A DNA stretch of 64,000 nt, from positions 276,173 through 340,172 of IMG/VR virus record IMGVR_UViG_3300042473_001265, one strand, 5' to 3'. The translations under genes and the position numbers were made by a program. Within the stretch, counting starts at the first letter, position 1, and every line of letters begins with the position of its first letter. The notes beneath the pieces were generated by a model. That model saw nothing but the letters and a program-made list of their open reading frames with translations. It was not told the origin of the DNA and made no database searches. Positions 1-64,000 of this stretch are shown here, one piece after another.

Positions 1-40
1 TTGCCCATCCGATAAATAACACAAAGGTGTCAGGCCCAAA

Positions 41-289
41 ATGCAAAAGAAAACTAGAAGTTTGTTAGAAGAACTCGATTCAATGTACGTTGAGCGTGAC
101 AACCGCCATGTGATTGAAAACCGTGCCAGTAACATCATAGCCAGTGCCATACGCCTGCTAGAGCAGATTGACTCCATTTACGAGCCCGAAACTGCTAAGA
201 ATTTACAACGCAAATTGCTCAATGCCATCAACCTGCGTGACCCAGGCAAATTTACCAGAACCGTGAGAAAAACTGATGCAAATTCATGA
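41..289 (+). CDS. Hypothetical phage protein (82 aa)
   Basis: Late-promoter-like GATAAATA at 11-18; ORF overlaps start of next gene. Confidence 0.7.
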
Positions 290-1829
290 ACTGAGTCGTA
301 GACGCCGCACAGACGAAGGTGTCTTTGACGTCGTTAAAGGTATCGGTAAGGCCGCAGGTTCTGCTCTCGGGGCTGCCACCGGCGTCACCAATCCCAATGC
401 ACAAGCAGCCTCTGCAGGAATTCTTGACCCTGCAAAAAAATTAGACGCAGTAAGAAAAAACAAGGACATGCAGAGAGTTGCTGCACAACTGGCCGCAGGA
501 TGGACTGCAGAAGCAACAAAACTAACTAAGGCACCAGCAGCTGGTGCAGCACCACTGCCCGAAGCAGTGGGCACATACAATAAAAAAACTGGCGCAGCAA
601 ATTTAGATGGTAAAACAATGACTTCATTGTCAGACTTGCCGCCTGCAATACAGCAACAGATACAAGCAAAACAACAAGCTGCTGTACCAGGCAGCGATGC
701 TACACCAACATCTGCAGAACAAGATGCAGCCGATGCAAGAGTTGCAGCTTCTGGTGCAAGTCCCGAAGAAGTTGCAAAGCAACGAGCAGCTAGAGAACAA
801 ACAATAGCAGCCAGAACTTCGCGTACTGCACCAACGGTCAAAACAGCTGATCCATCCGTTGATCCAAGATTAAATCCAACTGCTAATCCAAGATTAAATC
901 CAACTGCTAATCCGGCGATAAATCCAACTGCTAATCCGGCGATAAATCCAACTGCTAATCCGGCGATAAATCCAACTGCTAATCCGGCTGCCGCAACAAC
1001 AACACCAACTAAACCTGGCGCACCACCGGGATTCAATGCTGCCAATGTAATGAAGATGCCAGGCATGCAGCCGGCTGGTAAGAAACCTGCACCTGCCTCT
1101 GCTGCAACGACACCCAAGCCCGGTGCCCCTCCTGGATTCAATGCTGCCAATGTGATGAAGATGCCGGGCATGCCCGGACAACCTGCAACACCCGGGTCAA
1201 TAACACCCGGAGCAGCAGGAGGTGGTGCTGGACAGCCCGACGCAGTAACACCGCCTGCTGACCCGGCAGAAAAAGAATATTGGAACAAGTTTTTAGCATA
1301 TGTAAATAAAAAAACCGCCATTAGAGATGCCAGCACTTATCAAATGATCGGGCTAGATCAAATTCAAAAGCAATCTGGATATAAAAATGAACTTGAAGCA
1401 GCCAAAGCCAAAATTTTACAAGCATACAAAGCCGGGCAAGATGTAACACCAGCAGCCACTGAATATATATTGACAGCAATGGCTGGCGCCCAACTGATAT
1501 CTTCAAAAAATAGGGCCGGCGTGGAACTAGAACAGCCAGAAGTAGATCCAAACGATCCAGACGCTGCCGCAGGAGCCACAGGAGACAACGGTGCTGCCGC
1601 AGGCGGTGCAGCGCCTGGTACTGCGCCCGGTACTGCGCCCACTGCTGGTGGCAGAATTCTTGATACCGCAGGTGTACAAGGGCTATTCAAGTTGAACGGG
1701 GTTGATCCCGCACTGCTACCCAAACTTGGAACTGAATTAAGACGAGCCAGCGGAACCAACGCTGTGACCACAACTGGCAACGGCACAGTTGATAACATGC
1801 TGAAAGCATTGGGATTCAAAGTAACATGA
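276..1829 (+). CDS. Low-complexity Ala/Pro/Gly/Thr-rich protein with internal repeats, possible internal head protein
   Basis: 517 aa ORF, N-terminus MQIHEL...TDEG, tandem repeats, ATGA overlap with next gene. Confidence 0.75.
870..989 (+). repeat. Five tandem 24-nt units encoding (L/I)NPTANP(R/A)
   Basis: Units [t/a]taaatccaactgctaatcc[a/g]nnn start at 870, 894, 918, 942 and 966, in frame with the 276 ORF. Confidence 0.95.
994..1175 (+). repeat. Duplicated peptide block TP(T)[19 protein letters not shown]
   Basis: Two copies in the translation; DNA copies differ mainly at synonymous positions; ends approximate. Confidence 0.9.
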
Positions 1830-3694
1830 TATTAAAAGAAGGCGGCAATGTATTTAAAGATCAGAATGGTCGCATTCTGACTCAACGCATCAATCAAACA
1901 GACGTGAATCCCACCTTGGCCTGGTTGGAAATGCTGCTGCCGGGCCTGGATCTACAAAACAACAAACTGGGCTCAACTGGGCTAAAACCCACATCCGGTG
2001 ACTTGGATATAGCAGTGGATGCCAATGTTGTCAGCAAAGACCAATTGGCTGCAAAACTGACTCAGTGGGCTCAGAGCCATGGTCTCAAACCCGAAGACTA
2101 TGTGAAACGGTCCGGCATCAGTGTGCATTTTAAAACGCCCATCAATGGAAGACCCACAATGGGCTATGTGCAAACTGACTTTATGTTTTTGACCAATGTG
2201 CCATTCTCCAAGTTTGCGCTGACAGCCGCTGCTGACAGCAAGTACGGCGGATCTGATCGCAATGTGCTGATCAACAGCATAGCCAAAAGCATGGGTTACA
2301 AACTGAATCAAACTTCGGGCATTGCCGACCGCGCAACCAACAAAATTATCACAGATGATCCTGACAAGATTGCCAAGCTGTTGCTGAACAATCGTGCAAC
2401 CAAAGAAGATTTGTACAGTGTAGAAACTATTGTGGCTGCATTGGAACAGGATCCCAAGCGTGATGCCAAGTTGGCAGATGCTAGAGATCACTTTGCTAAA
2501 AAAGGTGTGCCTTTTATGGAAAGCGATGAACCAGTGTACAAAGAATACACCGAAGTGGATTTTCTTGCACGCCTGCGTGATCGTATTGTGAATCAAGGCA
2601 TGCAGGTCATTGTGGAAGGTGCAAAGGATGCCAGAATTGAACACTTAGAAGATCTAGTGTTTGAAAAAGGAACCCGGGGCATTCGTGAAGCAGTGGACAT
2701 CATGCGACATGCTGCTGAAAATACTAGAGCAACTACCACTGTCAAGTGGGATGGAAAGCCCGCCATTATATTTGGACGCAAGCCTGACGGCACATTTGTG
2801 CTCACAGACAAAAGCGGATTCAGTGCCAAAGGCTACGACGGCTTGGCCACATCACCGGAGCATATTCAACAAATAATGGCCCTGCGCAAAGGTGACAGAA
2901 CTGAACTGGTAGCTATCTATCAAAAGTTATTTCCTCTGTTACGGGCTGCCACTCCGGAAAACATGCGCGGCTATGTGCAAGGCGATCTGTTGTACACCAA
3001 CACTCCGCCCGAAGTTGCTGGCGCATTTGTGTTCCAACCAAACTTTGTTGAATACAAGATACCTGCTGGTAGTCAGCTGGGGCAGCGTATTGCTGCCAGC
3101 GAAGTGGGTGTTGCAATTCACACCAGATACAAAGATCCTGACAGTTCGCCTACTGCAATTAAAAACATCGCACTGGATCCTGTTCCAGGATTGTTGTTGA
3201 TTGAACCCAGTGTCAAAGACATTCAAAATATCGAACTCAATACTCAGTTGGTCAAGCAACTGAGTCAAATCATTTCTGTTCACGGCAAAGACATTGATGG
3301 ATTGTTCAATCCTGCGGACCTTCGTTCAGCTGGTATCACTGACTTACCACAGTTATGCAAACGCTATATCAATTCTAGAATTACCAGCAACTACGACAAC
3401 CTGCTGAATGGCTTTGGTGACTGGTTGCAGGCCAATGTGACACCACGCAAATTCAACAACATTGTGGAATATTTACAAAGCCCGCGATCCAACACCGACG
3501 GCATTACCGCAGCATTCGCAGCGTTCATGTTGTTGCACGATATCAAAACTGACATGTTGACACAGTTGGATCGTCAGCAGCCAGGCCAGGAAGGCTGGGT
3601 ACTAGCAACACCAGCAGGCCGCGCCAAACTGGTGAATAGATTTGGATTCAGTGCAGGAAACCGTGCTCTAAACAACCCAGAACAAGCAGCCTAA
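1826..3694 (+). CDS. Fusion of a pol-beta-type nucleotidyltransferase-like domain and a KWDG-motif ligase-like domain
   Basis: GSTG...SGDLDIAVD motif at N-terminus; RIEHLEDL...[13 protein letters not shown]...VLTDKSGF in C-terminal half. Confidence 0.65.
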
Positions 3695-3715
3695 CCGGTA
3701 ATTTTTCTCCAAATA

Positions 3716-3723
3716 CATAAATA
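3716..3723 (+). promoter_or_regulatory. T4-like late promoter CATAAATA
   Basis: Close to the TATAAATA consensus; upstream of SD AGGAGA and ATG 3766. Confidence 0.65.
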
Positions 3724-3765
3724 AAAGTAGGTCAACCAAGACCACATACTTTAGGAGATTTTAAA

Positions 3766-4143
3766 ATGGCAAATATCACAACAGCAACGAACGGCACATA
3801 CCAACCAGTATCCAACATGGACTCTGGAACAGTAGCATCTTCACCAGGTGCTGGTTATCCAACACCGTTAAACAGCGCAACCAGTGCTGTCACAGTTAAC
3901 TTGGCTGGTCCAAAGTTAGACTTCTTCACAATCACTTTGGCAAGTTTGGCCACTAGTGGCGCAGTTTTGAATGCATGTATGCTTGCCATTCAAACCAAGG
4001 CCACTATTGCCATGTACGAAGTCACTGACGCTGGTACAGATACACTGGCTATTGCTGTGTATCCCACAGGCGCTTGGACCACTGCTACACTAGACACTGC
4101 CACTGGCGGTAGTACAGCAGCCACTGCAACATTCACAAACTAA
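3766..4143 (+). CDS. Small Ala/Thr-rich protein, probable virion structural component
   Basis: Own late promoter, strong SD and downstream terminator. Confidence 0.7.
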   Translation: MANITTATNGTYQPVSNMDSGTVASSPGAGYPTPLNSATSAVTVNLAGPKLDFFTITLASLATSGAVLNACMLAIQTKATIAMYEVTDAGTDTLAIAVYPTGAWTTATLDTATGGSTAATATFTN

Positions 4144-4162
4144 GCAATTAGTTTTTGATACA

Positions 4163-4195
4163 AAAACCCTGGATTAAAACCCAGGGTTTTCTTTT
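4163..4195 (+). terminator. Intrinsic terminator
   Basis: Perfect stem AAAACCCTGG/CCAGGGTTTT followed by a T-rich tract. Confidence 0.85.
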
Positions 4196-4213
4196 GGCGT
4201 TAAATACTTCATT

Positions 4214-4468
4214 ATGATGGTGAGCAAGATTACCGAAGTGACGATATTTGAAAGTCCAGATGGCGGCCGGACAGTGTATGCACGTCACCCAGGCGCACAG
4301 AATCGGTCACTGCATTATCAAGATCCCAAACTAAAACAAGAACTAGATGAATTAGAACACAAGCGCCGCTGGGCAGAAATATTTGAATCCCGGCACAACA
4401 ATGTAGCACTCAATGAACTGTGCAGTAAAGTTGAAGTGCTGTATGAATTGAGTAAAAAGAACAAATGA
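4214..4468 (+). CDS. Hypothetical protein
   Basis: 84 aa ORF just after TTAAATA; ATGA overlap with next gene. Confidence 0.7.
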   Translation: MMVSKITEVTIFESPDGGRTVYARHPGAQNRSLHYQDPKLKQELDELEHKRRWAEIFESRHNNVALNELCSKVEVLYELSKKNK

Positions 4469-4905
4469 AATATGCAGTACAAACTTTCTTTGACATAACA
4501 GCCACTGGAATTACAGGACATTTTAAACCGTCAAGGATTCCGTTTCGCGACAATGCAGGAAATATGATAACCGATGCAGAATCCTGGAATCGTGCTAGAA
4601 ATCAACAACGCAACTGGGAAACCGTAACACAGATTCTTGGACTAAGAACTCAGCTGTTCCGCCTGCAAGATCCCATAGTAGACACATCACGCAGTGCATG
4701 GATGTTTGAATTCGAAACAGAATCTGACAACATATACGGCAATGATGTTGATCCCACCAGCATATTGAGAGCCGATGCGGATGGTGTGCCCATGCTGACC
4801 GGACTGGATAACAAGCACGAATTGGCATCGACCATTGTCACTCAGGGCCCGGCTCAGAATATTTGGTTTGTTCCGGTCTCCATAAATAGATCAACGGAGA
4901 CTTAA
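4465..4905 (+). CDS. Hypothetical protein
   Basis: 146 aa ORF in a translationally coupled run. Confidence 0.7.
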   Translation: MKYAVQTFFDITATGITGHFKPSRIPFRDNAGNMITDAESWNRARNQQRNWETVTQILGLRTQLFRLQDPIVDTSRSAWMFEFETESDNIYGNDVDPTSILRADADGVPMLTGLDNKHELASTIVTQGPAQNIWFVPVSINRSTET

Positions 4906-5169
4906 ATGGTTGATACTACCAATATTGAAAAGAAAAGTTTAGAAGCACATGTGGAACTGTGTGCTGAACGCTACAGTGCGTTGGAATCAAGATTGGATAA
5001 TGTAGATTCTAAAATTTCTCAGCTTGAAAAAATCATTTGTGAAGTGCGCGACATGGTACAGTCCATGGCCGAAAAACGCAATGATCAATTGATCAACTGG
5101 GGCATAGGTACCATTGGTACACTAGTTGCTGTGGTTGGGTACCTTATTACACAATACGTTCTTAAATGA
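4906..5169 (+). CDS. Coiled-coil protein with C-terminal transmembrane helix
   Basis: Heptad-rich N-terminus, hydrophobic WGIGTIGTLVAVVGYLI; late promoter CATAAATA 4881-4888 and SD GGAG. Confidence 0.7.
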   Translation: MVDTTNIEKKSLEAHVELCAERYSALESRLDNVDSKISQLEKIICEVRDMVQSMAEKRNDQLINWGIGTIGTLVAVVGYLITQYVLK

Positions 5170-5663
5170 CCCTAGACACACAATTTGAACGCCTGTTTAA
5201 AACTGAGTTTGCGGCGCTACAGTCCAACAGTCTTTGGAAAAATGATGCTGGAGAATACCAAGTATTTGGGCGTTATCGCATTGTGAAAGAATCAGCAGGC
5301 TACAGAGTATACTGTTCTCTAACTGAAGTTGGGCTTTTTCACAGCACAAGAGCAGCACTGAGCTGGTGTATTGCCGACAAGTTTGCGCGGTATAACACAG
5401 CCAGGGATATACTACAGCTGGACAATAATTTACATTTTTTAACAGTGGATATCAACACCAGAGCTGCCCTGGGTGATCGTGCAAAAACTGCTGATCAGCA
5501 TGAAATTATACTGACCAAGCTGGAAAGTAAAATTATACAGAAAAAAGAGATAGAAAATAGGTTAGACATTTGTGTCAACTGGGCTAAATATTATCAACAA
5601 CAAGGATTCGACAATGAAACTGCAAGACCTGGCCGTGCTGCCACAAACAAAACAAATCGCTAA
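5166..5663 (+). CDS. Hypothetical protein
   Basis: 165 aa ORF, ATGA overlap. Confidence 0.7.
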   Translation: MTLDTQFERLFKTEFAALQSNSLWKNDAGEYQVFGRYRIVKESAGYRVYCSLTEVGLFHSTRAALSWCIADKFARYNTARDILQLDNNLHFLTVDINTRAALGDRAKTADQHEIILTKLESKIIQKKEIENRLDICVNWAKYYQQQGFDNETARPGRAATNKTNR

Positions 5664-6483
5664 AGTATTCGAAAGTTACTTTGGTAATACCATTACCTTT
5701 GAATCAATTTCCAAGCGCCATGCACATGCCATGTTGGGCCGAGTACGCAGCTTGATAAGCGAGCACCGTGCCACCACTTCCTATCATGGCAGTGAAAAAA
5801 GCCCAGCCTACTTAAAGTTGGTAATGATGGAACAAGTGCTGACCAAGAAACTTCGTGAAGAATTTCCAAGCACTGATGGCACTGCTGCGGTTGATCCAGC
5901 CAAGACCAAACAGGCCCTGGCCAAAATTCAAGATCCCAAACTCAAAGCTGCCATGACCAAAAGCGCAGCCGGACAGACACTTTCACCAGACGAACAAAAA
6001 CTTGTGCAAGGTGCAGCACTGCAAGCAGTGGCCGCAGAAAGCCGTCGTAGAACTGGTCGCCGTTTGAGTGAAAGCGAAGTGCAACAAGCTCAGGTTATCC
6101 TGGCCAGTCAAGACATGGTTGACCAAGTACAGAAGATGATTGAACAGGTCACTTCGTTACAATTTAAAGATTTGCCTGCGTTGGTAGATCAGATTCGCAA
6201 TGAAATTGGCTACGAGCAAGCAACAAAATTCAATGCCGACGCAACTGCTGCACTGGGCGGCATGGTTCAAAACTTGCAGGGCTCCAAAACACAATTGGAA
6301 GCTGCAATGGGCACAGTCACTGGTCAAGCTCCAGTAATACCCGGCGGCGATGTAGCTGCTGAATTACCAGTTGATCCAATGGCTGATCCAATGGCTGCTG
6401 CGCCAGCAGATGATTTAGACATCGATGTTGATGCAGACATTGAAGAACCAGTTTCGGCTGGTCTAGGTCGCGATCGCAGATAA
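5614..6483 (+). CDS. Hypothetical helical protein with acidic tail, possible head assembly/internal protein
   Basis: Start moved to ATG 5614 (SD AAGGA, late motif CTAAATA near 5584); L-x-E motifs (VFES, LSES). Confidence 0.65.
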   Translation: MKLQDLAVLPQTKQIAKVFESYFGNTITFESISKRHAHAMLGRVRSLISEHRATTSYHGSEKSPAYLKLVMMEQVLTKKLREEFPSTDGTAAVDPAKTKQALAKIQDPKLKAAMTKSAAGQTLSPDEQKLVQGAALQAVAAESRRRTGRRLSESEVQQAQVILASQDMVDQVQKMIEQVTSLQFKDLPALVDQIRNEIGYEQATKFNADATAALGGMVQNLQGSKTQLEAAMGTVTGQAPVIPGGDVAAELPVDPMADPMAAAPADDLDIDVDADIEEPVSAGLGRDRR

Positions 6484-6824
6484 TGCGTTTACGAGAGTTC
6501 GCTGAAGATCAAGCTGATGGTCAAAAACTTGCGGCATTGGCCACCTTTCTCAGCGACCGAGCCAATGACGAAGCAGCAGCAAAACAAATTAGCAAAAAAA
6601 CATTCATCGAACTTGCCCGCTCTGTGGGTGTCAATGTAAACGACACCAATCTCAATGACATGGTTGCTGCTGAACCACTCAGCAACATCCTCAACCCAAT
6701 TGATACTGGTTCAGACATAATCAGTTTCAAAGGCGACACAGAAGCTGCCACCGGCATGAGTGTTGATCAAGCTCAAGAAGTGGTCAACAGCAATGCCAAG
6801 TCGGCAATGAAACGCCGTCAGTAA
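6483..6824 (+). CDS. Hypothetical protein with MRLREFAE leader
   Basis: 113 aa ORF, TAATG overlap. Confidence 0.7.
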   Translation: MRLREFAEDQADGQKLAALATFLSDRANDEAAAKQISKKTFIELARSVGVNVNDTNLNDMVAAEPLSNILNPIDTGSDIISFKGDTEAATGMSVDQAQEVVNSNAKSAMKRRQ

Positions 6825-6949
6825 CACACTCAAAATCGCAGTATACTCAAAAGACTAGTAAATACACTGAGAGTGTAGTATACTATACGCATAGCTATTA
6901 TTACGATAGCTGTAAATTCAACAATTTAATACAACAGGAAATTTTTTAA

Positions 6950-7153
6950 ATGGCATCAGGTAAAGTAAAATGGTTTAATGAAACCAAAGGTTTTGGGTTT
7001 ATTACTCCAGACGCAGGCGGAGAAGAACTGTTCGCACACTACACAGCAATTCAAACAGATGGATTCAAGGTCCTCAAAGAAAATCAGCGTGTATCTTACG
7101 ATGTAGTTCAAGGACAAAAAGGCCTGCAAGCATCTAACATTGTGCCACAGTAA
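6950..7153 (+). CDS. cspA: Cold-shock protein (CSD)
   Basis: [15 protein letters not shown] (RNP1) and LFAHY (RNP2); 67 aa. Confidence 0.97.
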
Positions 7154-7162
7154 ATCGCAACA

Positions 7163-7185
7163 GGCCGGGTTACTCCGGCTTTTTT
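7163..7185 (+). terminator. Intrinsic terminator after cspA
   Basis: GCCGG/CCGGC stem followed by TTTTTT. Confidence 0.8.
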
Positions 7186-7209
7186 ATCAAATTATAAAAC
7201 AATCAACAT

Positions 7210-7593
7210 ATGGCCTATTCAGAAAAAGTAGTTGATCATTATGAGAACCCAAGAAATGTAGGCAGCTTTGCCAAAGAAGATGGTGATGTCGGCACAGGCA
7301 TGGTCGGGGCTCCGGCCTGCGGCGATGTGATGAAGCTGCAAATCAAAGTCACCGACGGAGTAATCACAGATGCAAGATTTAAAACATACGGTTGCGGCAG
7401 CGCGATTGCGTCAAGTTCGCTTGTTACTGAATGGGTCAAAGGACTCACCCTTGAGCAGGCGGAAACGATCAAAAATAGCGAAATTGCTACTGAGCTTGCC
7501 CTTCCCCCTGTTAAAATTCATTGTTCAATACTTGCAGAAGATGCCATCAAAGCGGCGGTAGCTGACTATAGAATCAAGCATCCAGCGCAATGA
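7210..7593 (+). CDS. iscU: Fe-S cluster scaffold IscU
   Basis: YSEKVVDHYENPRNVG, GAPACGDVM, GCGSAIASSS, LPPVKIHCS. Confidence 0.97.
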   Translation: MAYSEKVVDHYENPRNVGSFAKEDGDVGTGMVGAPACGDVMKLQIKVTDGVITDARFKTYGCGSAIASSSLVTEWVKGLTLEQAETIKNSEIATELALPPVKIHCSILAEDAIKAAVADYRIKHPAQ

Positions 7594-7913
7594 TCGAAGT
7601 CACTGACACTGCTGCTAAAAAAATTAAAAAAAGTTTAGCCGCTCGCGGTCGCGGTGAAGGCATCCAAATTGGTGTACGAACCACTGGTTGTTCGGGACTT
7701 GCTTATGTGTTAGAATATGTAGACAATCCCAATTTGCATTGTGTACGACATTACGATTCAAATGGTGTACGGGTGTTCATTGATCCCAAACACCTGCCGT
7801 ACTTGGATGGCATGATAGTAGATTTCAAAAGGAACGGCCTCAACGAAGGTTTTGAGTTTATCAACAAAAACGAGCGCGACCGCTGCGGTTGCGGAGAATC
7901 ATTCAGAGTTTAG
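7590..7913 (+). CDS. iscA: A-type Fe-S carrier IscA
   Basis: TTGCSGLAY and C-terminal CGCGESF. Confidence 0.95.
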   Translation: MIEVTDTAAKKIKKSLAARGRGEGIQIGVRTTGCSGLAYVLEYVDNPNLHCVRHYDSNGVRVFIDPKHLPYLDGMIVDFKRNGLNEGFEFINKNERDRCGCGESFRV

Positions 7914-9542
7914 ATGAGAGTAAAATTTTGTTCGCATAGTCTGACACAACTAATCAAGCATGAAAAAGTCAGTGTAAATCCTGCATGGCTCTACATGCAA
8001 AAATGGTACGAACTGCATGGAAAAAATCCCAATGTAAAATGGTTGCTTCCTGGGATTGTATTATTAGATCCAATGGATGTTGTAATTGATAAAATTGTGC
8101 AAGAACAACCTGATATTTTGGGTCTTGGATTCTATGTTTGGAACTTTGACTTGCAATATCACATTGCCAGAGAAGTTAAAAAACAATTACCAGATATAAT
8201 TATAGTCTGCGGCGGTCCGCAACTATCGGTACACAAAGAAACAGAGACTGACAACCAAGTTGATTTTTTCATCAACCATCCGTATATAGACTATGTAGTG
8301 TACGGCGACGGCGAACGACCATTTCAGCAAATTATTGATTATCATTCCGGGCTCCTGTTCAATAAAGACGAGTTTGTTAACATTATTGAAAATGCCAATG
8401 GGGTAAGAAAAATATATCCGCACGAAACGTTGACAGATGAACTTTACCTAAGTCAAAGTCCTTATGTGAGTCAAGAAGCTCATATGGCCGAAGTGCGTGA
8501 TCATCTGGCAGCTTACGGAATTCCAATCGAAGACCAATACTGGGCTATTGAATTTGCCCGAGGATGTATGTATAGTTGTACATTTTGTGATTGGTCACAA
8601 AATTTAACTAAAAAAGTCAAACGTCGTACACACAACTGGAAACACGATATTGATTTGTTCCATCGACTAAATGTGGCCATACGAGAAACAGATGCCAACT
8701 TTGGACAATGGCCAGATGACATAAAAGCGTTTGATTATGCAATTTCTTTATATGATCCTGCTCGTAGTTTTTCTTTTATAGTGAACAACACTCCCAAACT
8801 CAAGAAAGATGTAACCGAGTATATTATTACTCAAAATAGTCTTGTGTATGATGTTCCGCCTGTGATCAATCTTCAAGATGCCGATGAAGATGTATTAAAG
8901 GCAATCGATCGTCCAGCAGTTCCGTGGGAAGCTATTGTTAAAATGACAAACAATCTAAGAAATAACTTACCGCCTGAAAAATTTCGCAAGACAGAACTGC
9001 AATGCATACTAGGGTTACCGGGGCAAACAGTTGACAGTCTAATTAATTCTTATGTTAAGTTTTTTGAATTGGGCTTGTTAAGAGCTTCATGGGCCAATTG
9101 GTCATTTTTACCAAACAGTCCAGCAGCTGATCCTGCTTATCAAAGATTCTGGGGGCTTGATATCAAGGAAGTGTACTTTGCATTTGAGTCTCATGTGGTG
9201 CCAGATCTTGGGGAACTATACAGCGAGTTAGCGTCTGGCAACAGTTTGTCAGACAAATTTTATAAGCTACCAATGGTGGTTGGTCATAAAACAATGAAAA
9301 TGTTAGATTTATGGACTGCTCAAATACTAGCAAAAAAATGGAACGAGTTGACTAGTCGTGTAGATCTAGTAGAAAAATACAATAGTTCTCAGGTAAGAAA
9401 CATACTGGGTAAATTAAAAACACACGCAATAAAAGAAGCAACAACACAATATGACATACATCAACACCATATCAACCAGCATGGTATTGTTGTATGGGGT
9501 CATTACCAAACTGAATCAAAACTCATACACAAAAATCTTTAA
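7914..9542 (+). CDS. Cobalamin-binding-domain radical SAM protein
   Basis: CxxxCxxC (CMYSCTFC) preceded by B12-BD-like region (GFYVWN, CGGPQ, YGDGE); GLPGQT; AT-rich. Confidence 0.85.
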   Translation: MRVKFCSHSLTQLIKHEKVSVNPAWLYMQKWYELHGKNPNVKWLLPGIVLLDPMDVVIDKIVQEQPDILGLGFYVWNFDLQYHIAREVKKQLPDIIIVCGGPQLSVHKETETDNQVDFFINHPYIDYVVYGDGERPFQQIIDYHSGLLFNKDEFVNIIENANGVRKIYPHETLTDELYLSQSPYVSQEAHMAEVRDHLAAYGIPIEDQYWAIEFARGCMYSCTFCDWSQNLTKKVKRRTHNWKHDIDLFHRLNVAIRETDANFGQWPDDIKAFDYAISLYDPARSFSFIVNNTPKLKKDVTEYIITQNSLVYDVPPVINLQDADEDVLKAIDRPAVPWEAIVKMTNNLRNNLPPEKFRKTELQCILGLPGQTVDSLINSYVKFFELGLLRASWANWSFLPNSPAADPAYQRFWGLDIKEVYFAFESHVVPDLGELYSELASGNSLSDKFYKLPMVVGHKTMKMLDLWTAQILAKKWNELTSRVDLVEKYNSSQVRNILGKLKTHAIKEATTQYDIHQHHINQHGIVVWGHYQTESKLIHKNL

Positions 9543-9545
9543 CCA

Positions 9546-10262
9546 ATGTACAATCCAAAATTCAACTATCACTCACTTGCCCGAGAGCAAGTGGACGGAA
9601 AACGTCTATATGCCACTCCTGATGGCAACAGGGTTCCTAGTGTAACCACTATTCTTGACAAGACCAAACCTGCAGAAAGTCGCATTGCACTGGCCAACTG
9701 GCGTAAAGCAGTGGGCGAAACAAAAGCACAGCAAATCACAACAGAAGCGGCCAACCGCGGCACAAGAATGCACACCTATCTTGAAAACTATGTCAAGACA
9801 GGCGAAATCAAAGACAAAGGCACCAATCCGTTTGGATGGGCAAGTCACGCCATGGCCGAAGTTGTGATCGAAAACGGGCTTAAAAATGTAGATGAGTTTT
9901 GGGGTGTGGAAGTGCCCTTGTACTTTCCCGGCATTTACGCAGGTACAACAGACTGCTGTGGCATGCACAACAACCAACAAAGTATTTTGGACTTTAAGCA
10001 AACAAACAAGCCCAAAAAAATTGAGTGGATTGAAGACTATTTCTTGCAACTGTGTGCCTATGCCGAAGCGCACAACGAAGTGTACGGCACAGACATACGC
10101 AAAGGTGTCATTTTAATGTGCGTTAAACCCACCACAGATGACATGGGCAATGTGACCAGCGCACCGCAATACCAAGAATTTGTCATTGAAGGTGCGGAAT
10201 TTGACCACTGGAAATCCCAATGGTGGAAAAGAGTCGAACAGTATTATCTGCTAAATAGTTGA
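9546..10262 (+). CDS. PD-(D/E)xK exonuclease (Cas4/MGME1-like)
   Basis: PSVTTIL, RGTRMH, YAGTTD, LDFK, QLCAY motifs. Confidence 0.85.
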   Translation: MYNPKFNYHSLAREQVDGKRLYATPDGNRVPSVTTILDKTKPAESRIALANWRKAVGETKAQQITTEAANRGTRMHTYLENYVKTGEIKDKGTNPFGWASHAMAEVVIENGLKNVDEFWGVEVPLYFPGIYAGTTDCCGMHNNQQSILDFKQTNKPKKIEWIEDYFLQLCAYAEAHNEVYGTDIRKGVILMCVKPTTDDMGNVTSAPQYQEFVIEGAEFDHWKSQWWKRVEQYYLLNS

Positions 10263-10280
10263 CAACAGAGGACAACTAAA

Positions 10281-11864
10281 TTGGCTATTGTACAAATTTC
10301 GCGAATTACCCAGCGTAAAGGGTTACAAGAAGATCTACCGCAATTGGCAGGCGCTGAATTGGGATGGAGTATCGACGAACGCAGATTGTTCATTGGTAAC
10401 GGAACATTGGAAGAAGGTGCTCCAGTAATTGGTAATACAGAAATTCTCACTGAATTTTCTGACTTATTGTATCTGGTGCAAGATTATGTATATTCGGGCC
10501 AAGAAGCCACCGGATACACAGTACAAACAGGTGCAACACCCGGAACTCCGGTTCAACTGTCCTTGCAAAACTGGATGGATCAATTTGCCACAGTCAAAGA
10601 CTTTGGTGCAGTTGGCAACGGTGTTGCTGACGACACTGCGGCCATTAACCGCGCACTTTATCAATTGTACTGTAGAGAAGTGAATCCTGCAATTCGTAGA
10701 AGTTTATTCTTTCCAGCTGGCATTTACAAAGTTTCAGGCACTATTGTTATTCCACCCTATGCCACACTGATTGGCGAAGGCCCCAAGAACAGTATTATTC
10801 AACTGACAGCAACTGCCACAGCAGTTTACACAATGCAGACTGGCGACAGCCTACAACAGACCGGTGTCAACATTGGCACCAATGGCGCTCAACCTCCAAT
10901 AAGTGTCACATGTGAAAATATGGCCTTTGCCAGTCTCAAAGCAACAGATGTTGCATGTATAGAACAGGCAACTGAATTTGTGTTTAATCAGGTTGAATTC
11001 CTTGGACCATTGACCACTGTTGATTTGACATCGGCTGTGGCCGATATTTCGTGTGTTAAATTTATCAGTACTGCTGCCAATGACACGCATCAGATCAAGT
11101 TTGACAACTGTACATTCTCCGGCTGTACCTATGGCATGCGAACAGATCAGCAGGTGCGTGGTATTGACTTTACTGGATCACATTTCTCCACACTGTTCGA
11201 AGGCATACTGGTTGAGCCAAACCCCCTGGGTTCTGCCTATGACCCGCGTGGTATTGGCATACAAAGTTGCGACTTTGATACTATCTATGCTCGCGGCATT
11301 GTGTTTGAAGTGGAACGCAATGCCACTGCACAAAATACATTCGGTGATGTCGGCAACCACTTTGGTGGTGTCACACAGCCCTACACTGCCATTATTGATT
11401 TTGTATCGCCCAACAACATCAGCGTTGGCGATATTTTTGATCGACCAGACCAATATGCCACACTGTATCCCAGAGTTGATTTGAATGGCACTGCCAGCAT
11501 TGCGTTTACCAATGGTCAACAGTTGGCCATGGGTCCGTATGTGCGAGAATCTGGCCTCACAGCAACATTGAACAACAATGTAACTTCGCCCACTGCTGCT
11601 TTTTCTTACAGTGAACTTGACACCTGGTCACTCAACATTGATTACAGCATTTCTAGAAGCACTGCATATAGAACTGGCAGAATTACTGTTGTTTTATTTG
11701 ACGGCGCCGGTGCGCTAACATACACTGATGATTTTTCTGAAAATACTTCTACTGGCATCACGCTGACAGTGTCACAGACCGGTAATGAAATTTTTGTAAA
11801 CTACGTCAGCACAAATACCGGCACCGGTGGATCGATAACCTACAGCATAAACCATATACATTGA
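10281..11864 (+). CDS. Tail/baseplate-associated protein: Mtd-like N-terminal anchor plus pectate-lyase-3-like beta-helix
   Basis: PQLAGAELGWSIDERRLFIGNG; VKDFGAVGNGVADDTAAI; late motif CTAAATA at 10251. Confidence 0.75.
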   Translation: MAIVQISRITQRKGLQEDLPQLAGAELGWSIDERRLFIGNGTLEEGAPVIGNTEILTEFSDLLYLVQDYVYSGQEATGYTVQTGATPGTPVQLSLQNWMDQFATVKDFGAVGNGVADDTAAINRALYQLYCREVNPAIRRSLFFPAGIYKVSGTIVIPPYATLIGEGPKNSIIQLTATATAVYTMQTGDSLQQTGVNIGTNGAQPPISVTCENMAFASLKATDVACIEQATEFVFNQVEFLGPLTTVDLTSAVADISCVKFISTAANDTHQIKFDNCTFSGCTYGMRTDQQVRGIDFTGSHFSTLFEGILVEPNPLGSAYDPRGIGIQSCDFDTIYARGIVFEVERNATAQNTFGDVGNHFGGVTQPYTAIIDFVSPNNISVGDIFDRPDQYATLYPRVDLNGTASIAFTNGQQLAMGPYVRESGLTATLNNNVTSPTAAFSYSELDTWSLNIDYSISRSTAYRTGRITVVLFDGAGALTYTDDFSENTSTGITLTVSQTGNEIFVNYVSTNTGTGGSITYSINHIH

Positions 11865-12289
11865 AGTGGCCTGCAACATTTGAAGCAAGACTCGACAGCT
11901 GGAATCAACTTCGAACACAAGTTGCTGACCAGCCTGTTGAATCGGCACTGGAAACCATTAACTCTTGGTGGTTTCAATCTCCTTGGACTGCTTACCATTT
12001 GCACTGGGACGACCAAATCACTTGGCCGGATCCTTGGCAGTTGTTGAGCGACAACATGTATTGTGAGGTTGCAAGAGGGCTGGGAATCCTGTATACTATA
12101 ACATGCTTGAATCGTGGCGATATGGACTCTGCAGAGCTGGTTTTGACCAATGATGGCCGTAATTTAGTCCTCGTGGACAAATCTAAATATATACTGAATT
12201 GGGACCGGACAGTTGTATTAAATACCAGCTCGGAGATAGAAGTCAAGAAGAGCCTGCACCAGTCACAGATAACACAGCAGTACAAGTAA
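11861..12289 (+). CDS. Hypothetical Trp-rich protein
   Basis: 142 aa ORF with TTG start overlapping the previous stop. Confidence 0.65.
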   Translation: MKWPATFEARLDSWNQLRTQVADQPVESALETINSWWFQSPWTAYHLHWDDQITWPDPWQLLSDNMYCEVARGLGILYTITCLNRGDMDSAELVLTNDGRNLVLVDKSKYILNWDRTVVLNTSSEIEVKKSLHQSQITQQYK

Positions 12290-12306
12290 AATAACAAGAG
12301 AAGTAA

Positions 12307-14625
12307 ATGTCAACAATCAATGTAGTAAAACGAAGCGGTCGGCGCGAGATCATGGCCATCGAAAAATGGCAAACCCAAGTAGCAAAAGTGTGCCAAGGCA
12401 TAGCAGATGTCAGCCAAAGTATGGTGGAGATCAAAGCACAATTGCATTTCTACGATGGTATCACCACCAAAGAAATTGACGGTATCACACTTAGAGCTAT
12501 TGTGGATTTGATCGATGTTGAATCAAATCCTGATGTGGGCCATACCAACTATCAATATGTGGCCGGCAAACAAAGACTTAGCATGTTGAGAAAAGATGTG
12601 TACGGCAGCTATGATGTGCCATCACTGTACACGATTGTAAAAAAGAATGTGGCCACTGGCCTGTACACTCCTGAGCTGCTGGAATGGTACACTGAAGATG
12701 ATTGGAACCGAATGGATTCTTTCATTGACCACAGCAAAGATGAACTGTATGGTTATGCAGCCATTGAACAGCTGATTGAAAAATATCTAGTTAAAAATCG
12801 TTCAACAGGACAAATTTATGAAACTCCACAAATTAGATACATGGTCGCGGCCGCTACTGTATTTCACTCAGAAGAACCGAACACAGCGAGAATGCGCTTC
12901 ATCAAAGAATACTACAACGCTGCCAGTGATGGGCTATTTACTCTTGCTACTCCTGTTCTTGCTGGGCTTGGTACTCCTACGAAACAATTTTCATCTTGCG
13001 TTCTTATTAGATCAGATGATGATTTGGATAGTATTTTCGCGTCTGGTGAAATGATGGCCAAGTATGCCAGCAAGCGAGCTGGCATTGGATTAGAGATTGG
13101 TAGATTGCGTCCACTAGGTTCGCCCATTCGTGGTGGTGAGATCATGCACACAGGTATGATACCATTCTTGAAGAAATGGTTTGGAGATTTGCGTAGTTGT
13201 AGTCAAGGAGGTATTCGTAATGCTAGTGCTACTGTGTTTTACCCTATTTGGCATCATCAATTTGATGATCTTATTGTACTCAAGAACAATCAAGGGACTG
13301 AAGAGACCCGAGTTCGACACATGGATTATGGAGTCGTATTGTCAGCATTCTTCTGGAGACGATTTAAAAACAAAGAAGACATAACATTCTTTGATCCTAA
13401 CGAAGTGCCCGACTTGTATCAAGCGTTCTATAGTAATACAGAACTATTCGAAGAACTTTATGTAAAGTATGAAAAGCAATCTGGCCTGCGTAAGAAAACT
13501 ATGAGTGCTGAAGAAGTATTTAAATCAGGCATCTTGAAGGAGCGCACAGACACTGGACGCATCTATCTAGTGTTCATTGACAATGTGATGAAGCAAGGAC
13601 CGTTTGATCCTGAATACCACACCATTTACCAAAGTAACCTTTGTTGTGAAATACTTTTACCTACTCGTTCTTTTAAGCGTCTCGATGATGCTGATGGGCG
13701 CATCGCTTTATGCACTCTTGGTTCAATTAATTGGGGTGCCTTCCGTAATCCTGAAGATATGCGCAGGGCTTGTCGCATTCTACATAGAAGCCTCAATAAT
13801 ATACTGGACTATCAAGATTTCCTATCAATTCAGTCGAAGTTGAGCAACGATGAAATCAGACCACTGGGAATTGGTATCACCAATCTTGCCTACTGGCATG
13901 CCAAGCGTAGTTTGAAATATGGTGAGAAGGATGCTCTGGCAGAAGTCAAAACTTGGATGGAACATCAGACATATTATCTAACTGAGATGAGTGTTGAACT
14001 GGCTGAGGAGCGAGGCCGATGTGAAGGCAGTGATCACACACGCTATGGCCAAGGACAGTTTCCCTGGGAACTTCGTGCAGTAGGAGTCAATGAACTGACT
14101 GATTTTACCCCGGAACTTGAATGGGAAACACTTCGTGCTAGAATGAAAGTGAGTGGCGTTCGTAATGCTACTAATGGAGCAATTGCTCCTGTTGAATCCA
14201 GTTCGGTGGCCATCAACTCAACCAACGGCATTGAAATGCCCATGAGCCTGATCACTGTGAAAGAAAGCAAGGCCGGCAGTTTGATTCAAGTGGCGCCCGA
14301 ATACAACCGGTTGAAAAACAAATATCAACTGATGTGGGCACAAAAAGATTGTGATGGCTACTTGAAAACAGCCGCAGTACTAGCTGCCTATGTGGACCAA
14401 AGCATCAGTACCAACACATTCTACAATCCTGCACACTTTGCAGATCGTAAGGTACCAACAACTCTAATTGCTCGGAACTTGATGCAGTCGCACTACTGGG
14501 GTCTAAAAACTTTCTACTACAGCCTGATCAACAAAGCAGGTAGCAAAGGTCAAGACGAAGTTGTTGCACCATTGGAAGCGATTGAGTTTGATGATCAAGA
14601 AGATTGCGAGGCATGCAAGCTCTAG
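12307..14625 (+). CDS. nrdA: Ribonucleotide reductase class Ia alpha subunit
   Basis: ATP-cone, FSSC, SNLCCE, LCTL, TFYY and C-terminal CEAC; no intein-size insertion. Confidence 0.97.
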   Translation: MSTINVVKRSGRREIMAIEKWQTQVAKVCQGIADVSQSMVEIKAQLHFYDGITTKEIDGITLRAIVDLIDVESNPDVGHTNYQYVAGKQRLSMLRKDVYGSYDVPSLYTIVKKNVATGLYTPELLEWYTEDDWNRMDSFIDHSKDELYGYAAIEQLIEKYLVKNRSTGQIYETPQIRYMVAAATVFHSEEPNTARMRFIKEYYNAASDGLFTLATPVLAGLGTPTKQFSSCVLIRSDDDLDSIFASGEMMAKYASKRAGIGLEIGRLRPLGSPIRGGEIMHTGMIPFLKKWFGDLRSCSQGGIRNASATVFYPIWHHQFDDLIVLKNNQGTEETRVRHMDYGVVLSAFFWRRFKNKEDITFFDPNEVPDLYQAFYSNTELFEELYVKYEKQSGLRKKTMSAEEVFKSGILKERTDTGRIYLVFIDNVMKQGPFDPEYHTIYQSNLCCEILLPTRSFKRLDDADGRIALCTLGSINWGAFRNPEDMRRACRILHRSLNNILDYQDFLSIQSKLSNDEIRPLGIGITNLAYWHAKRSLKYGEKDALAEVKTWMEHQTYYLTEMSVELAEERGRCEGSDHTRYGQGQFPWELRAVGVNELTDFTPELEWETLRARMKVSGVRNATNGAIAPVESSSVAINSTNGIEMPMSLITVKESKAGSLIQVAPEYNRLKNKYQLMWAQKDCDGYLKTAAVLAAYVDQSISTNTFYNPAHFADRKVPTTLIARNLMQSHYWGLKTFYYSLINKAGSKGQDEVVAPLEAIEFDDQEDCEACKL

Positions 14626-14636
14626 CATGAAATGGT

Positions 14637-15134
14637 ATGAAAATAAATGAACTGTTAGAAAGTGCAGATGACATAGAGTTCAAGGCAAAAACTCTTGCTG
14701 TTGATGCACACAAGAACCAAAAATACGGTGTACACCCTTATGTCACTCATTTGGCGGATGTTGTTGCCCGTGTTAAAACAATTACACAAGACCCGGAAAT
14801 AATTGCTGCTGCTTGGTTGCATGATATAGTGGAAGATACAGATGTTACCTTAGAACAAATCAAACAACAATTTGGTGATAATGTTGCCAATATAGTTTGG
14901 GCAGTGACAGGACGCGGAGAGAACCGAAAAGAAAAAATGGCAAATGCCATTGCCAAGATTGCTCAAACTCCGGGAAGTGAATTGGTAAAGAGTGCAGACC
15001 GATTGAGCAATGTTTCTGCCAGTTTAGCAAACAATCCAAAAAAACTTAAAATGTACCGAGATGAACACAAGGATTTGAGTCCAGTCTTGGGCAATAATGC
15101 ATTGGCTTTAGAGCTAGTGGATTTATTTAAATAA
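14637..15134 (+). CDS. Stand-alone RelA/SpoT-type HD hydrolase (small alarmone hydrolase-like)
   Basis: PYVTH, AAWLHDIVEDT, VKSADRLSN; leader MKINELLES. Confidence 0.85.
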   Translation: MKINELLESADDIEFKAKTLAVDAHKNQKYGVHPYVTHLADVVARVKTITQDPEIIAAAWLHDIVEDTDVTLEQIKQQFGDNVANIVWAVTGRGENRKEKMANAIAKIAQTPGSELVKSADRLSNVSASLANNPKKLKMYRDEHKDLSPVLGNNALALELVDLFK

Positions 15135-15149
15135 AGAAAATAAATCGTA

Positions 15150-15248
15150 ATGTTAGAAACCATTTGTGATGTGATGTTGGATGCGTACGAGCGCAATTGG
15201 TCAGCCGGTGATGATTGGTTTTACTCCATTGATGCAAAAAAAGAATAA
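15150..15248 (+). pseudogene. 32-codon ORF MLETICDVMLDAYERNWSAGDDWFYSIDAKKE, possible deletion remnant
   Basis: Fills the nrdA-nrdB gap; first half resembles the start of phage class II aldolase-like genes (from memory, unverified). Confidence 0.4.
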
Positions 15249-15263
15249 CAGGAAAATATTAAA

Positions 15264-16364
15264 ATGAGCCAAGCGCAATACAACTTAAAAACAAAAACAG
15301 ATTATCTCAATCGTAAGATGTTTCTGGATCCTGCGGGTCCTGTGACCATTCAACGCTTTGAAGAAGTCAAATACAACAAGATTGTAAAATTTGAACAAGA
15401 GGCTCGCGGATTCTTCTGGGTGCCCGAGGAAGTCAGCCTGACCAAGGATGCCAACGACTTCAAGGAAGCCAGCAGCACAGTCAAACATATTTTTACATCA
15501 AACCTGCTGCGTCAAACAGCACTGGACAGTTTACAAGGTCGTGGACCCACACAGGTGTTTACTCCTGTGGTATCAATTCCTGAATTAGAAGCCTTAATGT
15601 ACAACTGGGGATTCTTTGAAACCAACATTCACAGTAGAAGTTACAGTCACATCATCCGTAACATCTACAATGTGCCCAAGGATGTGTTCAGCACAATCCA
15701 TGACACAAAAGAAATTGTTGAAATGGCCAGTACAATTGGCCTGTATTATGATCGCCTGCACATGATCAACTGCCGCAAAGAACTACAAGAAGATTTTGAC
15801 GAATATGAACACATCAAAGCCATCTGGTTAGCACTGAATGCCAGCTACGGACTAGAAGCGTTCAGATTCATGGTCAGCTTTGCCACCAGCTTGGCCATGG
15901 TTGAGAACAGAATCTTCATTGGCAATGGCAATATCATCAGCTTGATACTGCAAGACGAAATTCTACACAAGGACTGGACAGCCTGGATCATCAATCAGGT
16001 GGTCAAAGAAGATCCACGCTTTGCCCGAGCCAAGCAAGAATGCGAAGCCGAAGTGTATCAAATGTATCTAGATGTGATTCGTGAAGAAAAAGCCTGGGCC
16101 GACTATTTGTTCAATCAAGGTCCAGTGATTGGACTCAATGCCAACATTCTCAAAGACTTTGTGGACTACACAGCCGTGGGCGCACTGAAAGAAATTGGTA
16201 TCAAGTATCAAGAACCTGCACCTCGTTCAACCCCCATTCCGTGGTTCAACAAGCATACAAACACAGCCAACAAGCAGACAGCTTTGCAAGAAAATGAAAG
16301 CACAAATTATGTCATTGGCGTGATGTCGTCTGACCTGGACTACGAACAACTACCGGAGCTATAA
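15264..16364 (+). CDS. nrdB: Ribonucleotide reductase class Ia beta subunit
   Basis: FWVPEE, DSLQGR, ExxHSRSY, EAFRF, DExxH di-metal ligands. Confidence 0.96.
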   Translation: MSQAQYNLKTKTDYLNRKMFLDPAGPVTIQRFEEVKYNKIVKFEQEARGFFWVPEEVSLTKDANDFKEASSTVKHIFTSNLLRQTALDSLQGRGPTQVFTPVVSIPELEALMYNWGFFETNIHSRSYSHIIRNIYNVPKDVFSTIHDTKEIVEMASTIGLYYDRLHMINCRKELQEDFDEYEHIKAIWLALNASYGLEAFRFMVSFATSLAMVENRIFIGNGNIISLILQDEILHKDWTAWIINQVVKEDPRFARAKQECEAEVYQMYLDVIREEKAWADYLFNQGPVIGLNANILKDFVDYTAVGALKEIGIKYQEPAPRSTPIPWFNKHTNTANKQTALQENESTNYVIGVMSSDLDYEQLPEL

Positions 16365-16366
16365 AA

Positions 16367-16819
16367 ATGAATGACGATATTCGACAATCTATTGCAGCAA
16401 CCGCACCCGGAGTAGATGATGCCTGGTTTGATGCTGGCGGTTTCCAGACCTACAAACACCCAACACCTATCAGTTATGAAACTGCCACAGACAACGGCAC
16501 AGTAGATACACTAGAAGGACCTGTGGACTACACCGTGGGTCACAAGATCATCACTGGTCCCAAAGGTGAGAAGTATCCTGTGAGCCCCATCAAGTTTGCT
16601 GCATACTACGACGACAATGGTGATGGCACAGCAACACCCAAGAAAATCATGAAGGTGGCAAAGATTGCCGACCATGACGGTGTTGTCCGAGCCAGCTGGG
16701 GAGATTTAAATTATACCAAGGGCAATGACTACATTGTGAAACATGGTCCTGGTGACTACGGTGTTGTGAAAGCAGACATCTTTGCCAAAACATACAACAA
16801 ATCAAAAGAAGGAAAATAA
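16367..16819 (+). CDS. PGDYG-motif protein
   Basis: TLEGP...GPKGEKYPV and HGPGDYGVVKADIFAKTY; two similar halves. Confidence 0.7.
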   Translation: MNDDIRQSIAATAPGVDDAWFDAGGFQTYKHPTPISYETATDNGTVDTLEGPVDYTVGHKIITGPKGEKYPVSPIKFAAYYDDNGDGTATPKKIMKVAKIADHDGVVRASWGDLNYTKGNDYIVKHGPGDYGVVKADIFAKTYNKSKEGK

Positions 16820-17047
16820 ATGAAAGCAATTATATGGTCAAAAGACTCGTGCCCTTACTGTGTTCAAGCCAAGGCGATGTTAGAAAGCCGCGGCATAGAT
16901 TACGAAGAACGCAATATTACACAAGGCACCTGGACCCGAGAACAACTATTAGAAGCTGTACCAACAGCTCGAACACTGCCACAAATCTTCTTGGACCAAG
17001 AACTGGTGGGCGGATTTACAGAACTTAGAAAGAAACTAACAGAATGA
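16820..17047 (+). CDS. Glutaredoxin
   Basis: CPYC active site, TLPQIF, GGF; next to nrdB. Confidence 0.93.
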   Translation: MKAIIWSKDSCPYCVQAKAMLESRGIDYEERNITQGTWTREQLLEAVPTARTLPQIFLDQELVGGFTELRKKLTE

Positions 17048-17349
17048 ATATTGAAAAAACAATGGGACAGGTTTGCACATTTAAACTCAATTCAGGAGAA
17101 GAACTGATTGCAAGAGTAGAACTGATTGAATACAATTTTATCACAGTGAGCGAGCCAGTCAGTGTGGCACCGGGCCCACAAGGACTTGGTCTTGTACCCA
17201 GCGTGTTTACCGCAGAACGAAAGGGTTCTGTCACACTAAATATTAACAATGTTGCAATCTATGCACTCACTGACGAAGAAGTCAAAATGAAGTACATTGA
17301 AGCAACCACTGGCATCCGGGTGCCGGAGAAAAAACTTATACTAGGATAA
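17044..17349 (+). CDS. Hypothetical protein (possible Sm-like beta fold)
   Basis: FKLNSGEELIA pattern; coupled to neighbours. Confidence 0.6.
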   Translation: MNIEKTMGQVCTFKLNSGEELIARVELIEYNFITVSEPVSVAPGPQGLGLVPSVFTAERKGSVTLNINNVAIYALTDEEVKMKYIEATTGIRVPEKKLILG

Positions 17350-17350
17350 C

Positions 17351-17632
17351 ATGCCAGCAGTACAGCGAGTAGGCGATTCAAATTCAGCAGGCGGTCAAGC
17401 CACCGGTGGCGTGGCTTCTGTACGAGTGAATGGCAGTCCTATTGTTGTCGCGGGCAACGGTGTCACTGGGCATGCTCCGTGGGGAAAACCGCATCCTCCA
17501 CATGCTTCTGCCACAGTCAAAGGTGGCAGCGCCACAGTGCGAGCCGGCGGCAAGCCAGTGATCCGAACTGGAGATACCGACACCTGCGGTCATCCACGAT
17601 CAGGTGGTAGCTCCAATGTAAGGGCTGCATAA
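17351..17632 (+). CDS. PAAR-domain spike tip protein
   Basis: PAVQRVGD, VRVNGSPI, VRAGGKPVIRTGD, CGH. Confidence 0.9.
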   Translation: MPAVQRVGDSNSAGGQATGGVASVRVNGSPIVVAGNGVTGHAPWGKPHPPHASATVKGGSATVRAGGKPVIRTGDTDTCGHPRSGGSSNVRAA

Positions 17633-19581
17633 TGGCAGCAATACTAACACCATTGCAATTGCAAGCAGGTGCTGCTCTGCTGCAAAATACAGGAATTGAC
17701 ATTCCTTCTACACTGACAACAGCAATCACCAATTATACCTCGTTGCCGTTGTTGGCAAATTTGATTGCAACCATTGGTAATTCTGGTTCTTTGCCCGGCA
17801 GTACACAAACAGCGCTACAGACATTTGCAGGCAACATTGGCAATAGTTGTCCTGCATTGGCGGATTCCATAGTGACCGGAACTGTGTCGTCGGTGTCGTC
17901 TACCATTGTTGATCCAGGCATGACCGGCATCATTACATTGACTGCTGATGAGTATTTGGGCAACAACAATGTCAGCAAGTTTACACAGATATTCAACACC
18001 GCAGCAGCGTATGCAGACACTACAAATATCTTTATCAACAGTGCTGTAAACGCCAACACTTATCTGGCAGACACATTCACCAACATGAATAGTCTGACCA
18101 CCGGTGGATTGACAGATGTAAATTTGGCAACTCAGGCCATGGGCGATGATTTGTTCAATGCCGGCTATTGGATAAATTTAGGTAACTTGGCCAACCTGGG
18201 ATCACCCTTGGCCTTGATACAACAAATCTCATTACGATCGGGCACAATAACTCCGCTGATTGGCGCATTGTCTGATGCCGGCATAAATGAAAATATCATA
18301 TTGAACCTAAGCAACAATGATTTAATTGTCACTGACGATGTGCAAAAAATCATGTACTTGGCACTGACAGCCATAACAGGCTCTACGCTAGAACAGATAC
18401 TGCAAACACTTGGCATATGGACACCCAACATCAATTCATTGGCAGATTTATTAAACCCAGCCATAATGCTGCCCAACAGTTATGCGTCATTGACAACAGC
18501 CACTGCTGATGGTCTTCGTGGCATCTATATAACACCCGAACCTGTGCCACCCTACAGCACTTTAGATCAAGAAGCCGCAGCACGAGTAGTTGAACGCCCA
18601 TTGGCATGTGCAGTGCGACAAAGTTCCACGATTCCCACCACCAACAACACCAGCTCAGGTGTATTTTACACAGTGAATTCTAATTTGGAAACTACACTGC
18701 CACCGTTTGGTATAAGTCTTGAGCGCTTGTCCATCATAACTGAGCCTGGCCTGGCTTTGGCTAACAAAGCGCTTGCCAATGCTCTATTGCAAATTACCAA
18801 CATCAGCAGAATGACATTGCCACAGTTGTCAGATGCATTCTTGGCAGTGGAAACAAACACTGACTTGCCAGATATCACTGCACAGACTCAGGCTGTTCCG
18901 CAAACAGATTTAGATTACTATGCCAACACCTATGCCACGGGTTCTGGCGACAACGGCACAATACTGATAACAGATATTCTTGGCACAGCAGTGGGCACCA
19001 ACATCATTGACAGTTTAAACAATTCTGTCACAGTTATCAATTCACTGTATGCTGCTGGTCAGCTGACCAATCTAATTACCATTTACAACAACATGTTGGG
19101 GAATGTGGCATCGGACGCCACAATACTGACCTTGATTGGGCAAGCACAAACTGAAATTGGAAATATTATCACGGCCAACCCTACACAGACCACAGAACTC
19201 AACACATACTTCTCAGCAATCAGTTCACAGATAACGTCAGAAGTCTCTTTCCAAACAGCAGCCGCAATAGATGTTGCAAATGTTGTGGCCAGTCAAACCT
19301 CCACTCAAAGTTTTATATTCTCTTTGCCCAGCTACGGCGTTGATACCAAAGTAGGTGGCACTGCGCAATATCTCGAAGATGTTGCCAATGTGGCCACAGC
19401 AGGCGGACAAGCAATAGTGGCCACCTTGAGAGAAGGACGCAGCAAGTTAGGACTAAACAGTTCAGGCGTAGGAACCGCATCCAATGTTGTGCCTGCTGAT
19501 CCAGATCAAATACCACCACAGGCAAATTTGATACCGTCCATAGTGAGCGAAAGCGCTGCCCGGGCCAATGTAGTTTACTAA
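17632..19581 (+). CDS. Large Thr/Ala/Asn-rich protein, probable tail/baseplate component
   Basis: 649 aa, directly after PAAR, composition typical of virion proteins. Confidence 0.65.
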   Translation: MAAILTPLQLQAGAALLQNTGIDIPSTLTTAITNYTSLPLLANLIATIGNSGSLPGSTQTALQTFAGNIGNSCPALADSIVTGTVSSVSSTIVDPGMTGIITLTADEYLGNNNVSKFTQIFNTAAAYADTTNIFINSAVNANTYLADTFTNMNSLTTGGLTDVNLATQAMGDDLFNAGYWINLGNLANLGSPLALIQQISLRSGTITPLIGALSDAGINENIILNLSNNDLIVTDDVQKIMYLALTAITGSTLEQILQTLGIWTPNINSLADLLNPAIMLPNSYASLTTATADGLRGIYITPEPVPPYSTLDQEAAARVVERPLACAVRQSSTIPTTNNTSSGVFYTVNSNLETTLPPFGISLERLSIITEPGLALANKALANALLQITNISRMTLPQLSDAFLAVETNTDLPDITAQTQAVPQTDLDYYANTYATGSGDNGTILITDILGTAVGTNIIDSLNNSVTVINSLYAAGQLTNLITIYNNMLGNVASDATILTLIGQAQTEIGNIITANPTQTTELNTYFSAISSQITSEVSFQTAAAIDVANVVASQTSTQSFIFSLPSYGVDTKVGGTAQYLEDVANVATAGGQAIVATLREGRSKLGLNSSGVGTASNVVPADPDQIPPQANLIPSIVSESAARANVVY

Positions 19582-19605
19582 TCTGTTGCTAAAAAACAAC
19601 AAAAA

Positions 19606-19630
19606 TTACCCCAAAATCAGGGGTTTTTTT
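19606..19630 (+). terminator. Intrinsic terminator
   Basis: ACCCC/GGGGT stem followed by a T-run. Confidence 0.7.
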
Positions 19631-19644
19631 GTGGCATAAAACGG

Positions 19645-19673
19645 TTGACCCAAAATCGCCATTCTGCTATAAT
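19645..19673 (+). promoter_or_regulatory. Sigma70-type early promoter
   Basis: TTGACC-17 nt-TATAAT. Confidence 0.9.
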
Positions 19674-19679
19674 ACAGTT

Positions 19680-19913
19680 ATGAAATTAGATGTTAACGAA
19701 ATTTTGCAGTGGGCCGGCGCTGTATTCATAGTGGCCGGGCATAGCCTGAACGCCATGGGCCCGGAGGCTTACCCCTACAATATACTTACATTCTTTGTGG
19801 GAACAATACTGTTTCTAGCATGGACTATTCGTGTTGCAAATAAACCACAAATGTTTGTGAATCTTGTAAGTGTAGCCATTGGCTTTTCTGGGCTGGTAAA
19901 AGCATTTGGTTGA
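19680..19913 (+). CDS. Small membrane protein (three hydrophobic segments)
   Basis: Start moved to ATG 19680, 6 nt after the -10; stop TGA lies in the next -35. Confidence 0.7.
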   Translation: MKLDVNEILQWAGAVFIVAGHSLNAMGPEAYPYNILTFFVGTILFLAWTIRVANKPQMFVNLVSVAIGFSGLVKAFG

Positions 19914-19938
19914 CTCAAAATTGCCATTCTGCTATAAT
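19910..19938 (+). promoter_or_regulatory. Sigma70-type early promoter
   Basis: TTGACT-17 nt-TATAAT; spacer nearly identical to 19645. Confidence 0.9.
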
Positions 19939-19968
19939 TAATGCATAAACAGCAAACAGGAGCCAGAG

Positions 19969-20193
19969 ATGATCAAGCAATTTGTCCAAGTTAGTGCCCA
20001 CAGAGACAGCAACAATTTTGCTCATTGCAGTAATCTAAGCCTGATGGCTGATCGCGATATGAGCGCCACACAGGCCCTGCACTACCTGCAGGTCATGGCC
20101 GATGACTATGCCCAGCGCGGATATGCCATCGAATGGATCCGCGAAGACTTTGATGCAGTGTACGAAGAAATGTACGGAGAATTGTTTGCCTAA
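19969..20193 (+). CDS. Hypothetical protein
   Basis: SD CAGGAG and own promoter. Confidence 0.75.
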   Translation: MIKQFVQVSAHRDSNNFAHCSNLSLMADRDMSATQALHYLQVMADDYAQRGYAIEWIREDFDAVYEEMYGELFA

Positions 20194-20199
20194 TTTTGG

Positions 20200-20228
20200 T
20201 TGACCCAAAATTGCCATTCTGCTATAAT
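20200..20228 (+). promoter_or_regulatory. Sigma70-type early promoter
   Basis: TTGACC-17 nt-TATAAT. Confidence 0.9.
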
Positions 20229-20258
20229 ATACATACACAGACACAAAAGGAGTTGATT

Positions 20259-20480
20259 ATGGGCTACAAGGTACTGGCAGACAAATTCGAGACAGACCTG
20301 ATGCGTGTCAAATACGGTCCACGGGCGGGACTTGAAGGTCCGTTCAACTTCTCGGGTCGTGTGCTCTACTATGATGTCAAACAAGGTCAGTACTATGATC
20401 CAACCACAGACTTCTATGTGGAACGCGACGAGATGGACATGATCAACAACAGTTTGATGGCGGTACTGGCGGCAGCATGA
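20259..20480 (+). CDS. Hypothetical protein
   Basis: Start moved to ATG 20259 after SD AAGGAG. Confidence 0.75.
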   Translation: MGYKVLADKFETDLMRVKYGPRAGLEGPFNFSGRVLYYDVKQGQYYDPTTDFYVERDEMDMINNSLMAVLAAA

Positions 20481-20662
20481 TATCAATCCATCCTGATCTT
20501 AATCTGTTTGAAGTCATGCTGGTGCAGGAGCACTATCGAAAGCGTGGCATCAAGTGTTACACCTTGACCAAAGGCAACGATTGCATCTGGGCTTACCATG
20601 GCGCGATCAACGAGTATTTTATTTTTCGCAACGGCCAAATTGCCGACATTCAAATTGACTAA
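20477..20662 (+). CDS. Hypothetical protein
   Basis: ATGA overlap. Confidence 0.65.
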   Translation: MISIHPDLNLFEVMLVQEHYRKRGIKCYTLTKGNDCIWAYHGAINEYFIFRNGQIADIQID

Positions 20663-20672
20663 GGAGTATGTT

Positions 20673-20948
20673 ATGAATATCCAAGAAATCAACACTGCCA
20701 TCATTCAAGGCCCATTTACCAACGATCAGCTGACCAGCATTGTAGACGCAGTGCGATTTGCTCGTAGTCAACTCACTCGCCGCAACACTGGATCCTTTGT
20801 GATTGGTACTCGCGTCAAGTTTCACAATCGTAAAACTGGTGTGACCTATACCGGAACAGTCAACAAGGTCAAGCTGAAGAATATTCTGGTCGACACCGAT
20901 GTTGGTGTTCGATACAATGTTCCGGCTGCCATGTTGGAAACAGTATAA
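20673..20948 (+). CDS. Hypothetical protein with SH3-like C-terminus
   Basis: Start moved to ATG 20673 after SD AAGGAG; IGTRVKF...GTVNKV. Confidence 0.7.
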   Translation: MNIQEINTAIIQGPFTNDQLTSIVDAVRFARSQLTRRNTGSFVIGTRVKFHNRKTGVTYTGTVNKVKLKNILVDTDVGVRYNVPAAMLETV

Positions 20949-20964
20949 TTGACTGTGCTTGCAA

Positions 20965-21129
20965 ATGAAACAATCAACTTTTCGTCTGTGGTTAACACAG
21001 ATGTGGATGGAAAATCGCGAAGAACATCAGGCCCATCGAGAGCCTGTTGTCAGCCAACAAGAGTATTTTAACCGATACAAATATTGGCTTAAACGAGAGT
21101 ATAAACATCAGCAACGCAACAGTAAATAA
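20965..21129 (+). CDS. Small hypothetical protein (54 aa, MKQSTFRLWL...)
   Basis: Not in ORF track; fills the gap and ends 1 nt before the ligase ATG. Confidence 0.6.
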   Translation: MKQSTFRLWLTQMWMENREEHQAHREPVVSQQEYFNRYKYWLKREYKHQQRNSK

Positions 21130-21130
21130 C

Positions 21131-22507
21131 ATGAACAAAATAGATTTTAGCACAAAAGAATTTGAAGGGATCAAGTTGGCAGCAGACTGGATTCGAGATC
21201 TTGAAAGCAGCGACAGTAGATTACACAAAGAATCTGTGATCGAAAAAGCCTATGTGGCCTCACAACTTGGCAGCGCCAGTGCTCAATGCTTTTTGTTCAA
21301 CTGCTATCAGGCCTACAACCCTTTCTATGTGTTCGGCGTCAAACAAATACCCGAGACTACTGGACTTGAGAACCAACCCAACAACTGGCCTGTGTTCTGG
21401 GCCTTGTGTGAAGCACTGCGCACTCGTAGCTTGACCGGACACGAAGCTCGTGATCGTATTGCGGCCGTGAGCCAAGAGTTTGACAGTGCCGAATGGAACA
21501 TGTTGTGTCGTCGAGTGCTGATCAAAGACCTGCGATGCGGCATCAGTGAAAAGACCATCAACAAAGTTGTGGGCCGAACAGAATGGAAGATCCCTACCTT
21601 TACTTGTCAGCTGGCACAGGACTCCACCGACCACCCCAAGAAGATGAAGGGCATCAAACGCCTGGAAGTCAAATTGGACGGTGTGCGTGTGATTGCAGTG
21701 GTGTCGGGCAATAGCTGTGTGTTGTACAGCCGCAATGGCAAGGAGTTTGAAAACTTTCCGCAGATTGCTGAGGCTATCTTGGACAACCGTCGGGCATTCC
21801 AACACGGTCGAGGCACAGGTGGACACTTTGTGTTGGATGGTGAAATTGTAGGTGAGAATTTCCAAGCCTTGATGAAACAGGCACAACGCAAAAGCAATGC
21901 CAAAACAACTGGTATGGTTTATCACATTTTTGATATCATTCCATTGGATGCACTCAAAGAAGGCCATTGCAACTTGCAACAGCACAAACGTATAGCATGG
22001 CTAGAAAGTGCAAAAACGGTGTTGGACGAAACCGATTGTTTGCGTATCATGCCGGGTATGGATGTGAACCTGGACACTGCGGAAGGACATGATGTTATGC
22101 GCAGGTTTGCTGAAGCGTCAGTTGAGCAAGGATATGAAGGCATCATGATTAAAAATCTCGATGCTCCGTACGAATGCAAACGCAGTGATCACTGGATGAA
22201 ATGGAAACCCACCATCACAGTGGATTTGACCATTGTGGGTTTTGAAGAAGGAACTGGTCGCAATGCAGGCCGGTTGGGTGCTATAATTTACGAAGGAGTT
22301 GATAATGAACGAAATATTCGGGTTAATGTTGGTACTGGCTATAGTGATAATGATCGTGATGAGTTTTGGGCTGCCCGGGATCAGTTACTTGGTGTCATTG
22401 GCGAAATCCAAGCTGATGCAGTTACTCAAAATCAAGACGGATCATACAGTTTGAGATTCCCTAGGCATGTTCGGTTCCGTGGATTTGAAGCCGGGGAGAA
22501 ACTGTAA
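21131..22507 (+). CDS. ATP-dependent DNA ligase
   Basis: Motif I EVKLDGVR, LDGEI, EGIMIK, WMKWK, OB-fold SLRFPR; start moved to ATG 21131. Confidence 0.95.
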   Translation: MNKIDFSTKEFEGIKLAADWIRDLESSDSRLHKESVIEKAYVASQLGSASAQCFLFNCYQAYNPFYVFGVKQIPETTGLENQPNNWPVFWALCEALRTRSLTGHEARDRIAAVSQEFDSAEWNMLCRRVLIKDLRCGISEKTINKVVGRTEWKIPTFTCQLAQDSTDHPKKMKGIKRLEVKLDGVRVIAVVSGNSCVLYSRNGKEFENFPQIAEAILDNRRAFQHGRGTGGHFVLDGEIVGENFQALMKQAQRKSNAKTTGMVYHIFDIIPLDALKEGHCNLQQHKRIAWLESAKTVLDETDCLRIMPGMDVNLDTAEGHDVMRRFAEASVEQGYEGIMIKNLDAPYECKRSDHWMKWKPTITVDLTIVGFEEGTGRNAGRLGAIIYEGVDNERNIRVNVGTGYSDNDRDEFWAARDQLLGVIGEIQADAVTQNQDGSYSLRFPRHVRFRGFEAGEKL

Positions 22508-22626
22508 TGCATTGGCTACTGGTATTGATCTTGGCATTTGTTAACCTGCCGCTGGCCCTGGGGTTGGCAGCAATTTTTATATTTTTTGGCAAACAAACAA
22601 AAAATTAATCTAACAAGGAATTGAAA

Positions 22627-22800
22627 ATGGAAAAATTTATGGAATGGTTTGGTCGGCACCGTAAGACGATTGGATACACTGTCGGTGGTGTTAACTTAGG
22701 AGCTGGCATTGCCGCAATTGCCGGTGGCAGTGTTTGGCCTGGGATATTATGGTTAGTCTTGGGCGCTGCAATAATTTTAGATGCTAGGATGTTCAAATGA
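22627..22800 (+). CDS. Small two-helix membrane protein (57 aa)
   Basis: SD AAGGA; hydrophobic; ATGA overlap with next gene. Confidence 0.6.
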   Translation: MEKFMEWFGRHRKTIGYTVGGVNLGAGIAAIAGGSVWPGILWLVLGAAIILDARMFK

Positions 22801-23348
22801 TTTCAATGAAAGAATGGATGGAATTGGTCGACTATAAGATCACCGAAGGCAGTGCATACGGCTGGTCATGCTACGGTCCCGATGCTTATACACTAGATTC
22901 GTGGAACGGTGTTCAAGGCGAAGGCGGATACAGTTTCAGCATTGTGTTCAGTACTGAATCTGCACAAACAGCGCATCAAGTGTCGGCATACGACTACACC
23001 AACAATCGTGCTTACCGAATGATCAATCCAGACTATGCAGAGCAGTATCATAACGAAGCCAAGTCTAGAAATGTGCCGGCTAATCAAGCCTGGGACAATG
23101 TTGACTATGTGGATTTGGAAGTGGCAGACGACTTTATTCAAAAGTGCCTGGCCATTCGCGCCGGTGAGGATTATGACACACGAGTACAGATTACAGTTGA
23201 CTTTTCAGATGAAGATCTGTTGAAGTACATGAAACTGGCACACGAGCGTGATATCACATTCAACGAATTGGTGGTGCAGGCCTTGACCGAGGCCATTCAA
23301 CTCCGCGACGCGAACCCAGAAAGATTTGGTCAGTTGTACAACGATTAA
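22797..23348 (+). CDS. Hypothetical protein
   Basis: 183 aa ORF in a coupled run. Confidence 0.75.
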   Translation: MISMKEWMELVDYKITEGSAYGWSCYGPDAYTLDSWNGVQGEGGYSFSIVFSTESAQTAHQVSAYDYTNNRAYRMINPDYAEQYHNEAKSRNVPANQAWDNVDYVDLEVADDFIQKCLAIRAGEDYDTRVQITVDFSDEDLLKYMKLAHERDITFNELVVQALTEAIQLRDANPERFGQLYND

Positions 23349-23364
23349 GCACTTGGAATAACAT

Positions 23365-23559
23365 ATGAACAAGAAACTTGAAATTGATTTTGAAACAGCA
23401 GACCGCATCACAGTGCTCACACTGAAAGAACAGCGCAAGTATCTCAAAAAAGAACTGGCCGACTTCAAAAAAGGCGAATACCTGCATCCTGAAGATGTAA
23501 GCGGAAACACAATCATGATCCATCACTTGGATGCTGTGATCAAACATTTTGGTGGCTAA
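23365..23559 (+). CDS. Hypothetical protein
   Basis: 64 aa ORF abutting next gene. Confidence 0.65.
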   Translation: MNKKLEIDFETADRITVLTLKEQRKYLKKELADFKKGEYLHPEDVSGNTIMIHHLDAVIKHFGG

Positions 23560-24000
23560 ATGAAAATTGGACTCAGTTACAGCCGATGTGTTCGAGACAT
23601 TGCGGAAGGTCGTGTGGACATTGACGATGTGCTGGTTATCATTGCTCGTACAGATTTTGATCCCAATGACGACGAGCAATGGGCAAACATGTGGTCGGCC
23701 TACGGCGGCGGCTCGCCTAGATTTGATTCTATTACGGGCTTTAGTCGTAGTGCTCCAGAGTGGGCTGGTCAAACTGACGAAGATCTTTTCCGTAGTGTGA
23801 GCGTAGGCTTATGGAAGTTGGGCAAGCTGCACCAGCCACGCAAATTTGGCGCAAATCCGAGTCGGCGTGGTGAATTTTGGTTGGAAGCAGTGCTGCCTGA
23901 TTCTGAACTGGAATCACGCCCCGCAGTAAAAGACGCATGGGATCGGTTTCAGATGCTGGCCGGATTAACCAACACAAAGTTGGATCGAGATTATCAATGA
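23560..24000 (+). CDS. Hypothetical protein
   Basis: 146 aa ORF. Confidence 0.7.
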   Translation: MKIGLSYSRCVRDIAEGRVDIDDVLVIIARTDFDPNDDEQWANMWSAYGGGSPRFDSITGFSRSAPEWAGQTDEDLFRSVSVGLWKLGKLHQPRKFGANPSRRGEFWLEAVLPDSELESRPAVKDAWDRFQMLAGLTNTKLDRDYQ

Positions 24001-24461
24001 AAAAGGTGTATTATGAAAAAATTGGACGGCGGTATCGGCCTGTGGCTGAGTATGATAGCAATCTTTTGGATAGTTTCCATCGAGGTAGTCACCTTGTCTG
24101 CGTATACCCCGGGGGACAATCCCGTAGGTTTAATGTGGAACCTAACCATGCGGCCATGATTGCCGCTGGACGGCTGGCTGAAGATGCCATCTGTCAGGCC
24201 CTACACAAGGCCAGTGAAATGCGGCCACAAAAAACTCCCATCACTCCGGGTCAACTCAAGGCCTGGCAAAAATTAGCCAAGGAGTTTGGTGATGAATTGT
24301 GTACATTACAGCATGCCAGTGCCAGAGATTTGGCCGAAGCAGGTGTCAAGGCCATGCAGGCCGAAGCTGACAAACTGATGAGTCATCCCGCAGTGGTTGA
24401 CGCATGGGAGAAATTTATGTTAACATGTGAACTTACTAAGGAGAGAAAAAATGGCAACTAA
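23997..24461 (+). CDS. Hypothetical protein
   Basis: Start moved to ATG 23997 (ATGA overlap). Confidence 0.7.
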   Translation: MKKVYYEKIGRRYRPVAEYDSNLLDSFHRGSHLVCVYPGGQSRRFNVEPNHAAMIAAGRLAEDAICQALHKASEMRPQKTPITPGQLKAWQKLAKEFGDELCTLQHASARDLAEAGVKAMQAEADKLMSHPAVVDAWEKFMLTCELTKERKNGN

Positions 24462-24663
24462 AGCAACAGTATCAAAAATCAGCGACAAGCTGACCAAGAT
24501 AAATGAATCATACACTGTGTATCGTTACGACAACGGCTTCATGATAGAAGCAGGCGGTCGCAACAAAAAAGGCGACTATGTTACTGCCAAGATCCTGTGC
24601 AACACACTAGATGAGGTACTGATTCTTGTGAAAGAAGCCGGCGAAATGGACCTAGACGTTTAA
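24451..24663 (+). CDS. Hypothetical protein
   Basis: Start moved to ATG 24451 after SD AAGGAG. Confidence 0.7.
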   Translation: MATKATVSKISDKLTKINESYTVYRYDNGFMIEAGGRNKKGDYVTAKILCNTLDEVLILVKEAGEMDLDV

Positions 24664-24673
24664 GGACAACAAC

Positions 24674-25351
24674 ATGGCCACCTGGAAACTATCACCACAG
24701 TACAAAAAATCAGCAGTAGAGACAATGTTTTTCTACAATGGCAGCAAAACTATTGTTGTTGAACAAGGCTGGCGCTGGGGCACGTTCACAGTAGAATCAG
24801 ATGAGCGTCCGCTTACAGATTCAGAACTTGCAAATGAAGACGGCTATGAACTTGGTTGCATTGACAACGACGAGTCATGGGAACTTTATGAAATGACCGA
24901 CGGTTGCTGGCTAGATATTGACGCAGGCCGCGACGCCACTGAAGAGGATGTGGCAGCGTTTGAACAAGCCTGGGAAGATGATGGCTACGATGGCGTGGAA
25001 GCTCTGGGCTGGAGCAATGACGATACTGAGTATTGGTACCATGGTCCGTTGGAATTAACCAACGAAGACACTGGTGAAGTATTCCTAGGTAACGCTGCGG
25101 GTACTCAAGCTCAAACTGAACAACAGTTGCTGGCAGAGTTGGACCAGCTGATTGCCGCCATGCCAGATCCAGATGAACCTGCTGTTACCGACTGGTTTAC
25201 AGCAGATGTCAAGCCTGTACATAAAGGCAATTATCAAGCAATTACTGAGGCAGCACCTATGTGGCCGTTTCCTACCATGGTAGAGTGGAATGGCAAGCAG
25301 TGGGGCGAGCCTGTCAAAGAATGGCGCGGACTGGCAAATAAACCTGAGTAA
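24674..25351 (+). CDS. Acidic hypothetical protein
   Basis: 225 aa, SD AAGGA. Confidence 0.75.
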   Translation: MATWKLSPQYKKSAVETMFFYNGSKTIVVEQGWRWGTFTVESDERPLTDSELANEDGYELGCIDNDESWELYEMTDGCWLDIDAGRDATEEDVAAFEQAWEDDGYDGVEALGWSNDDTEYWYHGPLELTNEDTGEVFLGNAAGTQAQTEQQLLAELDQLIAAMPDPDEPAVTDWFTADVKPVHKGNYQAITEAAPMWPFPTMVEWNGKQWGEPVKEWRGLANKPE

Positions 25352-25354
25352 AAC

Positions 25355-25383
25355 TTGACAACACTGGTTGCTACTGTTATAAT
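25355..25383 (+). promoter_or_regulatory. Sigma70-type promoter
   Basis: TTGACA-17 nt-TATAAT. Confidence 0.85.
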
Positions 25384-25418
25384 CGCTATGCATAACATAC
25401 AAATGTCAAGGGTTTATT

Positions 25419-25877
25419 GTGATAAAAAATGTAAGGACAGACTATTATTTGAATTTCATTAAAGACGACCCTGTTCGTCCTCATCTGCCGACCTTTTGGC
25501 GTGTAGAACCCAATCGCGAAGTCTATGTGTTGGAAGATGATGAAACCAACGAAGTTACTGCAATGATATGTGTGGCATTCTGCAACGAAATACCCATTGA
25601 CGAAGGTGAATTAGAAAAATATTCCACGCCAACAGACGAACACAGCGCCCGAGGCACCAATGCAATATTCTATACTGTGTGGAGTTACCGGCCTGGTTCA
25701 GGTAGAACAATTGTGTTGGGTGTGGCTGAATTGATCAGAAACACAATGCCCGATGTCAAAAGATTTGTCACACTGAGTCCAATGACCGACATGGCACGCC
25801 GATTTCATCTCAGCAACGGCGCTGGTGTACTACAGGTCAATTCAACATCGGTAAATTACGAATACAAATTTGACTAA
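25419..25877 (+). CDS. GNAT-like protein resembling the malonyl-CoA decarboxylase catalytic domain
   Basis: AIFYTVWSY..GSG and KRFVTLSPM resemble MCD motifs. Confidence 0.5.
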   Translation: MIKNVRTDYYLNFIKDDPVRPHLPTFWRVEPNREVYVLEDDETNEVTAMICVAFCNEIPIDEGELEKYSTPTDEHSARGTNAIFYTVWSYRPGSGRTIVLGVAELIRNTMPDVKRFVTLSPMTDMARRFHLSNGAGVLQVNSTSVNYEYKFD

Positions 25878-26275
25878 TGAGCGACGATCAATCCCACGAT
25901 GATCTGATTCGACATCTCAAAGGCATACGAGAAATAGTCATTAACAGATGTCATGGTGGGTTTGGGCTGAGTCATGATGCTGACCTGTTGTATCTTAAAC
26001 TGGCCATGATTGACTATACCCAACAGGATCGAACAAGTCGCGATGAAACCACAAGACTGGGACCGCAACTGATGGTCGACGGAGATGAGTGGTTGTCAAC
26101 TGACTTGAAAAGAGACGATCCTGTGCTGGTATCTGTGGTAAAAAGATTGGGGAAAAAAGCCAATGGTCCGTATGCCGACTTAAAAATTGTAAAAATCCCT
26201 GCCAGTGTTGAATGGGAAATTATGAATCGCGGTGGTAAAGAGTGGGTGGCTGAAGCTCATCAGCGCTGGTACTAA
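25877..26275 (+). CDS. Hypothetical phage protein (INRCHGGFGLS motif)
   Basis: 132 aa ORF, TAATG overlap. Confidence 0.7.
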   Translation: MSDDQSHDDLIRHLKGIREIVINRCHGGFGLSHDADLLYLKLAMIDYTQQDRTSRDETTRLGPQLMVDGDEWLSTDLKRDDPVLVSVVKRLGKKANGPYADLKIVKIPASVEWEIMNRGGKEWVAEAHQRWY

Positions 26276-26279
26276 ACCC

Positions 26280-26287
26280 TATAAATA
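26280..26287 (+). promoter_or_regulatory. T4-like late promoter TATAAATA
   Basis: Perfect consensus 6 nt upstream of ATG 26294. Confidence 0.8.
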
Positions 26288-26293
26288 CACATT

Positions 26294-28042
26294 ATGATAT
26301 TCGGATACTTTACATTATTTGTTGCACTGGTCATCAGTGCAGTGGCAGAGTTCTATAGCATTATAGGCCTGACTTCTATTTTTTCCGCAGCTTTTTGGCC
26401 GGTGGTTATTATGGGTGTTGCACTTGGAGTAGGCAAAATCACAGCCGCAATTTGGTTGAAATTAAATTGGCACCGTGCCAGTATAACTTATAAACTGTAT
26501 CTGGTTCCAGCACTGGTATTCCTCATGTTGTTGACCAGCATGGGCATTTTTGGCTTTTTGAGCAAGGCACACAGCGATCAAAGTCTGGTGTCGGGCGATG
26601 TTACCAGTAAGATTGCAATATATGATGAAAAAATCAAAACCGAAAAAGAGAATATTGAAGCAAACCGTAAGGCACTTAAACAGATGGATGAAGGAGTGGA
26701 CCAAGTACTGGGCCGCTCAACATCAGAAACGGGTGCCGACAAAGCTGTGGCTCTGCGTCGAGCCCAGCAGAAAGAACGTGCTCGCCTTCAAGCTGAAATA
26801 TCGCAGTCGCAAAAGTCTATTGCGGAACTTAACGATGCCCGTGCGCCTATTGCCGCTGAGGTCCGTAAAGTTGAAGCCGAGGTTGGACCAATAAAATACA
26901 TTGCGGCATTTATCTATGGTGATAATCCCGACGCCAATTTGTTGGAAAAAGCAGTGACATGGGTGATTATTATTATTGTTGCAGTGTTTGATCCTCTGGC
27001 GCTGATGTTAATTCTTGCTGCTCAACAAAGTATAAAATGGAATCGTGAAGAAACGGATGAAGACGCCCACAAAAGGATTGAGCAAGAGTTAACAGAAACA
27101 ATGCAGGATCTCGGCAGAGTGGCCGAGCCCAAGTATGAAGCCGACGACGGCGCGTTGACCGGCCATCAGGTTGAACAGATTAAAAAAACACTAGCACAGC
27201 AACACCCTTATCTGGACCAGCCGTTTGTGCATTTTAAAAATCTTACACCAATGGTGTATAAACCGGGTGAAACAACTACACTGCCAAAACATCCAAGCAT
27301 CAATGACTTTGTACCGCAGACCACAGAGTACATCATTGAAGAAGATACTATCCCTTGTCACAAGTGCGGCACTGATTTAGTAAATGCACCGGGCATCGGG
27401 CTATTTTGCCCCAACAAGGCGTGTGATGTACTAGACGGCCCATTGTGGGATGATCAACTAGAACTTGATTTTACCCAGCCATTGCCCTCAGAGTACCGTT
27501 CTTACAAATTGTTTGTGCAACCGGAAACAGTGGTTGAGCCAGAAGTGCAGCCACCAACAACAATTATCAGCAGCGACGACCCAATGGATGACGATGTCGA
27601 ACTTAGTTCGATGGATTCTGTTGAAAAGGACGCGGCCAGACGATGGAAAGCAGCTCACCCCGGCCACACTTTGAAATTTCAACGACGACTAGTTGACATG
27701 GGAAAACTGGCACAACTTCCTTGGTTGGCAGCAGAATACAATTCTAGCTTGGTTCCAGATATTGATTTGGGCAATGAAACACAATCAGGATTTGGCATTG
27801 CGTTTCCTACTGCTCCCAACAAAGGCGACAGCTATCTGCGTGTAGACCGACTGCCAAGTGTGCTGTACAAGTTCAATGGCCTTGGCTGGATAGAAGTAGA
27901 CAAAGCTCTCAGTGACCGTTACGCACACGACGAAGCATACATTGATTATCTCATCTCCAAGATAGACACTGGTGAGTATGATCCAGACCTGCTGAGTGAT
28001 GCCGAGAGAGAACAGATTGAACAAAGATTAACTGGAAACTAG
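26294..28042 (+). CDS. Multi-pass membrane protein with coiled coil and Cys4 zinc-ribbon-like insert
   Basis: Three N-terminal TM helices, coiled coil, further TM, CHKC...CPNKAC. Confidence 0.75.
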   Translation: MIFGYFTLFVALVISAVAEFYSIIGLTSIFSAAFWPVVIMGVALGVGKITAAIWLKLNWHRASITYKLYLVPALVFLMLLTSMGIFGFLSKAHSDQSLVSGDVTSKIAIYDEKIKTEKENIEANRKALKQMDEGVDQVLGRSTSETGADKAVALRRAQQKERARLQAEISQSQKSIAELNDARAPIAAEVRKVEAEVGPIKYIAAFIYGDNPDANLLEKAVTWVIIIIVAVFDPLALMLILAAQQSIKWNREETDEDAHKRIEQELTETMQDLGRVAEPKYEADDGALTGHQVEQIKKTLAQQHPYLDQPFVHFKNLTPMVYKPGETTTLPKHPSINDFVPQTTEYIIEEDTIPCHKCGTDLVNAPGIGLFCPNKACDVLDGPLWDDQLELDFTQPLPSEYRSYKLFVQPETVVEPEVQPPTTIISSDDPMDDDVELSSMDSVEKDAARRWKAAHPGHTLKFQRRLVDMGKLAQLPWLAAEYNSSLVPDIDLGNETQSGFGIAFPTAPNKGDSYLRVDRLPSVLYKFNGLGWIEVDKALSDRYAHDEAYIDYLISKIDTGEYDPDLLSDAEREQIEQRLTGN

Positions 28043-28043
28043 A

Positions 28044-29252
28044 ATGACCATCAGATCAACACCCACGCATTGCAGTTTTTGTGACAAGCACAAGGATCAA
28101 GTCGTCAAACTGATTGTGGGGCACAATGTAGGCATATGCAACGAGTGTGTTGATTTTTGTCACGGGCTACTGATAAAAGAACAGGCCAAAACAAAAAACG
28201 TCACAGAAGAATCAATTTTAGATCCACGAGCAATACACAAATATCTTGATCAGTATGTGATTGGTCAACCAACTGCTAAAATTGTGTTGAGTGTGGCTGT
28301 GGCCAATCATTACAAGCGCATCAGTGATACAGGTCTAGAACAAGAAATACAAAAAGCCAATATCTTAATAACAGGACCAACCGGCACAGGCAAAACACTG
28401 ATGGCCCGTACTGTGGCCAAATATTTAGATGTTCCTTTTGTCATTGCAGATGCAACCACATTGACCGAAGCAGGTTATGTGGGTGATGATGTTGACAGTT
28501 TGATCACACGGTTATATCATGCCAGTGGAAATGATGTGGAACGCACACAGCGCGGTATTATATTCCTAGACGAAGTAGACAAAATAGCCCGCAAAAGCGA
28601 AAGCGCCACGGTAACACGGGACATATCCGGCGAGGGTGTGCAGCAAGCACTGCTCAAACTGATCGAAGGTACCAAGTGCAAAGTGGCCCAGCAAAATAGT
28701 CGCAAGGTCTCAACAGGTGAAACAGTTGACATCGACACTACCAACATCCTGTTTATCTGTGGTGGAGCTTTTGTTGGGCTAGACAAAGTTATCAAAACCC
28801 GCACACACGGAACTGCCATTGGATTTGGTGCAAAGTTAACAGTGCCAAACAACGCCACAACAGAAGCAATCACTCCAGACGATCTAGTACGCTACGGAAT
28901 GATACCGGAGTTTGTGGGAAGATTTCCCAGCATTATACAACTGGACGAGCTGACCAAACCACAACTTATTACCATTCTTACCGAAGTAAAAAACAACCTG
29001 GTTGGTCAGTACAGATGGTTGTTTAACCAAGATGGGGTAGCATTGGACTTTGATACCGACAGTTTAGATCTAATTGCTGAACGCACAATGGTCACAAAAA
29101 CTGGTGCTCGTGGACTGCATACAGAACTAGAGCGTGTGTTGTTGCCGCATATGTACAACTTGAAAGATTATCAGTCACGCAATGTGCTAAAAATTGCCAT
29201 TGACAAAACACAAGTCACAACGCCTCTTAAATTAGAACAACAAAATTCTTAA
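28044..29252 (+). CDS. clpX: ATP-dependent Clp protease ATP-binding subunit ClpX
   Basis: Zn finger CSFC...CNEC, Walker A GPTGTGKT, Walker B IFLDEVDK, IGF loop, GARGL. Confidence 0.95.
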   Translation: MTIRSTPTHCSFCDKHKDQVVKLIVGHNVGICNECVDFCHGLLIKEQAKTKNVTEESILDPRAIHKYLDQYVIGQPTAKIVLSVAVANHYKRISDTGLEQEIQKANILITGPTGTGKTLMARTVAKYLDVPFVIADATTLTEAGYVGDDVDSLITRLYHASGNDVERTQRGIIFLDEVDKIARKSESATVTRDISGEGVQQALLKLIEGTKCKVAQQNSRKVSTGETVDIDTTNILFICGGAFVGLDKVIKTRTHGTAIGFGAKLTVPNNATTEAITPDDLVRYGMIPEFVGRFPSIIQLDELTKPQLITILTEVKNNLVGQYRWLFNQDGVALDFDTDSLDLIAERTMVTKTGARGLHTELERVLLPHMYNLKDYQSRNVLKIAIDKTQVTTPLKLEQQNS

Positions 29253-29257
29253 ATTTA

Positions 29258-29288
29258 TTGACAGATGTTGAGATATCTGTTATAAATA
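29258..29288 (+). promoter_or_regulatory. Overlapping sigma70 and late promoters upstream of hsp20
   Basis: TTGACA-17 nt-TATAAA; the same site reads TATAAATA. Confidence 0.75.
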
Positions 29289-29353
29289 ATCGTGTAGTGC
29301 CCATGGTGGGGCTACATTTTAAAAGTCATCTTGCTTAATAAAGGAGAAAACAA

Positions 29354-29812
29354 ATGACAAAAACTCTCACCCTTCGCTCTTTCGACATTCCTGCAATTCA
29401 CAAATTTGGCATCGGATTCGACAACATGTTTGATGATCTCATGCGTGTGAGTGCTCAACAATCTACCACAAATTATCCACCTTATGATATTGTACAAATC
29501 AACGAAGATGAGTACATGATTGCTGTGGCTGTGGCCGGATTTGGCGACGACAATCTTTCAGTGATCAAGGACAAAAAAGTTTTGGTCATTGAAGGTAAGC
29601 ACAGCCGTGAAACTGTGGACAATGAAGATTCTACTGCAAAATATCTGCACAAAGGCATCAGTGAAAGACATTTCCGCAGGGAATTTCAGTTGGCTGATCA
29701 TGTGGAAATTGTCAATGCAAATCTTGAACTGGGCATCTTGAGCATACACCTAAAGCGTGATATTCCTGAAGAAGCCAAGCCAAAGACCATTGCAATCAAC
29801 TACAAAAAGTAA
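29354..29812 (+). CDS. Small heat-shock protein Hsp20 (IbpA-like)
   Basis: NYPPYDIV, AVAGF, YLHKGISERHFRREFQL, LGILSIHL. Confidence 0.93.
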   Translation: MTKTLTLRSFDIPAIHKFGIGFDNMFDDLMRVSAQQSTTNYPPYDIVQINEDEYMIAVAVAGFGDDNLSVIKDKKVLVIEGKHSRETVDNEDSTAKYLHKGISERHFRREFQLADHVEIVNANLELGILSIHLKRDIPEEAKPKTIAINYKK

Positions 29813-29873
29813 TATAATAATCATAAGTACAGTGGCAGCACAGTGCTGCCACTACTACAACAAAGGACACACT

Positions 29874-30188
29874 ATGACATCACCAGATATCAATACATTA
29901 ATCAAATCAAAAGTAGAACTGCGTGAACCACCAATGTTTAAGATCATCTACTTGAACGACACCAAGACATCTGTAGATTTTGTAGTTGAAAGTTTAATCA
30001 CACACTTTGAATACACAGCAGACACTGCTGTCGCCATCACTGAAGATATCCATAATTCTGGATCCGCAGTGGTAGCAGTATTGCCCTACGAAATTGCTGA
30101 ACAAAAAGGCATCGAAGTCACTGTGGATGCTCGCAATCATAATTTTCCATTGCAGATCAAGCTGGAACCTGAAACAGTTGTGCATTGA
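29874..30188 (+). CDS. clpS: ClpS adaptor-like protein
   Basis: PPMFKIIYLND...FVVESL, IHNSGSAVV, EIAEQK, FPLQIKLE; start moved to ATG 29874. Confidence 0.85.
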   Translation: MTSPDINTLIKSKVELREPPMFKIIYLNDTKTSVDFVVESLITHFEYTADTAVAITEDIHNSGSAVVAVLPYEIAEQKGIEVTVDARNHNFPLQIKLEPETVVH

Positions 30189-30195
30189 ATAAAAT

Positions 30196-30984
30196 TTAAA
30201 AATCTATGCTGATGCGTTTGGGATAATAAGTTGGTGTCCAGCCACTGTCTTCTTGTCGGCCCTTGCAATTGTTCACATAGCGTACCCCGTTGATGTTGCG
30301 ATCTACTGAATTGTGATAGTGACCAAAGCACCATGTGTCTATTTTGTTTTCAGTGTCTTCGTCCAGCACTAGCGACATGTGCGAATTACCCATTTTGTTG
30401 AACTCGTAGGTGTCGGTTATGCTGACATCGTGACTGATAAGATCCATGGCAGGCACAGTGTGCGTGACCACAACAATGCGTTTGACATCTGAATGTGTTT
30501 GTAGTTTTTTAACACTGTTGATTAGATAAGCAACATCATCAAATGCAAAAGACTCTATTTCTGCGGTGGTATCGTAATTGGTTTTCATCACATCAGTCCA
30601 CCACAGCTTGCACTGTTGTTCGTCTATGTTGCGATCAAAGTCCCAGGTCCACCATCCATTGGTGCCAATGATAGCAACACCATTGATGATCACACAGTTG
30701 TTTTGTAAAAACACAACATTTGGAATGTCAGTTATTGCTTCTTCCAGTATGGAATAACTTTGTTCAATCACATCTAAATTGTATCTGTGTTCGTTGTTGC
30801 CATCTATATAAAACACTGCTTGATAGCATTTGCCCAAGTGCTCAAGAGTTTCTCTTACCACTTCTACATCACGGGAAATGTCTCCGGCAACTATACAAAT
30901 AGGACTGGTAGCTTGCCCCATCCAGTCCAGGGTCTCATGCGGATCCAAATGCAGGTCGGAAATTAAATCAAAGGTCATTTGCAT
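30196..30984 (-). CDS. Calcineurin-like metallophosphoesterase
   Basis: SDLH, AGD, GNNEH, HTVP, FGHYH. Confidence 0.85.
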   Translation of the reverse strand: MQMTFDLISDLHLDPHETLDWMGQATSPICIVAGDISRDVEVVRETLEHLGKCYQAVFYIDGNNEHRYNLDVIEQSYSILEEAITDIPNVVFLQNNCVIINGVAIIGTNGWWTWDFDRNIDEQQCKLWWTDVMKTNYDTTAEIESFAFDDVAYLINSVKKLQTHSDVKRIVVVTHTVPAMDLISHDVSITDTYEFNKMGNSHMSLVLDEDTENKIDTWCFGHYHNSVDRNINGVRYVNNCKGRQEDSGWTPTYYPKRISIDF

Positions 30985-31010
30985 GATACATATTTAAAAG
31001 GATTTACAAC

Positions 31011-31373
31011 ATGAACATTATTATTGACCCAGATCAGCTGAAAACATATCAGGAAAAATACACTGTGTTGGAACTGGACACTATTCGCATGGTGCCAGAA
31101 AACAAACAAGTGACGGCCTACTGTGTGGTTGAATCAATTCCTATTTTGGAATTGCATTTGACAGAAAGCAAGCGAAATCTACACAATGGTCTATTGGAAA
31201 ACTATCGCAAACGCGACTGGAACTACTGCCATCAGGCCCTGGACCATTTGATCGGCAGTTGGAATGGCGAATTAGATTCATTCTACGATGATGTACGCAA
31301 CAGAATCAATGTGTTTATGGAAAATGATCCCGGGCCGCAATGGGACGGCATTATAGAAAAACACACAGCATAA
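31011..31373 (+). CDS. Hypothetical protein
   Basis: SD AAAGGA; 120 aa. Confidence 0.7.
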   Translation: MNIIIDPDQLKTYQEKYTVLELDTIRMVPENKQVTAYCVVESIPILELHLTESKRNLHNGLLENYRKRDWNYCHQALDHLIGSWNGELDSFYDDVRNRINVFMENDPGPQWDGIIEKHTA

Positions 31374-31445
31374 TTGTATTGGACACTGGTGCGATAAATA
31401 TCAACAAGCCAACAAAGATTGGCTGCGATTATAAAGGCCAGTGAA

Positions 31446-32021
31446 ATGAAAAAATTAAATTACCTGGCGGCAATTTTGGGGTTTGTTGCCGTTTCTGCGT
31501 TTGCACAGTCAGACCCAATTGTGACTGACAGTACCAGTCGTAGTACCAGCACCAGCAACAATACCAATACCAACATCAGTGACAGTCGTAGTGTGAGTGA
31601 CAGCACTCAGACTCTACGGTCGCCACCACCCACGGCCGTGGCACCAGCAGTCACAACCATCAACAATGATGTGTGCGCTGTGGTAGCATCAGGTGCTGTG
31701 CAAACACAGATTTTTGGATTCAGCATGGGCGGTACCATGCGGGACATGAACTGCGAACGCATCAAACTCAGCAAGAACTTGTTTGACATGGGCATGAAAG
31801 TAGCAGCCGTGGCCACCTTGTGCCAAGACGAGCGTGTGTTTGCTGCCATGATTGCAGCAGGAACACCTTGCCCCATAGACGGCAAAATTGGTGTACAGGC
31901 CAAGGCTGAATGGGACAGTCGCGGTGTGCTAGCAAATGACAAAAAGGCCATTGGCTTCTACGGCGTACCGCCCAAAAAAGCACCTGCTGCTGTTGTGTCT
32001 GAGACTCCTGAGGTCAAATGA
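31446..32021 (+). CDS. Secreted Cys-containing hypothetical protein
   Basis: Signal peptide MKKLNYLAAILGFVAVSAFA; start may be 31419 or 31446; late motif GATAAATA near 31396. Confidence 0.7.
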   Translation: MKKLNYLAAILGFVAVSAFAQSDPIVTDSTSRSTSTSNNTNTNISDSRSVSDSTQTLRSPPPTAVAPAVTTINNDVCAVVASGAVQTQIFGFSMGGTMRDMNCERIKLSKNLFDMGMKVAAVATLCQDERVFAAMIAAGTPCPIDGKIGVQAKAEWDSRGVLANDKKAIGFYGVPPKKAPAAVVSETPEVK

Positions 32022-34264
32022 AACTGATCAGTCAACTGCTTGTGGCATTGGCTGTGTCAATCTCAGGGTTGACTGTGTCAGCACAGACCACAGGAACCAG
32101 TGCTCCACTCACAGGCAGTTGGAACAATGTAGTGACCGGCACTCATCCCGGTGCCAATGAGTGTTGCTGGGGCGGTCCACAACCTCTGTATGATCCTGCA
32201 ACCAACACCATACATTTCTCCTACACTCTGACCGCAGTGCATAGAGTCATAGCCATCAATCAAGCACTGTCTGGTTCTGGTGTACAAATCAATGGGTACA
32301 ACTGGGGCTATGATTTGAGAAACATGAACGGTGTGCGTGGTGTGCAAACCGGAACTGACTCTATTGTGGCCACCACATTCATGACCAATCGGTTCAATCA
32401 GTTTCTAGCGCAAGATGACCGACACTACAACACACAGTTTGACTGGACTAGATTTTCTGGCACAGTGGGATTGCCCACTAGTGTGAGCCTGGCAGATAGT
32501 GGTTCCCTGGGCATTCAGTTTGTGGCCAACGACAGCGGTAACTGGGGTGGATATTACGGCCCTCAGGTGCGCGATGTTGAGATGACTGTGAACTATACCT
32601 CGGCACCGCCGGATCCTTGTGTGGCCAATCCTCAGAGTTCGCCTTCATGCCCGGGCTACACAATTATTTCAGACAACCTGGTGCCATTTCCCAACCACTG
32701 GACCACTGCCGGCCAAGGCATCAATCAGACCTATGCCATCAACCAGGCCCTGAGTTCAGTGGGCGCTGGTGTTGTGATCCACGGTTTCAATTATGGCTAT
32801 CAATACAATCTGGGCAGCTCATACTCTCAGTGTACAGCGTTCAATCAAGACGGCAGTTGCTCATGGACCATGACATTTAATCCGCGAGTGGATGTGAACT
32901 TTAAAATTCGCAGCAACACCAATAGCCTGTTGTATGATGTTACTCACAGCGAAACTGGCAATAATACCGGCAATCGCAGTAGAGATTATCAATACAGATT
33001 TGCCAATCCCCGATCAATCACTGAACTGGGCAACATTGGATACTCAGCTACGACTGCAGGTAATTCTACAATTTTTGGTATGTATAGCCAGGCTGCTTAT
33101 ACCATAGACGAGTGCGTGGTCAACCCACTTAGTTCAACCACCTGCTCGGGCTATGCACAGGCCTACTTTGACCAACAGTGCGGTGCTAATCCCCTATACA
33201 ACTCACAGTGTGCTGGCTATGCACAGGCCTATTTTGATCAACAGTGCTCGAACAATGCGTTATACAGCTCACAGTGTCCAGGCTATACTCAGGCCTATTT
33301 CAACCAACAATGCACAGCCAATTCCTTGTACAGCACTGCCTGTCCAGGATATGCCACTGCCTACTACAATTATCAGTGTTCGGCCAACCCATTATACCAC
33401 ACAGGCTGTACAGGATATGCACAGGCCTATTTTGACCAACAGTGCAGCTTGAACACACTTTACAATTCGCAGTGTCCTGGGTATGCTGATGCCTATTATG
33501 TACAACAATGCACTGGCAGTCCACTGTATGATTCAGGATGTACAGGATATGCTCAAGCCTACTTTGATCAACAGTGCGGCCTGGATCCACTCTACAATTC
33601 GCAGTGTACAGGCTATCGTGAAGCTTATGCTTTGAAATACATTGTGATTGAAAAACCCAAGGCAGAAGAAACAGTGTCAGTCGGAGTCATGGCCATAGCA
33701 AACACCGCTCCGGCAGCAGCCGAACCAGCACCTCCAGCAGCACCTGCACCAATGGCCACAGCATCGCCTGCAGAGTCTGCCACTGCCCCTGTGCAACTTG
33801 TGCCACCACCTGCACCCGTGGCCGCAGCAGCACCTGCAGAAAGCAAAAAAGAAACCAAGGCCACTGCTGATGCAACCAGCAGCACCTCCGGCACCTCCAA
33901 CAGCAGCGGTTCAAAAGAACAGCCCAAAACCAATCGGCAAGCCTTGGCCGAACGCAGAATGGAAGCAGCCCGTGAAAAAGCAACAGCCGCGGCCAAACAA
34001 AATCCTGCTGCAATGGCAGCACAAATGGACGCAGCAGGCAGCATGGAACAACAGGTTGAACTGCAATCCGTGGTACTAGGTGCAATGGGATTTGTAGCAG
34101 GATTTGATACATACAGCCGCAGCACCATACCCGACGCTGTGGGATACAAGCCATTTGATATCTATCCTGGGCAGCGCAACATAGACTCACCTGCAGCAAG
34201 ATTGCTGCTGGTGCGCAGTGATAGAATCCACCAAGACATGGTGGACAGTCAATACAAAAAATAA
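32018..34264 (+). CDS. Secreted protein with duplicated beta domain and eight Cys-rich 22-aa repeats
   Basis: Signal peptide; two AINQALS...G(Y/F)N(W/Y)GY blocks; repeats; Ala/Pro linker. Confidence 0.8.
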   Translation: MKLISQLLVALAVSISGLTVSAQTTGTSAPLTGSWNNVVTGTHPGANECCWGGPQPLYDPATNTIHFSYTLTAVHRVIAINQALSGSGVQINGYNWGYDLRNMNGVRGVQTGTDSIVATTFMTNRFNQFLAQDDRHYNTQFDWTRFSGTVGLPTSVSLADSGSLGIQFVANDSGNWGGYYGPQVRDVEMTVNYTSAPPDPCVANPQSSPSCPGYTIISDNLVPFPNHWTTAGQGINQTYAINQALSSVGAGVVIHGFNYGYQYNLGSSYSQCTAFNQDGSCSWTMTFNPRVDVNFKIRSNTNSLLYDVTHSETGNNTGNRSRDYQYRFANPRSITELGNIGYSATTAGNSTIFGMYSQAAYTIDECVVNPLSSTTCSGYAQAYFDQQCGANPLYNSQCAGYAQAYFDQQCSNNALYSSQCPGYTQAYFNQQCTANSLYSTACPGYATAYYNYQCSANPLYHTGCTGYAQAYFDQQCSLNTLYNSQCPGYADAYYVQQCTGSPLYDSGCTGYAQAYFDQQCGLDPLYNSQCTGYREAYALKYIVIEKPKAEETVSVGVMAIANTAPAAAEPAPPAAPAPMATASPAESATAPVQLVPPPAPVAAAAPAESKKETKATADATSSTSGTSNSSGSKEQPKTNRQALAERRMEAAREKATAAAKQNPAAMAAQMDAAGSMEQQVELQSVVLGAMGFVAGFDTYSRSTIPDAVGYKPFDIYPGQRNIDSPAARLLLVRSDRIHQDMVDSQYKK
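33098..33625 (+). repeat. Eight 66-nt units encoding YFDQQCxxNPLYNSQCxGYAQA-like repeats
   Basis: Two Cys per unit with fixed spacing, read from the translation. Confidence 0.92.
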
Positions 34265-34275
34265 AGGAGACCAAA

Positions 34276-34896
34276 ATGTCAGAAGAAATTAAAGATGTCA
34301 ATGCCAAAATTGACGAAGCTGAAAAAGCTGTAAAGAAGTATGCCAGCAAAGACACTGTGATCAGCATTGGCGGGTATGAATTTACTCCAGCCAAGCTCAT
34401 GGTAGCAGCTACCATTGTGAGTTCAACACTAGGCGGCTTATATGGTGCGTTTGAAGTGTACAAGGACTATCAGGGCATGAAGAAAAAGATTGCTGAATAT
34501 TCAGCACCAGACTTGAGTGGCTTTGACAAAAGGCTGGCCGTGATTGAAGAAAATTCAGGCAAGACCAGCGACTACACTCGTGACATCAAAAATGATCTAA
34601 AGAACGATATTCGCCGCAACGAAACTGTGACAGAACAAGTGGAGCGCAGTGTAAAAACTGCTCAGCGTGAGACTGAAGCTGAAATGCGAGCAGCCCGCAA
34701 AGATGTGCGTGAAGACCTTGACAAGGCTCGTGCTGAAGTCAATACTATACGCAAAGAAATGGCTGATGCTCGTAGAGAGATCAATTCTGAAACTCAATCA
34801 CTCAAGAGAGAAGTCAATAGAGAAGTGGAAGCATTGAAGAAAGAACTTGATCAAAAAATTCAGCGAGCCATTGATAATCCCTTGGCTGGTAAATAA
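34276..34896 (+). CDS. Membrane-anchored coiled-coil protein
   Basis: SD AAGGAG; one hydrophobic helix then long heptads. Confidence 0.75.
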   Translation: MSEEIKDVNAKIDEAEKAVKKYASKDTVISIGGYEFTPAKLMVAATIVSSTLGGLYGAFEVYKDYQGMKKKIAEYSAPDLSGFDKRLAVIEENSGKTSDYTRDIKNDLKNDIRRNETVTEQVERSVKTAQRETEAEMRAARKDVREDLDKARAEVNTIRKEMADARREINSETQSLKREVNREVEALKKELDQKIQRAIDNPLAGK

Positions 34897-34911
34897 TTCA
34901 AAGGAGTTAAC

Positions 34912-35460
34912 ATGGCAGAAGAAAAGAAACCCCTATCAAGATCAGAACGTGAAGCACAAATCAAGGACAAAGCAGGCTTAGTAATTGTTTTCATGGCCTT
35001 GTTCCTAGCAGCAAATACATACATTGCCAACAACTTCAGCAGTGTAGCACAAACCAATCTGCTGAAGGCCAGCAACACCTACGGATTTTATCAGTCCAAA
35101 AGTATCAAGCAAACTCTGGCTGAAGGACAACTGGAAGAAGCCCGGATTGTTGGCAACAAAGAACGCATGGAAAAACTGCAGGCCAAAATTGATCGCTACG
35201 AGTCAGAACCCGACACAGGCGAAGGCAAACGAGAGTTATTGGTCCGAGCACGAGCACAAGAAGCTGCAAGAGATGAAGCTAGACTACACAGTCCGTGGCT
35301 GAACTTTTCGGGCATGCTGTTTCAGTTGGCCATTGTGCTGTTATCTGCCAGTATTTTAGCAGTTAACATGCGTATGTATTGGGGTTCAATAGGAGTAGGA
35401 GCACTAGGTCTGGTACTCATGAGTCAAGGCCTATGGCTGTGGGCTCCGCTAAGTATGTAA
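34912..35460 (+). CDS. Membrane protein (DUF4337-like)
   Basis: N-terminal TM, YGFYQSKSIKQ, coiled coil, FQLAIVLLSASIL and C-terminal TMs. Confidence 0.65.
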   Translation: MAEEKKPLSRSEREAQIKDKAGLVIVFMALFLAANTYIANNFSSVAQTNLLKASNTYGFYQSKSIKQTLAEGQLEEARIVGNKERMEKLQAKIDRYESEPDTGEGKRELLVRARAQEAARDEARLHSPWLNFSGMLFQLAIVLLSASILAVNMRMYWGSIGVGALGLVLMSQGLWLWAPLSM

Positions 35461-36176
35461 TGACATATTTAATTTACACCTTGATAGTCACGCACATTAC
35501 CATAGTGTGCGTGACTTTGTTTTTGCACCGTAGCCAAGCACATCGTGGCGTGACTTTTCATCCTGTGATTGCTCATGCCATGAGATTTTGGTTGTGGTTG
35601 ACCACAGGCATGGTCACCAAACAATGGGTTGCAATACATCGCAAGCATCATAGATTTAGTGATCAACAAGGTGATCCGCATACACCACATGTGTATGGCA
35701 TCAGGCGTGTGCTATTTCGAGGAGCAATGTTATATCATGCAGCAAGCAAAGATAAAGTCATGGTTGATTCATACGGCGTTGGTACTCCTGCTGATTGGAT
35801 GGAGCGCAACATATACACTGCTCACAGTAGACTTGGCATTGGCATTCTCTTTGTGTTCAACCTAGCGGTGTTTGGCTGGTGGGGGCTGCTGATTTGGGGC
35901 ATACAGATGATCTGGATACCGTTTTGGGCAGCAGGAATAGTCAACGGTGTAGGACACTGGATAGGATACAGAAATGGCGAAACCAAAGATCACAGTAGAA
36001 ACATTATGCCTTGGGGTATTGTTATTGGTGGGGAATGCCTGCATAATAACCATCATTTGGATCCTGCTAACCCTCGACTGAGCAGACGTTGGTTTGAATT
36101 TGACATAGGTTGGATGTATATTACTGTGCTTAAATCCATAGGACTAGCAACGCTGACCACAAGACGGCCGCAATAA
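35460..36176 (+). CDS. Membrane fatty-acid (acyl-CoA) desaturase
   Basis: His boxes HRSQAH, HRKHH, HNNHH; start moved to ATG 35460. Confidence 0.92.
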   Translation: MTYLIYTLIVTHITIVCVTLFLHRSQAHRGVTFHPVIAHAMRFWLWLTTGMVTKQWVAIHRKHHRFSDQQGDPHTPHVYGIRRVLFRGAMLYHAASKDKVMVDSYGVGTPADWMERNIYTAHSRLGIGILFVFNLAVFGWWGLLIWGIQMIWIPFWAAGIVNGVGHWIGYRNGETKDHSRNIMPWGIVIGGECLHNNHHLDPANPRLSRRWFEFDIGWMYITVLKSIGLATLTTRRPQ

Positions 36177-36185
36177 TTAGCCAAT

Positions 36186-36208
36186 AAAAAAGAGCCTTGC
36201 GGCCCTTA
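36186..36208 (-). terminator. Intrinsic terminator after pstS
   Basis: Minus strand GGGCC-GCAA-GGCTC followed by TTTTTT. Confidence 0.7.
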
Positions 36209-36252
36209 GTGCTGGTTACGAGTTCCAGCCTCCGCTCAATCTTGCGGCCGGT

Positions 36253-37254
36253 TTATTTGATCTGTGTCCAAACTCGTTCACGAATTTGTTTAGTCAAGCT
36301 GTCGGGCAATGACACATAGTCAAGGTCAGCAGCATCCTTCTTGCCGTTGCGGAATGCCCAGTCAAAGAACTTGAGCACTTCAGCTGAAGATTTTTTATCT
36401 GCTGGATCTTTGTACATGATAATAAAGCTGGCAGTGCTTATTGGCCAGACCGCATCACCCTTTTGATCCACAATGCTCAAGCCCATGCCCGGCACACTGA
36501 ACCAATCAGCACCTGCGGCTGCGGCCGCAAATGTCACATCATCAGGGCTGACAAATTTACCGTTTTTGTTCTGTAGCTGCATAAAAGTCATGTTGTTTTT
36601 CTTTACATAAGCATACTCAACATAACCAATGCCGCCCTTGGTACGATTCACAATGGCTGCAACACCTTCGTTGCCTTTGCCACCAATACTGCTCACAGCA
36701 GGCCATTTGATTGCTGCACCACGACCCACACGCTTGGCCCACTCGGTGCTGGCCACAGTCAAGTAGTCAGTCCAGTTGAATGTTGTGCCCGACCCGTCTG
36801 CACGATGAACCACGGTGATTGGTTGATCAGGCAGCTTCTTGCCAGGGTTCAGTGCTGCCAGTCTGGCATCATTCCAACGAGTGATGTCACCCAGAAACAC
36901 TTCTGCCAACACTGTGCCAGTGATTCGCAACTCTCCAGGTTTAAACCCTTCCAAGTTCACAATAGGCACTGTGCCACCAATGATGGCGGGAAACTGTACT
37001 TGTGCTAGCTTGTCTAGCTCTGCACCTGCTACTGGAGCATCGCTGGCACCAAAGGTCACTGTTTTGTTGTTGATCTGGCGTATGCCACCTGAACTACCAA
37101 TTGACTGATAGTTGAGTCCAATGCCTGTTTCTTTCTTGTAGGCTTCTGCCCACTTGGCATAGATGGGATAGGGGAATGTTGCGCCTGCGCCAGTGATGTC
37201 TGCGTGAGCTGTGACAGTTATGGCCGCTAGCAAAATAGCTAATAGTTTGTTCAT
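36253..37254 (-). CDS. pstS: Phosphate ABC transporter substrate-binding protein PstS
   Basis: Signal peptide; GAGATFPYP, YQSIGSSGG, HRADGSGTT, GKGNEGV, WPISTASF. Confidence 0.96.
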   Translation of the reverse strand: MNKLLAILLAAITVTAHADITGAGATFPYPIYAKWAEAYKKETGIGLNYQSIGSSGGIRQINNKTVTFGASDAPVAGAELDKLAQVQFPAIIGGTVPIVNLEGFKPGELRITGTVLAEVFLGDITRWNDARLAALNPGKKLPDQPITVVHRADGSGTTFNWTDYLTVASTEWAKRVGRGAAIKWPAVSSIGGKGNEGVAAIVNRTKGGIGYVEYAYVKKNNMTFMQLQNKNGKFVSPDDVTFAAAAAGADWFSVPGMGLSIVDQKGDAVWPISTASFIIMYKDPADKKSSAEVLKFFDWAFRNGKKDAADLDYVSLPDSLTKQIRERVWTQIK

Positions 37255-37320
37255 TTTGTATGTTCCTTAAATAATTGTGCAATGCAGAATGCTCTTGCAC
37301 AGTTATTTAAGTGTTAATAT

Positions 37321-37349
37321 ATTACAGTTTTGTTACAAATTTGTGAATA
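37321..37349 (-). promoter_or_regulatory. Putative Pho box upstream of pstS
   Basis: Minus strand TATTCAC-AAAT-TTGTAAC-AAAA-CTGTAAT, 11-nt period, similar to CTGTCAT repeats. Confidence 0.7.
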
Positions 37350-37350
37350 T

Positions 37351-38667
37351 TTACTTTTTAAGCGATTTCAAATATCTCTTGTAATAGCTTCTGGCCTTAA
37401 GCGTTACAACCATTGTTTCGCTGATATCATTTCTTCTACTCTCTCTTTCACTTTTATAAAGTCCTGGTATCTTTCTAATAGTTTTTTTAAAATCAAAAAA
37501 AGTTTTACTGGTATTGGTTTCTTCCATTTCAGCAAATGCCACGGCCAAGTTGTGTTTTAATTCATTGACGATCAAATTAAAAAACTGTTCACTAAAAAAA
37601 TGTTGCTTATTGTGATTTGTAATTTCTTTAATCTTTGCCCAATTGATCAATTGTTCTTCGGGCGTCCACTCTGTGATAGTTTTCATTGCAGCAACAATTG
37701 AATTTAATCGATCAACCGGATCTGTCACAGTGTCATACGATTCGTCGATGATGCCGGCAAATGTTTTAAAGCCGTAATTTTGAAGATATGCCAAGCTGCC
37801 CGGGGTTGCCGCCAATATAAACGGGTGTCCACAAGCAATGGGTCTGAGTATTTTTTCAGTCAACTGTATTCTATCGTCGTCAAACAGTGTTTCTAACACC
37901 ACTTCAAATTTTGTATTGGCATAGTCGTCAACAGTAAAATCTGCACTAGAACTGCTTGATGCTGCGGTAGTGGGTAATGTGTCTTGAATGTGAACTGGTT
38001 TAAATACTGCATTCTTAAACTCATGCGCAGCGTAGTGTACACTGTGTTCGGGGTCAATAGGATTGAATGATGTTTGACAATCGTCGACCAATTGATGTTG
38101 TTGTAGTAGTTCTACAAATTTAAGTCTGTATTCTCTTGTTCCTGCCCAGGCACGATTGTAAATAAGAAATTGTTTTTGTAATTTGTTAGGTGTGATATCC
38201 ATATGTTTTGCAAAACGAAACCAGTCTTGTGCGATCACAGCATGTGCCCAATAATATACCGGGATAAAGTGACTGTGTTGGTATTTTTGAACATTTGTAG
38301 ATTGTTGTTCACTGTGTAACAGGATACATTTATCATATATATTATCCATGTATATTCTTAGATTTGGTGGCTGTGCGTATGGCACAGGGCCGCCGTTAAG
38401 ATGCTCGGTAATCCAGTGGTGAGTGCGAACAAAGTTACTGGATTGATAAAAATCATAATCCAATGGTTCTTGATCGTGGCACACTATCTCTGGATATATT
38501 CGGTAAGTTGGCGATGCATAGGCTCCGACATGATCACACACCATATCTAAATCTTCAATATTTTTTGAGCCATGTGGGAAAAAGCGATAAATTAATACAT
38601 AGTCGCCGCGCACCTGTTCGGCAATACTATGAATGTAGTGATACAATCGATCTAAAGGAATACTCAT
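37351..38667 (-). CDS. Glycosyltransferase-like hypothetical protein
   Basis: VLETLF...LTEKILRPI...PFIL...GFKTF; start moved to ATG 38667, divergent from the dehydrogenase. Confidence 0.55.
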   Translation of the reverse strand: MSIPLDRLYHYIHSIAEQVRGDYVLIYRFFPHGSKNIEDLDMVCDHVGAYASPTYRIYPEIVCHDQEPLDYDFYQSSNFVRTHHWITEHLNGGPVPYAQPPNLRIYMDNIYDKCILLHSEQQSTNVQKYQHSHFIPVYYWAHAVIAQDWFRFAKHMDITPNKLQKQFLIYNRAWAGTREYRLKFVELLQQHQLVDDCQTSFNPIDPEHSVHYAAHEFKNAVFKPVHIQDTLPTTAASSSSSADFTVDDYANTKFEVVLETLFDDDRIQLTEKILRPIACGHPFILAATPGSLAYLQNYGFKTFAGIIDESYDTVTDPVDRLNSIVAAMKTITEWTPEEQLINWAKIKEITNHNKQHFFSEQFFNLIVNELKHNLAVAFAEMEETNTSKTFFDFKKTIRKIPGLYKSERESRRNDISETMVVTLKARSYYKRYLKSLKK

Positions 38668-38670
38668 AAA

Positions 38671-39930
38671 ATGAAAAATATAGGCTTTATTGGCATTGGA
38701 AAATTGGGGCTGGATTGTGCCGAAGTCATGGCAGAAAAGTTCACAGTGCGGGGTTATGATATTTACCCAAGAACCAGTGACCTGATAAAAGTTTGCGGCA
38801 TTGAAGAAACTGTAAATGAAAGTGAATGGATTTTTATTGCTGTTCCTACACCGCACGAAGCTGGATACGACGGTTCGGTTCCCAGCAGTCATATGACGCC
38901 AAAAGATTTTGGACATGATGCTGTCAAAGATGCCATTGCCAAAATAAATCAATACGCCACAGAGCCTAAAAAGATTGTGTTGATCAGCACAGTGCTGCCC
39001 GGAACCACTCGCAGGCATTTTGTTAATCTACTAGACAAGCAACATCAATTTTTATACAATCCTTACTTGATTGCCATGGGTTCGGTCAAATGGGACATGG
39101 CTCATCCAGAAATGGTCATGATCGGAACCGAAGATGGCAACTGGAACGGGGTAGCATCTGAACTGGTAGACATTTACAAACAGATTATGGCCAACAATCC
39201 ACGCTACGAAATTGGCACCTGGGACGAATGCGAAGCAATAAAGATTTTTTACAACACATTCATTTCGGCCAAAGTTGGACTGGTCAACATGATACAGGAC
39301 TTTGCCATGAAGATTGGCAATATCAATGTGGATGTAGTAACTGATGCCTTGGCTCGTAGCACCATGCGTATCATGGGTCCAAAGTACATGACAGCAGGCA
39401 TGGGCGATGCCGGTGCTTGCCATCCCCGTGACAACATTGCACTGCGGTGGCTGGCCGAAGAATACGACATTGGCTACGATCTGTTTGACACTGTGATGAG
39501 TGCTAGAGAAGTGCAGGCAAAGAATCTTGCTCAGTTTTTGTTTGACACAGCCCTTCAGGACGGAAAAGCCTTTGGTCTTTTACCCATTGTGATTCACGGC
39601 AAAGCCTACAAACCCGATGTACCATACTGCATTGGCAGCTACAGCACCCTGGTTGGACACTACTTGAAAGAACTGGGAGTATTGGTCAAGTATGTTGACC
39701 CATTGGCCGACGACCTTGCTGATGTGGTGGCCACAGTTGACGGGCCCGCGGTATTTTTATGGGCTCACAATCGCAAGATCACTTACGAATACACCGGTGA
39801 TCAGCAGGACACTCAACCGTACTGTACAATTCATCCCGGCAGTGTCATTGTTGATCCGTGGCGTAAACTGTCCAAGACCATGAATGACATTACAGTAATA
39901 CACTACGGAAATACTCGTAAAACAACATGA
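38671..39930 (+). CDS. UDP-glucose/GDP-mannose dehydrogenase family protein
   Basis: GIGKLG, AVPTP, STVLPGT, KIFYNTF, GACHPRD, AYKPD. Confidence 0.92.
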   Translation: MKNIGFIGIGKLGLDCAEVMAEKFTVRGYDIYPRTSDLIKVCGIEETVNESEWIFIAVPTPHEAGYDGSVPSSHMTPKDFGHDAVKDAIAKINQYATEPKKIVLISTVLPGTTRRHFVNLLDKQHQFLYNPYLIAMGSVKWDMAHPEMVMIGTEDGNWNGVASELVDIYKQIMANNPRYEIGTWDECEAIKIFYNTFISAKVGLVNMIQDFAMKIGNINVDVVTDALARSTMRIMGPKYMTAGMGDAGACHPRDNIALRWLAEEYDIGYDLFDTVMSAREVQAKNLAQFLFDTALQDGKAFGLLPIVIHGKAYKPDVPYCIGSYSTLVGHYLKELGVLVKYVDPLADDLADVVATVDGPAVFLWAHNRKITYEYTGDQQDTQPYCTIHPGSVIVDPWRKLSKTMNDITVIHYGNTRKTT

Positions 39931-39991
39931 TTAATTCTGATTTTGGATTTACGCCATTGAGACAAATATGGATTAGTGATCAGTACTGAAT

Positions 39992-40789
39992 ATGAATGCA
40001 GTCATTGATTTATTAACAGTGCCAGAATTAGCCAACAAACAATTTGCTTACTCCGGAATAGATACTTTAAACAGTTGTTTGGATAAAGAATTATTCATTC
40101 ATTGGTCACACCCGATTGAGTACAAATATAACACTAGAGGATTTCGTGATCAAGAATGGCCAGTGAATCTGGCCAATGCCGTATGGTGTATTGGTGATAG
40201 CTTTACTGTAGGAATTGGAAGTCCCGAGTCGCACACTTGGCCTAAAGTATTAGCACAAAAAAATAAATGTAGCACTATCAATATCAGTATGGATGGTGCC
40301 AGCAACGCCTGGATTGCACGACAAGCAAGATTGATATTGAATCATATTCGACCGCACTACTGTGTGATACAGTGGAGTTTTTTACATAGAACAGAAAACA
40401 AAAGTTTCAAAAAGATGCATCACACTGCGCTGAGTGCAGACTCTGAACACAATATACCGCAATGGCGCGAGCTGTGTGCAGAGTTTGCTTGCTATCCCAA
40501 TGTTGTTCAAAGTGTCATACCCGACGCTGCTCCGGGAATCAGTCGCTCAGAAGCAGAAGGTTGGTGGTGGAATCTGCGACAAGACAATTGGCCAGAAATT
40601 TTACCCAATTTACCGCCCAAAGATATCACAGTGCCACAGCAGTTTGATCAACATTGGCAACTGCAATCTATTCTGTCAGATTATAATGTAATTTTAGTGC
40701 AACAAAAAGACCGTGCTAGAGACGGGTTTCATTATGATATTCAAACTGCCAACTGGTTTGTGGACAAAATTTCACACAGGTTGCGTTAA
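39992..40789 (+). CDS. SGNH/GDSL-like hypothetical protein
   Basis: YNTRGFRD, GDSFTVG, GASN, DGFH. Confidence 0.6.
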   Translation: MNAVIDLLTVPELANKQFAYSGIDTLNSCLDKELFIHWSHPIEYKYNTRGFRDQEWPVNLANAVWCIGDSFTVGIGSPESHTWPKVLAQKNKCSTINISMDGASNAWIARQARLILNHIRPHYCVIQWSFLHRTENKSFKKMHHTALSADSEHNIPQWRELCAEFACYPNVVQSVIPDAAPGISRSEAEGWWWNLRQDNWPEILPNLPPKDITVPQQFDQHWQLQSILSDYNVILVQQKDRARDGFHYDIQTANWFVDKISHRLR

Positions 40790-41926
40790 TTGTGGACGAG
40801 TGTGCCACTGATTCATCTCTGTTTCTGTTTGTTGATCAATATCCTGGTCTGAATAAACATCGCCTAACCCGCATATTTTACTGTGTTGATCAGTCATCCA
40901 TTGATTGTAAACTGCTACGCACTGATCAAAGTTCTTGATCAACAAACGTTTTTCCAACAGAGTGTTTAATTTGATGGGTATTGGTGTGGTGAGTGTTTTT
41001 CTTTCTACTAATTCATCAATGGCCTGTTGAACTAATTGATATTTGGGTCCGTGTGTTAATAAAAAGTCCCGATCAGCACTGCTGAGACTGAGCGAGATGT
41101 CGTTGTGTGCAATGCTTTGTAGTTGCATATTCGTGTGGCTGCTGTGAGAATGTTCTAGCTGCAACATTTTATCGGGTGCAGGCAATTGTTGACTTATGCC
41201 ACTCAAATCGCTCAACAAATAATGACAGCGATTCCACTGCTGAAAATCAATGCCAAAATGTTCGTTCCAATTGATTTTTTTAGACTGGCCGCGAAATATT
41301 CCAAGATTCAGTATGTACTGTTCTATATTGGGCAAGTGCTGCTCGTATTCAAAATGACTGCTGACCACAAAGTGTTGATCTACCCATTCCAGATAGGCCT
41401 TGTATTTGAATAGGTAATTGATCATTATCCCTGTATCAACTGTGATTCTATCACGATACAGTGCGCCCAGTGTTTGTATTTTTTCTGCGTGGCTGTACAC
41501 ATTCAATCGTTTGGTTTCATTGTAAATGCACCAGCTCAATGCATGTTCTAATAGATTATGACGTCGGGCTTGAATAATGAAAAAGTTTTCGTTTAGATAG
41601 TTGTAAAAAGGTATCTGCTGCTCCAGTGAGTCTGCACGGCCTTGAATGTGATAGTGCGCCAGTCTAGACGTTTTGTAGTGATCAACAGAATTCAGCAATT
41701 CAGTTATGTCATCAAGGCTCTGATAATAACCCCAAGATCTTCCATTTGGCTTGCCCAGTACTTCACGCTGATAAGCAGGATTGTAATATTTGATCAGGCC
41801 ATTGCTGAGTTCGTGCAAGTTGATCACAGGACGATCAAAAAAATCGTGAAAATTCATGTACACTGTGATTAGCCGTTGCAATAAGGTACTTCCCACTCGA
41901 TCGGGGGTAAGGATTAATACATTCAT
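40772..41926 (-). CDS. Sulfotransferase-like P-loop protein
   Basis: ILTPDRVGSTLL resembles a PAPS-binding loop; start moved to ATG 41926. Confidence 0.5.
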   Translation of the reverse strand: MNVLILTPDRVGSTLLQRLITVYMNFHDFFDRPVINLHELSNGLIKYYNPAYQREVLGKPNGRSWGYYQSLDDITELLNSVDHYKTSRLAHYHIQGRADSLEQQIPFYNYLNENFFIIQARRHNLLEHALSWCIYNETKRLNVYSHAEKIQTLGALYRDRITVDTGIMINYLFKYKAYLEWVDQHFVVSSHFEYEQHLPNIEQYILNLGIFRGQSKKINWNEHFGIDFQQWNRCHYLLSDLSGISQQLPAPDKMLQLEHSHSSHTNMQLQSIAHNDISLSLSSADRDFLLTHGPKYQLVQQAIDELVERKTLTTPIPIKLNTLLEKRLLIKNFDQCVAVYNQWMTDQHSKICGLGDVYSDQDIDQQTETEMNQWHTRPQLTQPV

Positions 41927-42099
41927 TATGTACTTATCGAGGATAAATATCATATATATGTTATCATATATGTTTATCTTGCACCTTCTCTCTGACAATT
42001 TGATTTTTAGAACAGCAGTCGGCATTGTTTCACGCTTGACATCAATCGGGATGACAGTAAAAATAATTTATTTTGATATGACAGTCAGACTGGCATACA

Positions 42100-42789
42100 G
42101 TGGAAACTAAATTAAGTTTGCTTATACATGCTGATCCTGGAGCTAGGTCTGGATTCGTGGCTGCATGGCTTACTCAAAAATTAACCAAATTAACATTTGA
42201 TTCGGGCGAAGAACTTAAACCACAATTTTATAAAATACATGACTTAGATAATACACAACAAATTACAAATTTTAGTGGAATAAAAATAAGAATTCGTCCA
42301 ACATTAAAAATGATTGACTTACATTGTTTATTATTTTTAAGAAAGAATGTGCATGTTCAACTTCCAGATTTTACACGAGATGAATTTTGTCTAGACACAT
42401 TTACTAAACTAACGCATTTTGCACAAGAATTGTTTGAGAATGATGCACAGTTGAATTATTCCGTATACGATTACATTATAAATTTTGAAGATACATTTGA
42501 TACACAATGTATGATTGATTTATTTCAACAAATTAATAACAAATCACCAACCGCAGCAGAAATAGATATGTTACTGCAAACTAATCAGTTGAATTCTATA
42601 ACAATTGAAAAAAATCATAGCACATCAATTTTAAAATTGTGTCTTGAAAAAGAGGAACAATTGTCTTTGAAAGAATCAGAAAGATTTTGGTCAATAGTCG
42701 ATGTGTATAATACAGTAGATTGTGAATTATTATATGATGTTGTTTCGGATAAAATTAAAACAGAAAACTATGGAATATTCTTAAAATGA
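42100..42789 (+). CDS. AT-rich hypothetical protein
   Basis: 229 aa, GTG start, visibly AT-richer than flanks; PGARSGF weakly loop-like. Confidence 0.6.
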   Translation: METKLSLLIHADPGARSGFVAAWLTQKLTKLTFDSGEELKPQFYKIHDLDNTQQITNFSGIKIRIRPTLKMIDLHCLLFLRKNVHVQLPDFTRDEFCLDTFTKLTHFAQELFENDAQLNYSVYDYIINFEDTFDTQCMIDLFQQINNKSPTAAEIDMLLQTNQLNSITIEKNHSTSILKLCLEKEEQLSLKESERFWSIVDVYNTVDCELLYDVVSDKIKTENYGIFLK

Positions 42790-43298
42790 ACAACATAAAA
42801 AAATATCAACTGTACAAGTTCTGGGATGACGAGTATAAAAATTTAGCGTATGCTAATGAAAACTTCAATGATGTTGAGTTGTCGGCTCGCTGGGTGACAC
42901 AAGGATATCCCAACCGGTTCACCGGCGACATGTGTGACATGCGACATCCGCAGCCATCATGGAATCAACGATTTGTTGATATCTTTGCTGCCCAAGGGTG
43001 GCGAGACATTGGCACCAGTTATTATCGCATGAATACCGGAACAGTTTTGCCCACACACAGTGATCTATATTTGCGGTATATCGACCTGTTTGACCTACAC
43101 AAAAAACAGACAACCATACGGCGTGCCATAGTATTTTTAGATGACTGGGCACCCGGTCATTATGCCGAATACAGTGACCAGGCATTTGTAAATTGGTCAG
43201 CCGGCGCCACTGTGGAATGGAGTTATGACACTCCGCACATGGCAGCTAATCTGGGACTGACGCCCAGATACACTTTGCAGATCACAGGTCATGTATGA
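42786..43298 (+). CDS. Cupin/2OG-Fe(II) oxygenase-like protein
   Basis: HSD facial-triad start, RRAIVFL, distal PHMAAN. Confidence 0.7.
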   Translation: MNNIKKYQLYKFWDDEYKNLAYANENFNDVELSARWVTQGYPNRFTGDMCDMRHPQPSWNQRFVDIFAAQGWRDIGTSYYRMNTGTVLPTHSDLYLRYIDLFDLHKKQTTIRRAIVFLDDWAPGHYAEYSDQAFVNWSAGATVEWSYDTPHMAANLGLTPRYTLQITGHV

Positions 43299-44212
43299 TT
43301 GACAGTCGCAACGAATGGGATCCATTGCAAGCAATCATGGTTGGCAGTGCATCAATGGCCAACTGGCCCAGCTCAGACCCAGTGTTTGCCAAAGAAGCAT
43401 CTCGAACACTGTGGACCGAAACTCCTGTGCCCAGTGGGCCCGTGCCCGGCTGGATAGTAGAAGAAGCCAATATTGAGTTGGACAAGCTGACAGAAATATT
43501 AGTGGATTACGGTGCTGTTGTGTACAGACCGATACCAATGGACTTTGTGGCACGAAAAGGCATGTACAACTACTGTCCTAGAGATCGACTTATTGTGGCC
43601 GGGGACACTGTGGTAGATTGCAACATGATGTATCCTTGTAGAAATCAAGAATCTCAAGCTCTGCGCACAGTCTTGGATCAGGCCAGAATTATCAAAACAA
43701 TGCCACGAGATCAAGGCATGACATTGGACGCTGCCAATGTGTGCAGACTGGGCAACACATGGTTATATCTGGAAAGTCACAGCGGCAACCGTGCTGCATA
43801 CAATTGGTTGTGTGAACAATTTCCTGAAATCAACATTGAGTTATGTAACTTTTATGCTGGAGTACACATTGACTCCACCATTGTGCCTGTACGCGAAGGT
43901 CTCGTGCTGTTGAATGGCAGCAGAGTGAACGAGTCAAACTGTCCACGGGCGTTTGACTCTTGGGAAAAAATCTACATCAATGATGTGGTTCCGCAAGGCT
44001 TTTTTGAATATCCGTACGCATCCAAATGGATTGCGCTGAACATGCTGGTATTGGATCCCAAGACAGTTATTGTTGATTCGCAACAAACTGAGCTAATTAC
44101 ATTGTTAAAATCAAAGGGAGTTGATGCTGTTCCACATACACTCAGTCACAGTCGTACCTTGGGCGGCGGATTCCACTGCGTAACACTTGACACACGGAGA
44201 AAACATGATTGA
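43295..44212 (+). CDS. Amidinotransferase (glycine/inosamine-phosphate type)
   Basis: NEWDPL, YCPRD, DAAN, HIDST, GGGFHC catalytic Cys. Confidence 0.88.
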   Translation: MIDSRNEWDPLQAIMVGSASMANWPSSDPVFAKEASRTLWTETPVPSGPVPGWIVEEANIELDKLTEILVDYGAVVYRPIPMDFVARKGMYNYCPRDRLIVAGDTVVDCNMMYPCRNQESQALRTVLDQARIIKTMPRDQGMTLDAANVCRLGNTWLYLESHSGNRAAYNWLCEQFPEINIELCNFYAGVHIDSTIVPVREGLVLLNGSRVNESNCPRAFDSWEKIYINDVVPQGFFEYPYASKWIALNMLVLDPKTVIVDSQQTELITLLKSKGVDAVPHTLSHSRTLGGGFHCVTLDTRRKHD

Positions 44213-45482
44213 CACTGAAGTACTAAAACGAATGATAGAACGACAGATTGCTGAAACTGTTGGCAGTCATGTGTCGGGCGTACTCACATCCAACGAATGG
44301 GCTCAGCCAATTGAAGAAAAAATATTAAAATACACTCAAGATCGTATACTTTCCAAGTTTGCTAATTCAACTGCAATGCCCGAAATCATCGAAGCTGTCA
44401 AGGCAAGTGTGGGTGAGTTATTTGCCAATGGGCACATACCTGGAGTATCTGCATTTGTTGACAACGATCTCATACAAACCACAGTGGATAAAGGAGTAGA
44501 AAATCTAACACAATTAACTGTGATAGAACTGTTCAAAGACCCAGCATGGTTAGAAAAAATTGAAAAATTAGTTAACCAGGCAGTTGTTCGTCGAACAGTG
44601 ATGACCATTGGGTCAATTGATATTGCCACTATTATTCATCAGCGTGTGGATGAAAACATGGCTGTGTTCAAGCGTGAATTGCTAGAAAGTTTTTCAAGCA
44701 CTGGCATAGATGACAAAGCAACTGCGTGTCAGTTGACCATTATGGACGATGCCACTGTGATTGAAAATACATTGACTGCTCGGTCTGCAAATTTTGTAGA
44801 ATCTGTCACAGTAAAAGATCTGGCAGTAACAGGTTCTATCAACACAGACAACCACAGTTGGAATGCCTTGGCTGCCGACATCAGTGCCAAGACATTGACC
44901 CAGCTGGATCAAGATTGGAAACACCGGCTGGTTGCTCAGGTAGCAGATGAAATTAAAGCCAATGGGATTGATTTTGCCAATGTAAAAGTTGATGGATATC
45001 CATTGGTATCTGGTGCCGAGCTGGCCAGAACTGTGACACAGAGCAGTTTACGCAAGGTAGGTCGACTGCAGGACTTGATAGTGGATGGTGAAACAAGTTT
45101 GAATGAAACAGTGATAGTGGTAAAGAAACGAGTGGGCATCAACACAGAACAACCGGATGCTGCGCTGAATCTATGGGACGAGGAAGTCAGCATTTCCGCA
45201 GGCAAATATAAAAATCATGAAGCATATTTTGGAACCAACCGCGATCAAGCCTTGAACATCGGCGTCAATAAACTTCCGCACATTACCATTGGTACTGACG
45301 GCATCACCAGCATTAAAAAATTGCGAGTAGCACAGTACCTGATTGGGCACGGTATCTCAGTACCTGGCTACGCTGGTACCAAAGGCGACCTTGTGTTCAA
45401 TGTGAATCCTGTGCCCAACAGTGCATTTGCCTGGGTATGCCTGGGTGGTCACAACTGGAAAGTGCTTCGGGCAGCGGAATGA
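44205..45482 (+). CDS. Hypothetical protein, fibre-like C-terminus
   Basis: RVGINTEQP, GDLVFNVNP, WVCLG; start moved to ATG 44205. Confidence 0.65.
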   Translation: MIDTEVLKRMIERQIAETVGSHVSGVLTSNEWAQPIEEKILKYTQDRILSKFANSTAMPEIIEAVKASVGELFANGHIPGVSAFVDNDLIQTTVDKGVENLTQLTVIELFKDPAWLEKIEKLVNQAVVRRTVMTIGSIDIATIIHQRVDENMAVFKRELLESFSSTGIDDKATACQLTIMDDATVIENTLTARSANFVESVTVKDLAVTGSINTDNHSWNALAADISAKTLTQLDQDWKHRLVAQVADEIKANGIDFANVKVDGYPLVSGAELARTVTQSSLRKVGRLQDLIVDGETSLNETVIVVKKRVGINTEQPDAALNLWDEEVSISAGKYKNHEAYFGTNRDQALNIGVNKLPHITIGTDGITSIKKLRVAQYLIGHGISVPGYAGTKGDLVFNVNPVPNSAFAWVCLGGHNWKVLRAAE

Positions 45483-46036
45483 GAATCAACTGGGTTGTGG
45501 CCGACGCCACTGTGATTGCACCAGATGTGGACATTGCTGCTGTCAAAGACATTGCCAGCATTTGGGGCAGCTGGCGCACCTGGCGTGGATGCAGCACCGA
45601 CAATGTGGTGTGCAATGACGCCGGCAAAGCTCGCGAATTGTTAAAACGCAACATGCAAGAAATGTGCAACATGTATATTCCTGAGTCCATGTATGCTGAA
45701 TTGGATAGACCTCGATCGGTTCGGTTGTTTGGTGGCCAGTTTACATTTGCAGTAGACAATCAAGATGAACTGATTGCTATACAATTGGTATCTGGCCAAA
45801 GCGATATTGTGTTACTGATGGGATTTGATTGGACCGAAAAGCCCATCAGCAGTGATCGGTTAATAGCACACAGAGCAAACAACTATCGTAAATTTGTTGT
45901 GGACGCTGTACAAAACAATCCCCAAGTGCAATGGGTTTTGGTAGACCACGAAGGCGATGTCATGCCCGAATTGGCTGATTTTGATAACTTGACACAAGAT
46001 ACCCTACAAAATGTAATGGAACTACTGTCCACTTGA
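45479..46036 (+). CDS. Hypothetical protein
   Basis: Start moved to ATG 45479 (ATGA overlap). Confidence 0.65.
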   Translation: MRINWVVADATVIAPDVDIAAVKDIASIWGSWRTWRGCSTDNVVCNDAGKARELLKRNMQEMCNMYIPESMYAELDRPRSVRLFGGQFTFAVDNQDELIAIQLVSGQSDIVLLMGFDWTEKPISSDRLIAHRANNYRKFVVDAVQNNPQVQWVLVDHEGDVMPELADFDNLTQDTLQNVMELLST

Positions 46037-46061
46037 CAATGTCCAATGATCAGTGTACAAT
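46033..46061 (+). promoter_or_regulatory. Sigma70-type promoter
   Basis: TTGACA-17 nt-TACAAT. Confidence 0.8.
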
Positions 46062-46068
46062 ACTCTGT

Positions 46069-47100
46069 ATGACTACACTAAAGCGTATTGGTTTCTGTTG
46101 CAAATGGCTCAATGATCCGTCCGAATGCGGCGGCATGAAAGTCAATGCTGTGGACCGTGAACTCAACGGCCGATCAACCACCATGCGCTGGCTGCGCGAA
46201 CATCCTGCCGAAGCTGAACAGCGCCAGTGGGACATCATGAATCACAACACTGCTGCTGCTGTGCGAATGATCGAGCGTGTGGCCACACTGCCGGCCAATC
46301 GCAGAATGGTGCGGTTAGGCAGTGAAATGTTGCAAGGCTACACTGAACCCAGTTGGAAGGCCTGGTGGCAACGACCAGAGATACAAGATCATCTGGCTCG
46401 TATATTTGCACCCATTGGTGAAACTGCTCGTAGACTGGATGTTAGACTCAGCTTTCATCCCGGACAGTTTTGCGTGTTGGCAAGTGAGAATCCTGGCATT
46501 GTAGAACGCAGTATAGAAGAATTCGAATATCATGCAGACATGGTGCGTTGGATGGGCTATGGCCGAACCTTCCAGGACTTTAAGATCAATGTACACATCT
46601 CAGGCAAACGCGGACCAGCTGGTATTCGAGATGCACTCAAACGACTGTCGCCTGAAGCAAGAAGTTCAATCACAATCGAAAACGACGAAAACGCCTGGGG
46701 TGTTGACTCAAGTCTTGAACTGGCCAAAGACTGTGCTCTTGTGCTGGACATACATCATCATTGGATCCGTACTGGAGAATACATCCAGGCCACCGACGAT
46801 AGGGTCAAAGGCATAGTTGACAGCTGGCGCGGTGTTAGACCTGCACTGCATTACAGTGTGAGTCGTGAAGATGTGCTGGTGGATCATGCTGCGGATATCA
46901 TTCCGGATCATGCTGTGTTGTTAGAGGCCGGCTACAAAAAACAAAAGATGCGAGCACACAGTGATTTTTATTGGAATCAACCTGTTACTGATTGGGCTCT
47001 GACCTTTTGGGATCAGTTTGATATACAGTGCGAATCCAAAGGCAAAAACTTGTCCAGTGAACAAGTTTACCGTCGTGCTGTTGAATTGGGATTGGCATAA
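46069..47100 (+). CDS. uvsE: UV-damage endonuclease (UvsE/UVDE family)
   Basis: RLSFHPGQF, IENDE, LDIHHH, HYS, RAHSD, CESKGK; start moved to ATG 46069. Confidence 0.9.
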   Translation: MTTLKRIGFCCKWLNDPSECGGMKVNAVDRELNGRSTTMRWLREHPAEAEQRQWDIMNHNTAAAVRMIERVATLPANRRMVRLGSEMLQGYTEPSWKAWWQRPEIQDHLARIFAPIGETARRLDVRLSFHPGQFCVLASENPGIVERSIEEFEYHADMVRWMGYGRTFQDFKINVHISGKRGPAGIRDALKRLSPEARSSITIENDENAWGVDSSLELAKDCALVLDIHHHWIRTGEYIQATDDRVKGIVDSWRGVRPALHYSVSREDVLVDHAADIIPDHAVLLEAGYKKQKMRAHSDFYWNQPVTDWALTFWDQFDIQCESKGKNLSSEQVYRRAVELGLA

Positions 47101-47402
47101 TGAATTTTATTTCAAAAGCAGTCGGCAGTGTGCGTCAATATATTCGTACTGACTGGGCCAGCAATCGTGTGCGTTTTTGTACAGAAGTATTTGCCTGGGC
47201 TTGCAGCGTAGTTTCTGCTGTGATGTTTGCAGCCACAGTGCCCAATATTCCAGTGGTGCCACTGTATACGATTTTTATTGCAGGCTGTTTTGCCAGCGCC
47301 TGGGCATGTTGGACCAGACGGAGTTTTGGCTTGATGGCCAATTCCGTGTTCCTGGTTGTGATCGATGGTGTCGGCTTGATCCGATACCTGTTGCAGAATT
47401 AA
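47100..47402 (+). CDS. Small membrane protein
   Basis: Three hydrophobic segments. Confidence 0.65.
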   Translation: MNFISKAVGSVRQYIRTDWASNRVRFCTEVFAWACSVVSAVMFAATVPNIPVVPLYTIFIAGCFASAWACWTRRSFGLMANSVFLVVIDGVGLIRYLLQN

Positions 47403-47620
47403 ACTTTGGGTGCTCGTGGCTTGCGAGCAACAGCCTTGGCCACCGCCGGTTTCTTTGCAGCCGGCTTTTTCTTTTCAACCACCGCAGGAGCAACTTCCGC
47501 CACCAATGGAATTGGAGTAGTTGCAGCCGGCTCTGGAATCTTGTATGGTGCTGATTCTACTGTTGGTTCTTGTTTTGGCGCGGTGACAAAAAAGTTCTTA
47601 ATCGCTGATAAAAATGACAT
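47399..47620 (-). CDS. Small Lys/Ala/Pro-rich protein
   Basis: SD AAAGGA, late motif GTAAATA upstream; histone-like tail KKPAAKKPAVAKA. Confidence 0.65.
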   Translation of the reverse strand: MSFLSAIKNFFVTAPKQEPTVESAPYKIPEPAATTPIPLVAEVAPAVVEKKKPAAKKPAVAKAVARKPRAPKV

Positions 47621-47757
47621 AAAGTTTCCTTTTGGTTATGTTAAACATATTTACTCAAACTGCCAAAACAAGTGTAAAAAATGTTGAAGAATACTAATGG
47701 TTTCTACTGAGAGACACTAAATAACTCAGTAGAAACCATGAGAAAGAAAAACACACA

Positions 47758-47901
47758 ATGTTAAAATCTATCAAACAGCTCTTACAACAAGTTTTCTATC
47801 GGCCTTCGGATATTGAAATGTTCGTTTCAAGTAAGAATCCCAAAAATGCAGGCGATGTTGAACATTGGATGAGAGTATATCAGCACAAAGGAAATTGGTA
47901 A
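47758..47901 (+). CDS. Small ORF (47 aa)
   Basis: Follows late motif ACTAAATA; TAATG overlap with next ORF. Confidence 0.55.
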   Translation: MLKSIKQLLQQVFYRPSDIEMFVSSKNPKNAGDVEHWMRVYQHKGNW

Positions 47902-48029
47902 TGAAAAATTTTTTTAAAATCATATATGATCTATCGGACATAATCAGCTCTGCTAATCGCGCTGCTTGGCTGACACGCCGCGGACACATTAAACAGGCTA
48001 GAGAAATATATGAAAAGGCACATACATGA
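47901..48029 (+). CDS. Small ORF (42 aa)
   Basis: Coupled at both ends (TAATG, ATGA). Confidence 0.55.
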   Translation: MKNFFKIIYDLSDIISSANRAAWLTRRGHIKQAREIYEKAHT

Positions 48030-48127
48030 AAGACAGCATCATTCATGTGGCAGTAGCGCTGAGTGTGGCTGTTGTTGCGTTTGGACTGGTAACAGTCAAC
48101 ACTCTGCATTTGATTGGGAAATTGTAA
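48026..48127 (+). CDS. Small hydrophobic ORF (33 aa)
   Basis: Single TM; ATGA overlap. Confidence 0.45.
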   Translation: MKDSIIHVAVALSVAVVAFGLVTVNTLHLIGKL

Positions 48128-48128
48128 C

Positions 48129-48185
48129 ATGTGGCCTGTAACTGACGAAGAATGGGAAGCATGGTTTAATCAACCATCCAACTAA
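48129..48185 (+). CDS. 18-aa peptide MWPVTDEEWEAWFNQPSN
   Basis: Starts 1 nt after the previous stop. Confidence 0.4.
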   Translation: MWPVTDEEWEAWFNQPSN

Positions 48186-48338
48186 TTTGTCCTAACTAGA
48201 ACTTTTTGAAGAGATAGATCAGCAAAAATTGCTGCGTTGCACAAAAATCATAAATAAGTGTGTTATAATAACAACCATAGGATGCCGCAATAAGGCGGGT
48301 CTTATTTTCAGTAAACTCGCTTAAATTAGGAGAAAATT

Positions 48339-48620
48339 ATGTTTACAACCGACTCATTCGTGGACACCGTCCAAACAGCCAAAAAAACCTGGATCAAAAC
48401 TTTCATCACAAACAATCACATTGCCGAGTCAATGAATCATTTTGTTGACAGTCAAGCTGACTACACCAAAAAAGCATTCAAAGCAACCACTGATGCTGCA
48501 CAAGAAATTGCTGCTGAAACAGTCAAAGCTGCACAGGCTGCTGCCAAGTTTGACTATTCCAAATTTGGTGAAGGTATCATGAAGGCCTACTCTGCTCAAA
48601 GCACAGCCAAAGCCAAGTAA
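48339..48620 (+). CDS. Ala-rich amphipathic helical protein, phasin-like
   Basis: SD AGGAGA; late and extended -10 promoter motifs upstream. Confidence 0.6.
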   Translation: MFTTDSFVDTVQTAKKTWIKTFITNNHIAESMNHFVDSQADYTKKAFKATTDAAQEIAAETVKAAQAAAKFDYSKFGEGIMKAYSAQSTAKAK

Positions 48621-48638
48621 TATCCAGTTCAAAACCGC

Positions 48639-48688
48639 TTGACCAATGGATCCAGTTCGTGTACACTAGGTGCATGAACTGGATTTTT
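48639..48688 (+). repeat. Terminator-promoter element, copy 1
   Basis: TTGACC-17 nt-TACACT inside a hairpin ATCCAGTTC...GAACTGGAT followed by a T-run; 45/50 identical to 49511-49560. Confidence 0.85.
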
Positions 48689-48723
48689 TCTTGAGTGTAC
48701 ACAAACAAACAAATGGAGTCGAT

Positions 48724-49473
48724 GTGTCTGTAGATAATTTTGTAGTGTTAGACAGTGTGTATGGTAAATTTATTGTGGCCAGAACCTGTTTGTTCCAGGC
48801 CGAAGCCTTGGTCAAGACCGGCCGTACCCACATCGAAAGTGAGTTGGCCAATATTTTTGCATTGATCAACACACTGTCCGATGATGCAGTGATTGTGGAT
48901 GGTGGAGCCAACATTGGATTCTTCACTGTGCCTGTGGCCCACAAAACACAGGGCCGCGGCATTAGGATCATTTCGTTTGAACCACAACGACAATTGTTCC
49001 ATGCCTTGGGTGGCAGTTTGGCCTTGAACGGATACGATCATGTGTATCTACACAACCGTGGACTTGGCGCCAAACCCGGCATCGGCACTTTGCCCAAAGT
49101 GGATTACAGTCGCATAGAAGATTTTGGCACAGTGTCTTTGAACGATCAAACCAAACTCATTGAAGACAGCTGGATGGCAGACCGTTTGGTTGACATTGTA
49201 AGCATTGATGACATGCATTTGCCCAGACTGGATTTCTTCAAATTGGATGTTGAAGGATACGAAGTTCCAGCGTTGACCGGAGCTCTCAACACAATCAAAC
49301 AATATCGTCCGTGGATTTGGGTTGAGTATTTCATCACCGGAACTGAACCAATCAAAGCAGCCCTGGCAGACCTTACCGATTATTCTTTTTATTTGGTTGA
49401 TTACCAAAACATGTTGGTTGCTCCCAAAGAACGGTTGGCCAACATTTCCACAACAGGACTGCAACAAGTGTGA
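48724..49473 (+). CDS. FkbM-family SAM-dependent methyltransferase
   Basis: VDGGANIG, FEPQ, KLDVEGYE; start moved to GTG 48724 after GGAG. Confidence 0.9.
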   Translation: MSVDNFVVLDSVYGKFIVARTCLFQAEALVKTGRTHIESELANIFALINTLSDDAVIVDGGANIGFFTVPVAHKTQGRGIRIISFEPQRQLFHALGGSLALNGYDHVYLHNRGLGAKPGIGTLPKVDYSRIEDFGTVSLNDQTKLIEDSWMADRLVDIVSIDDMHLPRLDFFKLDVEGYEVPALTGALNTIKQYRPWIWVEYFITGTEPIKAALADLTDYSFYLVDYQNMLVAPKERLANISTTGLQQV

Positions 49474-49510
49474 CAACAGCAACACAATTGACCATTTGGG
49501 TTGCCTGCAC

Positions 49511-49560
49511 TTGACCAATTAATCCAGTTCGTGTACACTAGATACATGAGCTGGATTTTT
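49511..49560 (+). repeat. Terminator-promoter element, copy 2
   Basis: Direct repeat of 48639-48688. Confidence 0.85.
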
Positions 49561-49637
49561 TTGGATTTACACAAACCAATTCTGGTTGACCAATCAAGTT
49601 CAGTGGTAATACACCATCAACATTTAAGGGTATTGAA

Positions 49638-50324
49638 ATGAAACATCGTATTTTAACTGCTGTGGCATTGGCTGCTGCTATGATGACCACAGGATGCAGC
49701 AACAATCCGCTCAAACCCGGCAGCGGCGCAGACCCCGGTGCCAGTGCTACCACTGCCATCAGTGAACAAGTGGCAGTGAACGACTTTACCCGCATCGGAG
49801 TGCGTATCAAATATAAATTGATCACAGGTGAGCTTGAAAGCATTGAAGCCACTGGATATGCTCCAGTCTGGGGCAACAGTGCATCCGCAGTGCGAGAATC
49901 ATTCCGTGTGGCCGAACTCGAAGCCAAGAAAAGTCTTAACGATTTTATCAATCGTGAAAACATCACCAGCAGCACTTCGGTCAAAATGATCAGTCATAAT
50001 CTGGAGCAGGCCACAGACAACAAGAAAAACAACTTTGTAAGCAATGTGGTCAAGTCCACTGACGAGTTTGCCGAAGTTGAAACGGCTGTCAATCCCAATC
50101 GTATCAACAACAACGAAACCAACACTGCTGTACGCAATGACGCATTGAAAATTGCCAGCACTGTGAACAACACAATCACTGTGAAAGCTTCGGGTATCCT
50201 GGGCGGGCTGTACCTGGTCGAAGGTAAAGTGATCAACAGCGGCAAAACTGTAATGACCGTCTATCGCTGGGACGCTCGGAGCAATGCTGTTCGTCCCACT
50301 GTGCGTTCTGCAATGATGCAGTAA
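49638..50324 (+). CDS. Lipoprotein (LPP20-like)
   Basis: Signal with lipobox TTGC; AELEAKKSL helix. Confidence 0.7.
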   Translation: MKHRILTAVALAAAMMTTGCSNNPLKPGSGADPGASATTAISEQVAVNDFTRIGVRIKYKLITGELESIEATGYAPVWGNSASAVRESFRVAELEAKKSLNDFINRENITSSTSVKMISHNLEQATDNKKNNFVSNVVKSTDEFAEVETAVNPNRINNNETNTAVRNDALKIASTVNNTITVKASGILGGLYLVEGKVINSGKTVMTVYRWDARSNAVRPTVRSAMMQ

Positions 50325-50325
50325 C

Positions 50326-51390
50326 ATGTTCAAGCGTTTACTGCTGGCCATCAGCACTGCCACAGTGCTGACAACTGCTCATGCTGATGTGCTTTCTATA
50401 TTTTTACCAACGCCGTGGACTGTGGGCATTGGGTTAGTTCGATGGCTGGCTGAAGGCCAAGAAAAAATTCTTTATGTAGAAGTTGTTGGCGAAGGCGCCA
50501 CTGTGGATCAAGCAAGACAACAGGGATTTGCACTGGCGGTGGAACATGCTGTGGGCACTGTGATTGTGAGCGAAACTGCTGTGCGCAACAGTCGTATAGT
50601 ACGGGACGAGATCATCACCTACTCTTCGGGCTATGTGGATCGATTTGAAATTGTCAAACAACAGCAGGCGGGCAATAGAGTTCAGGTCAGTATGAAAATA
50701 TGGGTCAAGCACAGCAAGTTGGCCAATAGATTGTTGAACCAATCTGAAACAGCCGGCACCATCGACGGTGGGCGTATCAGCGCACAGATACAGTCTCTGC
50801 AACGAGAACGAGTGTCCGGCGATCGATTGTTGCAATCTGTGCTAGCAGACTATCCACGCAGAGCGTTTGATATTGAATTGGCACCGACTCGAGTATTTTT
50901 CGATGCCAACAGAAATGGACAGTTGGAAGTGGCATTTCATCTGTCCTGGAACAAGTTGTACATTGACAGCATAGCCGAAGCTGTTGCTGCAATAAATCAA
51001 AGACCCGACTGCGGTAGATTTCCCGGCTGTACCAATGTGACTTCGGAAGTGACTGTTAAACGGCGTGGATTTGGATCCACCACCACAGCATATTTTGATG
51101 ATCGCAATGCACAGGAATTGATACGAAAAGAAATGGTGCAAAGCCAGCCCACCGTTCGTGTGGCCATTATGGATGTGAACGGCAATGAACAGTTCAAACA
51201 GTGCTTTTATGCCAAAGAACTGGATTATCGCGAGTACGCGGCCTGGTATTATGTAACGCTGGACCACAACAAAGTGTCCATAAACGGCCAGGCCAGCAAG
51301 AGATTCAGCACATTGATCAATCTTGGTTCTGTGCCGGCAAACCGGCTGGACAAAGTGGAAATATCCCTGGTTCGCGGACCTGGTTGTTAA
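50326..51390 (+). CDS. Secreted hypothetical protein
   Basis: Signal peptide ending AHA; GEGAT...ARQQGFALAVE pattern. Confidence 0.7.
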   Translation: MFKRLLLAISTATVLTTAHADVLSIFLPTPWTVGIGLVRWLAEGQEKILYVEVVGEGATVDQARQQGFALAVEHAVGTVIVSETAVRNSRIVRDEIITYSSGYVDRFEIVKQQQAGNRVQVSMKIWVKHSKLANRLLNQSETAGTIDGGRISAQIQSLQRERVSGDRLLQSVLADYPRRAFDIELAPTRVFFDANRNGQLEVAFHLSWNKLYIDSIAEAVAAINQRPDCGRFPGCTNVTSEVTVKRRGFGSTTTAYFDDRNAQELIRKEMVQSQPTVRVAIMDVNGNEQFKQCFYAKELDYREYAAWYYVTLDHNKVSINGQASKRFSTLINLGSVPANRLDKVEISLVRGPGC

Positions 51391-51483
51391 TTTGGATTAT
51401 GGCACAATAGTGCCATAAGTAGTTGTGTACCAATTTGGTTAGCTGTACAATGCTAACTACTATAACTTTAATTAGATCACATC

Positions 51484-52059
51484 ATGGCAAACCAAACAGA
51501 TACAGAATTCAACAAAGACCACACACAGGCCTTGGCCGACATAGGCATGTATGTGCTGATGGGAGAAATCAATGCTGAAACAGTCAAACCGGTGATTGAA
51601 TGGATTTTACACGAAAACTTTGTGTCCAAGAAAAAACGCAAAGAACTCTTGTTGATGATCTGTAGTGAGGGCGGCGATGTACAAGATGCATTTGCCTTGA
51701 TTGATGTGATGCGCAGCAGTCTTATTCCTGTAAAGACAGTGGGCTTGGGAATGATTGCCAGTTCGGGACTGTTGATTTTTCTTGCTGGCAGTGCTGGACG
51801 CCGTGTGTTGACTCCAAACACTTCGATACTGAGTCATCAATTCTCTTGGTACAACGAAGGCAAGGTTCATGAGTTATTTGCCACTATGAAAGAGTTTGAA
51901 CTGACTCAACACCGTATGGTCAAGCACTATCAAGAATGCACTGGGCTTGATGAAGAAAACATTCGTAAAAATTTACTACCACCACATGATGTATGGCTCA
52001 CTGCCGAAGATGCATTAAGACTCCGCATCTGCGATAGCATTTCAATACTTCAGCGCTGA
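51484..52059 (+). CDS. clpP: Divergent ClpP-like protease
   Basis: ICSEGGDV, IASSG (Ser), SHQF (His), DVWLTAEDAL. Confidence 0.85.
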   Translation: MANQTDTEFNKDHTQALADIGMYVLMGEINAETVKPVIEWILHENFVSKKKRKELLLMICSEGGDVQDAFALIDVMRSSLIPVKTVGLGMIASSGLLIFLAGSAGRRVLTPNTSILSHQFSWYNEGKVHELFATMKEFELTQHRMVKHYQECTGLDEENIRKNLLPPHDVWLTAEDALRLRICDSISILQR

Positions 52060-53600
52060 CGTTTACGGCCAAACATTGGCACATTATCTCTCGGAGGTTT
52101 CACAACTTCTGTCTCGTCTTCGTCGCCGCCGGCTCTAGCAGTAACTCTTGAGCGTTTTTGTGTCACTGCATCTAGGTCGGCAGCATTTAGATTTGCAGGT
52201 TCTTGCCCAGTCCCAGCGGCATCCGCATCATACGGTTCCATACTGGGTTCAGACCTGGCACCTTTGGGTTTGAGTTTGAAACTGAATCCGCCTTTGGTAG
52301 GGTTAACGCCGCCAGATTTTGATTCTATAGTAACTTCGCCATCAAGTTTTGCAGGCCATTGAGTGTTGAAAATCAGCGTGTTGCCAGATGCTGTGGTATA
52401 CTGCTGAATGAAATTGTAATCCAACACTTCCAGCACAACAGCTTGAAATTCAGGGACTGCTCCGCTGTTCACAATGTTCATCACAGCAGCTTTGGTCACA
52501 TAGGTAAGTTTTCCACCGTCACTGCCTTTGCTGTCTAACTTGGCAAACAGTGGCTCGTACTTGGGCATGGCTGTGCCATTTTTTAAACTGTCTGACACCT
52601 GGGCCACAATATCTTTTGACCAAGGAAGGAATGGTTGAAAGTCTGCAGGGATCGCGTCAGGTCCCAACCGCTGGTTCAACAAATTCATGACCTGGAACAC
52701 TTGACTCACAGTCCATGGCTTGGGTAAATTTTCGTTTTGACACAGCTCAATCAAATCAATTGCTGTTTGGTATTGAGTCTTTGAACGCAGATGATCAGGA
52801 ATCTTTAAGCTGCTCACACTGGGTGCAGCGCCGCCGCCGGTGCCCTTGCTGCTGATGTTTAGTGTGTGTGCATTTTCTGGATTGGTAACTGAAGCAAAAC
52901 TGTCAGCAATGGGATTATTTTGTTCACTGGGAAAGCTCAATACCAGGCTCATCATATCTGTGCCCAACCAGGCTAAAAACTGGTCACGCGATGCAAATTT
53001 GGATTGATTGTAGACCAATGCCAGCACACCAAGATATTCCCCTGCGTAATCCACAATGGCTTTTTTTAGCTTGTCGTTTTTGCGAATTTCGTCAGGCATC
53101 ACAGCAGGATTGCCAGCCATGATATTCTGTGCCATGACGATGACTGCTTGTCCGTATTCAGTTGATTGTAGCACTGGATTATTCACAATGGCCGCACCAA
53201 ACTCATCTGCTGGAATGGCCTGATCAGTAATACCAATCTGTGCTGGTTTGACCAATACACCTTCTTTGCTGGTCTGCCCAGGTGCTTGCGCTCCGGGCTT
53301 GGCGCTGCTGCCACCAAATTCAGCAGTTTTTCTAAAGTTCGAAAGCGGCCATTGTTTTCCATCGGCGTCGACTGCTTTGATGCTGCCTTGGAATTCGCCG
53401 GCTGCTTTCATCTTTAAGAATCTGTCAGCTTCGGCGGGAGCCAACACAACTTCGGCGCCTTCTTTTTCGGTATAGAATGGCCGTTTATTTTGAATGTGCG
53501 CAATAAATGCGTCAAAGCGTTCGGGATACTTGGTGATCTCACCCGGGCTCAGAGTTGCTTCCTGAAGCAAATCATCTAGTATGTTGATTAAATCTCTCAT
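52050..53600 (-). CDS. Large hypothetical protein with LLQEA leader, possible head-packaged protein
   Basis: 516 aa; late motif GATAAGTA 4 nt upstream. Confidence 0.7.
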   Translation of the reverse strand: MRDLINILDDLLQEATLSPGEITKYPERFDAFIAHIQNKRPFYTEKEGAEVVLAPAEADRFLKMKAAGEFQGSIKAVDADGKQWPLSNFRKTAEFGGSSAKPGAQAPGQTSKEGVLVKPAQIGITDQAIPADEFGAAIVNNPVLQSTEYGQAVIVMAQNIMAGNPAVMPDEIRKNDKLKKAIVDYAGEYLGVLALVYNQSKFASRDQFLAWLGTDMMSLVLSFPSEQNNPIADSFASVTNPENAHTLNISSKGTGGGAAPSVSSLKIPDHLRSKTQYQTAIDLIELCQNENLPKPWTVSQVFQVMNLLNQRLGPDAIPADFQPFLPWSKDIVAQVSDSLKNGTAMPKYEPLFAKLDSKGSDGGKLTYVTKAAVMNIVNSGAVPEFQAVVLEVLDYNFIQQYTTASGNTLIFNTQWPAKLDGEVTIESKSGGVNPTKGGFSFKLKPKGARSEPSMEPYDADAAGTGQEPANLNAADLDAVTQKRSRVTARAGGDEDETEVVKPPRDNVPMFGRKRQR

Positions 53601-53643
53601 CTTGTACTTATCTCAATTGCCTGTATACGAGCAAATTGCTCAG

Positions 53644-53672
53644 TTGACTATTGCACAGTTTGATGTTACAAT
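53644..53672 (+). promoter_or_regulatory. Sigma70-type promoter for clpP
   Basis: TTGACT-17 nt-TACAAT. Confidence 0.75.
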
Positions 53673-53700
53673 TGTTTATTGAACAACAACAAGGAATTTC

Positions 53701-54291
53701 ATGCCCCATCTAGTCCCAATGGTAATCGAGCAAACCTCCAAAGGCGAGCGCAGTTACGACATCTACAGCCGTCTGCTCAAAGATCGTATTGTGATGTTGG
53801 ATACCGAAGTCAGTGATCACAGTGCCAGCTTGATCGTTGCACAAATGTTATTTTTGGAGAGTGAAAATCCCGACGCAGATATCCTGTTTTACATCAACAG
53901 CCCAGGCGGTGTTATTACCGCAGGTATGAGCATTTATGACACAATGAACTTTATCAAATGCGATGTCAGCACCATTGTGATGGGACAAGCCTGCTCAATG
54001 GGGTCATTTTTGGCACAGGCTGGCACAGCGGGCAAACGACTGATGCTGCCACATGCACGACACATGATACACCAACCGTCGGGTGGTGCCCGTGGCATGG
54101 CCAGTGACATTGAAATCAGCTACAAAGAAATCATGCATATGAAAAAGATGCTGACCGATCTGTATGTCAAGCACAACAGCCGTGGCAAAACCTATGAGGA
54201 ATTTGAGCGCGACATGGACCGAGACACCTTTATGAGTGCAGCGGAAGCGCTGGATTATGGGTTGATTGATAAAATTGTGGAAAAGCGCTGA
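53701..54291 (+). CDS. clpP: ATP-dependent Clp protease proteolytic subunit
   Basis: [38 protein letters not shown]. Confidence 0.96.
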
Positions 54292-54299
54292 AATAACAG

Positions 54300-54328
54300 T
54301 TGACCAATAAATCCATTTGTCGTATAAT
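54300..54328 (+). promoter_or_regulatory. Sigma70-type early promoter
   Basis: TTGACC-17 nt-TATAAT. Confidence 0.88.
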
Positions 54329-54352
54329 TAACACTTAGCAACAAGGAGTCGT

Positions 54353-54526
54353 ATGGCAGGCAAAGCAAAATCATGTTATCTTTCGGTAACTCAAATTGAC
54401 ACCAGGAAAACTGTGTTGAACCGAATGTTTTTTAAAATGGCCGACCTTAATGATTTTGTGAAAACTGATGAATTCAAAGCAAAATATCCTCCCGAACAGT
54501 ATCAAGTAACCAAAGAAATCTATTAA
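54353..54526 (+). CDS. Small hypothetical protein (57 aa)
   Basis: SD AAGGAG after promoter; not in ORF track. Confidence 0.7.
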   Translation: MAGKAKSCYLSVTQIDTRKTVLNRMFFKMADLNDFVKTDEFKAKYPPEQYQVTKEIY

Positions 54527-54697
54527 ATGATTTTCAATCCCATTATTAATCCTAGAAAGAAAACCATGACTGTTCCTACCACAATCCGCACTGCCACTGG
54601 CGGCACAATTACCTATACCAAAACAGGGCTGATTCATCGCTCCAATGGCGCATATTCTGGAAAAATTGCTGCACTGGAAAAACCACCAAAAAAGTAA
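54527..54697 (+). CDS. Small hypothetical protein
   Basis: Abuts previous stop; followed by a terminator. Confidence 0.5.
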   Translation: MIFNPIINPRKKTMTVPTTIRTATGGTITYTKTGLIHRSNGAYSGKIAALEKPPKK

Positions 54698-54713
54698 TAC
54701 TTTTTACTACTAA

Positions 54714-54738
54714 AAAACCCGTCTGATTGGCGGGTTTT
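54714..54738 (+). terminator. Intrinsic terminator
   Basis: AAAACCCGTC/GGCGGGTTTT stem. Confidence 0.8.
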
Positions 54739-54744
54739 GTTTTG

Positions 54745-54773
54745 GTTGACTCAAAATGCTCTTTTTGCTATAA
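54745..54773 (+). promoter_or_regulatory. Sigma70-type early promoter
   Basis: TTGACT-17 nt-TATAAT. Confidence 0.9.
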
Positions 54774-54804
54774 TAGTGGTATAGTAAGTAAAAAGGAGCG
54801 TGAA

Positions 54805-54993
54805 ATGGACTACACCAAACACCTGGAACTTGTCACCAATTGGGGCATGTACCACAACATCCAGGGCGGCATGCTGGAAACTTTACAGGCCATGCAGGCA
54901 TGTGGGTCAGACGAACTGCACCGCGACGAGCGCCTGGCCGTGCGTGAATTGATGGCAGGCTTTGGCCAATTGCTGGCGCCAGTTGACCAATAA
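54805..54993 (+). CDS. Hypothetical protein
   Basis: Start moved to ATG 54805; ends VDQ* across the next -35. Confidence 0.7.
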   Translation: MDYTKHLELVTNWGMYHNIQGGMLETLQAMQACGSDELHRDERLAVRELMAGFGQLLAPVDQ

Positions 54994-55011
54994 TTCCCAA
55001 AGTGCTATAAT
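54983..55011 (+). promoter_or_regulatory. Sigma70-type early promoter
   Basis: TTGACC-17 nt-TATAAT. Confidence 0.9.
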
Positions 55012-55041
55012 AGTGGCATAGTAAGTAAAAAGGATGTCAAT

Positions 55042-55371
55042 ATGAACGCAACTGAACTGGACTCTAAAGCCGCACCGTTTGCATGGCTCGCCGCCAGAGA
55101 TGCAGCAATAAAAAGTTATGCTGCCAGCACATTGTACACTGAAGCTCAAAAAATTCGTGCAGAGCGCATGAAGTTGGGACTGGAGATGGTGTACTCCGTT
55201 AAGAGTGCTTTCCTCACTTATCGCAAGAAGTTTGTGACTATTAAATTGGATCAAGCTCAAGTGCGCGACCGTAAGACACTGGCTTTGCTGGAACAAGATT
55301 ATACTGCACAAGGCAACATTAGCAAAGTAATTACCGCACAAGGCATCACTTATCGTATTGCCCGCAGTTGA
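55042..55371 (+). CDS. Hypothetical protein
   Basis: Own promoter and SD; stop TGA lies in the next -35. Confidence 0.75.
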   Translation: MNATELDSKAAPFAWLAARDAAIKSYAASTLYTEAQKIRAERMKLGLEMVYSVKSAFLTYRKKFVTIKLDQAQVRDRKTLALLEQDYTAQGNISKVITAQGITYRIARS

Positions 55372-55396
55372 CTAATAATTCCCAATCGGTTATAAT
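55368..55396 (+). promoter_or_regulatory. Sigma70-type early promoter
   Basis: TTGACT-17 nt-TATAAT. Confidence 0.9.
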
Positions 55397-55426
55397 AGTG
55401 GCATAGTAAGTAAACAGGAGCAGACA

Positions 55427-55681
55427 ATGATTGTTAAAACAGGTGATGTGATTCGCAGTTACGATTTCAAACCCATGCTGGGTCGTGAAGATTGCTTTGT
55501 GGAAGGTATGGTAATCGAAGCCACTGCCGAGCAAGGTTACGATGCTTATAAAATCCGTGTGACTCGGGACTCCTGGTCAGATGCTGAAGACAAAGGTCGT
55601 TTTGGCAAAGTCATCTTTGTGCCTGTGGCAGTGGCCTACAACGACTTTCCGGGTCGTGTGATGAATCTGAGCCGTGTCTAA
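55427..55681 (+). CDS. Hypothetical protein
   Basis: SD CAGGAG. Confidence 0.75.
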   Translation: MIVKTGDVIRSYDFKPMLGREDCFVEGMVIEATAEQGYDAYKIRVTRDSWSDAEDKGRFGKVIFVPVAVAYNDFPGRVMNLSRV

Positions 55682-55686
55682 AACGG

Positions 55687-55715
55687 TTGACTAATATTCA
55701 CCAAAGTGCTATAAT
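55687..55715 (+). promoter_or_regulatory. Sigma70-type early promoter driving the paralogue array
   Basis: TTGACT-17 nt-TATAAT. Confidence 0.9.
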
Positions 55716-55745
55716 TAACACTTGAACAGCAACAAGGAATCGACT

Positions 55746-55946
55746 ATGACACGATATGTTCACATTGTTTATGTCCACCCCGTAGAACTTGGTCTGCCCA
55801 ACCTGTCGAAGGTCAAGTCGGAACAAGAATTTGACACTTGGAAACAGGCAATGGGGTATGTTGAACACTTCAATGCTCACGCAAAAGACGGTGTTGAGGC
55901 CGTGTACTACGGCAGGGTCAATGATGCCACAGGAGAATTAGAATGA
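55746..55946 (+). CDS. Hypothetical protein
   Basis: Start moved to ATG 55746 after AAGGA. Confidence 0.7.
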   Translation: MTRYVHIVYVHPVELGLPNLSKVKSEQEFDTWKQAMGYVEHFNAHAKDGVEAVYYGRVNDATGELE

Positions 55947-56155
55947 ACATGAGCTATTGTATGTTTCAAAATACCGCAACTGATCTGCGGCACTGTCTTG
56001 AGAGCATGGATGCAGCCGAGACCCTGGCTGAACTGGAACTGAGCCGCGACGAAAAACGCAGCTACGATCTCATGCGAGAATACTGCGAAAACTTCCTGAA
56101 CATTGCTGAACGACTGGATGATGCTGACGCTGACGCTGTTGGAGTTGCGAAATGA
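55943..56155 (+). CDS. Hypothetical protein (MSYCMFQNT motif)
   Basis: ATGA-coupled. Confidence 0.7.
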   Translation: MNMSYCMFQNTATDLRHCLESMDAAETLAELELSRDEKRSYDLMREYCENFLNIAERLDDADADAVGVAK

Positions 56156-56397
56156 ACGAACGAATTCTAGAACTGTTGAAACAGGCATCTAAACTTGCCA
56201 ACACCGATGACAACAAAGATATTGACCGCAATTTTGATATGATTGTGGCAGAAAAGTTCGCCGAACTGATTGTGAAAGAATGTTTGAATATTGTTATGCT
56301 TACACACAACGAAGGCAATGCAGATAATTTTTCATACGACGATGCACTTGATCATGTGTTTAGTAACATGAAAGAACATTTCGGAGTTGAATCGTGA
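56152..56397 (+). CDS. MNERI/KFAELIV/HFGVE family paralogue 1
   Basis: All three conserved blocks present. Confidence 0.85.
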   Translation: MNERILELLKQASKLANTDDNKDIDRNFDMIVAEKFAELIVKECLNIVMLTHNEGNADNFSYDDALDHVFSNMKEHFGVES

Positions 56398-56597
56398 AAG
56401 TGACCCATCCCTACACCTTGATAAAGCGGCGTATTGATGTTGTGGCCCGAGTGCCAGCCTGGGCGGTTGGAGAGATAAACAAAGGCGATCTGGTCATACG
56501 TCTGGATGCTCAAACTGTTTTTTTGCGAGATAAAGGCAGATACAAGGTGGGCGAATCCTACACCGAGTTCTGGGGCTACACAGGAGAAAATGCATGA
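56394..56597 (+). CDS. Hypothetical protein
   Basis: GTGA/ATGA-coupled; not a family member. Confidence 0.65.
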   Translation: MKVTHPYTLIKRRIDVVARVPAWAVGEINKGDLVIRLDAQTVFLRDKGRYKVGESYTEFWGYTGENA

Positions 56598-56923
56598 ACA
56601 AACGAATTCAACAACTTGCCGAACAGGCTACATCTTACAATAACAGTGATGGTTGGCTTTTTGATAAAGAAAAGTTCGCTGAACTGATTGTGGCTGAATG
56701 TTTGGCACAGGTTGCCCGGGTGGATGACATGTTGGAAGATGAGCCTGCACAACATGCGGCAGTGGCCTGGGTGGCCCGGTCGATTGCCGACCATTTTGGA
56801 GTTGCGAAACCCCAGTCAGACTGGGATCAAGAAGCAGCTGAATTTATTGCCGCAGAGGATAAAAAGGTTGCCAGCAGATACGGATATGTCCCAAAACTTC
56901 ATCCATCAGAATGGAAAGACTAA
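56594..56923 (+). CDS. Family paralogue 2, with C-terminal extension
   Basis: MNKRIQQLAEQA, EKFAELIVAEC, DHFGVAK. Confidence 0.85.
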   Translation: MNKRIQQLAEQATSYNNSDGWLFDKEKFAELIVAECLAQVARVDDMLEDEPAQHAAVAWVARSIADHFGVAKPQSDWDQEAAEFIAAEDKKVASRYGYVPKLHPSEWKD

Positions 56924-57138
56924 TGAACGAACGAATTAAAGAACTTTATACACAAGTCTGTATGGAACAGAATCTTCCGTTCACACTTGAACATAACAGT
57001 GCGTATATGTTAGATGCATTTGCAGACAAGTTCGCCGAGTTGATTGTGCGGGAATACTCTTACGATGTGATGAATTTACACGGGGCGAGTCCAGAGCGAG
57101 TAGCGATGGCTGCTAAACATTGGGAAGTTGAACTATGA
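56923..57138 (+). CDS. Family paralogue 3
   Basis: MNERIKEL, DKFAELIVREY, KHWEVEL; start moved to 56923. Confidence 0.8.
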   Translation: MNERIKELYTQVCMEQNLPFTLEHNSAYMLDAFADKFAELIVREYSYDVMNLHGASPERVAMAAKHWEVEL

Positions 57139-57365
57139 ACCTACGAATTAAACAACTGGCTGAACAATGCTGGGACAAGCGTCCAGAAGGCCAATTACAT
57201 TTTGACAACGAAAAATTCGCCGAATTGATTGTTCAGGAATGTATATCAGTTATTAATACTAAGGCTACCGAAGTTCCTGTTGAAGATGAATATGAAAGAA
57301 TGTGGAAGATGGGAACGGAATTTGCTGTATATCAGATTGATAAACATTTTGGAGTTGAAGAATGA
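57135..57365 (+). CDS. Family paralogue 4
   Basis: MNLRIKQLAEQC, EKFAELIVQEC, KHFGVEE. Confidence 0.85.
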   Translation: MNLRIKQLAEQCWDKRPEGQLHFDNEKFAELIVQECISVINTKATEVPVEDEYERMWKMGTEFAVYQIDKHFGVEE

Positions 57366-57622
57366 ATCAACGAATTCGAGCTCTTGCTGAAAAAGCAAAC
57401 ATTGAGTTTACCTATGACCCAACAGAGACACCTGTCAGAGCATTTGTCGAGTGTTGGGAAGATGATCTTGAAAAGTTCGTTGACATGATTGTGAAGGAAT
57501 GTATCGCTCAATGTGAAAGCCAGAACACAGTCATTACCACAGATATAGGCACAGAAGCGTGGGGAGAAATTTCTGATGCGGTAGAGCAGATTAAACGACA
57601 TTTTTACGGAGTTGAAGAATGA
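57362..57622 (+). CDS. Family paralogue 5
   Basis: MNQRIRALAEKA, EKFVDMIVKEC, HFYGVEE. Confidence 0.85.
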   Translation: MNQRIRALAEKANIEFTYDPTETPVRAFVECWEDDLEKFVDMIVKECIAQCESQNTVITTDIGTEAWGEISDAVEQIKRHFYGVEE

Positions 57623-57855
57623 ACTTACGAATTCAACAACTTGCCGAACAGGCTAGGCAATATGCTGAATCCAAAATGCATCTAACCGGATGGAACTATA
57701 TTGCCGAGTATAACGAAAAGTTCGCCCAGTTGATTGTGCGGGAATGTATGGATGCAGTGGGTGATGGACCAATGCAAAGACCAGAAATTCAAAGGATCAA
57801 AGCCAAGTTTGGGGTTGAGTATTACAAGCCAATTGAAAAAGCATTTGGGAGTTGA
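57619..57855 (+). CDS. Family paralogue 6
   Basis: MNLRIQQLAEQA, EKFAQLIVREC, KFGVE. Confidence 0.85.
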   Translation: MNLRIQQLAEQARQYAESKMHLTGWNYIAEYNEKFAQLIVRECMDAVGDGPMQRPEIQRIKAKFGVEYYKPIEKAFGS

Positions 57856-57858
57856 ATC

Positions 57859-58254
57859 GTGAACATAACTGTATACAGCTGGAATCTACTAAAAGAATCC
57901 TGTGAGCGTTGGTCGGTGCCCAGAGACTTTGCCGACCCCATGCTGAACTATCTGGTGTATGGTTATGCGCCAGGTAGTTGTTTCTCTGCGGTGTTGGCCA
58001 ATGACTTTTTTAGAGCAATTGGATCCAGCCATCCCAGTAACACTGTGGAAGCATTCAAGGCCTTGTCTGGTTGGATCCAAGATACTATGCCTCGTGAAGC
58101 ATTCGGCAGCTACGAAACTGTTCGACAGTGGTGTCAGCTTGATGCTGGGACTCGCCGAGCGATCCTTGAACGTCAGGGGCTGATCTATACCCAGCATGAA
58201 GAAGTGTTCAAGATTCTACGGAATGAGCATGCTGTGGAACCTGTATTATACTAA
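57859..58254 (+). CDS. Hypothetical protein
   Basis: GTG start after GGAG; PGSCFSAVLANDF. Confidence 0.7.
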   Translation: MNITVYSWNLLKESCERWSVPRDFADPMLNYLVYGYAPGSCFSAVLANDFFRAIGSSHPSNTVEAFKALSGWIQDTMPREAFGSYETVRQWCQLDAGTRRAILERQGLIYTQHEEVFKILRNEHAVEPVLY

Positions 58255-58268
58255 CACGGAGTTGAACC

Positions 58269-58568
58269 ATGATGCAAGATTTCATGTATGAGCAAACTCG
58301 AGTCACTGTGACCGACACATGGGATGACGAGATATCACAGTCTGTGATTGCAGCCGCAGTCAATGCGCCTCGAGTCAGCTACAGGATTTATTATTCCCAG
58401 GACAACCTGACCCGTAGGATTTTTGTTCATCGCGGCTGGCCCAACTGCACACCCGCAGAGATTGACGCATTGTTGGGCTTGGGATTTGTATTTGCACAAC
58501 CCGGTGATGCAGACAACATTCCCAACCAAGCCGTAGAGGAACATGAAATTGAAGGAATCGAACCATGA
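58269..58568 (+). CDS. Hypothetical protein
   Basis: SD GGAG; 99 aa. Confidence 0.65.
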   Translation: MMQDFMYEQTRVTVTDTWDDEISQSVIAAAVNAPRVSYRIYYSQDNLTRRIFVHRGWPNCTPAEIDALLGLGFVFAQPGDADNIPNQAVEEHEIEGIEP

Positions 58569-58687
58569 AAGTCTACAAGCACAGCAACGGTAAAACAAGT
58601 CTATTTCCTGAACACATTCCCCAGGGTTGGGTAGTTTTTCTAAATCCCAACACATTTGACATTGTATGGCGTAGGAGTGGATCATGA
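58565..58687 (+). CDS. Small hypothetical protein (40 aa, MKVYKHSNG...)
   Basis: ATGA-coupled at both ends. Confidence 0.6.
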   Translation: MKVYKHSNGKTSLFPEHIPQGWVVFLNPNTFDIVWRRSGS

Positions 58688-58926
58688 CAATTGAACAAGA
58701 ATATCTAGAAAAATACATAAATCCTCGGATTAAAAAATTGTTTGAACAGGCCAATGGACAATTTTACATTTCTCCTGGCAACCAAACTCCGCGATTCGTG
58801 TTTGAACACAACAACATGCTTGATTTTATTGACTTGATTGTGCAGGAATGTGCCCGGATTGCTGACACAGCAGAGCCCTATCAAACCAGCGATTTGATTT
58901 TGAAACACTTTGGAGTTGAATCATGA
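58684..58926 (+). CDS. Family paralogue 7, with N-terminal extension
   Basis: INPRIKKLFEQA, DLIVQEC, KHFGVES. Confidence 0.8.
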   Translation: MTIEQEYLEKYINPRIKKLFEQANGQFYISPGNQTPRFVFEHNNMLDFIDLIVQECARIADTAEPYQTSDLILKHFGVES

Positions 58927-59042
58927 CCGAAGGAGAACGAGCAGGACGCTGGGCTATGATATATCTCTATACGGCGTTGTTTGCTTTATGGTTTAATATT
59001 GTTGCCATTGCGGTTTGGCACATCCGGGAGTGGTTTTTATGA
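58923..59042 (+). CDS. Small membrane peptide (39 aa)
   Basis: ATGA-coupled at both ends; one TM. Confidence 0.55.
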   Translation: MTEGERAGRWAMIYLYTALFALWFNIVAIAVWHIREWFL

Positions 59043-59269
59043 ACGAACGAATTCGAGAACTTGCCGAACAGGCTGGAATTGAATTTACCTATGACCCAAC
59101 TGAGACTCCTATGCGAGCTTTTGTGGAATGTTGGGAAGATGAGATGGCAAAGTTCGCCCAGTTGATTGTGCAGGAATGTGGTCGAGCATTGAATCCCATG
59201 TTGCGTGACATGATCAGTCGCGGCCAGGCCGTAGACATGATTAAACAACATTTCGGAGTTGAAGAATGA
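59039..59269 (+). CDS. Family paralogue 8
   Basis: MNERIRELAEQA, AKFAQLIVQEC, QHFGVEE; start moved to 59039. Confidence 0.85.
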   Translation: MNERIRELAEQAGIEFTYDPTETPMRAFVECWEDEMAKFAQLIVQECGRALNPMLRDMISRGQAVDMIKQHFGVEE

Positions 59270-59778
59270 AATCACATTATACCTGCGGAAAATGTAACCT
59301 GTTGTTAGAAGCAGGTGACAAACATTTTTTTACTCACAGTCTTAAAAAAGTATCTAATAATAGTAATTTAACAGTTATTGGACAATGTAAAGCCTGCGCC
59401 AAACAATATGCTACAAAATGGCGTAGTGACATTAAGGCCAAAGGATTAGTTCGTAGTCAAAAGACAACAATAGCATTAGCAGGTGCAGTTACAGGAACCG
59501 TGTATGTTATCGGTACTGATAGTCCCGGAGCTCCTTATAAAATTGGAATAACTTCGGGATCAGATACTCGAAAAAGAAAAGCAGCATTACAAACAGCACA
59601 CTGGATGGATCTTAAAGAAGTTTGGAAATCAGACTTGTTGTACCGAGCAGATATTATTGAAAAAAAATTACACAAACATTTTGAAAAGAAATGGGTGAGG
59701 GGAGAATGGTTCAATATCACAAAAGACGATATTACCAATATTCCAAACTTAATAGAACATTTTGGTGTGGAAGAATGA
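59266..59778 (+). CDS. Zn-finger plus GIY-YIG (T5orf172-like) nuclease
   Basis: CGKC...CKAC; VYVIG...YKIGIT...KRKAALQT...EKKLH...RGEWF; ends EHFGVEE. Confidence 0.82.
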   Translation: MKSHYTCGKCNLLLEAGDKHFFTHSLKKVSNNSNLTVIGQCKACAKQYATKWRSDIKAKGLVRSQKTTIALAGAVTGTVYVIGTDSPGAPYKIGITSGSDTRKRKAALQTAHWMDLKEVWKSDLLYRADIIEKKLHKHFEKKWVRGEWFNITKDDITNIPNLIEHFGVEE

Positions 59779-60005
59779 GTGACTCCATCATACCCGTAAC
59801 TCAGTTTGCTACCAGCTTCACTGGCGTGCTGCCCATTGCCACTGTGGGCAAAGGTGTTGTCAAACAGGAAAGTTGGCAACAGACCACTTATCCCAATGGT
59901 GCCACGGTCACCAGGATTTATCACAACAGCATTGAAGTGTATGATAACCGTGCAGTTGTGACCCGGCACAATGAACCAAACATCATTGACATATTGATCA
60001 AGTAA
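59775..60005 (+). CDS. Hypothetical protein
   Basis: Start moved to ATG 59775 (ATGA overlap). Confidence 0.6.
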   Translation: MSDSIIPVTQFATSFTGVLPIATVGKGVVKQESWQQTTYPNGATVTRIYHNSIEVYDNRAVVTRHNEPNIIDILIK

Positions 60006-60047
60006 TATTAAAATAACACACCAGGAGAAAAGACGATTTTGCTCTGG

Positions 60048-60076
60048 TTGACCATTAATTCCCGTTCTGCTATAAT
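60048..60076 (+). promoter_or_regulatory. Sigma70-type early promoter
   Basis: TTGACC-17 nt-TATAAT. Confidence 0.9.
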
Positions 60077-60104
60077 ATACACATAAACAGCAAACGGAGC
60101 AGAC

Positions 60105-60263
60105 ATGCAGATGACACCGGAACAGAAGGCAGTAGAGATTGAGCGTTTGACAGCTGAATACGAGTGGCTGACTCTCATCAGCTGTAACGGTCGTTACGGT
60201 GGCAACATTTTTATCAAGCAGGCTGCTATTTCTGAAAAATTGCGTGAGTTAGCCAACGATTGA
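60105..60263 (+). CDS. Small hypothetical protein (52 aa)
   Basis: SD GGAG; stop TGA lies in the next -35. Confidence 0.65.
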   Translation: MQMTPEQKAVEIERLTAEYEWLTLISCNGRYGGNIFIKQAAISEKLRELAND

Positions 60264-60288
60264 CCATTAATTCCCATTCTGCTATAAT
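60260..60288 (+). promoter_or_regulatory. Sigma70-type early promoter
   Basis: TTGACC-17 nt-TATAAT; nearly identical to 60048, including the leader. Confidence 0.9.
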
Positions 60289-60318
60289 ATACACATAAAC
60301 AGCAAACAGGAGAGCCAA

Positions 60319-60534
60319 ATGAGCAAGTTTGAAGTTCGTTTTTTTCGTAGTGAAGATGCAGCATCTTCCAGCTGGCTGGTGACTGAAGTGCTGGCGGACG
60401 ACGGCGAAGGCAATCGCACCAGCGATATCCGTGCTGAATTTGACCCCACCCCTGCGGGGCAGGAACAGGCCCGCGACCTGGCTCATGCGCTGAACCGCGA
60501 AATTGAACAAGAAATCTACGCAGAATTTGGTTGA
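60319..60534 (+). CDS. Acidic hypothetical protein
   Basis: SD CAGGAG. Confidence 0.7.
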   Translation: MSKFEVRFFRSEDAASSSWLVTEVLADDGEGNRTSDIRAEFDPTPAGQEQARDLAHALNREIEQEIYAEFG

Positions 60535-60541
60535 GGCAATT

Positions 60542-60694
60542 ATGAAACCCGTGTCTTTTGTTATACAACTACCGCGTCAGCGTCGCCGAGCTGTGGAACT
60601 GTACAGCCGCGACACGCCGTTCAAATCCCGTGTTGAGCAGTCACGAACAGTGTACACTCGTCGGGTCAAACATGCCAAACAATTACAAGAGTAA
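60542..60694 (+). CDS. Small basic protein, weak ArfA-like pattern
   Basis: TPFKSRVEQSRTVYTRRVKH; start moved to 60542. Confidence 0.55.
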   Translation: MKPVSFVIQLPRQRRRAVELYSRDTPFKSRVEQSRTVYTRRVKHAKQLQE

Positions 60695-60699
60695 ACCGT

Positions 60700-60855
60700 A
60701 TGACTATTCAACATTGGGATTATTTAAAAACTGCAATGGAAGTGCTGGAGTCTGGCCAAGCCAGTGACGCCAACACCATCAAAATACTCAAGATCATGAG
60801 CGAAATCTGTGCAATGAACGCACAAAAGATGACACAGCTTCTGGTTGACCAATAA
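60700..60855 (+). CDS. Small hypothetical protein (51 aa)
   Basis: Ends VDQ* across the next -35. Confidence 0.55.
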   Translation: MTIQHWDYLKTAMEVLESGQASDANTIKILKIMSEICAMNAQKMTQLLVDQ

Positions 60856-60873
60856 TTGCCATTCTGCTATAAT
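60845..60873 (+). promoter_or_regulatory. Sigma70-type early promoter
   Basis: TTGACC-17 nt-TATAAT. Confidence 0.9.
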
Positions 60874-60903
60874 TAATACTTAAACAGCAACAAGGAGTCG
60901 AAA

Positions 60904-61377
60904 ATGGGTACACGAAGTCGAATTGGTGTCATGCACGGTGACGTTGTTAAGAGTGTTTACTGTCATTGGGATGGCTACCTGGAGCACAATGGCCGGATCC
61001 TGCAAGAGCATTATGGCTCAGATCAATCTCCTAAAGCAAATCATCTTGTAGCACTGGGCGACATCAGTAGTCTGGACAAAGAGATTGGTGAGAAGCATCC
61101 GTTCAGTCGATTTGACACTGACATGTCAGACGAAGCGTATGAGAAACTCTACGGCAACATGACCACTTTTTACGGTCGTGACCGTGGCGAAGAAGGCGTG
61201 GACTTCAAAGTGGCACACACCTTTGCTGCCTTCCTAGATCAGGTTGAGGGCTGTGGCGCAGAGTACTACTACATCATGAAGGACGGTGTGTGGTACTGTG
61301 GTAGCCCTGACAAGGGTAGTAAGCTGGTGGCTCTCTCAGAGGCCTTGGCTGCAATTGGGGAGACTGAACATGCGTAA
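60904..61377 (+). CDS. Hypothetical phage protein (MGTRS...YCHWDGY motif)
   Basis: SD AAGGAG after promoter. Confidence 0.8.
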   Translation: MGTRSRIGVMHGDVVKSVYCHWDGYLEHNGRILQEHYGSDQSPKANHLVALGDISSLDKEIGEKHPFSRFDTDMSDEAYEKLYGNMTTFYGRDRGEEGVDFKVAHTFAAFLDQVEGCGAEYYYIMKDGVWYCGSPDKGSKLVALSEALAAIGETEHA

Positions 61378-61492
61378 AATTGCGTTGGCATTGATTTTGA
61401 TCAGCGTAACTGGCTGCGGCACCATTGGCGGCGCAGTGTCCGGAGCAGGACAAGACCTTGGCCGCGCTGGCGAATACATTCGTAAAATTTAA
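61370..61492 (+). CDS. Entericidin EcnA/B-like small lipoprotein
   Basis: Signal with lipobox VTGC, then GTIGGAVSGAGQDLGRAG; start moved to 61370. Confidence 0.65.
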   Translation: MRKIALALILISVTGCGTIGGAVSGAGQDLGRAGEYIRKI

Positions 61493-61507
61493 CAATAGGA
61501 AATCATC

Positions 61508-61666
61508 ATGGGTTATTTTAGCGAACTGCACTACGACATTCAAGAGCTGTACCTTGACGGATACGAGCCGCACGAAATTGCCAGCAAATTAAAAATCAGC
61601 ATTGGCAAGATTGTGTCTGTGTTGAATGAGTTTGGTGTGCGATACGACCAACAGGATCCAGCGTGA
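61508..61666 (+). CDS. Small HTH-like protein (52 aa)
   Basis: SD AGGA; EIASKLKISIGKIVSVL. Confidence 0.55.
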   Translation: MGYFSELHYDIQELYLDGYEPHEIASKLKISIGKIVSVLNEFGVRYDQQDPA

Positions 61667-62007
61667 AAGTGGTACAAGAAACCACTGAGTGGACTCATCC
61701 CAATCATGTGTATTTCCTCAACGATGCCCGTAACAAAATGGTTGCGTATGTTCGTTGGGGTACTACACAAATACAGGAGTTCAAAAAGCCCATCAGTTTT
61801 TACACCACAGGACGCCGGTTTCGGGAAGTGCCGAATTTGTGGAATTTTGTTCCAAAAGATCTGGAAACACCGCAGGGTCGTAGTTGGACCGTAGCCGGCT
61901 CAAAAGGTGCAGAATACACTGTGACCGAGTACCAGGGCGAACAAACCTGTTCTTGCCCGGGATTCAAGTTTCGTGGCGCTTGCAAACACATCAAGGAGAC
62001 AGCATAA
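61663..62007 (+). CDS. SWIM zinc-finger protein
   Basis: CSCPGFKFRGACKH. Confidence 0.8.
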   Translation: MKVVQETTEWTHPNHVYFLNDARNKMVAYVRWGTTQIQEFKKPISFYTTGRRFREVPNLWNFVPKDLETPQGRSWTVAGSKGAEYTVTEYQGEQTCSCPGFKFRGACKHIKETA

Positions 62008-62213
62008 TGTGGACATTATTGTTAGTGACAGCAATCAACGCTGCACCTGCGCCGGTTGGAACATTTGCAACACAACAGGCCTGCCAAACCTCTGCTAAAG
62101 AATGGCAAGCGCAGGGTGTCAAGGCCGGGTGCGTTCAGCAACCATCGGCGGAAGAGGCCATGAAACAGGCCATGACCATGATGAATGCCTTTGTAAACAG
62201 CATGCCGAAATAA
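62007..62213 (+). CDS. Small secreted hypothetical protein
   Basis: Start moved to ATG 62007; hydrophobic N-terminus, two Cys. Confidence 0.6.
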   Translation: MWTLLLVTAINAAPAPVGTFATQQACQTSAKEWQAQGVKAGCVQQPSAEEAMKQAMTMMNAFVNSMPK

Positions 62214-62330
62214 CCCAGGATAATGGCAAAAGTGCCCAGAAACCCCGTGGGAATTTGTGGTCTTTGGCGATAGTACTTAAATATTTGTCCGTGAGTCGTC
62301 GACTGGCGTATTTTAAAAGGAGTCTATTAT

Positions 62331-62564
62331 ATGGACAAAGCATTAAGCGTATTCAGCAGTCTAATCACTAACATTACCGATGTGGGTATCAAGTTGATTT
62401 CTGTTGCAGTGGTACTTCAAATTCTTTTTGGCGCAGCAGTGCCATTTTTGGGTCTGGATGTAATTGCTAATATCACAAAGATTGTTGCCTCGTTGGGCAG
62501 CCAGGGTCTAGTTGGTTTAGTTGCAGTGGCAGTGTTGTACATGTCATTCACCCGAGGCAAGTGA
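62331..62564 (+). CDS. Small membrane protein
   Basis: Late motif TTAAATA at 62278, SD AAGGAG, hydrophobic helices. Confidence 0.7.
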   Translation: MDKALSVFSSLITNITDVGIKLISVAVVLQILFGAAVPFLGLDVIANITKIVASLGSQGLVGLVAVAVLYMSFTRGK

Positions 62565-62587
62565 TAGACTAGCAGTCTATAGAATAG

Positions 62588-62609
62588 AAAACCCGCCTAG
62601 GCGGGTTTT
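62588..62609. terminator. Bidirectional terminator between convergent genes
   Basis: Perfect palindrome AAAACCCGCCTAGGCGGGTTTT. Confidence 0.88.
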
Positions 62610-62618
62610 TCTTTGTTT

Positions 62619-63344
62619 TTATATTCCGTACTTTAATTGTAGTGCGTTGGAGTTTTGTTTTATTTGGTCAGCAGTCAGGGCTCGTCCGTATACCGCAGTG
62701 ACACCAATGTTGCCATACCAGAAGTTGTCAAGTCTACCTACATTTTCAGTTGAACTGCTCAGATACTGACTAAATGTTTGCCCTGCCACAGTTCCTACTG
62801 CTTGTCCGTTGAAATAAAAAGTTACTACACCGCCTGTGGTCTGTGTCACAGCAACAATCACCCAGGTGTTTGCGGGAATTGACACATTGTCGCTGAGTCC
62901 GCCAAAACTGTTTGCACTGTAATGTATTTGTAAATTATTCGAAACATCGTGGTGTATATAAGTGTTAAAGTTTCTAAGGCCAGTGTTTGTGCCAAATATC
63001 CCCCGGTAAAAATCAACTCCCGGAGTCCAAGCACTGGCATTGATTTGTATGGCTGCCATGACAGTTTTGCCAGTGTAGGTTTGATTGTACTTGTTAGAGA
63101 CAGTGGACGCATACTGTGAACCGGTGCCGTTGAGTGAGAAATAACTGGCTGGCCCAGCACTAGTCCAAGTTGGACTACCAACCAAGGTGGCTGTGTTGTT
63201 GTTGCCTGACAGATCAGTCCATGTGGTTCCAGAACCAGGATAACTGGCAACATTTCCTGGATCTAGGTACAGTAGCGCACCCGTTGAATTAAACGATGCA
63301 TCGTACACAACGGTGTTGCTGAGTTTTACGCCTTGTATAATCAT
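62619..63344 (-). CDS. Concanavalin A/LamG-like domain virion protein
   Basis: LYLDPGNVASYPGSGTTWTDLSGN, FYFNG, YGRALTADQIKQN. Confidence 0.8.
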   Translation of the reverse strand: MIIQGVKLSNTVVYDASFNSTGALLYLDPGNVASYPGSGTTWTDLSGNNNTATLVGSPTWTSAGPASYFSLNGTGSQYASTVSNKYNQTYTGKTVMAAIQINASAWTPGVDFYRGIFGTNTGLRNFNTYIHHDVSNNLQIHYSANSFGGLSDNVSIPANTWVIVAVTQTTGGVVTFYFNGQAVGTVAGQTFSQYLSSSTENVGRLDNFWYGNIGVTAVYGRALTADQIKQNSNALQLKYGI

Positions 63345-63354
63345 GGTTGATCCA

Positions 63355-64000
63355 TTAACTAATTTGTATCCAACCGTAATTCACAGTTACAGTGTTGCCG
63401 CTGGTATTGTCGATACCAAAAGAGAACACATTGGTATTGGCCACCGCAGGAGAGGCATTGCTGATAGCGCCGGCTGTGCCTATGATTTGAGCAGGGATGC
63501 TGGTAAACATCAATATGTTGCCACCGCCTGTATAGTTCCAGGCATACTGATATCCTATTGCTGGCACGTTGGTGTTGGACACACTGACCGTGGCATTGTA
63601 GACTATGATACCGTTGGGTATGTTGCCGTTGATCCATAGTTGATACGTGTTGTTGATTGGCACTGTGAAACTGTAGTTGTTGGTACCTGCAGTCACCGTC
63701 CAAGTTCCTTCGGCCCTGGTGACAACATCCACTGGTGTGTTGTTGGCATAGTTTACAGAGAATGTGTTGCCGGGTAGTGTTAGATTTCCTGTGTTGTCAA
63801 ACACAGTTGAATAACTGCCGGCAACCAGAGTAACATTTGGCTGTGTGCCCACAACATTGCCGGTGATTGAAATATTGCCTACAAAGTTGCTGGCAGTGAC
63901 GTTGCCTGTGGTGCTGATGGCATTGCTGCCAAATGCAGCCAGGAAGGTGGACACATTGGCATTGCCATAACTTGCGGCTATGCCAGTTAACTGGCTACCA
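63355..64000 (-). CDS. Tail-fibre-like protein, 5' end beyond window
   Basis: Frame stays open to the window edge; GNVTASNFVGN and FDNTGNLTLPG motifs. Confidence 0.7.
   Translation of the reverse strand, partial: GSQLTGIAASYGNANVSTFLAAFGSNAISTTGNVTASNFVGNISITGNVVGTQPNVTLVAGSYSTVFDNTGNLTLPGNTFSVNYANNTPVDVVTRAEGTWTVTAGTNNYSFTVPINNTYQLWINGNIPNGIIVYNATVSVSNTNVPAIGYQYAWNYTGGGNILMFTSIPAQIIGTAGAISNASPAVANTNVFSFGIDNTSGNTVTVNYGWIQIS

What the first reader, a model, noticed from the sequence alone, without database searches (positions are those of the whole stretch)
276..53600. Shared head-protease-type N-terminal leaders on unrelated proteins
Several unrelated ORFs begin with a short leader ending in (I/L)-x-E: MQIHE (276), MILKE|GG (1826), MRLRE|FAE (6483), MKINE|LLE|SA (14637, HD hydrolase) and MRDLINILDDLLQE|AT (53600, minus). 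In T4, internal proteins carry short capsid-targeting leaders removed by the gp21 protease after Glu in (I/L)-x-E (established). Inference: these are packaged and injected enzymes acting before phage transcription.
Basis: partly seen in the sequence, partly recalled or inferred. Interest (0 to 1): 0.65.

Follow-up and report, generated by a model that had tools for sequence, protein, structure and literature searches.

The report
Capsid-targeting-like leaders on jumbo-phage proteins
A 340-kb phage related to Pseudomonas phage PA5oct puts a short shared N-terminal tag, resembling the T4 signal that loads proteins into the capsid, on several unrelated proteins including an alarmone-degrading enzyme; the tag is statistically real, but packaging and cleavage are still inferred.

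Summary
The five N-termini are in the sequence exactly as described. It gives 10 genes against 4.8 expected in this genome. In T4 itself, 45 of 257 called genes meet it, among them lysozyme, Dda and ligase.

A sharper leader is hidden inside the pattern: M-[KRNQ]-[AIL]-x-[E/D]-[LIF] at residues 1-6. In 13 of 23 cases a hydrophobic-x-E site follows, ending at residue 8-10. This genome has 13 such genes against 0.9 expected. The excess replicates in PA5oct (8 vs 0.9; 5 of the 8 were detected in virions by mass spectrometry) and in phage Phosso (2 vs 0.1). It is absent from T4 and XbC2.

The genome encodes a T4 gp21-type prohead protease. Three flagged genes (276, 6483 and the HD hydrolase at 14637) carry the refined leader. 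The gene at 52050 has its own conserved helix plus a hydrophobic-x-E|ATL site. The gene at 1826 has a five-residue add-on.

Genes 41-6824 sit behind late-promoter-like motifs and are syntenic with a block of PA5oct virion proteins.

Verdict: partly supported. This is probably a clade-specific variant of the T4 capsid-targeting sequence. Cleavage after residue 5, injection and early action are untested.

The parts
12..18 (+). Late-promoter-like motif ATAAATA, 29 nt upstream of the gene at 41
   Evidence: The 7-mer lies within 100 nt upstream of 30 genes against 2.6 expected. Genes with it directly upstream are enriched for homologs of PA5oct virion proteins (11/35 vs 35/380, p 5e-4). Coordinates.
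41..289 (+). 82-aa protein starting [10 protein letters not shown]|E, first gene of a late-type operon
   Evidence: phrog_11854 'virion structural protein', E 7e-16. Homolog of PA5oct gp259. N-terminus identical in 10 relatives.
276..1829 (+). 517-aa low-complexity Pro/Ala-rich protein carrying the refined leader MQIHEL
   Evidence: The N-terminus MQIHEL(S/N)R.RR..EG is conserved in 11 relatives that are only 48-77% identical over the aligned N-terminal segments. Its first 14 nt overlap the 3' end of gene 41-289, which may account for part of that conservation. No Pfam, PHROG or NCBIfam hit. Repeats seen.
1826..3694 (+). 622-aa two-domain protein (N-terminal nucleotidyltransferase-like domain plus DUF6267) starting MILKE|GGNVFKD
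   Evidence: DUF6267, E 1e-37. The N-terminal domain resembles PA5oct gp253, which was detected in virions by MS. The PA5oct and Phosso homologs start MSGNAFGQ and MGGAAFKD, so MILKE is a clade-specific add-on. It does not fit the refined leader.
3717..3723 (+). Late-promoter-like motif upstream of 3766
4214..4468 (+). 84-aa protein with ITE and IFE in its first 13 residues
   Evidence: Relatives have GTA at position 4238, so the start is the upstream ATG (corrected).
4882..4888 (+). Late-promoter-like motif upstream of 4906, heading the operon 4906-6824
5614..6483 (+). 289-aa protein with leader MKLQDL (MKLQEL in relatives)
   Evidence: phrog_14154 'virion structural protein'. Homolog of PA5oct gp247, detected in virions by MS. 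D/E interchange at residue 5.
6483..6824 (+). 113-aa protein with leader MRLREFAE|D
   Evidence: Positional counterpart of PA5oct gp246 (MKIKDILVE|S, detected by MS) and of the Phosso 132-aa protein (MRLSEIINE|S). All three directly follow the 5614 homolog. Leader conserved in relatives.
14637..15134 (+). 165-aa RelA/SpoT-type HD hydrolase (small-alarmone-hydrolase-like) with leader MKINELLE|SA, lying between nrdA and nrdB
   Evidence: HD_4, E 1e-14. PDB relatives are Rel, Mesh1, small alarmone hydrolases and a (p)ppApp hydrolase. In 56 orthologs: K2 in 44, E5 in 50 (D in 6), aliphatic residue 6 in 55 of 56, E8 in 33, S9 in 32. In the AF2 model residues 1-10 have mean pLDDT 53, the other 10-residue blocks 89-99.
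20673..20948 (+).
   Evidence: Strong SD. Lies downstream of an early-type promoter, so its membership is doubtful.
52050..53600 (-). 516-aa conserved clade protein with an N-terminal helix MRDLINILDD, then LQE|ATL, and a basic C-terminal tail
   Evidence: 684 homologs. MRD(L/I)(L/I)(N/D)(L/I)(L/I)D and hydrophobic-x-E|ATL(S/E)P are kept across indels; the tail LGRKRQR is conserved. In the AF2 model residues 7-14 and 455-502 fall below pLDDT 50. Fold matches are weak only.
55042..55371 (+). 109-aa protein with leader-like MNATEL directly behind an early-type promoter
   Evidence: It fits the pattern but argues against a strictly late or virion role.

Best explanation
The window is the last 64 kb of a 340-kb jumbo myovirus of the PA5oct, Phosso and XacN1 kind, which builds its head with a T4 gp21-type prohead protease.

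A subset of its proteins carries a short N-terminal leader that is a clade-specific variant of the T4 capsid-targeting sequence. Residues 1-6 are M-(K/R/N/Q)-(A/I/L)-x-(E/D)-(L/I/F). This is the inferred targeting part, and it corresponds to T4 MKTYQEF shortened by one residue. In about half the cases a hydrophobic-x-Glu site follows, ending at residue 8-10. This is the inferred gp21-type cut, usually before S, A, D or N.

The likely mechanism: the leader docks the protein onto the scaffolding core while the prohead assembles. The protease then removes it, leaving the mature protein inside the capsid to leave with the DNA.

In the window the best candidates are 6483, 5614 and 276 (late operons) and the HD hydrolase at 14637. 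Gene 52050 has a different but equally conserved propeptide-like N-terminus. MILKE on gene 1826 is the weakest case.

Shown: the motif's excess over chance, its replication in two other genomes, its conservation in orthologs, its flexibility in two structure models, the presence of the protease, the late-promoter context and the synteny. Inferred: targeting, cleavage, packaging and injection.
For: - Protease and head module: Peptidase_S77 at genome 197443-197898, E 9e-25. Gene order is portal, 73-aa gp67-like protein, gp68-like protein, protease, scaffold, major capsid protein, as in T4 and PA5oct. The capsid proteins of three phages keep two sites, LLE|G...ALLE|GLNG, LFE|S...ALTE|GLKG and LTE|S...KLVE|GLNG.
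- Enrichment: 13 vs 0.9 here, 8 vs 0.9 in PA5oct, 2 vs 0.1 in Phosso. No excess after internal Met residues.
- Codons of the leader differ between genes, so the constraint is on the protein.
- Second site: hydrophobic-x-E ending at residue 8-10 in 13 of 23 leader proteins against 5.6% of the others (odds ratio 22, p 2e-10).
- PA5oct: 5 of 8 leader proteins are ESI-MS/MS virion proteins (odds ratio 5.3, p 0.024). One is gp333, the gp67-like core protein.
- Orthologs keep the leader. The g61465 family reads MRA(Q/H)EF(I/V)AEA, nearly the T4 core QEFIAE|A. The g62991 family keeps (I/L)-x-E|(S/A). The g65051 family keeps hydrophobic-x-E|(N/D/S)AS. HD and 52050 orthologs.
- A scan with the T4 CTS puts g234527 (MRAREFIAE) and g231338 (MKHFREYLLE; late motif upstream, homolog of an MS-detected PA5oct protein) on top.
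- The leaders are low-confidence appendages in the AF2 models.
- T4 precedent: targeting depends on CTS residues 4 and 7, processing on 8 and 10. Unrelated internal proteins share only the CTS (PMC9026906; PMC3012670).
Against: - No proteomic or N-terminal data exist for this uncultivated phage.
- The refined pattern was defined after seeing this genome.
- The PA5oct virion list also contains RNR, ThyA, ligase, FtsH and UvsX, so it is not strictly virion-specific. The association rests on 8 proteins.
- XbC2 has the same head module but no excess of the leader.
- Leader genes are not significantly concentrated in late-type operons (odds ratios 1.4-2.1, not significant). Genes 20673, 55042 and g74306 follow early-type promoters.
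- The HD gene is embedded in the nrdA-nrdB unit.
- Seven of the 13 leader proteins here lack a second site at residues 8-10.
- In g74306 orthologs residue 5 varies (E, D, S, G). In g56241 the conserved N-terminus runs straight into a domain. Some hits are therefore ordinary N-terminal helices.
Confidence: 0.55

Rival explanations
1. Generic N-terminal bias plus chance. M-(K/R/N)-(I/L)-x-E-(L/I/F) is simply how many N-terminal amphipathic helices begin, helped by A/T-rich early codons. The five proteins would then share nothing functional.
For:
- T4 proteins known not to be processed, such as lysozyme MNIFEML, carry it.
- K, N, I and E are somewhat over-represented at residues 2-7 of this proteome.
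- XbC2 and T4 show no excess.
- There is no significant link with late operons.
Against: - The refined pattern is 14-fold over positional expectation here and 9-fold in PA5oct, with no excess after internal Met residues.
- It is coupled to a second hydrophobic-x-E site (p 2e-10).
- It is conserved in orthologs where the neighbouring sequence diverges.
- Codons vary between genes.
- Only some genomes show it, which a universal bias would not predict.
Confidence: 0.2
2. The leader is a real signal but for another machine. Candidates are recognition by the phage's own Clp/FtsH-type proteolysis or chaperone set, or a cut after residue 5 that exposes L, F or I as an N-degron. It would then control protein lifetime, not packaging.
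For: - The window encodes two ClpP-like proteins. By eye it also encodes ClpX-, ClpS- and Hsp20-like genes.
- PA5oct annotates ClpX, ClpA, ClpS and ClpP-like genes.
- Residue 6 is always L, I or F.
- Some leader genes follow early-type promoters.
Against: - XbC2 also has ClpA and ClpP but no excess of the leader.
- The gp67-like prohead core protein itself carries the leader.
- PA5oct leader proteins are found in virions.
- The leader resembles the T4 CTS down to EFIAE.
- No test of Clp recognition was possible.
Confidence: 0.12
3. One reading: all five proteins are cut after (I/L)-x-E at residue 5 (residue 14 for 52050) and act as injected enzymes before phage transcription.
For: - A gp21-type protease is present.
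- MILKE|GG would leave the same N-terminus as the PA5oct and Phosso homologs.
- LQE|ATL in 52050 is conserved.
Against: - Residue 5 is Asp in several family members and residue 3 is often A, M or S. In T4, Asp in place of the cleavage-site Glu (CTS residue 10) blocks processing.
- A five-residue leader is half the minimal T4 CTS.
- There is no evidence of injection or timing.
- The HD gene lies in the RNR operon.
Confidence: 0.1

Closest known systems
[quoted passage not shown]
   Same: A short N-terminal leader shared by otherwise unrelated proteins in a phage with a gp21-family protease. Hydrophobic residues three apart flank a Glu, and the leader ends in (I/L)-x-E before a small residue. 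Some family members read MRA(Q/H)EFIAEA (PMC9026906, PMC3012670).
   Different: One residue shorter, with K/R/N/Q at residue 2 and A/I/L at residue 3. Asp is tolerated at the first acidic position. It is found on proteins from 62 to 1447 aa, including a predicted enzyme. Cleavage and packaging have not been shown.
T4 gp24, gp23, gp67 and gp68 propeptides cut by gp21 at L/I-x-E
   Same: The head-module proteins here and in PA5oct and XbC2 keep N-terminal (I/L)-x-E|(G/S) sites. T4 gp24 starts MAKINELLRE|S, and the HD protein starts MKINELLE|S.
   Different: Those are structural shell and core proteins. The HD protein is a metabolic-type enzyme encoded outside the head module.
phiKZ, 201phi2-1 and SPN3US head and ejection proteins cut at S/A-x-E
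   Same: Jumbo phages in which many packaged proteins carry N-terminal propeptides removed after Glu by a diverged gp21 homolog (PMC9026906).
   Different: Different phage lineage, different P3 preference (S/A) and longer propeptides. This genome belongs to the PA5oct/XacN1-type group with a recognisable S77 protease.
PA5oct virion proteome (93 ESI-MS/MS proteins)
   Same: Syntenic block between the DnaB helicase and exonuclease/RNR genes. Homologs or positional counterparts of 41, the N-terminal domain of 1826, 5614 and 6483 are listed as structural (PMC7318152).
   Different: Only 95 of 415 proteins have a PA5oct homolog. The paper does not mention leaders or processing, and its list includes clearly non-structural enzymes.

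Membership tests
T4-type capsid-targeting / prohead-protease propeptide | The phage encodes a gp21-family (Peptidase S77) prohead protease | tested here: met
   PF03420, E 9e-25, 84.9 bits against a cut-off of 27, at genome 197443-197898. 54% identical to the PA5oct head maturation protease.
T4-type capsid-targeting / prohead-protease propeptide | The same short N-terminal leader on proteins that are otherwise unrelated, beyond chance | tested here: met
   13 vs 0.9 here, 8 vs 0.9 in PA5oct, 2 vs 0.1 in Phosso; no excess after internal Met. None of the position-5 motif proteins (9 of the 13 refined-leader proteins among them) nor gene 52050 resembles any other protein of the genome by blastp. 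The pattern was refined post hoc on this genome.
T4-type capsid-targeting / prohead-protease propeptide | The leader ends in L/I-x-E followed by the mature protein | tested here: inconclusive
   13 of 23 leader proteins have hydrophobic-x-E ending at residue 8-10 (p 2e-10). Genes 6483 (FAE) and 14637 (LLE) do. Genes 276, 5614, 20673 and 55042 do not. Gene 52050 has a conserved hydrophobic-x-E|A site at residue 10-15.
T4-type capsid-targeting / prohead-protease propeptide | Sequence likeness to the T4 CTS MKTYQEFIAE | tested here: inconclusive
   An anchored alignment scan gives 2 hits scoring 20 or more against 0.33 expected (g234527, g231338). Window proteins score lower. Orthologs of g61465 read MRA(Q/H)EFIAEA.
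T4-type capsid-targeting / prohead-protease propeptide | The protein is present in virions and the leader is removed by the protease | not testable with these tools
   Indirect evidence only: PA5oct ESI-MS/MS flags (5/91 vs 3/278). The supplementary tables are not held.
RelA/SpoT-type HD hydrolase (small alarmone hydrolase) - gene 14637 | HD_4 domain over the curated cut-off, with conserved His/Asp metal ligands | tested here: met
   PF13328, 55 bits against a cut-off of 27.2. PDB matches are Rel, Mesh1, small alarmone hydrolases and a (p)ppApp hydrolase, E down to 1e-14. H25, H38, H62, D63 and D121 are invariant in 56 orthologs. AF2 model pLDDT 93.
RelA/SpoT-type HD hydrolase (small alarmone hydrolase) - gene 14637 | Hydrolysis of (p)ppGpp or (p)ppApp | not testable with these tools
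   Needs an enzyme assay.
DUF6267 - gene 1826 | Pfam model over the cut-off | tested here: met
   PF19782, 130.5 bits against a cut-off of 27, residues 271-612. Relatives in T4-like cyanophages.

The most novel reading that the evidence does not exclude
PA5oct-like jumbo phages have their own capsid-targeting code, about 8-10 residues of the form M-(K/R)-h-x-E-h-h-x-E| where h is a hydrophobic residue. They use it to load a varied cargo into the head: small internal proteins, a large LysM protein, a zinc-ribbon protein, a possibly nuclease-like 516-aa protein, and a (p)ppGpp/(p)ppApp-type alarmone hydrolase. The hydrolase would be injected with the DNA to blunt stringent-response or toxic-alarmone defences before any phage gene is expressed. 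If true, the ejected proteome of an uncultivated phage could be read from its sequence.
Probability: 0.3. Interest if true: 0.75.

Novelty: new variant of a known kind. Interest (0 to 1): 0.6.

Why it matters
T4 showed that a ten-residue tag is enough to load any protein into a capsid and deliver it into the next host, and that T-even phages use this to carry anti-defence proteins.

A recognisable, statistically supported variant of that tag in a separate jumbo-phage clade would bring three things:
- a sequence-only way to predict which proteins these phages inject;
- specific candidates, notably an alarmone hydrolase, for first-minute counter-defence;
- a ready-made packaging tag for engineering PA5oct-type therapeutic phages.

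The searches of the held library returned no paper whose title or abstract describes such leaders in this phage group. No paper in the held library combined PA5oct, RaK2 or XacN1 with 'propeptide', and the one combining them with 'prohead protease' (PMC7765460) was not read.

The work also gives a caution. The bare (I/L)-x-E rule is far too permissive to be used on its own.

Tried and rejected
- Megablast of 20 kb against the phage collection found nothing. Distant blastn hit only the RNR genes.
- Peptidase_S78 is absent from the genome.
- Gene 52050 as a T4 Alt relative: no similarity. Foldseek against the PDB found nothing at E <= 0.001. VIA-align gave only Z < 5, with a recurring but unreliable restriction-endonuclease-like theme.
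- The T4 late promoter TATAAATA occurs only 5 times in the genome. The working motif is ATAAATA.
- Propagating promoter classes along operons gave no significant link between leader and late class. The classes are crude: 174 genes come out as 'late'.
- My first reading was that the HD leader is simply part of helix 1. I withdrew it after the ortholog profile and the AF2 confidence.
- g65051 against T4 gp61.1: the similarity covers only a 12-residue segment at the leader (query residues 5-16; E 0.003 for the single comparison), and the two fall in different PHROGs.
- A basic C-terminal tail as a co-signal: only 7 proteins have one, 2 of them with a leader. Too few to judge.
- The genome search 'relatives' is not available for a virus record. 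The PA5oct supplements are not held.
- XbC2 shows no excess of the leader.
- Not used: read laying, the look-up of sequencing runs, complex prediction, the large representative search, and any non-standard genetic code.


Full report
**What the window is.** The window is the last 64 kb of a single 340,172-bp virus record, with CheckV completeness about 98%. It has no near relative in the phage collection. Protein-level links point to the jumbo myoviruses PA5oct, Phosso, XbC2/XacN1, SCTP-2 and a Vibrio phage. The genome encodes a T4 gp21-family prohead protease (Peptidase_S77, E 9e-25) and no S78 protease. The head module has the T4 order: portal, 73-aa gp67-like protein, gp68-like protein, protease, scaffold, major capsid protein. 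The premise that a gp21-type L/I-x-E protease operates here is therefore reasonable.

**The observation.** All five N-termini are present as written. None of them resembles any other protein of the genome, the other four included, by blastp. I called 415 genes with a simple codon-bias and SD-based caller. On PA5oct it reproduced the annotated start of 86 of 91 checked genes.

The apparent excesses with Glu at residue 7 and 10 come from one paralog family of small proteins. The looser rule that admitted 52050 is met by 19 of 99 window genes.

As a control I rebuilt T4 from its record. There, 45 of 257 called genes have [IL]xE within the first 12 residues. They include lysozyme e (MNIFEMLRIDE), Dda, gp44, gp62, ligase, UvsY and RNase H, beside the true substrates IPII, IPIII, gp67, gp68, gp21, gp22, gp24 and Alt. 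The bare rule is therefore not diagnostic.

**A sharper motif.** Listing the hits showed a narrower pattern, M-[KRNQ]-[AIL]-x-[ED]-[LIF].
- It occurs 13 times against 0.9 expected. After internal Met residues it occurs 2 times against 1.8 expected, so the excess belongs to protein starts.
- I defined it on this genome, so I tested it elsewhere. PA5oct, rebuilt with its 93 ESI-MS/MS flags, has 8 against 0.9 (p 5e-6). A 100-kb sample of Phosso has 2 against 0.1. T4 has 2 against 0.8. A 150-kb sample of XbC2 has 1 against 0.2.
- The codons of the leader differ from gene to gene.
- Leader proteins also tend to have a second site, hydrophobic-x-Glu ending at residue 8-10. This holds for 13 of 23 leader proteins against 5.6% of all others (p 2e-10).
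- Examples: MKINELLE|S (HD), MRLREFAE|D (6483), MRAREFIAE|Q, MRAAEFVKE|D, MNINDIITE|S, PA5oct MKINDIITE|G (the gp67-like core protein), MKIKDILVE|S, MRLNEINLIE|T, and Phosso MRLSEIINE|S.

**Link to virions.** In PA5oct, 5 of the 8 leader proteins are on the virion mass-spectrometry list (5/91 vs 3/278, odds ratio 5.3, p 0.024). Two of the other three lie inside or beside clusters of detected proteins. That list also contains RNR, ThyA, ligase, FtsH and UvsX (PMC7318152), so it is not a clean virion list.

In this genome a motif ATAAATA lies 11-50 nt upstream of tail, baseplate, portal-side and neck genes. It occurs upstream of 30 genes against 2.6 expected. Genes with it directly upstream are enriched for homologs of PA5oct virion proteins (11/35 vs 35/380, p 5e-4). 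In the window it precedes 41, 3766 and 4906. Genes 41-6824 therefore look like three late operons.

This block is syntenic with PA5oct gp259-gp245, between the DnaB helicase and the exonuclease and RNR genes, where most products are annotated as structural. The protein that follows the 5614 homolog carries the leader in all three phages: 6483 here, gp246 in PA5oct, and a 132-aa protein in Phosso.

**Conservation.**
- Orthologs from IMG/VR keep MQIHEL(S/N)R.RR..EG on a protein that is otherwise 48-77% identical over the aligned N-terminal segments. They also keep [12 protein letters not shown] and MRL(R/C)EF.
- Fifty-six HD orthologs at 61-91% identity keep K2, E5 (50 E, 6 D), an aliphatic residue 6, and mostly E8 and S9. 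Residue 3 varies: I 24, M 10, S 8, A 4.
- In the AF2 model of the HD protein (pLDDT 93) residues 1-10 average 53. The leader is therefore a low-confidence extension in front of the HD core.
- Families outside the window keep the second site even better. One reads MRA(Q/H)EF(I/V)AEA, almost the T4 core QEFIAE|A.
- Gene 52050 has 684 homologs. They share MRD(L/I)(L/I)(N/D)(L/I)(L/I)D, then a spacer of variable length, then hydrophobic-x-E|ATL, and a basic C-terminal tail. Its model shows a detached N-terminal helix and a disordered tail.

**Comparison with T4.** In T4 the first ten residues of IPIII are sufficient for packaging. Residues 4 and 7 matter for targeting and residues 8 and 10 for processing. 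Asp at residue 10 blocks cutting but not targeting. gp21 cuts after L/I-x-E (PMC9026906). The internal proteins share only the CTS (PMC3012670).

Aligned with a one-residue shift, the conserved positions 3, 5 and 6 of the leader here match T4 Y4, E6 and F7. The second site matches T4 I8 to E10. This fits a targeting-plus-cleavage leader of 8-10 residues.

**The five genes, one by one.**
- 6483: good candidate. It has the leader plus a second site, sits in a late operon, and has leader-bearing positional counterparts in two other phages, one of them MS-detected.
- 276: the leader is present and conserved, and the gene is in a late operon, but there is no clear second site. Part of the conservation may come from its 14-nt overlap with gene 41-289.
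- 14637 (HD, alarmone-hydrolase-like): the leader fits very well and is conserved and flexible. The gene, however, sits between nrdA and nrdB with no late motif, so packaging is plausible but unsupported by context.
- 52050: a different but strongly conserved propeptide-like N-terminus. It lies between two ClpP-like genes on the opposite strand, and its function is unknown.
- 1826: MILKE is a five-residue add-on absent from the PA5oct and Phosso homologs, which start at the following Gly/Ser-Gly. This is suggestive, but it does not fit the shared leader.

**What weakens the case.**
- There is no direct proteomics for this phage.
- The pattern was refined post hoc.
- XbC2 shows no excess.
- There is no significant concentration of leader genes in late-type operons.
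- Three leader genes lie behind early-type promoters.
- At least two pattern hits (g74306, g56241) look like ordinary N-terminal helices.

Noticed in passing
window 56152-59269, plus genome 121816-122204: A paralog family of about ten small proteins (58-109 aa) starting MN(E/L/K/Q)RI.(E/Q)LAEQ, mostly in a tandem run. It creates spurious [IL]xE excesses at residues 7 and 10.
   Followed up: partly
window 51547-52059 and 53701-54291; by eye 28044-29252, 29354-29812, 29874-30188: Two ClpP-like genes (27% and 53% identical to PA5oct gp212) flank the minus-strand gene 52050. By eye there are also ClpX-like, Hsp20-like and ClpS-like genes, so the phage may carry its own proteostasis set.
   Followed up: partly
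window 1826-3694: The N-terminal domain shows a pol-beta nucleotidyltransferase-like signature (GS...GDLDIAVD). The DUF6267 part contains KWDG, like ligase motif I. This may be an NTase-ligase fusion (by eye only).
   Followed up: no
window 276-1829: A 517-aa low-complexity protein with tandem NPTANPAI repeats and a duplicated [19 protein letters not shown] segment.
   Followed up: no
window 12, 3717, 4882, 26281, 29282, 31394, 41943, 48250 (all + strand): Candidate late promoter ATAAATA. Early genes instead show TTGAC plus TGnTATAAT about 39 nt upstream of the start, notably in a run of small genes at 54805-60904.
   Followed up: partly
L032:18966-19130 (T4 gene 61.1): The 54-aa T4 protein gp61.1 starts MKTFKEFIKE. 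This is the third-best match in T4 to the internal-protein CTS, above IPI itself. I do not know of it being described as packaged.
   Followed up: partly
genome 65051-65248 (L024:9051-9248); XbC2 214721-214876; Phosso 331487-331684: A small peptide family (51-65 aa) combines a leader with an ASGG..SGSIA-like Gly/Ser motif. In XbC2 and Phosso it lies in the block after the primase-helicase genes.
   Followed up: partly
window 52050-53600: The AF2 model (pLDDT 78) gives only weak matches (Z 3-4.8). They recur among PD-(D/E)xK nucleases: I-Ssp6803I, HhaI, MspI, EcoRV, Hjc. The C-terminal tail LGRKRQR is conserved in homologs.
   Followed up: partly
window 6950-7913: By eye, a CspA-like gene (6950-7153) and IscU-like and IscA-like genes (7210-7913) follow the late block.
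   Followed up: no
genome 66378-70778 (L024:10378-14778): A 1466-aa protein starts MILNELY, the same seven residues as the 73-aa gp67-like core protein at genome 196309. It carries a LysM domain.
   Followed up: partly

What the first reader, a model, noticed from the sequence alone, without database searches (positions are those of the whole stretch)
1826..3694. Nucleotidyltransferase plus ligase-like fusion, possibly a cleavable RNA-repair polyprotein
The N-terminal ~230 aa has the pol-beta superfamily GS...DxD signature. The C-terminal half has KWDG, matching the KxDG motif I of covalent nucleotidyltransferases (RNA/DNA ligases). The linker has further Glu motifs (FME|SD, VIVE|GA) like the N-terminal ILKE|GG. 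Inference: a head-packaged polyprotein cut into two enzymes that repair host-nicked tRNA/RNA or counter nucleotide-based defence.
Basis: partly seen in the sequence, partly recalled or inferred. Interest (0 to 1): 0.72.

Follow-up and report, generated by a model that had tools for sequence, protein, structure and literature searches.

The report
Phage PolX polymerase fused to ligase
This jumbo-phage gene joins a stripped-down family X DNA polymerase to a highly divergent ligase (DUF6267, until now of unknown function), most likely a fill-the-gap-and-seal-the-nick DNA repair enzyme, and the same ligase module is the only ligase-like gene detected in a T4-like cyanophage, a group long thought to lack one.

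Summary
The N-half (aa 6-225) is more specific than a generic pol-beta nucleotidyltransferase. It is a minimal family X DNA polymerase, palm plus thumb only, as in ASFV PolX (Z 9.2-10.9; acidic triad D59/D61/D118 conserved). The C-half (aa 265-622, Pfam DUF6267) has the ligase nucleotidyltransferase fold. In an unbiased search all 25 PDB chains with Z>=5 are ATP-dependent RNA/DNA ligases. K307-x-D-G is invariant, a 112-aa helical insert is present, and there is no OB domain. The two modules recur fused in both orders, as overlapping adjacent genes, or alone, usually downstream of the replicative primase-helicase. The best reading is DNA gap filling plus nick sealing, not tRNA repair. (L/I)-x-E precedes both modules. 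Leaderless relatives start exactly after it. The genome encodes a T4 gp21-type prohead protease. A PolX-like homologue in phage PA5oct was detected in virions by mass spectrometry. This is a new variant of a known kind (compare the giant-virus PolX-ligase fusion and bacterial LigD).

The parts
1826..3694 (+). Whole gene: PolX-like polymerase module fused to DUF6267 ligase-like module (622 aa plus stop)
   Evidence: ORF list; full-length form conserved at 73-97% identity in more than 100 metagenomic proteins on contigs up to about 350 kb
1826..1840 (+). Five-residue leader MILKE ending in L-x-E; candidate prohead-protease site after E5
   Evidence: L/I at position 3 in 75 of 80 and E5 in 75 of 80 relatives. 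Longer leaders of the M-(R/K)-(L/F/I)-x-(E/D)-(F/L/I) type in relatives. Leaderless homologues start at the G-G-N motif
1841..2500 (+). Minimal family X polymerase core (aa 6-225): palm plus thumb, no 8-kDa or fingers subdomains
   Evidence: AF2 model pLDDT 94.5. VIA Z 10.9 to Pol lambda and Z 10.8 to Pol beta, where model 11-200 aligns with Pol beta 139-335. Unbiased search: all 9 chains with Z>=8 are PolX, including ASFV PolX at Z 9.2. Swiss-Prot best hit is B. subtilis PolX, E 9.5e-6
1970..2008 (+). G49-S-T-G...G58-D59-L-D61: nucleotide-binding loop and first two catalytic aspartates
   Evidence: G49 99%, G52 99%, D59 99%, D61 100% conserved; coordinates checked
2168..2188 (+). V-Q116-T-D118-F-M-F strand carrying the third catalytic aspartate
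   Evidence: Q116 100%, D118 99%, M120 96%; also kept in PA5oct gp253 and the Atu_ph07 homologue
2237..2332 (+). Thumb segment S-K-Y-G-G-S-D-R...G165...R169
   Evidence: G142 90%, R145 84%, S151 90%, G165 100%, R169 95%. This region (about aa 131-200) aligns with PolX chains; nearly all other pol-beta-fold enzymes align over the palm only
2501..2617 (+). Inter-module linker (aa 226-264), poorly conserved except for its end I262-V-E264, the second candidate protease site
   Evidence: Low pLDDT at the end of the N model and the start of the C model. (L/I)-x-E in 95% of C-half relatives, followed by a spacer of 0 to about 20 residues. FME|SD not conserved
2618..3691 (+). DUF6267 module (aa 265-622): ligase-type nucleotidyltransferase fold
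   Evidence: Pfam PF19782, E 1.3e-37. AF2 pLDDT 91.9. VIA top 50 entries all ligases, best Z 7.7. Unbiased search: all 25 chains with Z>=5 are ATP-dependent RNA/DNA ligases. AFDB 'RNA ligase domain-containing protein', E 2.2e-6
2633..2656 (+). R-I-x-H273-x-E275-D276-L block at the start of the module; family-specific, role unknown
   Evidence: H273 99%, E275 and D276 100%. Standalone proteins without a leader start just before it
2744..2755 (+). Motif I K307-W-D-G: predicted nucleotidyl-accepting lysine
   Evidence: K307, D309 and G310 invariant in 92 sequences. Lies in the loop between strands 304-307 and 313-318 of the model. Also K-I-D-G in PA5oct gp256
2969..2995 (+). Candidate motif III, G382...G386-D387-L-L-Y, on a beta strand
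   Evidence: G382 97%, G386 92%, D387 97%. PA5oct gp256 has E-I-E-V-L-Y at the equivalent place. Assignment by order and secondary structure only
3032..3055 (+). Candidate motif IIIa, F403-x-P-N-x-V-x-Y410
   Evidence: F403 95%, P405 98%, N406 91%, Y410 100%; P-N-V-I-E-Y in PA5oct gp256
3242..3577 (+). All-helical insert (aa 473-584) between motif IIIa and motif IV; takes the place of the missing OB domain; contains invariant K574
   Evidence: Helices 218-329 of the C-half model. Ligase alignments span it and align only about 180 core residues. K574 100%
3590..3649 (+). Candidate motifs IV (E589-G-x-V592) and V (K601-x-V-x-R605...F608) on an antiparallel hairpin
   Evidence: E589, G590, V592, R605 and F608 invariant; K601 and V603 99%. 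Strands 590-595 and 598-603. Matched in PA5oct gp256 by hhalign, probability 90%, E 1.6e-6
276..1829 (+). Upstream 517-aa low-complexity gene, translationally coupled to the target and syntenic in relatives; starts MQIHEL
   Evidence: ATGA overlap. Both termini similar to the gene preceding the fusion in L011. Member of the leader class
41..289 (+). 82-aa gene of the conserved trio (82 aa, low-complexity gene, fusion); homologues annotated as virion structural protein
   Evidence: phrog_11854, E 7e-16. Homologue PA5oct gp259 lies directly after primase and DnaB

Best explanation
The gene encodes two enzymes in one chain that together finish the repair of a broken DNA strand. The N-module is a minimal family X polymerase (palm and thumb only). 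It would use D59, D61 and D118 to add one or a few nucleotides to a 3'-OH at a short gap. The C-module (DUF6267) is a divergent ligase. K307 would take up a nucleotidyl group (AMP from ATP is the default guess), pass it to the 5'-phosphate, and the nick would then be sealed. Shown here: both folds, the conserved catalytic-type residues, the repeated fusion, splitting and adjacency of the two modules, and their conserved position in replication-gene neighbourhoods. Inferred: the substrate (phage DNA, either during lagging-strand maturation or as nicks and gaps in the genome), the cofactor, and every activity. A further, weaker inference is that the chain is cut after E5 and E264 by the phage's gp21-type prohead protease and travels in the capsid.
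For: N-module: Foldseek probability 1.00 to Pol lambda/mu/beta. VIA Z 10.9 to Pol lambda and 10.8 to Pol beta, covering Pol beta 139-335. In an unbiased search all 9 chains with Z>=8 are PolX, including ASFV PolX with 151 of 176 residues aligned, while other pol-beta-fold enzymes reach at most Z 7.5 and nearly all align over the palm only. Swiss-Prot shows the same two tiers. The acidic triad is 99-100% conserved. C-module: the top 50 VIA entries are all ligases. All 25 chains with Z>=5 among 48,161 are ATP-dependent ligases. An AFDB entry named as having an RNA ligase domain matches at E 2.2e-6. KxDG is invariant, and candidate motifs III, IIIa, IV and V follow in the right order on strands. 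Linkage among the 150 best representatives: N-C 51, C-N 6, C alone 52, N alone 36. Split genes with overlapping stop and start occur in L003-L007. PA5oct has a divergent PolX-like gp253 and ligase-like gp256 three genes apart. In Atu_ph07 the PolX-like gene sits next to a gene with a weak RNA_ligase match. Context: downstream of primase and DnaB/gp41 in this genome, L011, L007, PA5oct, Atu_ph07 and Syn1. Precedent: the PgV PolX-ligase fusion performs gap filling and sealing in vitro (PMC5537341).
Against: No activity was measured. The ligase Z-scores (at most 7.7) are in the range the tool calls middling, and no residue-level superposition was available, so motifs III-V are assigned only by order and conservation. 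The best structural matches are RNA ligases (Rnl5, Trl1, REL1, Rnl2), slightly ahead of DNA ligases, and there is no OB domain. The genome already has a canonical ATP-dependent DNA ligase at 21047..22507, so this one is not needed for bulk sealing. No Xth- or Nfo-type AP endonuclease was found in the genome, so a complete phage base-excision pathway is not evident. The polymerase lacks the 8-kDa and fingers parts that position most PolX enzymes on gaps.
Confidence: 0.6

Rival explanations
1. The first reader's version, which is compatible with the main explanation. The protein is a capsid-targeted precursor. The gp21-type prohead protease cuts after E5 and E264, releasing a separate polymerase and ligase inside the head, and these enter the cell with the DNA to mend the incoming genome.
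For: (L/I)-x-E directly precedes both modules in 94-95% of relatives. In the C-half a spacer of 0 to about 20 residues follows it, which is unlike a catalytic residue. Homologues without a leader start exactly at G-G-N or at R-I-x-H-x-E-D, so the Glu is dispensable for the folds. Many relatives carry a longer M-(R/K)-(L/F/I)-x-(E/D)-(F/L/I) leader on either module. The genome encodes Peptidase_S77, E 9e-25. gp21 cuts after L/I-X-E, and a 10-residue leader targets proteins into T4 heads (PMC9026906). PA5oct gp253, a PolX-like homologue, is annotated as detected in virions by ESI-MS/MS (PMC7318152). Two flanking genes match PHROGs labelled virion structural protein. The leader class is enriched, 8 ORFs against 2.6 expected, P about 0.004. 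The C-N fusion in L013 lies beside the terminase and portal genes.
Against: There is no proteomic or cleavage evidence for this protein. Its leader is only 5 residues, against 10 in T4. The PA5oct study itself lists 7 'virion-unrelated enzymes' among its MS hits, and gp253 has no leader. PA5oct gp256 (ligase-like) is not marked as MS-detected. The gene's usual neighbours are replication genes. Leader-class ORFs also include an HD phosphohydrolase and a methyltransferase-like protein. General N-terminal (L/I)-x-E enrichment is not significant, 52 against 43 expected. Cyanophage homologues lack the motif.
Confidence: 0.35
2. An RNA repair enzyme. The N-module adds nucleotides to broken RNA or tRNA 3' ends and the C-module is an RNA ligase that reseals host-cleaved tRNA, as in T4 Pnkp/Rnl1.
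For: The top structural matches of the C-module are RNA ligases: Naegleria Rnl5, fungal Trl1, REL1, T4 Rnl2 and Rnl1. There is no OB domain. The phage has a separate DNA ligase. Some long relatives carry NT5C/HAD phosphatase-like domains that could heal ends.
Against: The N-module matches DNA polymerases of family X through its thumb, not CCA-adding enzymes, TUTases or poly(A) polymerases. No kinase or phosphatase end-healing domain is present in this protein or its neighbours. There are no tRNA genes in the window. The conserved context is primase-helicase. Scores for RNA and DNA ligases differ by only about one Z unit.
Confidence: 0.15
3. The folds are retained but the chemistry is different: nucleotidylation of a protein or small molecule, cap-like guanylylation, or a purely structural role.
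For: Relatives are fused to cytidylyltransferase-like, amidoligase, Cu/Zn superoxide dismutase and NT5C domains, which are not classical DNA repair partners. Capping enzymes share the fold at Z 4.2-4.8. The invariant H273/E275/D276 block has no counterpart that I can name in known ligases.
Against: Full catalytic-type residue sets are conserved in both modules. The PolX thumb implies a primer-template substrate. The two modules are linked to each other far more consistently than to any other domain.
Confidence: 0.07

Closest known systems
African swine fever virus PolX (with the separate ASFV ligase)
   Same: Minimal family X polymerase made only of palm and thumb. 151 of its 176 residues superpose on the N-module at Z 9.2. 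The virus pairs it with a repair ligase. The absence of the 8-kDa and fingers parts is described as unique to ASFV PolX in PMC5537341.
   Different: Sequence identity is only about 16%, and Pfam PolX models do not detect the phage module. Here the polymerase is fused to the ligase, the ligase belongs to a different, OB-less family, and the host is a bacterium.
Phaeocystis globosa virus PgVPolX (PolX fused to an NAD+-dependent DNA ligase)
   Same: The same order of modules, PolX at the N-terminus and ligase at the C-terminus. It was shown in vitro to fill a gap and seal the nick (PMC5537341).
   Different: PgVPolX has a complete Pol beta-like core with an 8-kDa dRP-lyase domain and a LigA-type ligase. 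The phage protein has neither. Its ligase module resembles ATP-dependent RNA/DNA ligases (Z up to 7.7) more than an NAD+-ligase adenylation domain (Z 4.3).
Bacterial LigD (non-homologous end joining)
   Same: One protein, or adjacent genes, combines a gap-filling polymerase with a ligase, and in some relatives with an end-cleaning domain. Domain order varies between lineages. This comparison rests on my own knowledge.
   Different: The LigD polymerase is of the archaeo-eukaryotic primase type, not PolX. Its ligase has an OB domain and it works with Ku. Ku was not searched for here.
T4 Rnl2, Naegleria Rnl5 and trypanosome REL1 nick-sealing RNA ligases
   Same: These are the best structural matches of the C-module. 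They share the nucleotidyltransferase core with KxDG and use non-OB accessory domains.
   Different: In DUF6267 the helical accessory module is inserted between motifs IIIa and IV rather than appended. Motif V reads K-x-V-x-R, and an extra invariant H-x-E-D block precedes motif I. No sequence-level similarity is detectable.
T4 internal proteins and Alt (capsid-targeted, gp21-processed, injected proteins)
   Same: A short N-terminal leader ends in (L/I)-x-E, and a gp21-family protease is encoded by the genome (PMC9026906).
   Different: The cargo would be a DNA repair enzyme pair, with a second internal site between two enzymes. Neither packaging nor cleavage has been shown.

Membership tests
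Family X DNA polymerase | Pol beta-type palm with G-S...G-D-x-D and a third acidic residue on a later strand | tested here: met
   G49/G52/D59/D61/D118 are 99-100% conserved; the palm superposes on PolX and other pol-beta-fold enzymes
Family X DNA polymerase | PolX-type thumb directly after the palm | tested here: met
   Model residues 131-200 align with Pol beta up to residue 335, Pol lambda up to 575 and ASFV PolX up to 169. Non-PolX enzymes nearly all align only over residues 23-130
Family X DNA polymerase | 8-kDa (dRP lyase / 5'-phosphate binding) domain and fingers subdomain | tested here: not met
   Only 5-10 residues precede the palm. The same absence is known for ASFV PolX (PMC5537341)
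Family X DNA polymerase | Recognition by the curated sequence models (Pfam DNA_pol_B_palm and DNA_pol_B_thumb) | tested here: not met
   No Pfam match for aa 1-270 at E up to 0.1; no PDB match by profile
Family X DNA polymerase | Template-directed nucleotide addition on gapped DNA | not testable with these tools
   Needs an enzyme assay
Covalent nucleotidyltransferases (ATP-dependent ligases) | Nucleotidyltransferase domain fold | tested here: met
   All 25 chains with Z>=5 among 48,161 are ATP-dependent RNA/DNA ligases, with about 160-200 residues aligned; the top 50 entries of the Foldseek-seeded list are all ligases. Z stays at or below 7.7
Covalent nucleotidyltransferases (ATP-dependent ligases) | Motif I K-x-D-G with an invariant lysine in a loop between two strands | tested here: met
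   K307, D309 and G310 invariant in 92 sequences; position in the model
Covalent nucleotidyltransferases (ATP-dependent ligases) | Motifs III, IIIa, IV and V in order on the core strands | tested here: inconclusive
   Candidates are G-D387-L-L-Y, F403..Y410, E589-G-x-V and K601-x-V-x-R605, conserved and in the right order and shared with PA5oct gp256. No residue-level structural alignment was available
Covalent nucleotidyltransferases (ATP-dependent ligases) | OB-fold domain after the nucleotidyltransferase domain (DNA ligases and capping enzymes) | tested here: not met
   Only helices follow motif V; a 112-residue helical insert lies before motif IV
Covalent nucleotidyltransferases (ATP-dependent ligases) | Recognition by curated ligase sequence models | tested here: not met
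   No Pfam, NCBIfam or PDB sequence match; hhalign against the window's own ligase gives probability 0.4%
Covalent nucleotidyltransferases (ATP-dependent ligases) | Formation of a lysyl-nucleotide adduct and nick sealing | not testable with these tools
   The attempt to dock ATP was not folded by the tool and gives no evidence either way
Pfam DUF6267 (PF19782) | Score above the curated gathering threshold | tested here: met
   130.5 bits against a cut-off of 27, aa 271-612
T4-type capsid-targeted, gp21-processed proteins | (L/I)-x-E cleavage motif at the N-terminal boundary of the mature part | tested here: met
   L3-K-E5 and I262-V-E264; conserved in 94-95% of relatives
T4-type capsid-targeted, gp21-processed proteins | gp21-family prohead protease in the same genome | tested here: met
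   Peptidase_S77, E 9.2e-25, at G000 C1:197443-197898
T4-type capsid-targeted, gp21-processed proteins | N-terminal targeting leader of about 10 residues | tested here: inconclusive
   Only 5 residues in this protein. Leaders of 10-20 residues occur in many relatives, and the leader class is enriched in this genome at P about 0.004
T4-type capsid-targeted, gp21-processed proteins | Presence in virions and observed cleavage | not testable with these tools
   Indirect only: the PA5oct gp253 homologue is annotated as ESI-MS/MS detected (PMC7318152)
Phage tRNA repair (Pnkp plus Rnl1 type) | Polynucleotide kinase/phosphatase end-healing partner and a tRNA-related context | tested here: not met
   No such domain in the protein or its neighbours; no tRNA genes in the window

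The most novel reading that the evidence does not exclude
Marine and other jumbo phages with T4-type heads use (L/I)-x-E-bounded leaders and linkers to load a DNA repair kit into the capsid. The kit is a minimal PolX and a DUF6267 ligase, and in relatives also phosphatase and nucleotidyltransferase modules. The prohead protease cuts the chain into separate enzymes, which are injected with the genome and mend nicks, gaps or host-nuclease damage before any phage gene is expressed. Separately, DUF6267 would be the 'missing' DNA ligase of T4-like cyanophages.
Probability: 0.3. Interest if true: 0.8.

Novelty: new variant of a known kind. Interest (0 to 1): 0.62.

Why it matters
Three points.

1. 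It gives a concrete, testable function to DUF6267, a family with thousands of members and no literature (0 papers). It also defines a phage clade of minimal family X polymerases that curated models miss.

2. A 2010 review states that cyanomyoviruses have no homologue of the T4 DNA ligase gene and that distant homologues might remain unidentified (PMC2984593). In cyanophage Syn1 I found no ATP-type, NAD-type or Rnl2-type ligase, but a DUF6267 gene sits in the replication module. That turns an old open question into a simple complementation or enzyme assay.

3. If the (L/I)-x-E boundaries are real protease sites, this would be an enzyme polyprotein delivered through the capsid. That would extend the T4 internal-protein principle to DNA repair, and the only parallel known to me (from my own knowledge) is the packaging of repair enzymes by ASFV.

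The compact OB-less ligase and the 220-residue polymerase could also interest enzyme engineers.

Tried and rejected
- Sequence-only routes failed. phmmer and profile searches of the PDB found nothing meaningful for either half. NCBIfam and PADLOC gave nothing. hhalign of the C-half profile against the window's own canonical ligase gave probability 0.4%.
- Foldseek alone was weak for the C-half (best E 8e-3, TM about 0.2). The fold call rests on VIA-align and AFDB.
- The single complex-prediction job (C-half plus ATP) was not folded by the tool and is no evidence.
- A base-excision partner was sought and not found: no Exo_endo_phos or AP_endonuc_2 in the genome.
- PA5oct gp257 and gp258, which are MS-detected structural proteins at the syntenic position, are not related to either module or to the 517-aa upstream gene.
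- The Syn1 upstream gene is not a hidden PolX module.
- The Atu_ph07 ligase-like neighbour has too few homologues to confirm. Its RNA_ligase match is sub-threshold (E 0.002), and hhalign to DUF6267 aligns the KxDG region only at probability 1%.
- Promoter and terminator scans did not exceed shuffled controls.
- A general excess of (L/I)-x-E in the first 15 residues of the genome's ORFs is not significant (52 against 43).
- Several contigs fetched to check adjacency were too short to inform.
- The idea of a role against nucleotide-based defence was dropped for lack of any support.


Full report
**What is there.** The window is the last 64 kb of a 340,172-bp virus record rated 98% complete, so this is a jumbo phage. 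The ORF at 1826..3694 (+) is uninterrupted and encodes 622 aa. Its ATG overlaps the stop codon of the upstream 517-aa gene as ATGA. Pfam recognises only aa 271-612, as DUF6267 (E 1.3e-37), and PHROGs gives a family of unknown function. No paper in the library mentions DUF6267.

**Two independent modules.** The protein has more than 4,200 detectable homologues. The full-length form is conserved on contigs up to about 350 kb. I mapped both halves onto the 150 best cluster representatives. The arrangements are N-C fusion 51, reversed C-N fusion 6, C-half alone 52 and N-half alone 36, plus a few with split hits and proteins up to 1,308 aa. In marine metagenome contigs the 'standalone' N-half gene is followed at once by a DUF6267 gene with overlapping stop and start codons. 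In another contig two genes separate them. In the phage collection the C-half stands alone in T4-like cyanophages and the N-half in Agrobacterium phage Atu_ph07. The pattern is the classic signature of two proteins that work together.

**N-module.** An AlphaFold2 model built on an 80-sequence alignment is confident (pLDDT 94.5).
- Foldseek against the PDB returns family X polymerases with probability 1.00.
- VIA-align gives Z 10.9 to Pol lambda and 10.8 to Pol beta. Model residues 11-200 lie on Pol beta 139-335, that is, palm and thumb to the very C-terminus.
- A Foldseek-independent search of 48,161 chains is two-tiered. All nine chains with Z>=8 are family X enzymes: Pol beta, Leishmania Pol beta, Thermus PolX, Pol lambda, TdT, Pol mu and ASFV PolX (Z 9.2, 151 of 176 residues aligned).
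- In that search TUTases, Trf4, GLD-2, CD-NTases, OAS and CCA-adding enzymes reach at most Z 7.5, and nearly all of them align over only about 85-90 palm residues.
- Swiss-Prot models show the same split.
- D59, D61 and D118 are 99-100% conserved, and the thumb segment has its own conserved motif.
- Nothing precedes the palm except a few residues, so the 8-kDa and fingers parts are absent. Published work describes ASFV PolX as the only known PolX with that architecture (PMC5537341).
- Curated sequence models do not detect the module.

**C-module.** The model is again confident (pLDDT 91.9).
- Foldseek alone is weak.
- VIA-align finds 83 chains with Z>=5, and its top 50 entries are all ATP-dependent RNA or DNA ligases.
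- In the unbiased search all 25 chains with Z>=5 are ATP-dependent ligases. Unrelated folds begin at Z 4.8, and capping enzymes and an NAD+-ligase adenylation domain score between 4.2 and 4.8.
- AFDB clusters add an entry named as having an RNA ligase domain at E 2.2e-6.
- The best Z is 7.7, which the tool itself calls middling. The argument rests on the purity of the hit list together with the conserved residues.
- K307-x-D309-G310 is invariant and sits in a loop between two strands. G-D387-L-L-Y, F403...Y410, E589-G-x-V592 and K601-x-V-x-R605 follow in the order expected for motifs III, IIIa, IV and V, the last two on a hairpin. I could not obtain a residue-level superposition, so these four assignments are provisional.
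- Departures from known ligases: there is no OB domain; a 112-residue helical insert lies between IIIa and IV; and an invariant H273-x-E275-D276 block precedes motif I.

**Context.** In this genome a UvsW-like helicase, a Toprim primase and a DnaB-like helicase lie 3-11 kb upstream on the same strand. The same neighbourhood recurs in a 59%-identical relative, in a split-gene contig, in Atu_ph07, in PA5oct and, for the standalone ligase module, next to gp41 in cyanophage Syn1. An 82-aa gene and a low-complexity gene precede the fusion in several of these. The window also holds a canonical ATP-dependent DNA ligase at 21047..22507. The genome has one copy of each module and no detectable Xth or Nfo AP endonuclease. 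Longer relatives add cytidylyltransferase-like, NT5C/HAD, amidoligase, PDDEXK nuclease or Cu/Zn superoxide dismutase domains.

**PA5oct.** Profile searches over the fetched loci revealed that PA5oct gp253 (237 aa) is a PolX-like homologue (hmmsearch E 4e-19; hhalign probability 99.1%, 187 columns) with the acidic triad intact. The record annotates it 'structural protein, ESI-MS/MS'. The underlying study reports 93 gene products in virion preparations, including 7 'virion-unrelated enzymes' (PMC7318152). Three genes upstream, gp256 matches the motif IV-V region of DUF6267 (hhalign probability 90%, E 1.6e-6). Its sequence also shows K-I-D-G, E-I-E-V-L-Y and P-N-V-I-E-Y in the expected order. Thus the pair is conserved even where sequence similarity is almost gone.

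**Most likely mechanism.** A polymerase built for short gaps, joined to a nick-sealing enzyme and placed in replication-gene neighbourhoods, most simply fills and seals breaks in phage DNA. The PgV PolX-ligase fusion does exactly this in vitro (PMC5537341), and bacterial LigD is a functional analogue (my own knowledge). I put this at 0.6. The RNA-repair reading (0.15) is favoured only by the slightly better scores of RNA ligases and the lack of an OB domain. It is disfavoured by the PolX thumb, the context, and the absence of end-healing domains and tRNA genes. A ribonucleotide-patch mode, as in LigD, would reconcile both but is speculation.

**The cleavage idea.** The FME|SD site is not conserved. 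The other two sites are more interesting than I expected.
- (L/I)-x-E directly precedes both modules in 94-95% of relatives.
- In the C-half the Glu is followed by a spacer of 0 to about 20 residues and lies in a low-confidence segment.
- Proteins that begin with either module often carry an M-(R/K)-(L/F/I)-x-(E/D)-(F/L/I) leader ending in that tripeptide. Leaderless homologues begin exactly at G-G-N or just before R-I-x-H-x-E-D. So the Glu belongs to a leader, not to the folds.
- The genome encodes a gp21-type protease. gp21 cuts after L/I-X-E, and a 10-residue leader suffices for capsid targeting in T4 (PMC9026906).
- The leader class is enriched in this genome (8 ORFs against 2.6 expected, P about 0.004) and brackets the target.
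- Two nearby genes match PHROGs labelled virion structural protein.

Against this: the leader here is only five residues; there is no proteomic evidence for this protein; the class includes an HD hydrolase and a methyltransferase-like protein; and cyanophage homologues lack the motif. I rate processing and packaging at about 0.35. It is compatible with the main explanation.

**Cyanophage ligase.** Syn1 has no match to the ATP-dependent DNA ligase, NAD+-ligase or Rnl2-type RNA ligase models, and no PolX-like module. Its DUF6267 gene lies between gp41/mazG and gp61/nrdA. More than 200 cyanophage records carry the module. A 2010 review notes that cyanomyoviruses lack a g30 homologue and that distant homologues might remain unidentified (PMC2984593). 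DUF6267 is a candidate for that role. Only one cyanophage genome was checked for other ligases.

**Verdict.** The object is a new variant of a known kind, a PolX-ligase repair fusion built from a minimal phage PolX and a previously unassigned, OB-less ligase family. It may carry an additional layer of capsid targeting and proteolytic release. All functional statements are inferences from fold, conserved residues and gene context.

Noticed in passing
window 21047..22507 (+): Canonical ATP-dependent DNA ligase (PF01068 plus an OB domain) of 486 aa, with about 195 residues before the adenylation domain that match no Pfam family. The phage therefore has two ligase-fold genes.
   Followed up: partly
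window 276..1829, 5614..6483, 6483..6824, 14637..15134; G000 C1:62707, 62991, 66378, 74306: A class of ORFs starts M-x-(L/F/I/M)-x-(E/D)-(L/F/I/M): 8 observed against about 2.6 expected. They lie in two clusters. The class includes a 1,466-aa LysM protein, a PHROG 'virion structural protein', an HD phosphohydrolase between nrdA and nrdB, and a methyltransferase-like protein. This may be a capsid-targeting leader.
   Followed up: partly
window 276..1829 (+): A 517-aa Ala/Pro/Asn-rich low-complexity protein with tandem N-P-T-A-N-P-(A/R)-(I/L) repeats. Only its two termini are conserved with the 287-aa syntenic gene of a relative. It is translationally coupled to the target.
   Followed up: partly
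window 6950..9542 (+), and G000 C1:274395-275438: A run of auxiliary genes: a cold-shock protein, IscU-like and IscA-like Fe-S assembly proteins, then a B12-binding radical SAM enzyme. A second radical SAM gene lies just upstream of the window.
   Followed up: no
L016 (PA5oct NC_071039.1) 9119..10459 and 11715..12428: PA5oct gp256 ('hypothetical protein') is a divergent DUF6267/ligase-like protein with K-I-D-G. gp253 ('structural protein, ESI-MS/MS') is a PolX-like polymerase module. Neither is annotated as such.
   Followed up: yes
L001 (cyanophage Syn1 NC_015288.1) 5977..7173: Syn1_160 (T4-GC 71) is a standalone DUF6267 in the replication module of a genome with no other detectable ligase. 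The next gene is annotated cytidyltransferase, echoing the DUF6267-cytidylyltransferase fusions seen elsewhere.
   Followed up: partly
L002 (Atu_ph07 MF403008.1) 4013..4987: The gene directly upstream of the standalone PolX-like gene has a sub-threshold RNA_ligase match (E 0.002) spanning the whole profile, and E-K-L-D-G at residue 8. This may be a different ligase type in the same partnership.
   Followed up: partly
ESM Atlas clusters: DUF6267 is fused to Cu/Zn superoxide dismutase in a 65-member viral cluster. The PolX-like module is fused to a PDDEXK nuclease in an archaeal cluster and to NTP_transf_2 in another.
   Followed up: no
window 10281..11864 (+) and 28044..29252 (+): A pectate-lyase-like beta-helix protein (possible depolymerase or tail fibre) and a ClpX-like AAA+ unfoldase with a zinc finger.
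   Followed up: no
L013 225..2072: A reversed-order fusion (DUF6267 then PolX-like, 615 aa) lies next to the large terminase and a T4-type portal gene rather than replication genes.
   Followed up: no

What the first reader, a model, noticed from the sequence alone, without database searches (positions are those of the whole stretch)
19645..60873. Promoter-ORF cassettes whose stop codon is the next promoter's -35 box
Eleven near-identical promoters (TTGAC[C/T]-17 nt-TATAAT, most followed by about 30 nt of leader ending in an SD) cluster at 19.6-20.2, 54.3-55.7 and 60.0-60.9 kb. ORFs end inside them: TGA within TTGAC at 19911, 55369 and 60261, and VDQ* across TTGACCAATAA at 54991 and 60853. A degenerate -35 also ends the ORF at 60532. 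Each gene is thus bounded by homologous promoter DNA, allowing exchange of whole expression units, reminiscent of the promoter cassettes reported to shuffle T4-type phage genes.
Basis: partly seen in the sequence, partly recalled or inferred. Interest (0 to 1): 0.62.

Follow-up and report, generated by a model that had tools for sequence, protein, structure and literature searches.

The report
Shuffling promoter cassettes in a jumbo phage
A 340-kb uncultured lake-water phage carries repeated strong promoter-plus-leader modules between its small unknown genes, and relatives show genes gained, lost and swapped at these modules, as already described for T4-type phages.

Summary
Five upstream ORFs end inside them: TGA in the -35 at 19911, 55369 and 60261, and TAA at 54991 and 60853.

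The window is the last 64 kb of a 340-kb, 98%-complete virus record from lake water. It has a T4-type capsid and portal, and its nearest cultured relatives are PA5oct/Rak2-like jumbo phages.

The sites are sigma-70-type promoter plus leader modules of about 60 nt. They sit in front of small ORFan genes in variable regions.

Against a relative about 93% identical, 6 of 10 structural differences have a breakpoint in a module, although modules cover 2.1% of the DNA. Relatives at about 73% identity lose homology at the end of one promoter and carry other genes behind it. Two contigs 98.9% identical over 5.6 kb diverge completely inside a promoter. Some orthologous modules were replaced by copies of distant ones, and two cargo families sit behind modules in different regions.

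This fits the published PeSL model of promoter-mediated shuffling, but only 2 of 11 units have the defining stem-loop. The stop-in-promoter feature is mostly tight packing. Promoter activity, timing and mini-circles remain untested.

The parts
19608..19630 (+). Terminator hairpin (C4/G4 stem followed by a T run), 15 nt upstream of promoter P19645
   Evidence: Sequence read. Fold of 19595-19675 gives z = -2.9. Conserved in L004, L008 and L010.
19645..19673 (+). Module P19645. It marks the left edge of a variable region. Homology with the 73% relatives ends at 19673/19674.
19680..19913 (+). Cargo ORF of 77 aa, a small hydrophobic protein (judged from the residues) with a weak DUF6552 match. Its ATG is 7 nt after the -10 box, so the mRNA is probably leaderless. 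Its TGA stop at 19911-19913 lies in the -35 box of P19910. Absent from the 73% relatives.
19910..19968 (+). Module P19910 (promoter 19910-19938 plus leader up to the ATG at 19969)
   Evidence: The ortholog's leader type recurs 36 kb away in G001 at 55/56 identity.
19969..20193 (+). Cargo ORF of 74 aa, an ORFan. Absent from L008, L010 and L011.
20200..20258 (+). Module P20200 plus leader. An 8-bp A/T hairpin spans the -35 box. L008 and L011 have no promoter at this place.
   Evidence: Fold z = -1.6.
20259..20480 (+). Conserved 73-aa gene (phrog_13298). Homology with the 73% relatives resumes at its ATG.
25355..25383 (+). Consensus promoter of a different sequence type (TTGACAAC...). G001 has an extra promoter-ORF cassette of about 590 bp here. 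The cassette is flanked by a direct repeat that runs from the tail of the upstream ORF into the -35 box; its first 36 nt are the window overlap 25328-25363.
53701..54291 (+). ClpP-type protease gene, the conserved anchor to the left of the second variable region
   Evidence: Pfam CLP_protease, E = 1.6e-78. 342 relatives found in IMG/VR.
54300..54352 (+). Module P54300 plus leader, followed by ORFs 54353-54526 and 54527-54697
54714..54738 (+). Terminator hairpin just upstream of P54746
   Evidence: Fold z = -3.75. Present in L014 and L015.
54746..54804 (+). Module P54746 plus leader. Four lineages share the DNA up to its -10 box and each has a different leader and gene behind it.
54805..54993 (+). 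Cargo ORF of 62 aa. Absent from every distinct relative fetched; found only in G000 and one other locus, taken to be a 100%-identical contig. Its TAA stop at 54991-54993 lies in the spacer of P54983. The unit from 54775 to 54991 is missing in G001, which has one promoter here.
54983..55041 (+). Module P54983 plus leader
55042..55371 (+). Cargo ORF of 109 aa. G001 has it at 95% aa identity with a different leader and N-terminus. Its TGA stop at 55369-55371 lies in the -35 box of P55368.
55368..55426 (+). Module P55368 plus leader. Homology with G001 ends at 55396, the end of the -10 box. The orthologous module is only 39/56 identical.
55427..55681 (+). Cargo ORF of 84 aa. Absent from G001. A 50% identical homolog sits behind a module in L066.
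55687..55745 (+). Module P55687 plus leader
55746..55946 (+). Cargo ORF of 66 aa. Absent from every distinct relative fetched; found only in G000 and one other locus, taken to be a 100%-identical contig. Homology with G001 resumes at the ATG of the next gene, at 55943.
60048..60104 (+). Module P60048 plus leader. Homology with G001 resumes at 60044, 4 nt before the -35 box.
60105..60263 (+). Cargo ORF of 52 aa. Its TGA stop at 60261-60263 lies in the -35 box of P60260.
60260..60318 (+). Module P60260 plus leader. It is 50/56 identical to P60048, one more than to its own ortholog in G001 (49/56).
60319..60534 (+). ORF of 71 aa that ends with TGA in a degenerate -35-like TTGAGG at 60531-60536. 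This may be a remnant half-module.
   Evidence: Degraded elements that keep only the -35 box are described for PeSLs. That this one is a remnant is inference.
60700..60855 (+). ORF of 51 aa. Its TAA stop at 60853-60855 lies in the spacer of P60845.
60845..60903 (+). Module P60845 plus leader. It is 54/56 identical to a module at genome position 15101. G001 has an extra unit here, made of a 108-aa ORF, a promoter and a 28-aa ORF.
60904..61377 (+). Cargo ORF of 157 aa (phrog_1987). Homologs sit directly behind modules in other contexts in L010 and L081, and a further homolog lies in the ClpP-downstream region of L015.
59266..59778 (+). T5orf172/MUG113-domain gene, which I place among the GIY-YIG-like nucleases from my own knowledge. 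It is window-specific and lies at the right edge of the large difference 56175-59774. It could be a second driver of exchange.

Best explanation
The eleven sites are copies of a portable promoter-leader module about 60 nt long. Each module has the sequence GG, a TTGACY -35 box, a partly conserved 17-nt spacer with a TGn extended -10, TATAAT, and an A/C-rich leader of 24-32 nt with an AGGAG Shine-Dalgarno sequence followed by ATG. The host's sigma-70 RNA polymerase would read these modules early in infection. They drive small ORFan genes in the variable ('hyperplastic') regions of an uncultured 340-kb lake-water jumbo phage of the wider T4 superfamily.

Because the same module recurs between genes, it provides short patches of homology. 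At these patches the phage's own RecA/UvsX-type recombination system, or the host's, can delete, insert or replace whole promoter-gene units and can overwrite one module with another. This is the mechanism proposed for PeSL elements of T4-type phages.

The stop codons inside the promoters are a side effect. Genes are packed directly against the modules, and the module's first 11 nt carry TGA in one reading frame and, in most copies, TAA in a second. An ORF that runs into a module is therefore usually closed at once.

Shown here: the motif, its excess over chance, the stops, the cassette differences and where their breakpoints lie, module replacement, and the same cargo in different regions.

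Inferred: promoter activity, early timing, homologous recombination as the cause, and any circular intermediate.
For: Motif and distribution:
- 11 exact sites against 0 expected.
- 40 sites genome-wide, all on the + strand.
- 16 of 35 share at least 28/44 identity outside the two hexamers; random 44-mers give a best of about 18 and a maximum of 24.
- Cargo genes have no known function.

Identity of the phage:
- Gp23 capsid, E = 8e-99, and T4 portal, E = 7e-105.
- A RecA-family gene at genome position 248679-249449.
- No tyrosine or serine recombinase.

Window against G001 (about 93% nt identity):
- 8 of 20 breakpoints and 6 of 10 events lie in modules that cover 2.1% of the span. Naive binomial P = 4e-9 and 9e-7. 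Inside the variable region alone it is 6 of 12 against 7.8%, P = 1e-4.
- 'Two modules here, one module there' pattern at 54746/54983, at 25355 and at 60845.

More distant and very close pairs:
- 73% relatives: homology ends at 19673/19674 and different ORFs follow.
- Four lineages have four different genes behind the ortholog of P54746.
- L010 and L011 are 98.9% identical over 5.6 kb, then unrelated from within a promoter onward.

Module replacement:
- Orthologous modules are only 39-40/56 identical in genomes about 93% alike.
- The G001 copy is 55/56 identical to a module 36 kb away.
- P60845 is 54/56 identical to the module at genome position 15101.
- Leaders are lineage-specific but uniform within a genome.

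Cargo in different regions: 60904 family (E = 5e-24) and ORF99 family (E = 1e-40).

Independent support for the G001 arrangement: a Logan contig in run X24 joins the P55687-type leader to 55943 through the same 7 letters as G001.
Against: - Four of 10 differences from G001 have no link to promoters: the 3.7-kb and 2.8-kb insertions at 36172 and 39923-42766, the paralog array 56175-59774, and 62214-62558.
- In several events only the left breakpoint is in a module, while the right one sits at a start codon (20259, 55943, 60903). Simple module-by-module crossover does not explain these on its own.
- In these regions nearly every intergenic gap that is not a gene overlap is a promoter. Selection for breakpoints that spare genes would therefore also enrich them at promoters, and the binomial P values overstate the case.
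- Homology tracts are short and imperfect: mean 64% over 56 nt.
- All data are metagenome assemblies, and repeats can cause chimeric joins. This is a particular concern for L010.
- There is no transcript, timing or read-level evidence, and no circles could be looked for.
- The extended promoter similarity could partly reflect selection for strength or for a shared regulator.
Confidence: 0.7

Rival explanations
1. The sites are ordinary strong early promoters whose similarity comes only from selection for promoter and translation strength or for a shared regulator. Gene turnover in these regions comes from illegitimate recombination, from ordinary homologous exchange between co-infecting relatives through flanking genes, or from nuclease-stimulated exchange. 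Breakpoints coincide with promoters only because viable breakpoints must be intergenic, and here intergenic DNA is promoter DNA.
For: - Four of 10 events are unrelated to promoters.
- Right-hand breakpoints fall at start codons rather than in modules.
- A T5orf172/GIY-YIG-like gene lies at the edge of the largest difference.
- Homology tracts are short.
- The W/G001 difference at 54746-55041 is not a simple deletion product, because the leaders differ in type.
Against: - Indels are flanked by two modules in one genome and one module in the other.
- Orthologous modules were replaced by near-exact copies of modules 36 kb and about 322 kb away. Illegitimate recombination does not predict this.
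- Most gene junctions in the array 55943-59778 carry no promoter, yet 6 of 12 breakpoints in the variable region are in modules.
Confidence: 0.2
2. The apparent shuffling is an assembly artefact. Metagenome assemblers joined different parts of one or several strains at the repeated modules.
For: - All relatives are metagenome contigs.
- Logan contigs break at the modules.
- The right half of L010 resembles genes that in G000 lie at 261 kb and 118 kb, each behind a promoter.
Against: - The window's arrangement is found at 100% identity in contigs from at least five samples.
- The L015/L016 arrangement and the L006-L008 arrangement each recur in two or three samples.
- The G001 junction at 55943 recurs in an unrelated run.
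- Shared exact tracts at the junctions are well under typical final k-mer sizes.
- Flanks differ by 1-7%, so the contigs represent different strains.
Confidence: 0.05
3. The modules are recognition sites of a dedicated site-specific, integron-like cassette recombinase.
For: The cassette-like units, the repeated boundary sequence and the single orientation resemble an integron array.
Against: - There is no tyrosine integrase or serine recombinase in a 98%-complete genome.
- The boundary sequence is a textbook sigma-70 promoter rather than an imperfect palindrome.
- Breakpoints are spread over the module, from the -35 box to the ATG, rather than falling at one position.
Confidence: 0.03

Closest known systems
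PeSLs (promoter-early stem-loops) of T4-type phages RB49/phi1 (Arbiol et al. 2010, PMC2839356), and of T4/PST and KVP40/nt-1 (Comeau et al. 2014, PMC4122927)
   Same: - Repeated near-consensus sigma-70 promoters with a Shine-Dalgarno sequence and start codon at the 3' end.
- The stop codon of the upstream gene lies at or near the element.
- They cluster in variable regions in front of ORFans.
- They are associated with insertions, deletions and replacements between close relatives, including the pattern of 'one element in one genome, two elements flanking an ORF in the other'.
- Degraded half-elements also occur.
- The carrier phage has a T4-type capsid and portal.
   Different: - Only 2 of 11 units have a convincing stem-loop, and there it is a separate terminator upstream of the -35 box. 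The others fold no better than shuffled sequence.
- Stops lie inside the -35 box or spacer in 5 of 11 units, rather than in an AT-rich stretch upstream.
- The conserved part extends through the spacer and a lineage-specific leader.
- The host phage is an uncultured 340-kb freshwater jumbo phage nearest to the PA5oct, Rak2/CBB, Phosso and XaC1 types, not one of the T4-like phages studied.
- Mini-circles, promoter activity and terminator activity were shown experimentally for PeSLs and are untested here.
T4 early promoters (from my own knowledge: about 40 strong sigma-70 promoters whose consensus extends beyond the hexamers)
   Same: These are strong host-polymerase promoters with conservation outside the -35 and -10 boxes, placed in front of small non-essential early genes.
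   Different: - The -35 box here is the E. coli-type TTGAC, whereas T4 itself has TTTACW.
- The leader is conserved as well.
- Module copies 36-322 kb apart are 54-55/56 identical, which points to copying rather than convergence.
Morons of lambdoid phages (from my own knowledge: Juhala, Hendrix and colleagues; a self-contained promoter-gene-terminator unit inserted between two genes)
   Same: An autonomous expression unit is inserted between conserved genes, and presence or absence varies among relatives.
   Different: Morons do not share a common boundary sequence that could serve as recombination homology, and they are usually expressed from the prophage. Here the boundaries are one repeated module in a virulent-type T4-superfamily genome.
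Integron gene cassettes
   Same: An array of small genes in one orientation, separated by a repeated boundary element, with cassette-wise gain and loss.
   Different: Integron cassettes are promoterless, are bounded by attC sites and are moved by an IntI tyrosine recombinase. Here every unit brings its own promoter and no such recombinase is encoded.

Membership tests
PeSL (promoter-early stem-loop) elements | Near-consensus sigma-70 promoter (-35 box, 17-nt spacer, -10 box) | tested here: met
   11 exact TTGACY-N17-TATAAT sites against 0 expected. 7 of 11 also have a TGn extended -10: six of the eight in 53-63 kb's column, and one of the three at 19.6-20.2 kb read from the matched sequences.
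PeSL (promoter-early stem-loop) elements | A stable stem-loop within or next to the promoter that acts as a terminator or attenuator | tested here: not met
   Folds of all 11 units. Only 19595-19675 (z = -2.9) and 54700-54776 (z = -3.75) have a strong hairpin, and in both it is a terminator upstream of the -35 box. P20200 has a weak 8-bp A/T hairpin over the -35 box (z = -1.6). The other eight give z between -1.3 and +1.0. The feature is therefore met in 2 to 3 of 11 units and is not a constant part.
PeSL (promoter-early stem-loop) elements | Stop codon of the upstream gene at the 5' side, in an AT-rich stretch | tested here: inconclusive
   Stops lie inside the promoter in 5 of 11 units and 6-9 nt upstream in 3 of 11. 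The 5' flank is a short T- or A-run followed by GG, not a long AT-rich tract.
PeSL (promoter-early stem-loop) elements | Shine-Dalgarno sequence and start codon of the downstream gene at the 3' end | tested here: met
   10 of 11 units have an AGGAG-type Shine-Dalgarno sequence and an ATG 24-32 nt after the -10 box. P19645 is followed by an ATG after 6 nt.
PeSL (promoter-early stem-loop) elements | Clustered in hyperplastic regions, immediately upstream of ORFans | tested here: met
   Cargo ORFs have no Pfam family over the cut-off and no functional PHROG match. Gene content downstream of ClpP differs among nearly all of the 80 related loci.
PeSL (promoter-early stem-loop) elements | Insertions, deletions and replacements between close relatives that abut or are flanked by the elements | tested here: met
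   6 of 10 events and 8 of 20 breakpoints against G001 fall in modules. Junctions are shown at nucleotide level.
PeSL (promoter-early stem-loop) elements | Recombination between neighbouring elements yields mini-circles | not testable with these tools
   All 24 runs that hold the region are kept as contigs only. The one apparent 'goes back' joint, 60249 to 60048, is a mapping ambiguity between two near-identical promoters.
PeSL (promoter-early stem-loop) elements | Demonstrated strong promoter activity early in infection | not testable with these tools
Activity is inferred from the consensus.
PeSL (promoter-early stem-loop) elements | Carried by a T4-like myovirus | tested here: inconclusive
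   Gp23 capsid and T4-type portal are present. The nearest cultured capsids, at 65-71% identity, belong to jumbo phages of the Phosso, Vibrio 2.275.O, PA5oct, XaC1 and CBB types, not to the T4-like phages in which PeSLs were defined.
Integron cassette array | IntI-type tyrosine recombinase and attC boundary sites | tested here: not met
   No PF00589 or PF00239 match in the 98%-complete genome. The boundaries are promoters and most lack any hairpin or palindrome.

The most novel reading that the evidence does not exclude
The modules may be more than passive homology. They could form a self-homogenising, genome-wide exchange network in a large clade of freshwater jumbo phages. Any gene placed behind a module would gain a promoter, a leader and a ribosome site. 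Its upstream neighbour would automatically be closed by stop triplets built into the module. Units and modules would move between variable regions tens to hundreds of kilobases apart, and between co-infecting phages, possibly as small circles. In this reading the system would work without the stem-loop that defines PeSLs and would be a general gene-capture device of jumbo phages, analogous in effect to an integron but run by general recombination.
Probability: 0.3. Interest if true: 0.6.

Novelty: new variant of a known kind. Interest (0 to 1): 0.47.

Why it matters
Variable regions full of small unknown genes are where phages keep host-takeover and anti-defence functions, and how these regions turn over so quickly is only partly understood. 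The PeSL model has so far been documented in three pairs of cultured T4-like phages.

This window shows the same pattern in an abundant, uncultured freshwater jumbo-phage clade: 342 ClpP-anchored relatives were found in IMG/VR, and the region occurs in at least 24 lake-water runs. The data include nucleotide-level breakpoints, replacement of modules by distant copies, and the same cargo in different regions.

The window also shows that the stem-loop is dispensable. That broadens what should be searched for in other phages. In practice the module gives a sequence tag for finding early genes and recently exchanged cargo in metagenomic jumbo phages.

Tried and rejected
- **Near-identity search of 19000-26000 against cultured phages:** no match. 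Protein searches show only distant cultured relatives.
- **Reads:** only Logan contigs were available. They break at the modules and give many joints in the paralog array 56-59 kb. They cannot show circles, ends or frequencies. The 'goes back' joint from 60249 to 60048 was rejected as ambiguity between two near-identical promoters. The joint from 54721 to 60045 in run X24 is suggestive, but the length of the matching side is not known, so it is not used as evidence.
- **Second module cluster outside the window (genome 4-21 kb):** relatives found with a 401-aa anchor are so diverged that only the anchor aligns, so no breakpoints could be placed.
- **Simple 'deletion between P54746 and P54983' history for G001:** rejected, because G001's leader is of another type, identical to the P19910 type.
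- **Stem-loop as a general part of the module:** rejected.
- **Integron-like mechanism:** rejected for lack of a recombinase.
- **Stop-in-promoter as a designed coupling signal:** considered and set aside. Two of three frames stop within the first 11 nt of most modules. Genome-wide only 11 of 40 promoters hold a stop: 10 from the script plus P60845 added by hand.
- **Not used:** the large protein searches, structure prediction and complex prediction. The question did not depend on them.

Full report
**1. Checking the observation**

They lie at 19645, 19910, 20200, 54300, 54746, 54983, 55368, 55687, 60048, 60260 and 60845, all on the + strand, and no match occurred in 100 shuffles.

Reading the three regions confirms each stop codon:
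- TGA within TTGAC at 19911-19913, 55369-55371 and 60261-60263.
- TAA closing '..VDQ*' at 54991-54993 and 60853-60855.
- TGA in a degenerate TTGAGG at 60531-60536, ending ORF 60319-60534.

Ten sites are followed by a 24-32 nt A/C-rich leader with an AGGAG-type ribosome site and an ATG. At 19645 the ATG (19680) starts 7 nt after the -10 box, so that transcript would be leaderless.

'Near-identical' needs qualifying. Mean pairwise identity is 79% over the 29-nt promoter and 64% over 56 nt. The best pair among the eleven is 50/56 (P60048 and P60260), and the closest match to a copy elsewhere in the genome is 54/56.

Only 5 of 11 upstream ORFs stop inside a promoter. Three stop 6-9 nt before it, and three stop 42-63 nt before it. 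In two of those three cases, upstream of P19645 and P54746, a terminator hairpin lies in between.

**2. What the DNA is**

The window is the last 64 kb of a single 340,172-bp virus record. The record is classed 98% complete and is found in many lake-water metagenomes.
- It encodes a T4-type major capsid protein (PF07068, E = 8e-99) and a T4-type portal (PF07230, E = 7e-105).
- The nearest cultured capsids, at 65-71% identity, are from jumbo phages: Sinorhizobium phage Phosso, Vibrio phage 2.275.O, Pseudomonas phage PA5oct, Xanthomonas phage XaC1 and Pectobacterium phage CBB.
- No cultured phage is close at DNA level.
- A 105-kb IMG/VR contig holds both the window's genes and genes from the start of the record. 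The record's ends therefore join, as expected for a circularly permuted genome.

Genome-wide there are 40 TTGAC-N16-19-TATAAT sites, all on the + strand. Sixteen of the 35 with a 17-nt spacer share at least 28 of 44 positions outside the two hexamers with another copy. Random 44-mers reach 18 on average and 24 at most. Nine of the window's eleven belong to this extended family.

The module runs from a GG before the -35 box to the start codon. In the window it has three leader subtypes, and one of these occurs only at the three adjacent promoters 54746, 54983 and 55368.

The genes behind the modules are small ORFans. The only clear family match is phrog_1987, of unknown function, for 60904-61377.

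**3. Test with relatives: the close relative G001**

IMG/VR holds many relatives. Contigs from at least five samples are 100% identical to the window across the clusters, so the window's own arrangement is not an assembly accident.

The closest distinct relative is a 46-kb contig, G001, about 93% identical. I rebuilt it from loci and aligned it to window 15249-63330. Ten structural differences separate the two. Six have a breakpoint in a promoter module:

1. At P25355, G001 has an extra promoter-ORF unit of about 590 bp. The unit is flanked by a direct repeat that runs from the tail of the upstream ORF into the -35 box; its first 36 nt are the window overlap 25328-25363.
2. The window has an extra unit at 54775-54991. 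This is a leader, the 62-aa ORF and the next promoter, lying between P54746 and P54983. G001 has a single promoter here.
3. Homology ends at 55396, the last base of the -10 box of P55368. It resumes at the ATG of 55943. G001 lacks ORFs 55427 and 55746.
4. Homology resumes at 60044, 4 nt before P60048.
5. Between the leader of P60845 and the ATG at 60904, G001 has an extra 108-aa ORF, a second near-identical module and a 28-aa ORF. The TGA stop of that 108-aa ORF lies in the next -35 box.
6. The diverged block 52173-53684 ends just after the ClpP promoter.

Modules cover 2.1% of the compared span. Eight of 20 breakpoints and 6 of 10 events lie in them, giving naive binomial P = 4e-9 and 9e-7. 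Within the variable region alone it is 6 of 12 against 7.8%, P = 1e-4.

The other four events have no link to promoters:
- a 3.7-kb insertion in G001 at window position 36172;
- a 2.8-kb insertion in the window at 39923-42766;
- the block 56175-59774, inside an array of paralogous small genes;
- 62214-62558.

**4. Test with relatives: more distant and very close pairs**

- Relatives about 73% identical (L006-L008, L010, L011) align up to 19673/19674, the end of the -10 box of P19645. Alignment starts again at 20259, the ATG of the conserved 73-aa gene. In between, the window has two ORFs and two more modules, while those relatives have other ORFs behind their own modules.
- The upstream gene end and the ortholog of P54746 are shared by four lineages: the window, G001, L015 and L017. 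The terminator hairpin is shared by the first three, and L017 has a different hairpin. Each lineage has a different leader and a different first gene behind the promoter.
- L010 and L011 come from different samples. They are 98.9% identical over 5.6 kb, and their sequences part within a promoter, just after the -35 box. Beyond that they have nothing in common for more than 4 kb. The right part of L010 resembles genes that lie at 261 kb and 118 kb in this genome, each behind a promoter. This is either a large rearrangement at a module or a chimeric contig, and I cannot tell which.

**5. Exchange of the modules themselves, and mobile cargo**

The two genomes are about 93% alike, yet the orthologous modules at P54746 and P55368 are only 40/56 and 39/56 identical. 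The G001 copy of the first is 55/56 identical to another G001 module 36 kb away. The window's P60845 is 54/56 identical to the module at genome position 15101, about 322 kb away. P60260 is one position closer to its neighbour P60048 (50/56) than to its own ortholog (49/56), a margin too small to weigh on its own.

Across the clade, spacer and leader are lineage-specific but uniform within a genome. This is concerted evolution. Together with the breakpoints it points to copying between modules. A shared lineage-specific regulator could contribute to the same pattern.

Two cargo families occupy different regions in different lineages, each time directly behind a module:
- The 60904 family appears next to the 649-aa gene in L010 (34% identity, E = 5e-24) and behind a module in L081. 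A further homolog lies in the ClpP-downstream region of L015.
- The 99-aa ORF that follows P1 in L008 is 58% identical (E = 1e-40) to the ORF behind the ortholog of P54746 in L017.

**6. Mechanism**

The best-supported reading is that these are strong sigma-70-type promoter-leader modules whose repetition supplies portable homology. Recombination at them deletes, inserts or replaces promoter-gene units and overwrites modules.

The genome encodes a RecA/UvsX-family protein and no tyrosine or serine recombinase. This fits general recombination and speaks against an integron-like mechanism.

The stops inside the promoters follow from packing and from the module sequence. TGA sits in one frame of TTGAC, and TAA sits at +9 in a second frame of most copies. 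An ORF that runs into a module is therefore usually closed within 11 nt. Genome-wide, 11 of 40 promoters hold the upstream stop: one search's script counted 10, and I added P60845, whose 51-aa ORF it passed over, from the sequence read. Six of these are the TGA at +2 and three are the TAA at +9. I regard this as a by-product that makes the module a convenient boundary, not as a signal in itself.

Promoter activity, early timing, the recombination pathway and any circular intermediate are inferences.

**7. Weaknesses**

- In these regions nearly every non-overlapping gene junction carries a promoter. Selection for gene-sparing breakpoints would therefore also place them in promoters, and the P values are upper bounds on significance.
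- Several events have only one end in a module.
- The difference at 54746-55041 is not a simple deletion, because the leader types differ.
- A T5orf172/MUG113-domain gene, which I take from my own knowledge to be a GIY-YIG-like nuclease, lies at 59266-59778. It is window-specific and sits at the edge of the largest difference. It may drive exchange by another route.
- All comparisons rest on metagenome contigs. The G001 junction at 55943 is independently seen in a Logan contig of another run, with the same 7 letters between leader and ATG. The other variant junctions lack such a check.
- The reads tool offered contigs only, so circles could not be sought.

**8. Comparison with what is known**

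The closest known system is the PeSL element of T4-type phages. A PeSL is a near-consensus sigma-70 promoter combined with a stem-loop. The upstream stop lies at its 5' side and the ribosome site and start codon at its 3' end. PeSLs cluster before ORFans in hyperplastic regions, are associated with indels between close relatives, and form mini-circles.

Of these features:
- Met here: the promoter, the 3' end, the location and the link with indels.
- Not a constant part: the stem-loop. Only two units have a convincing hairpin (z = -2.9 and -3.75), one has a weak one, and eight fold like shuffled sequence.
- Not testable here: mini-circles and promoter activity.

The carrier has a T4-type capsid and portal but lies outside the T4-like phages in which PeSLs were described. 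A full-text search found no paper that links PeSLs to jumbo phages beyond one entry in a reference list. The degenerate -35 box at 60531-60536 resembles the 'half' PeSLs that keep only the -35 box.

**9. Verdict**

- The finding is a PeSL-like system without an obligatory stem-loop, in an abundant uncultured freshwater jumbo-phage clade. It is a new variant of a known kind.
- Interest is moderate. It extends a model that rests on few cases and offers nucleotide-level examples and a searchable tag, but the mechanism is already published and the key experiments remain to be done.

Noticed in passing
window 56152-59269: An array of at least seven paralogous small genes starting at 56152, 56594, 57135, 57362, 57619, 58684 and 59039. 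They are 76-109 aa long, have no Pfam match, and are packed with overlapping stop/start codons and no promoters between them. G001 has only one clear copy, and lake-water contigs show dozens of alternative joints within the array, so copy number looks highly variable among strains.
   Followed up: partly
window 19668-19682: The ATG of the 77-aa hydrophobic ORF starts 7 nt after the TATAAT of P19645 with no Shine-Dalgarno sequence. This predicts a leaderless mRNA. The arrangement is conserved in G001.
   Followed up: partly
window 59266-59778: A 170-aa gene with T5orf172/MUG113 domains (GIY-YIG-like nuclease family, by my own knowledge). It is absent from G001, and homology resumes at its stop codon. 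It may be a homing-type element.
   Followed up: partly
window 39923-42766: A 2.8-kb segment present in the window but not in G001. It holds ORFs 39992-40789 (+), 40772-42025 (-, 417 aa) and 42100-42789 (+), none with a clear family. The aligned blocks on either side overlap by about 20 nt in G001. No promoter module lies at either end.
   Followed up: partly
window 36172 (G001rc 21592-25276): G001 carries a 3.7-kb insertion between the stop of the + strand gene 35379-36176 and a shared hairpin terminator. Its content was not examined.
   Followed up: no
window 33140-33630, inside ORF 32018-34264: Alignment against G001 gives a ladder of hits offset by multiples of 66 nt. This indicates tandem 22-aa repeats inside the 748-aa protein of unknown function.
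   Followed up: no
window 53701-54291: A phage-encoded ClpP protease (Pfam E = 1.6e-78). It is highly conserved, at 74-100% aa identity in the 80 relatives kept of 342 found in IMG/VR, and makes a useful anchor gene for this clade.
   Followed up: partly
G000 ends (window 64000 and genome position 1): One 105-kb IMG/VR contig (3300042559_002030) contains genes from both ends of the 340-kb record at a consistent distance. The record is therefore a linear cut of a circularly permuted, essentially complete genome.
   Followed up: partly
genome 109415 (outside the window): One of the consensus promoters is followed within about 10 nt by what reads like the start of a tRNA gene. If so, the same promoter type drives the phage's tRNA cluster.
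   Followed up: no
window 62587-62610: A perfect 10-bp G/C-rich hairpin with T runs on both strands, which would act as a bidirectional terminator. It lies where the + strand early-type genes meet the - strand genes 62619-63344 and 63355-63954.
   Followed up: no
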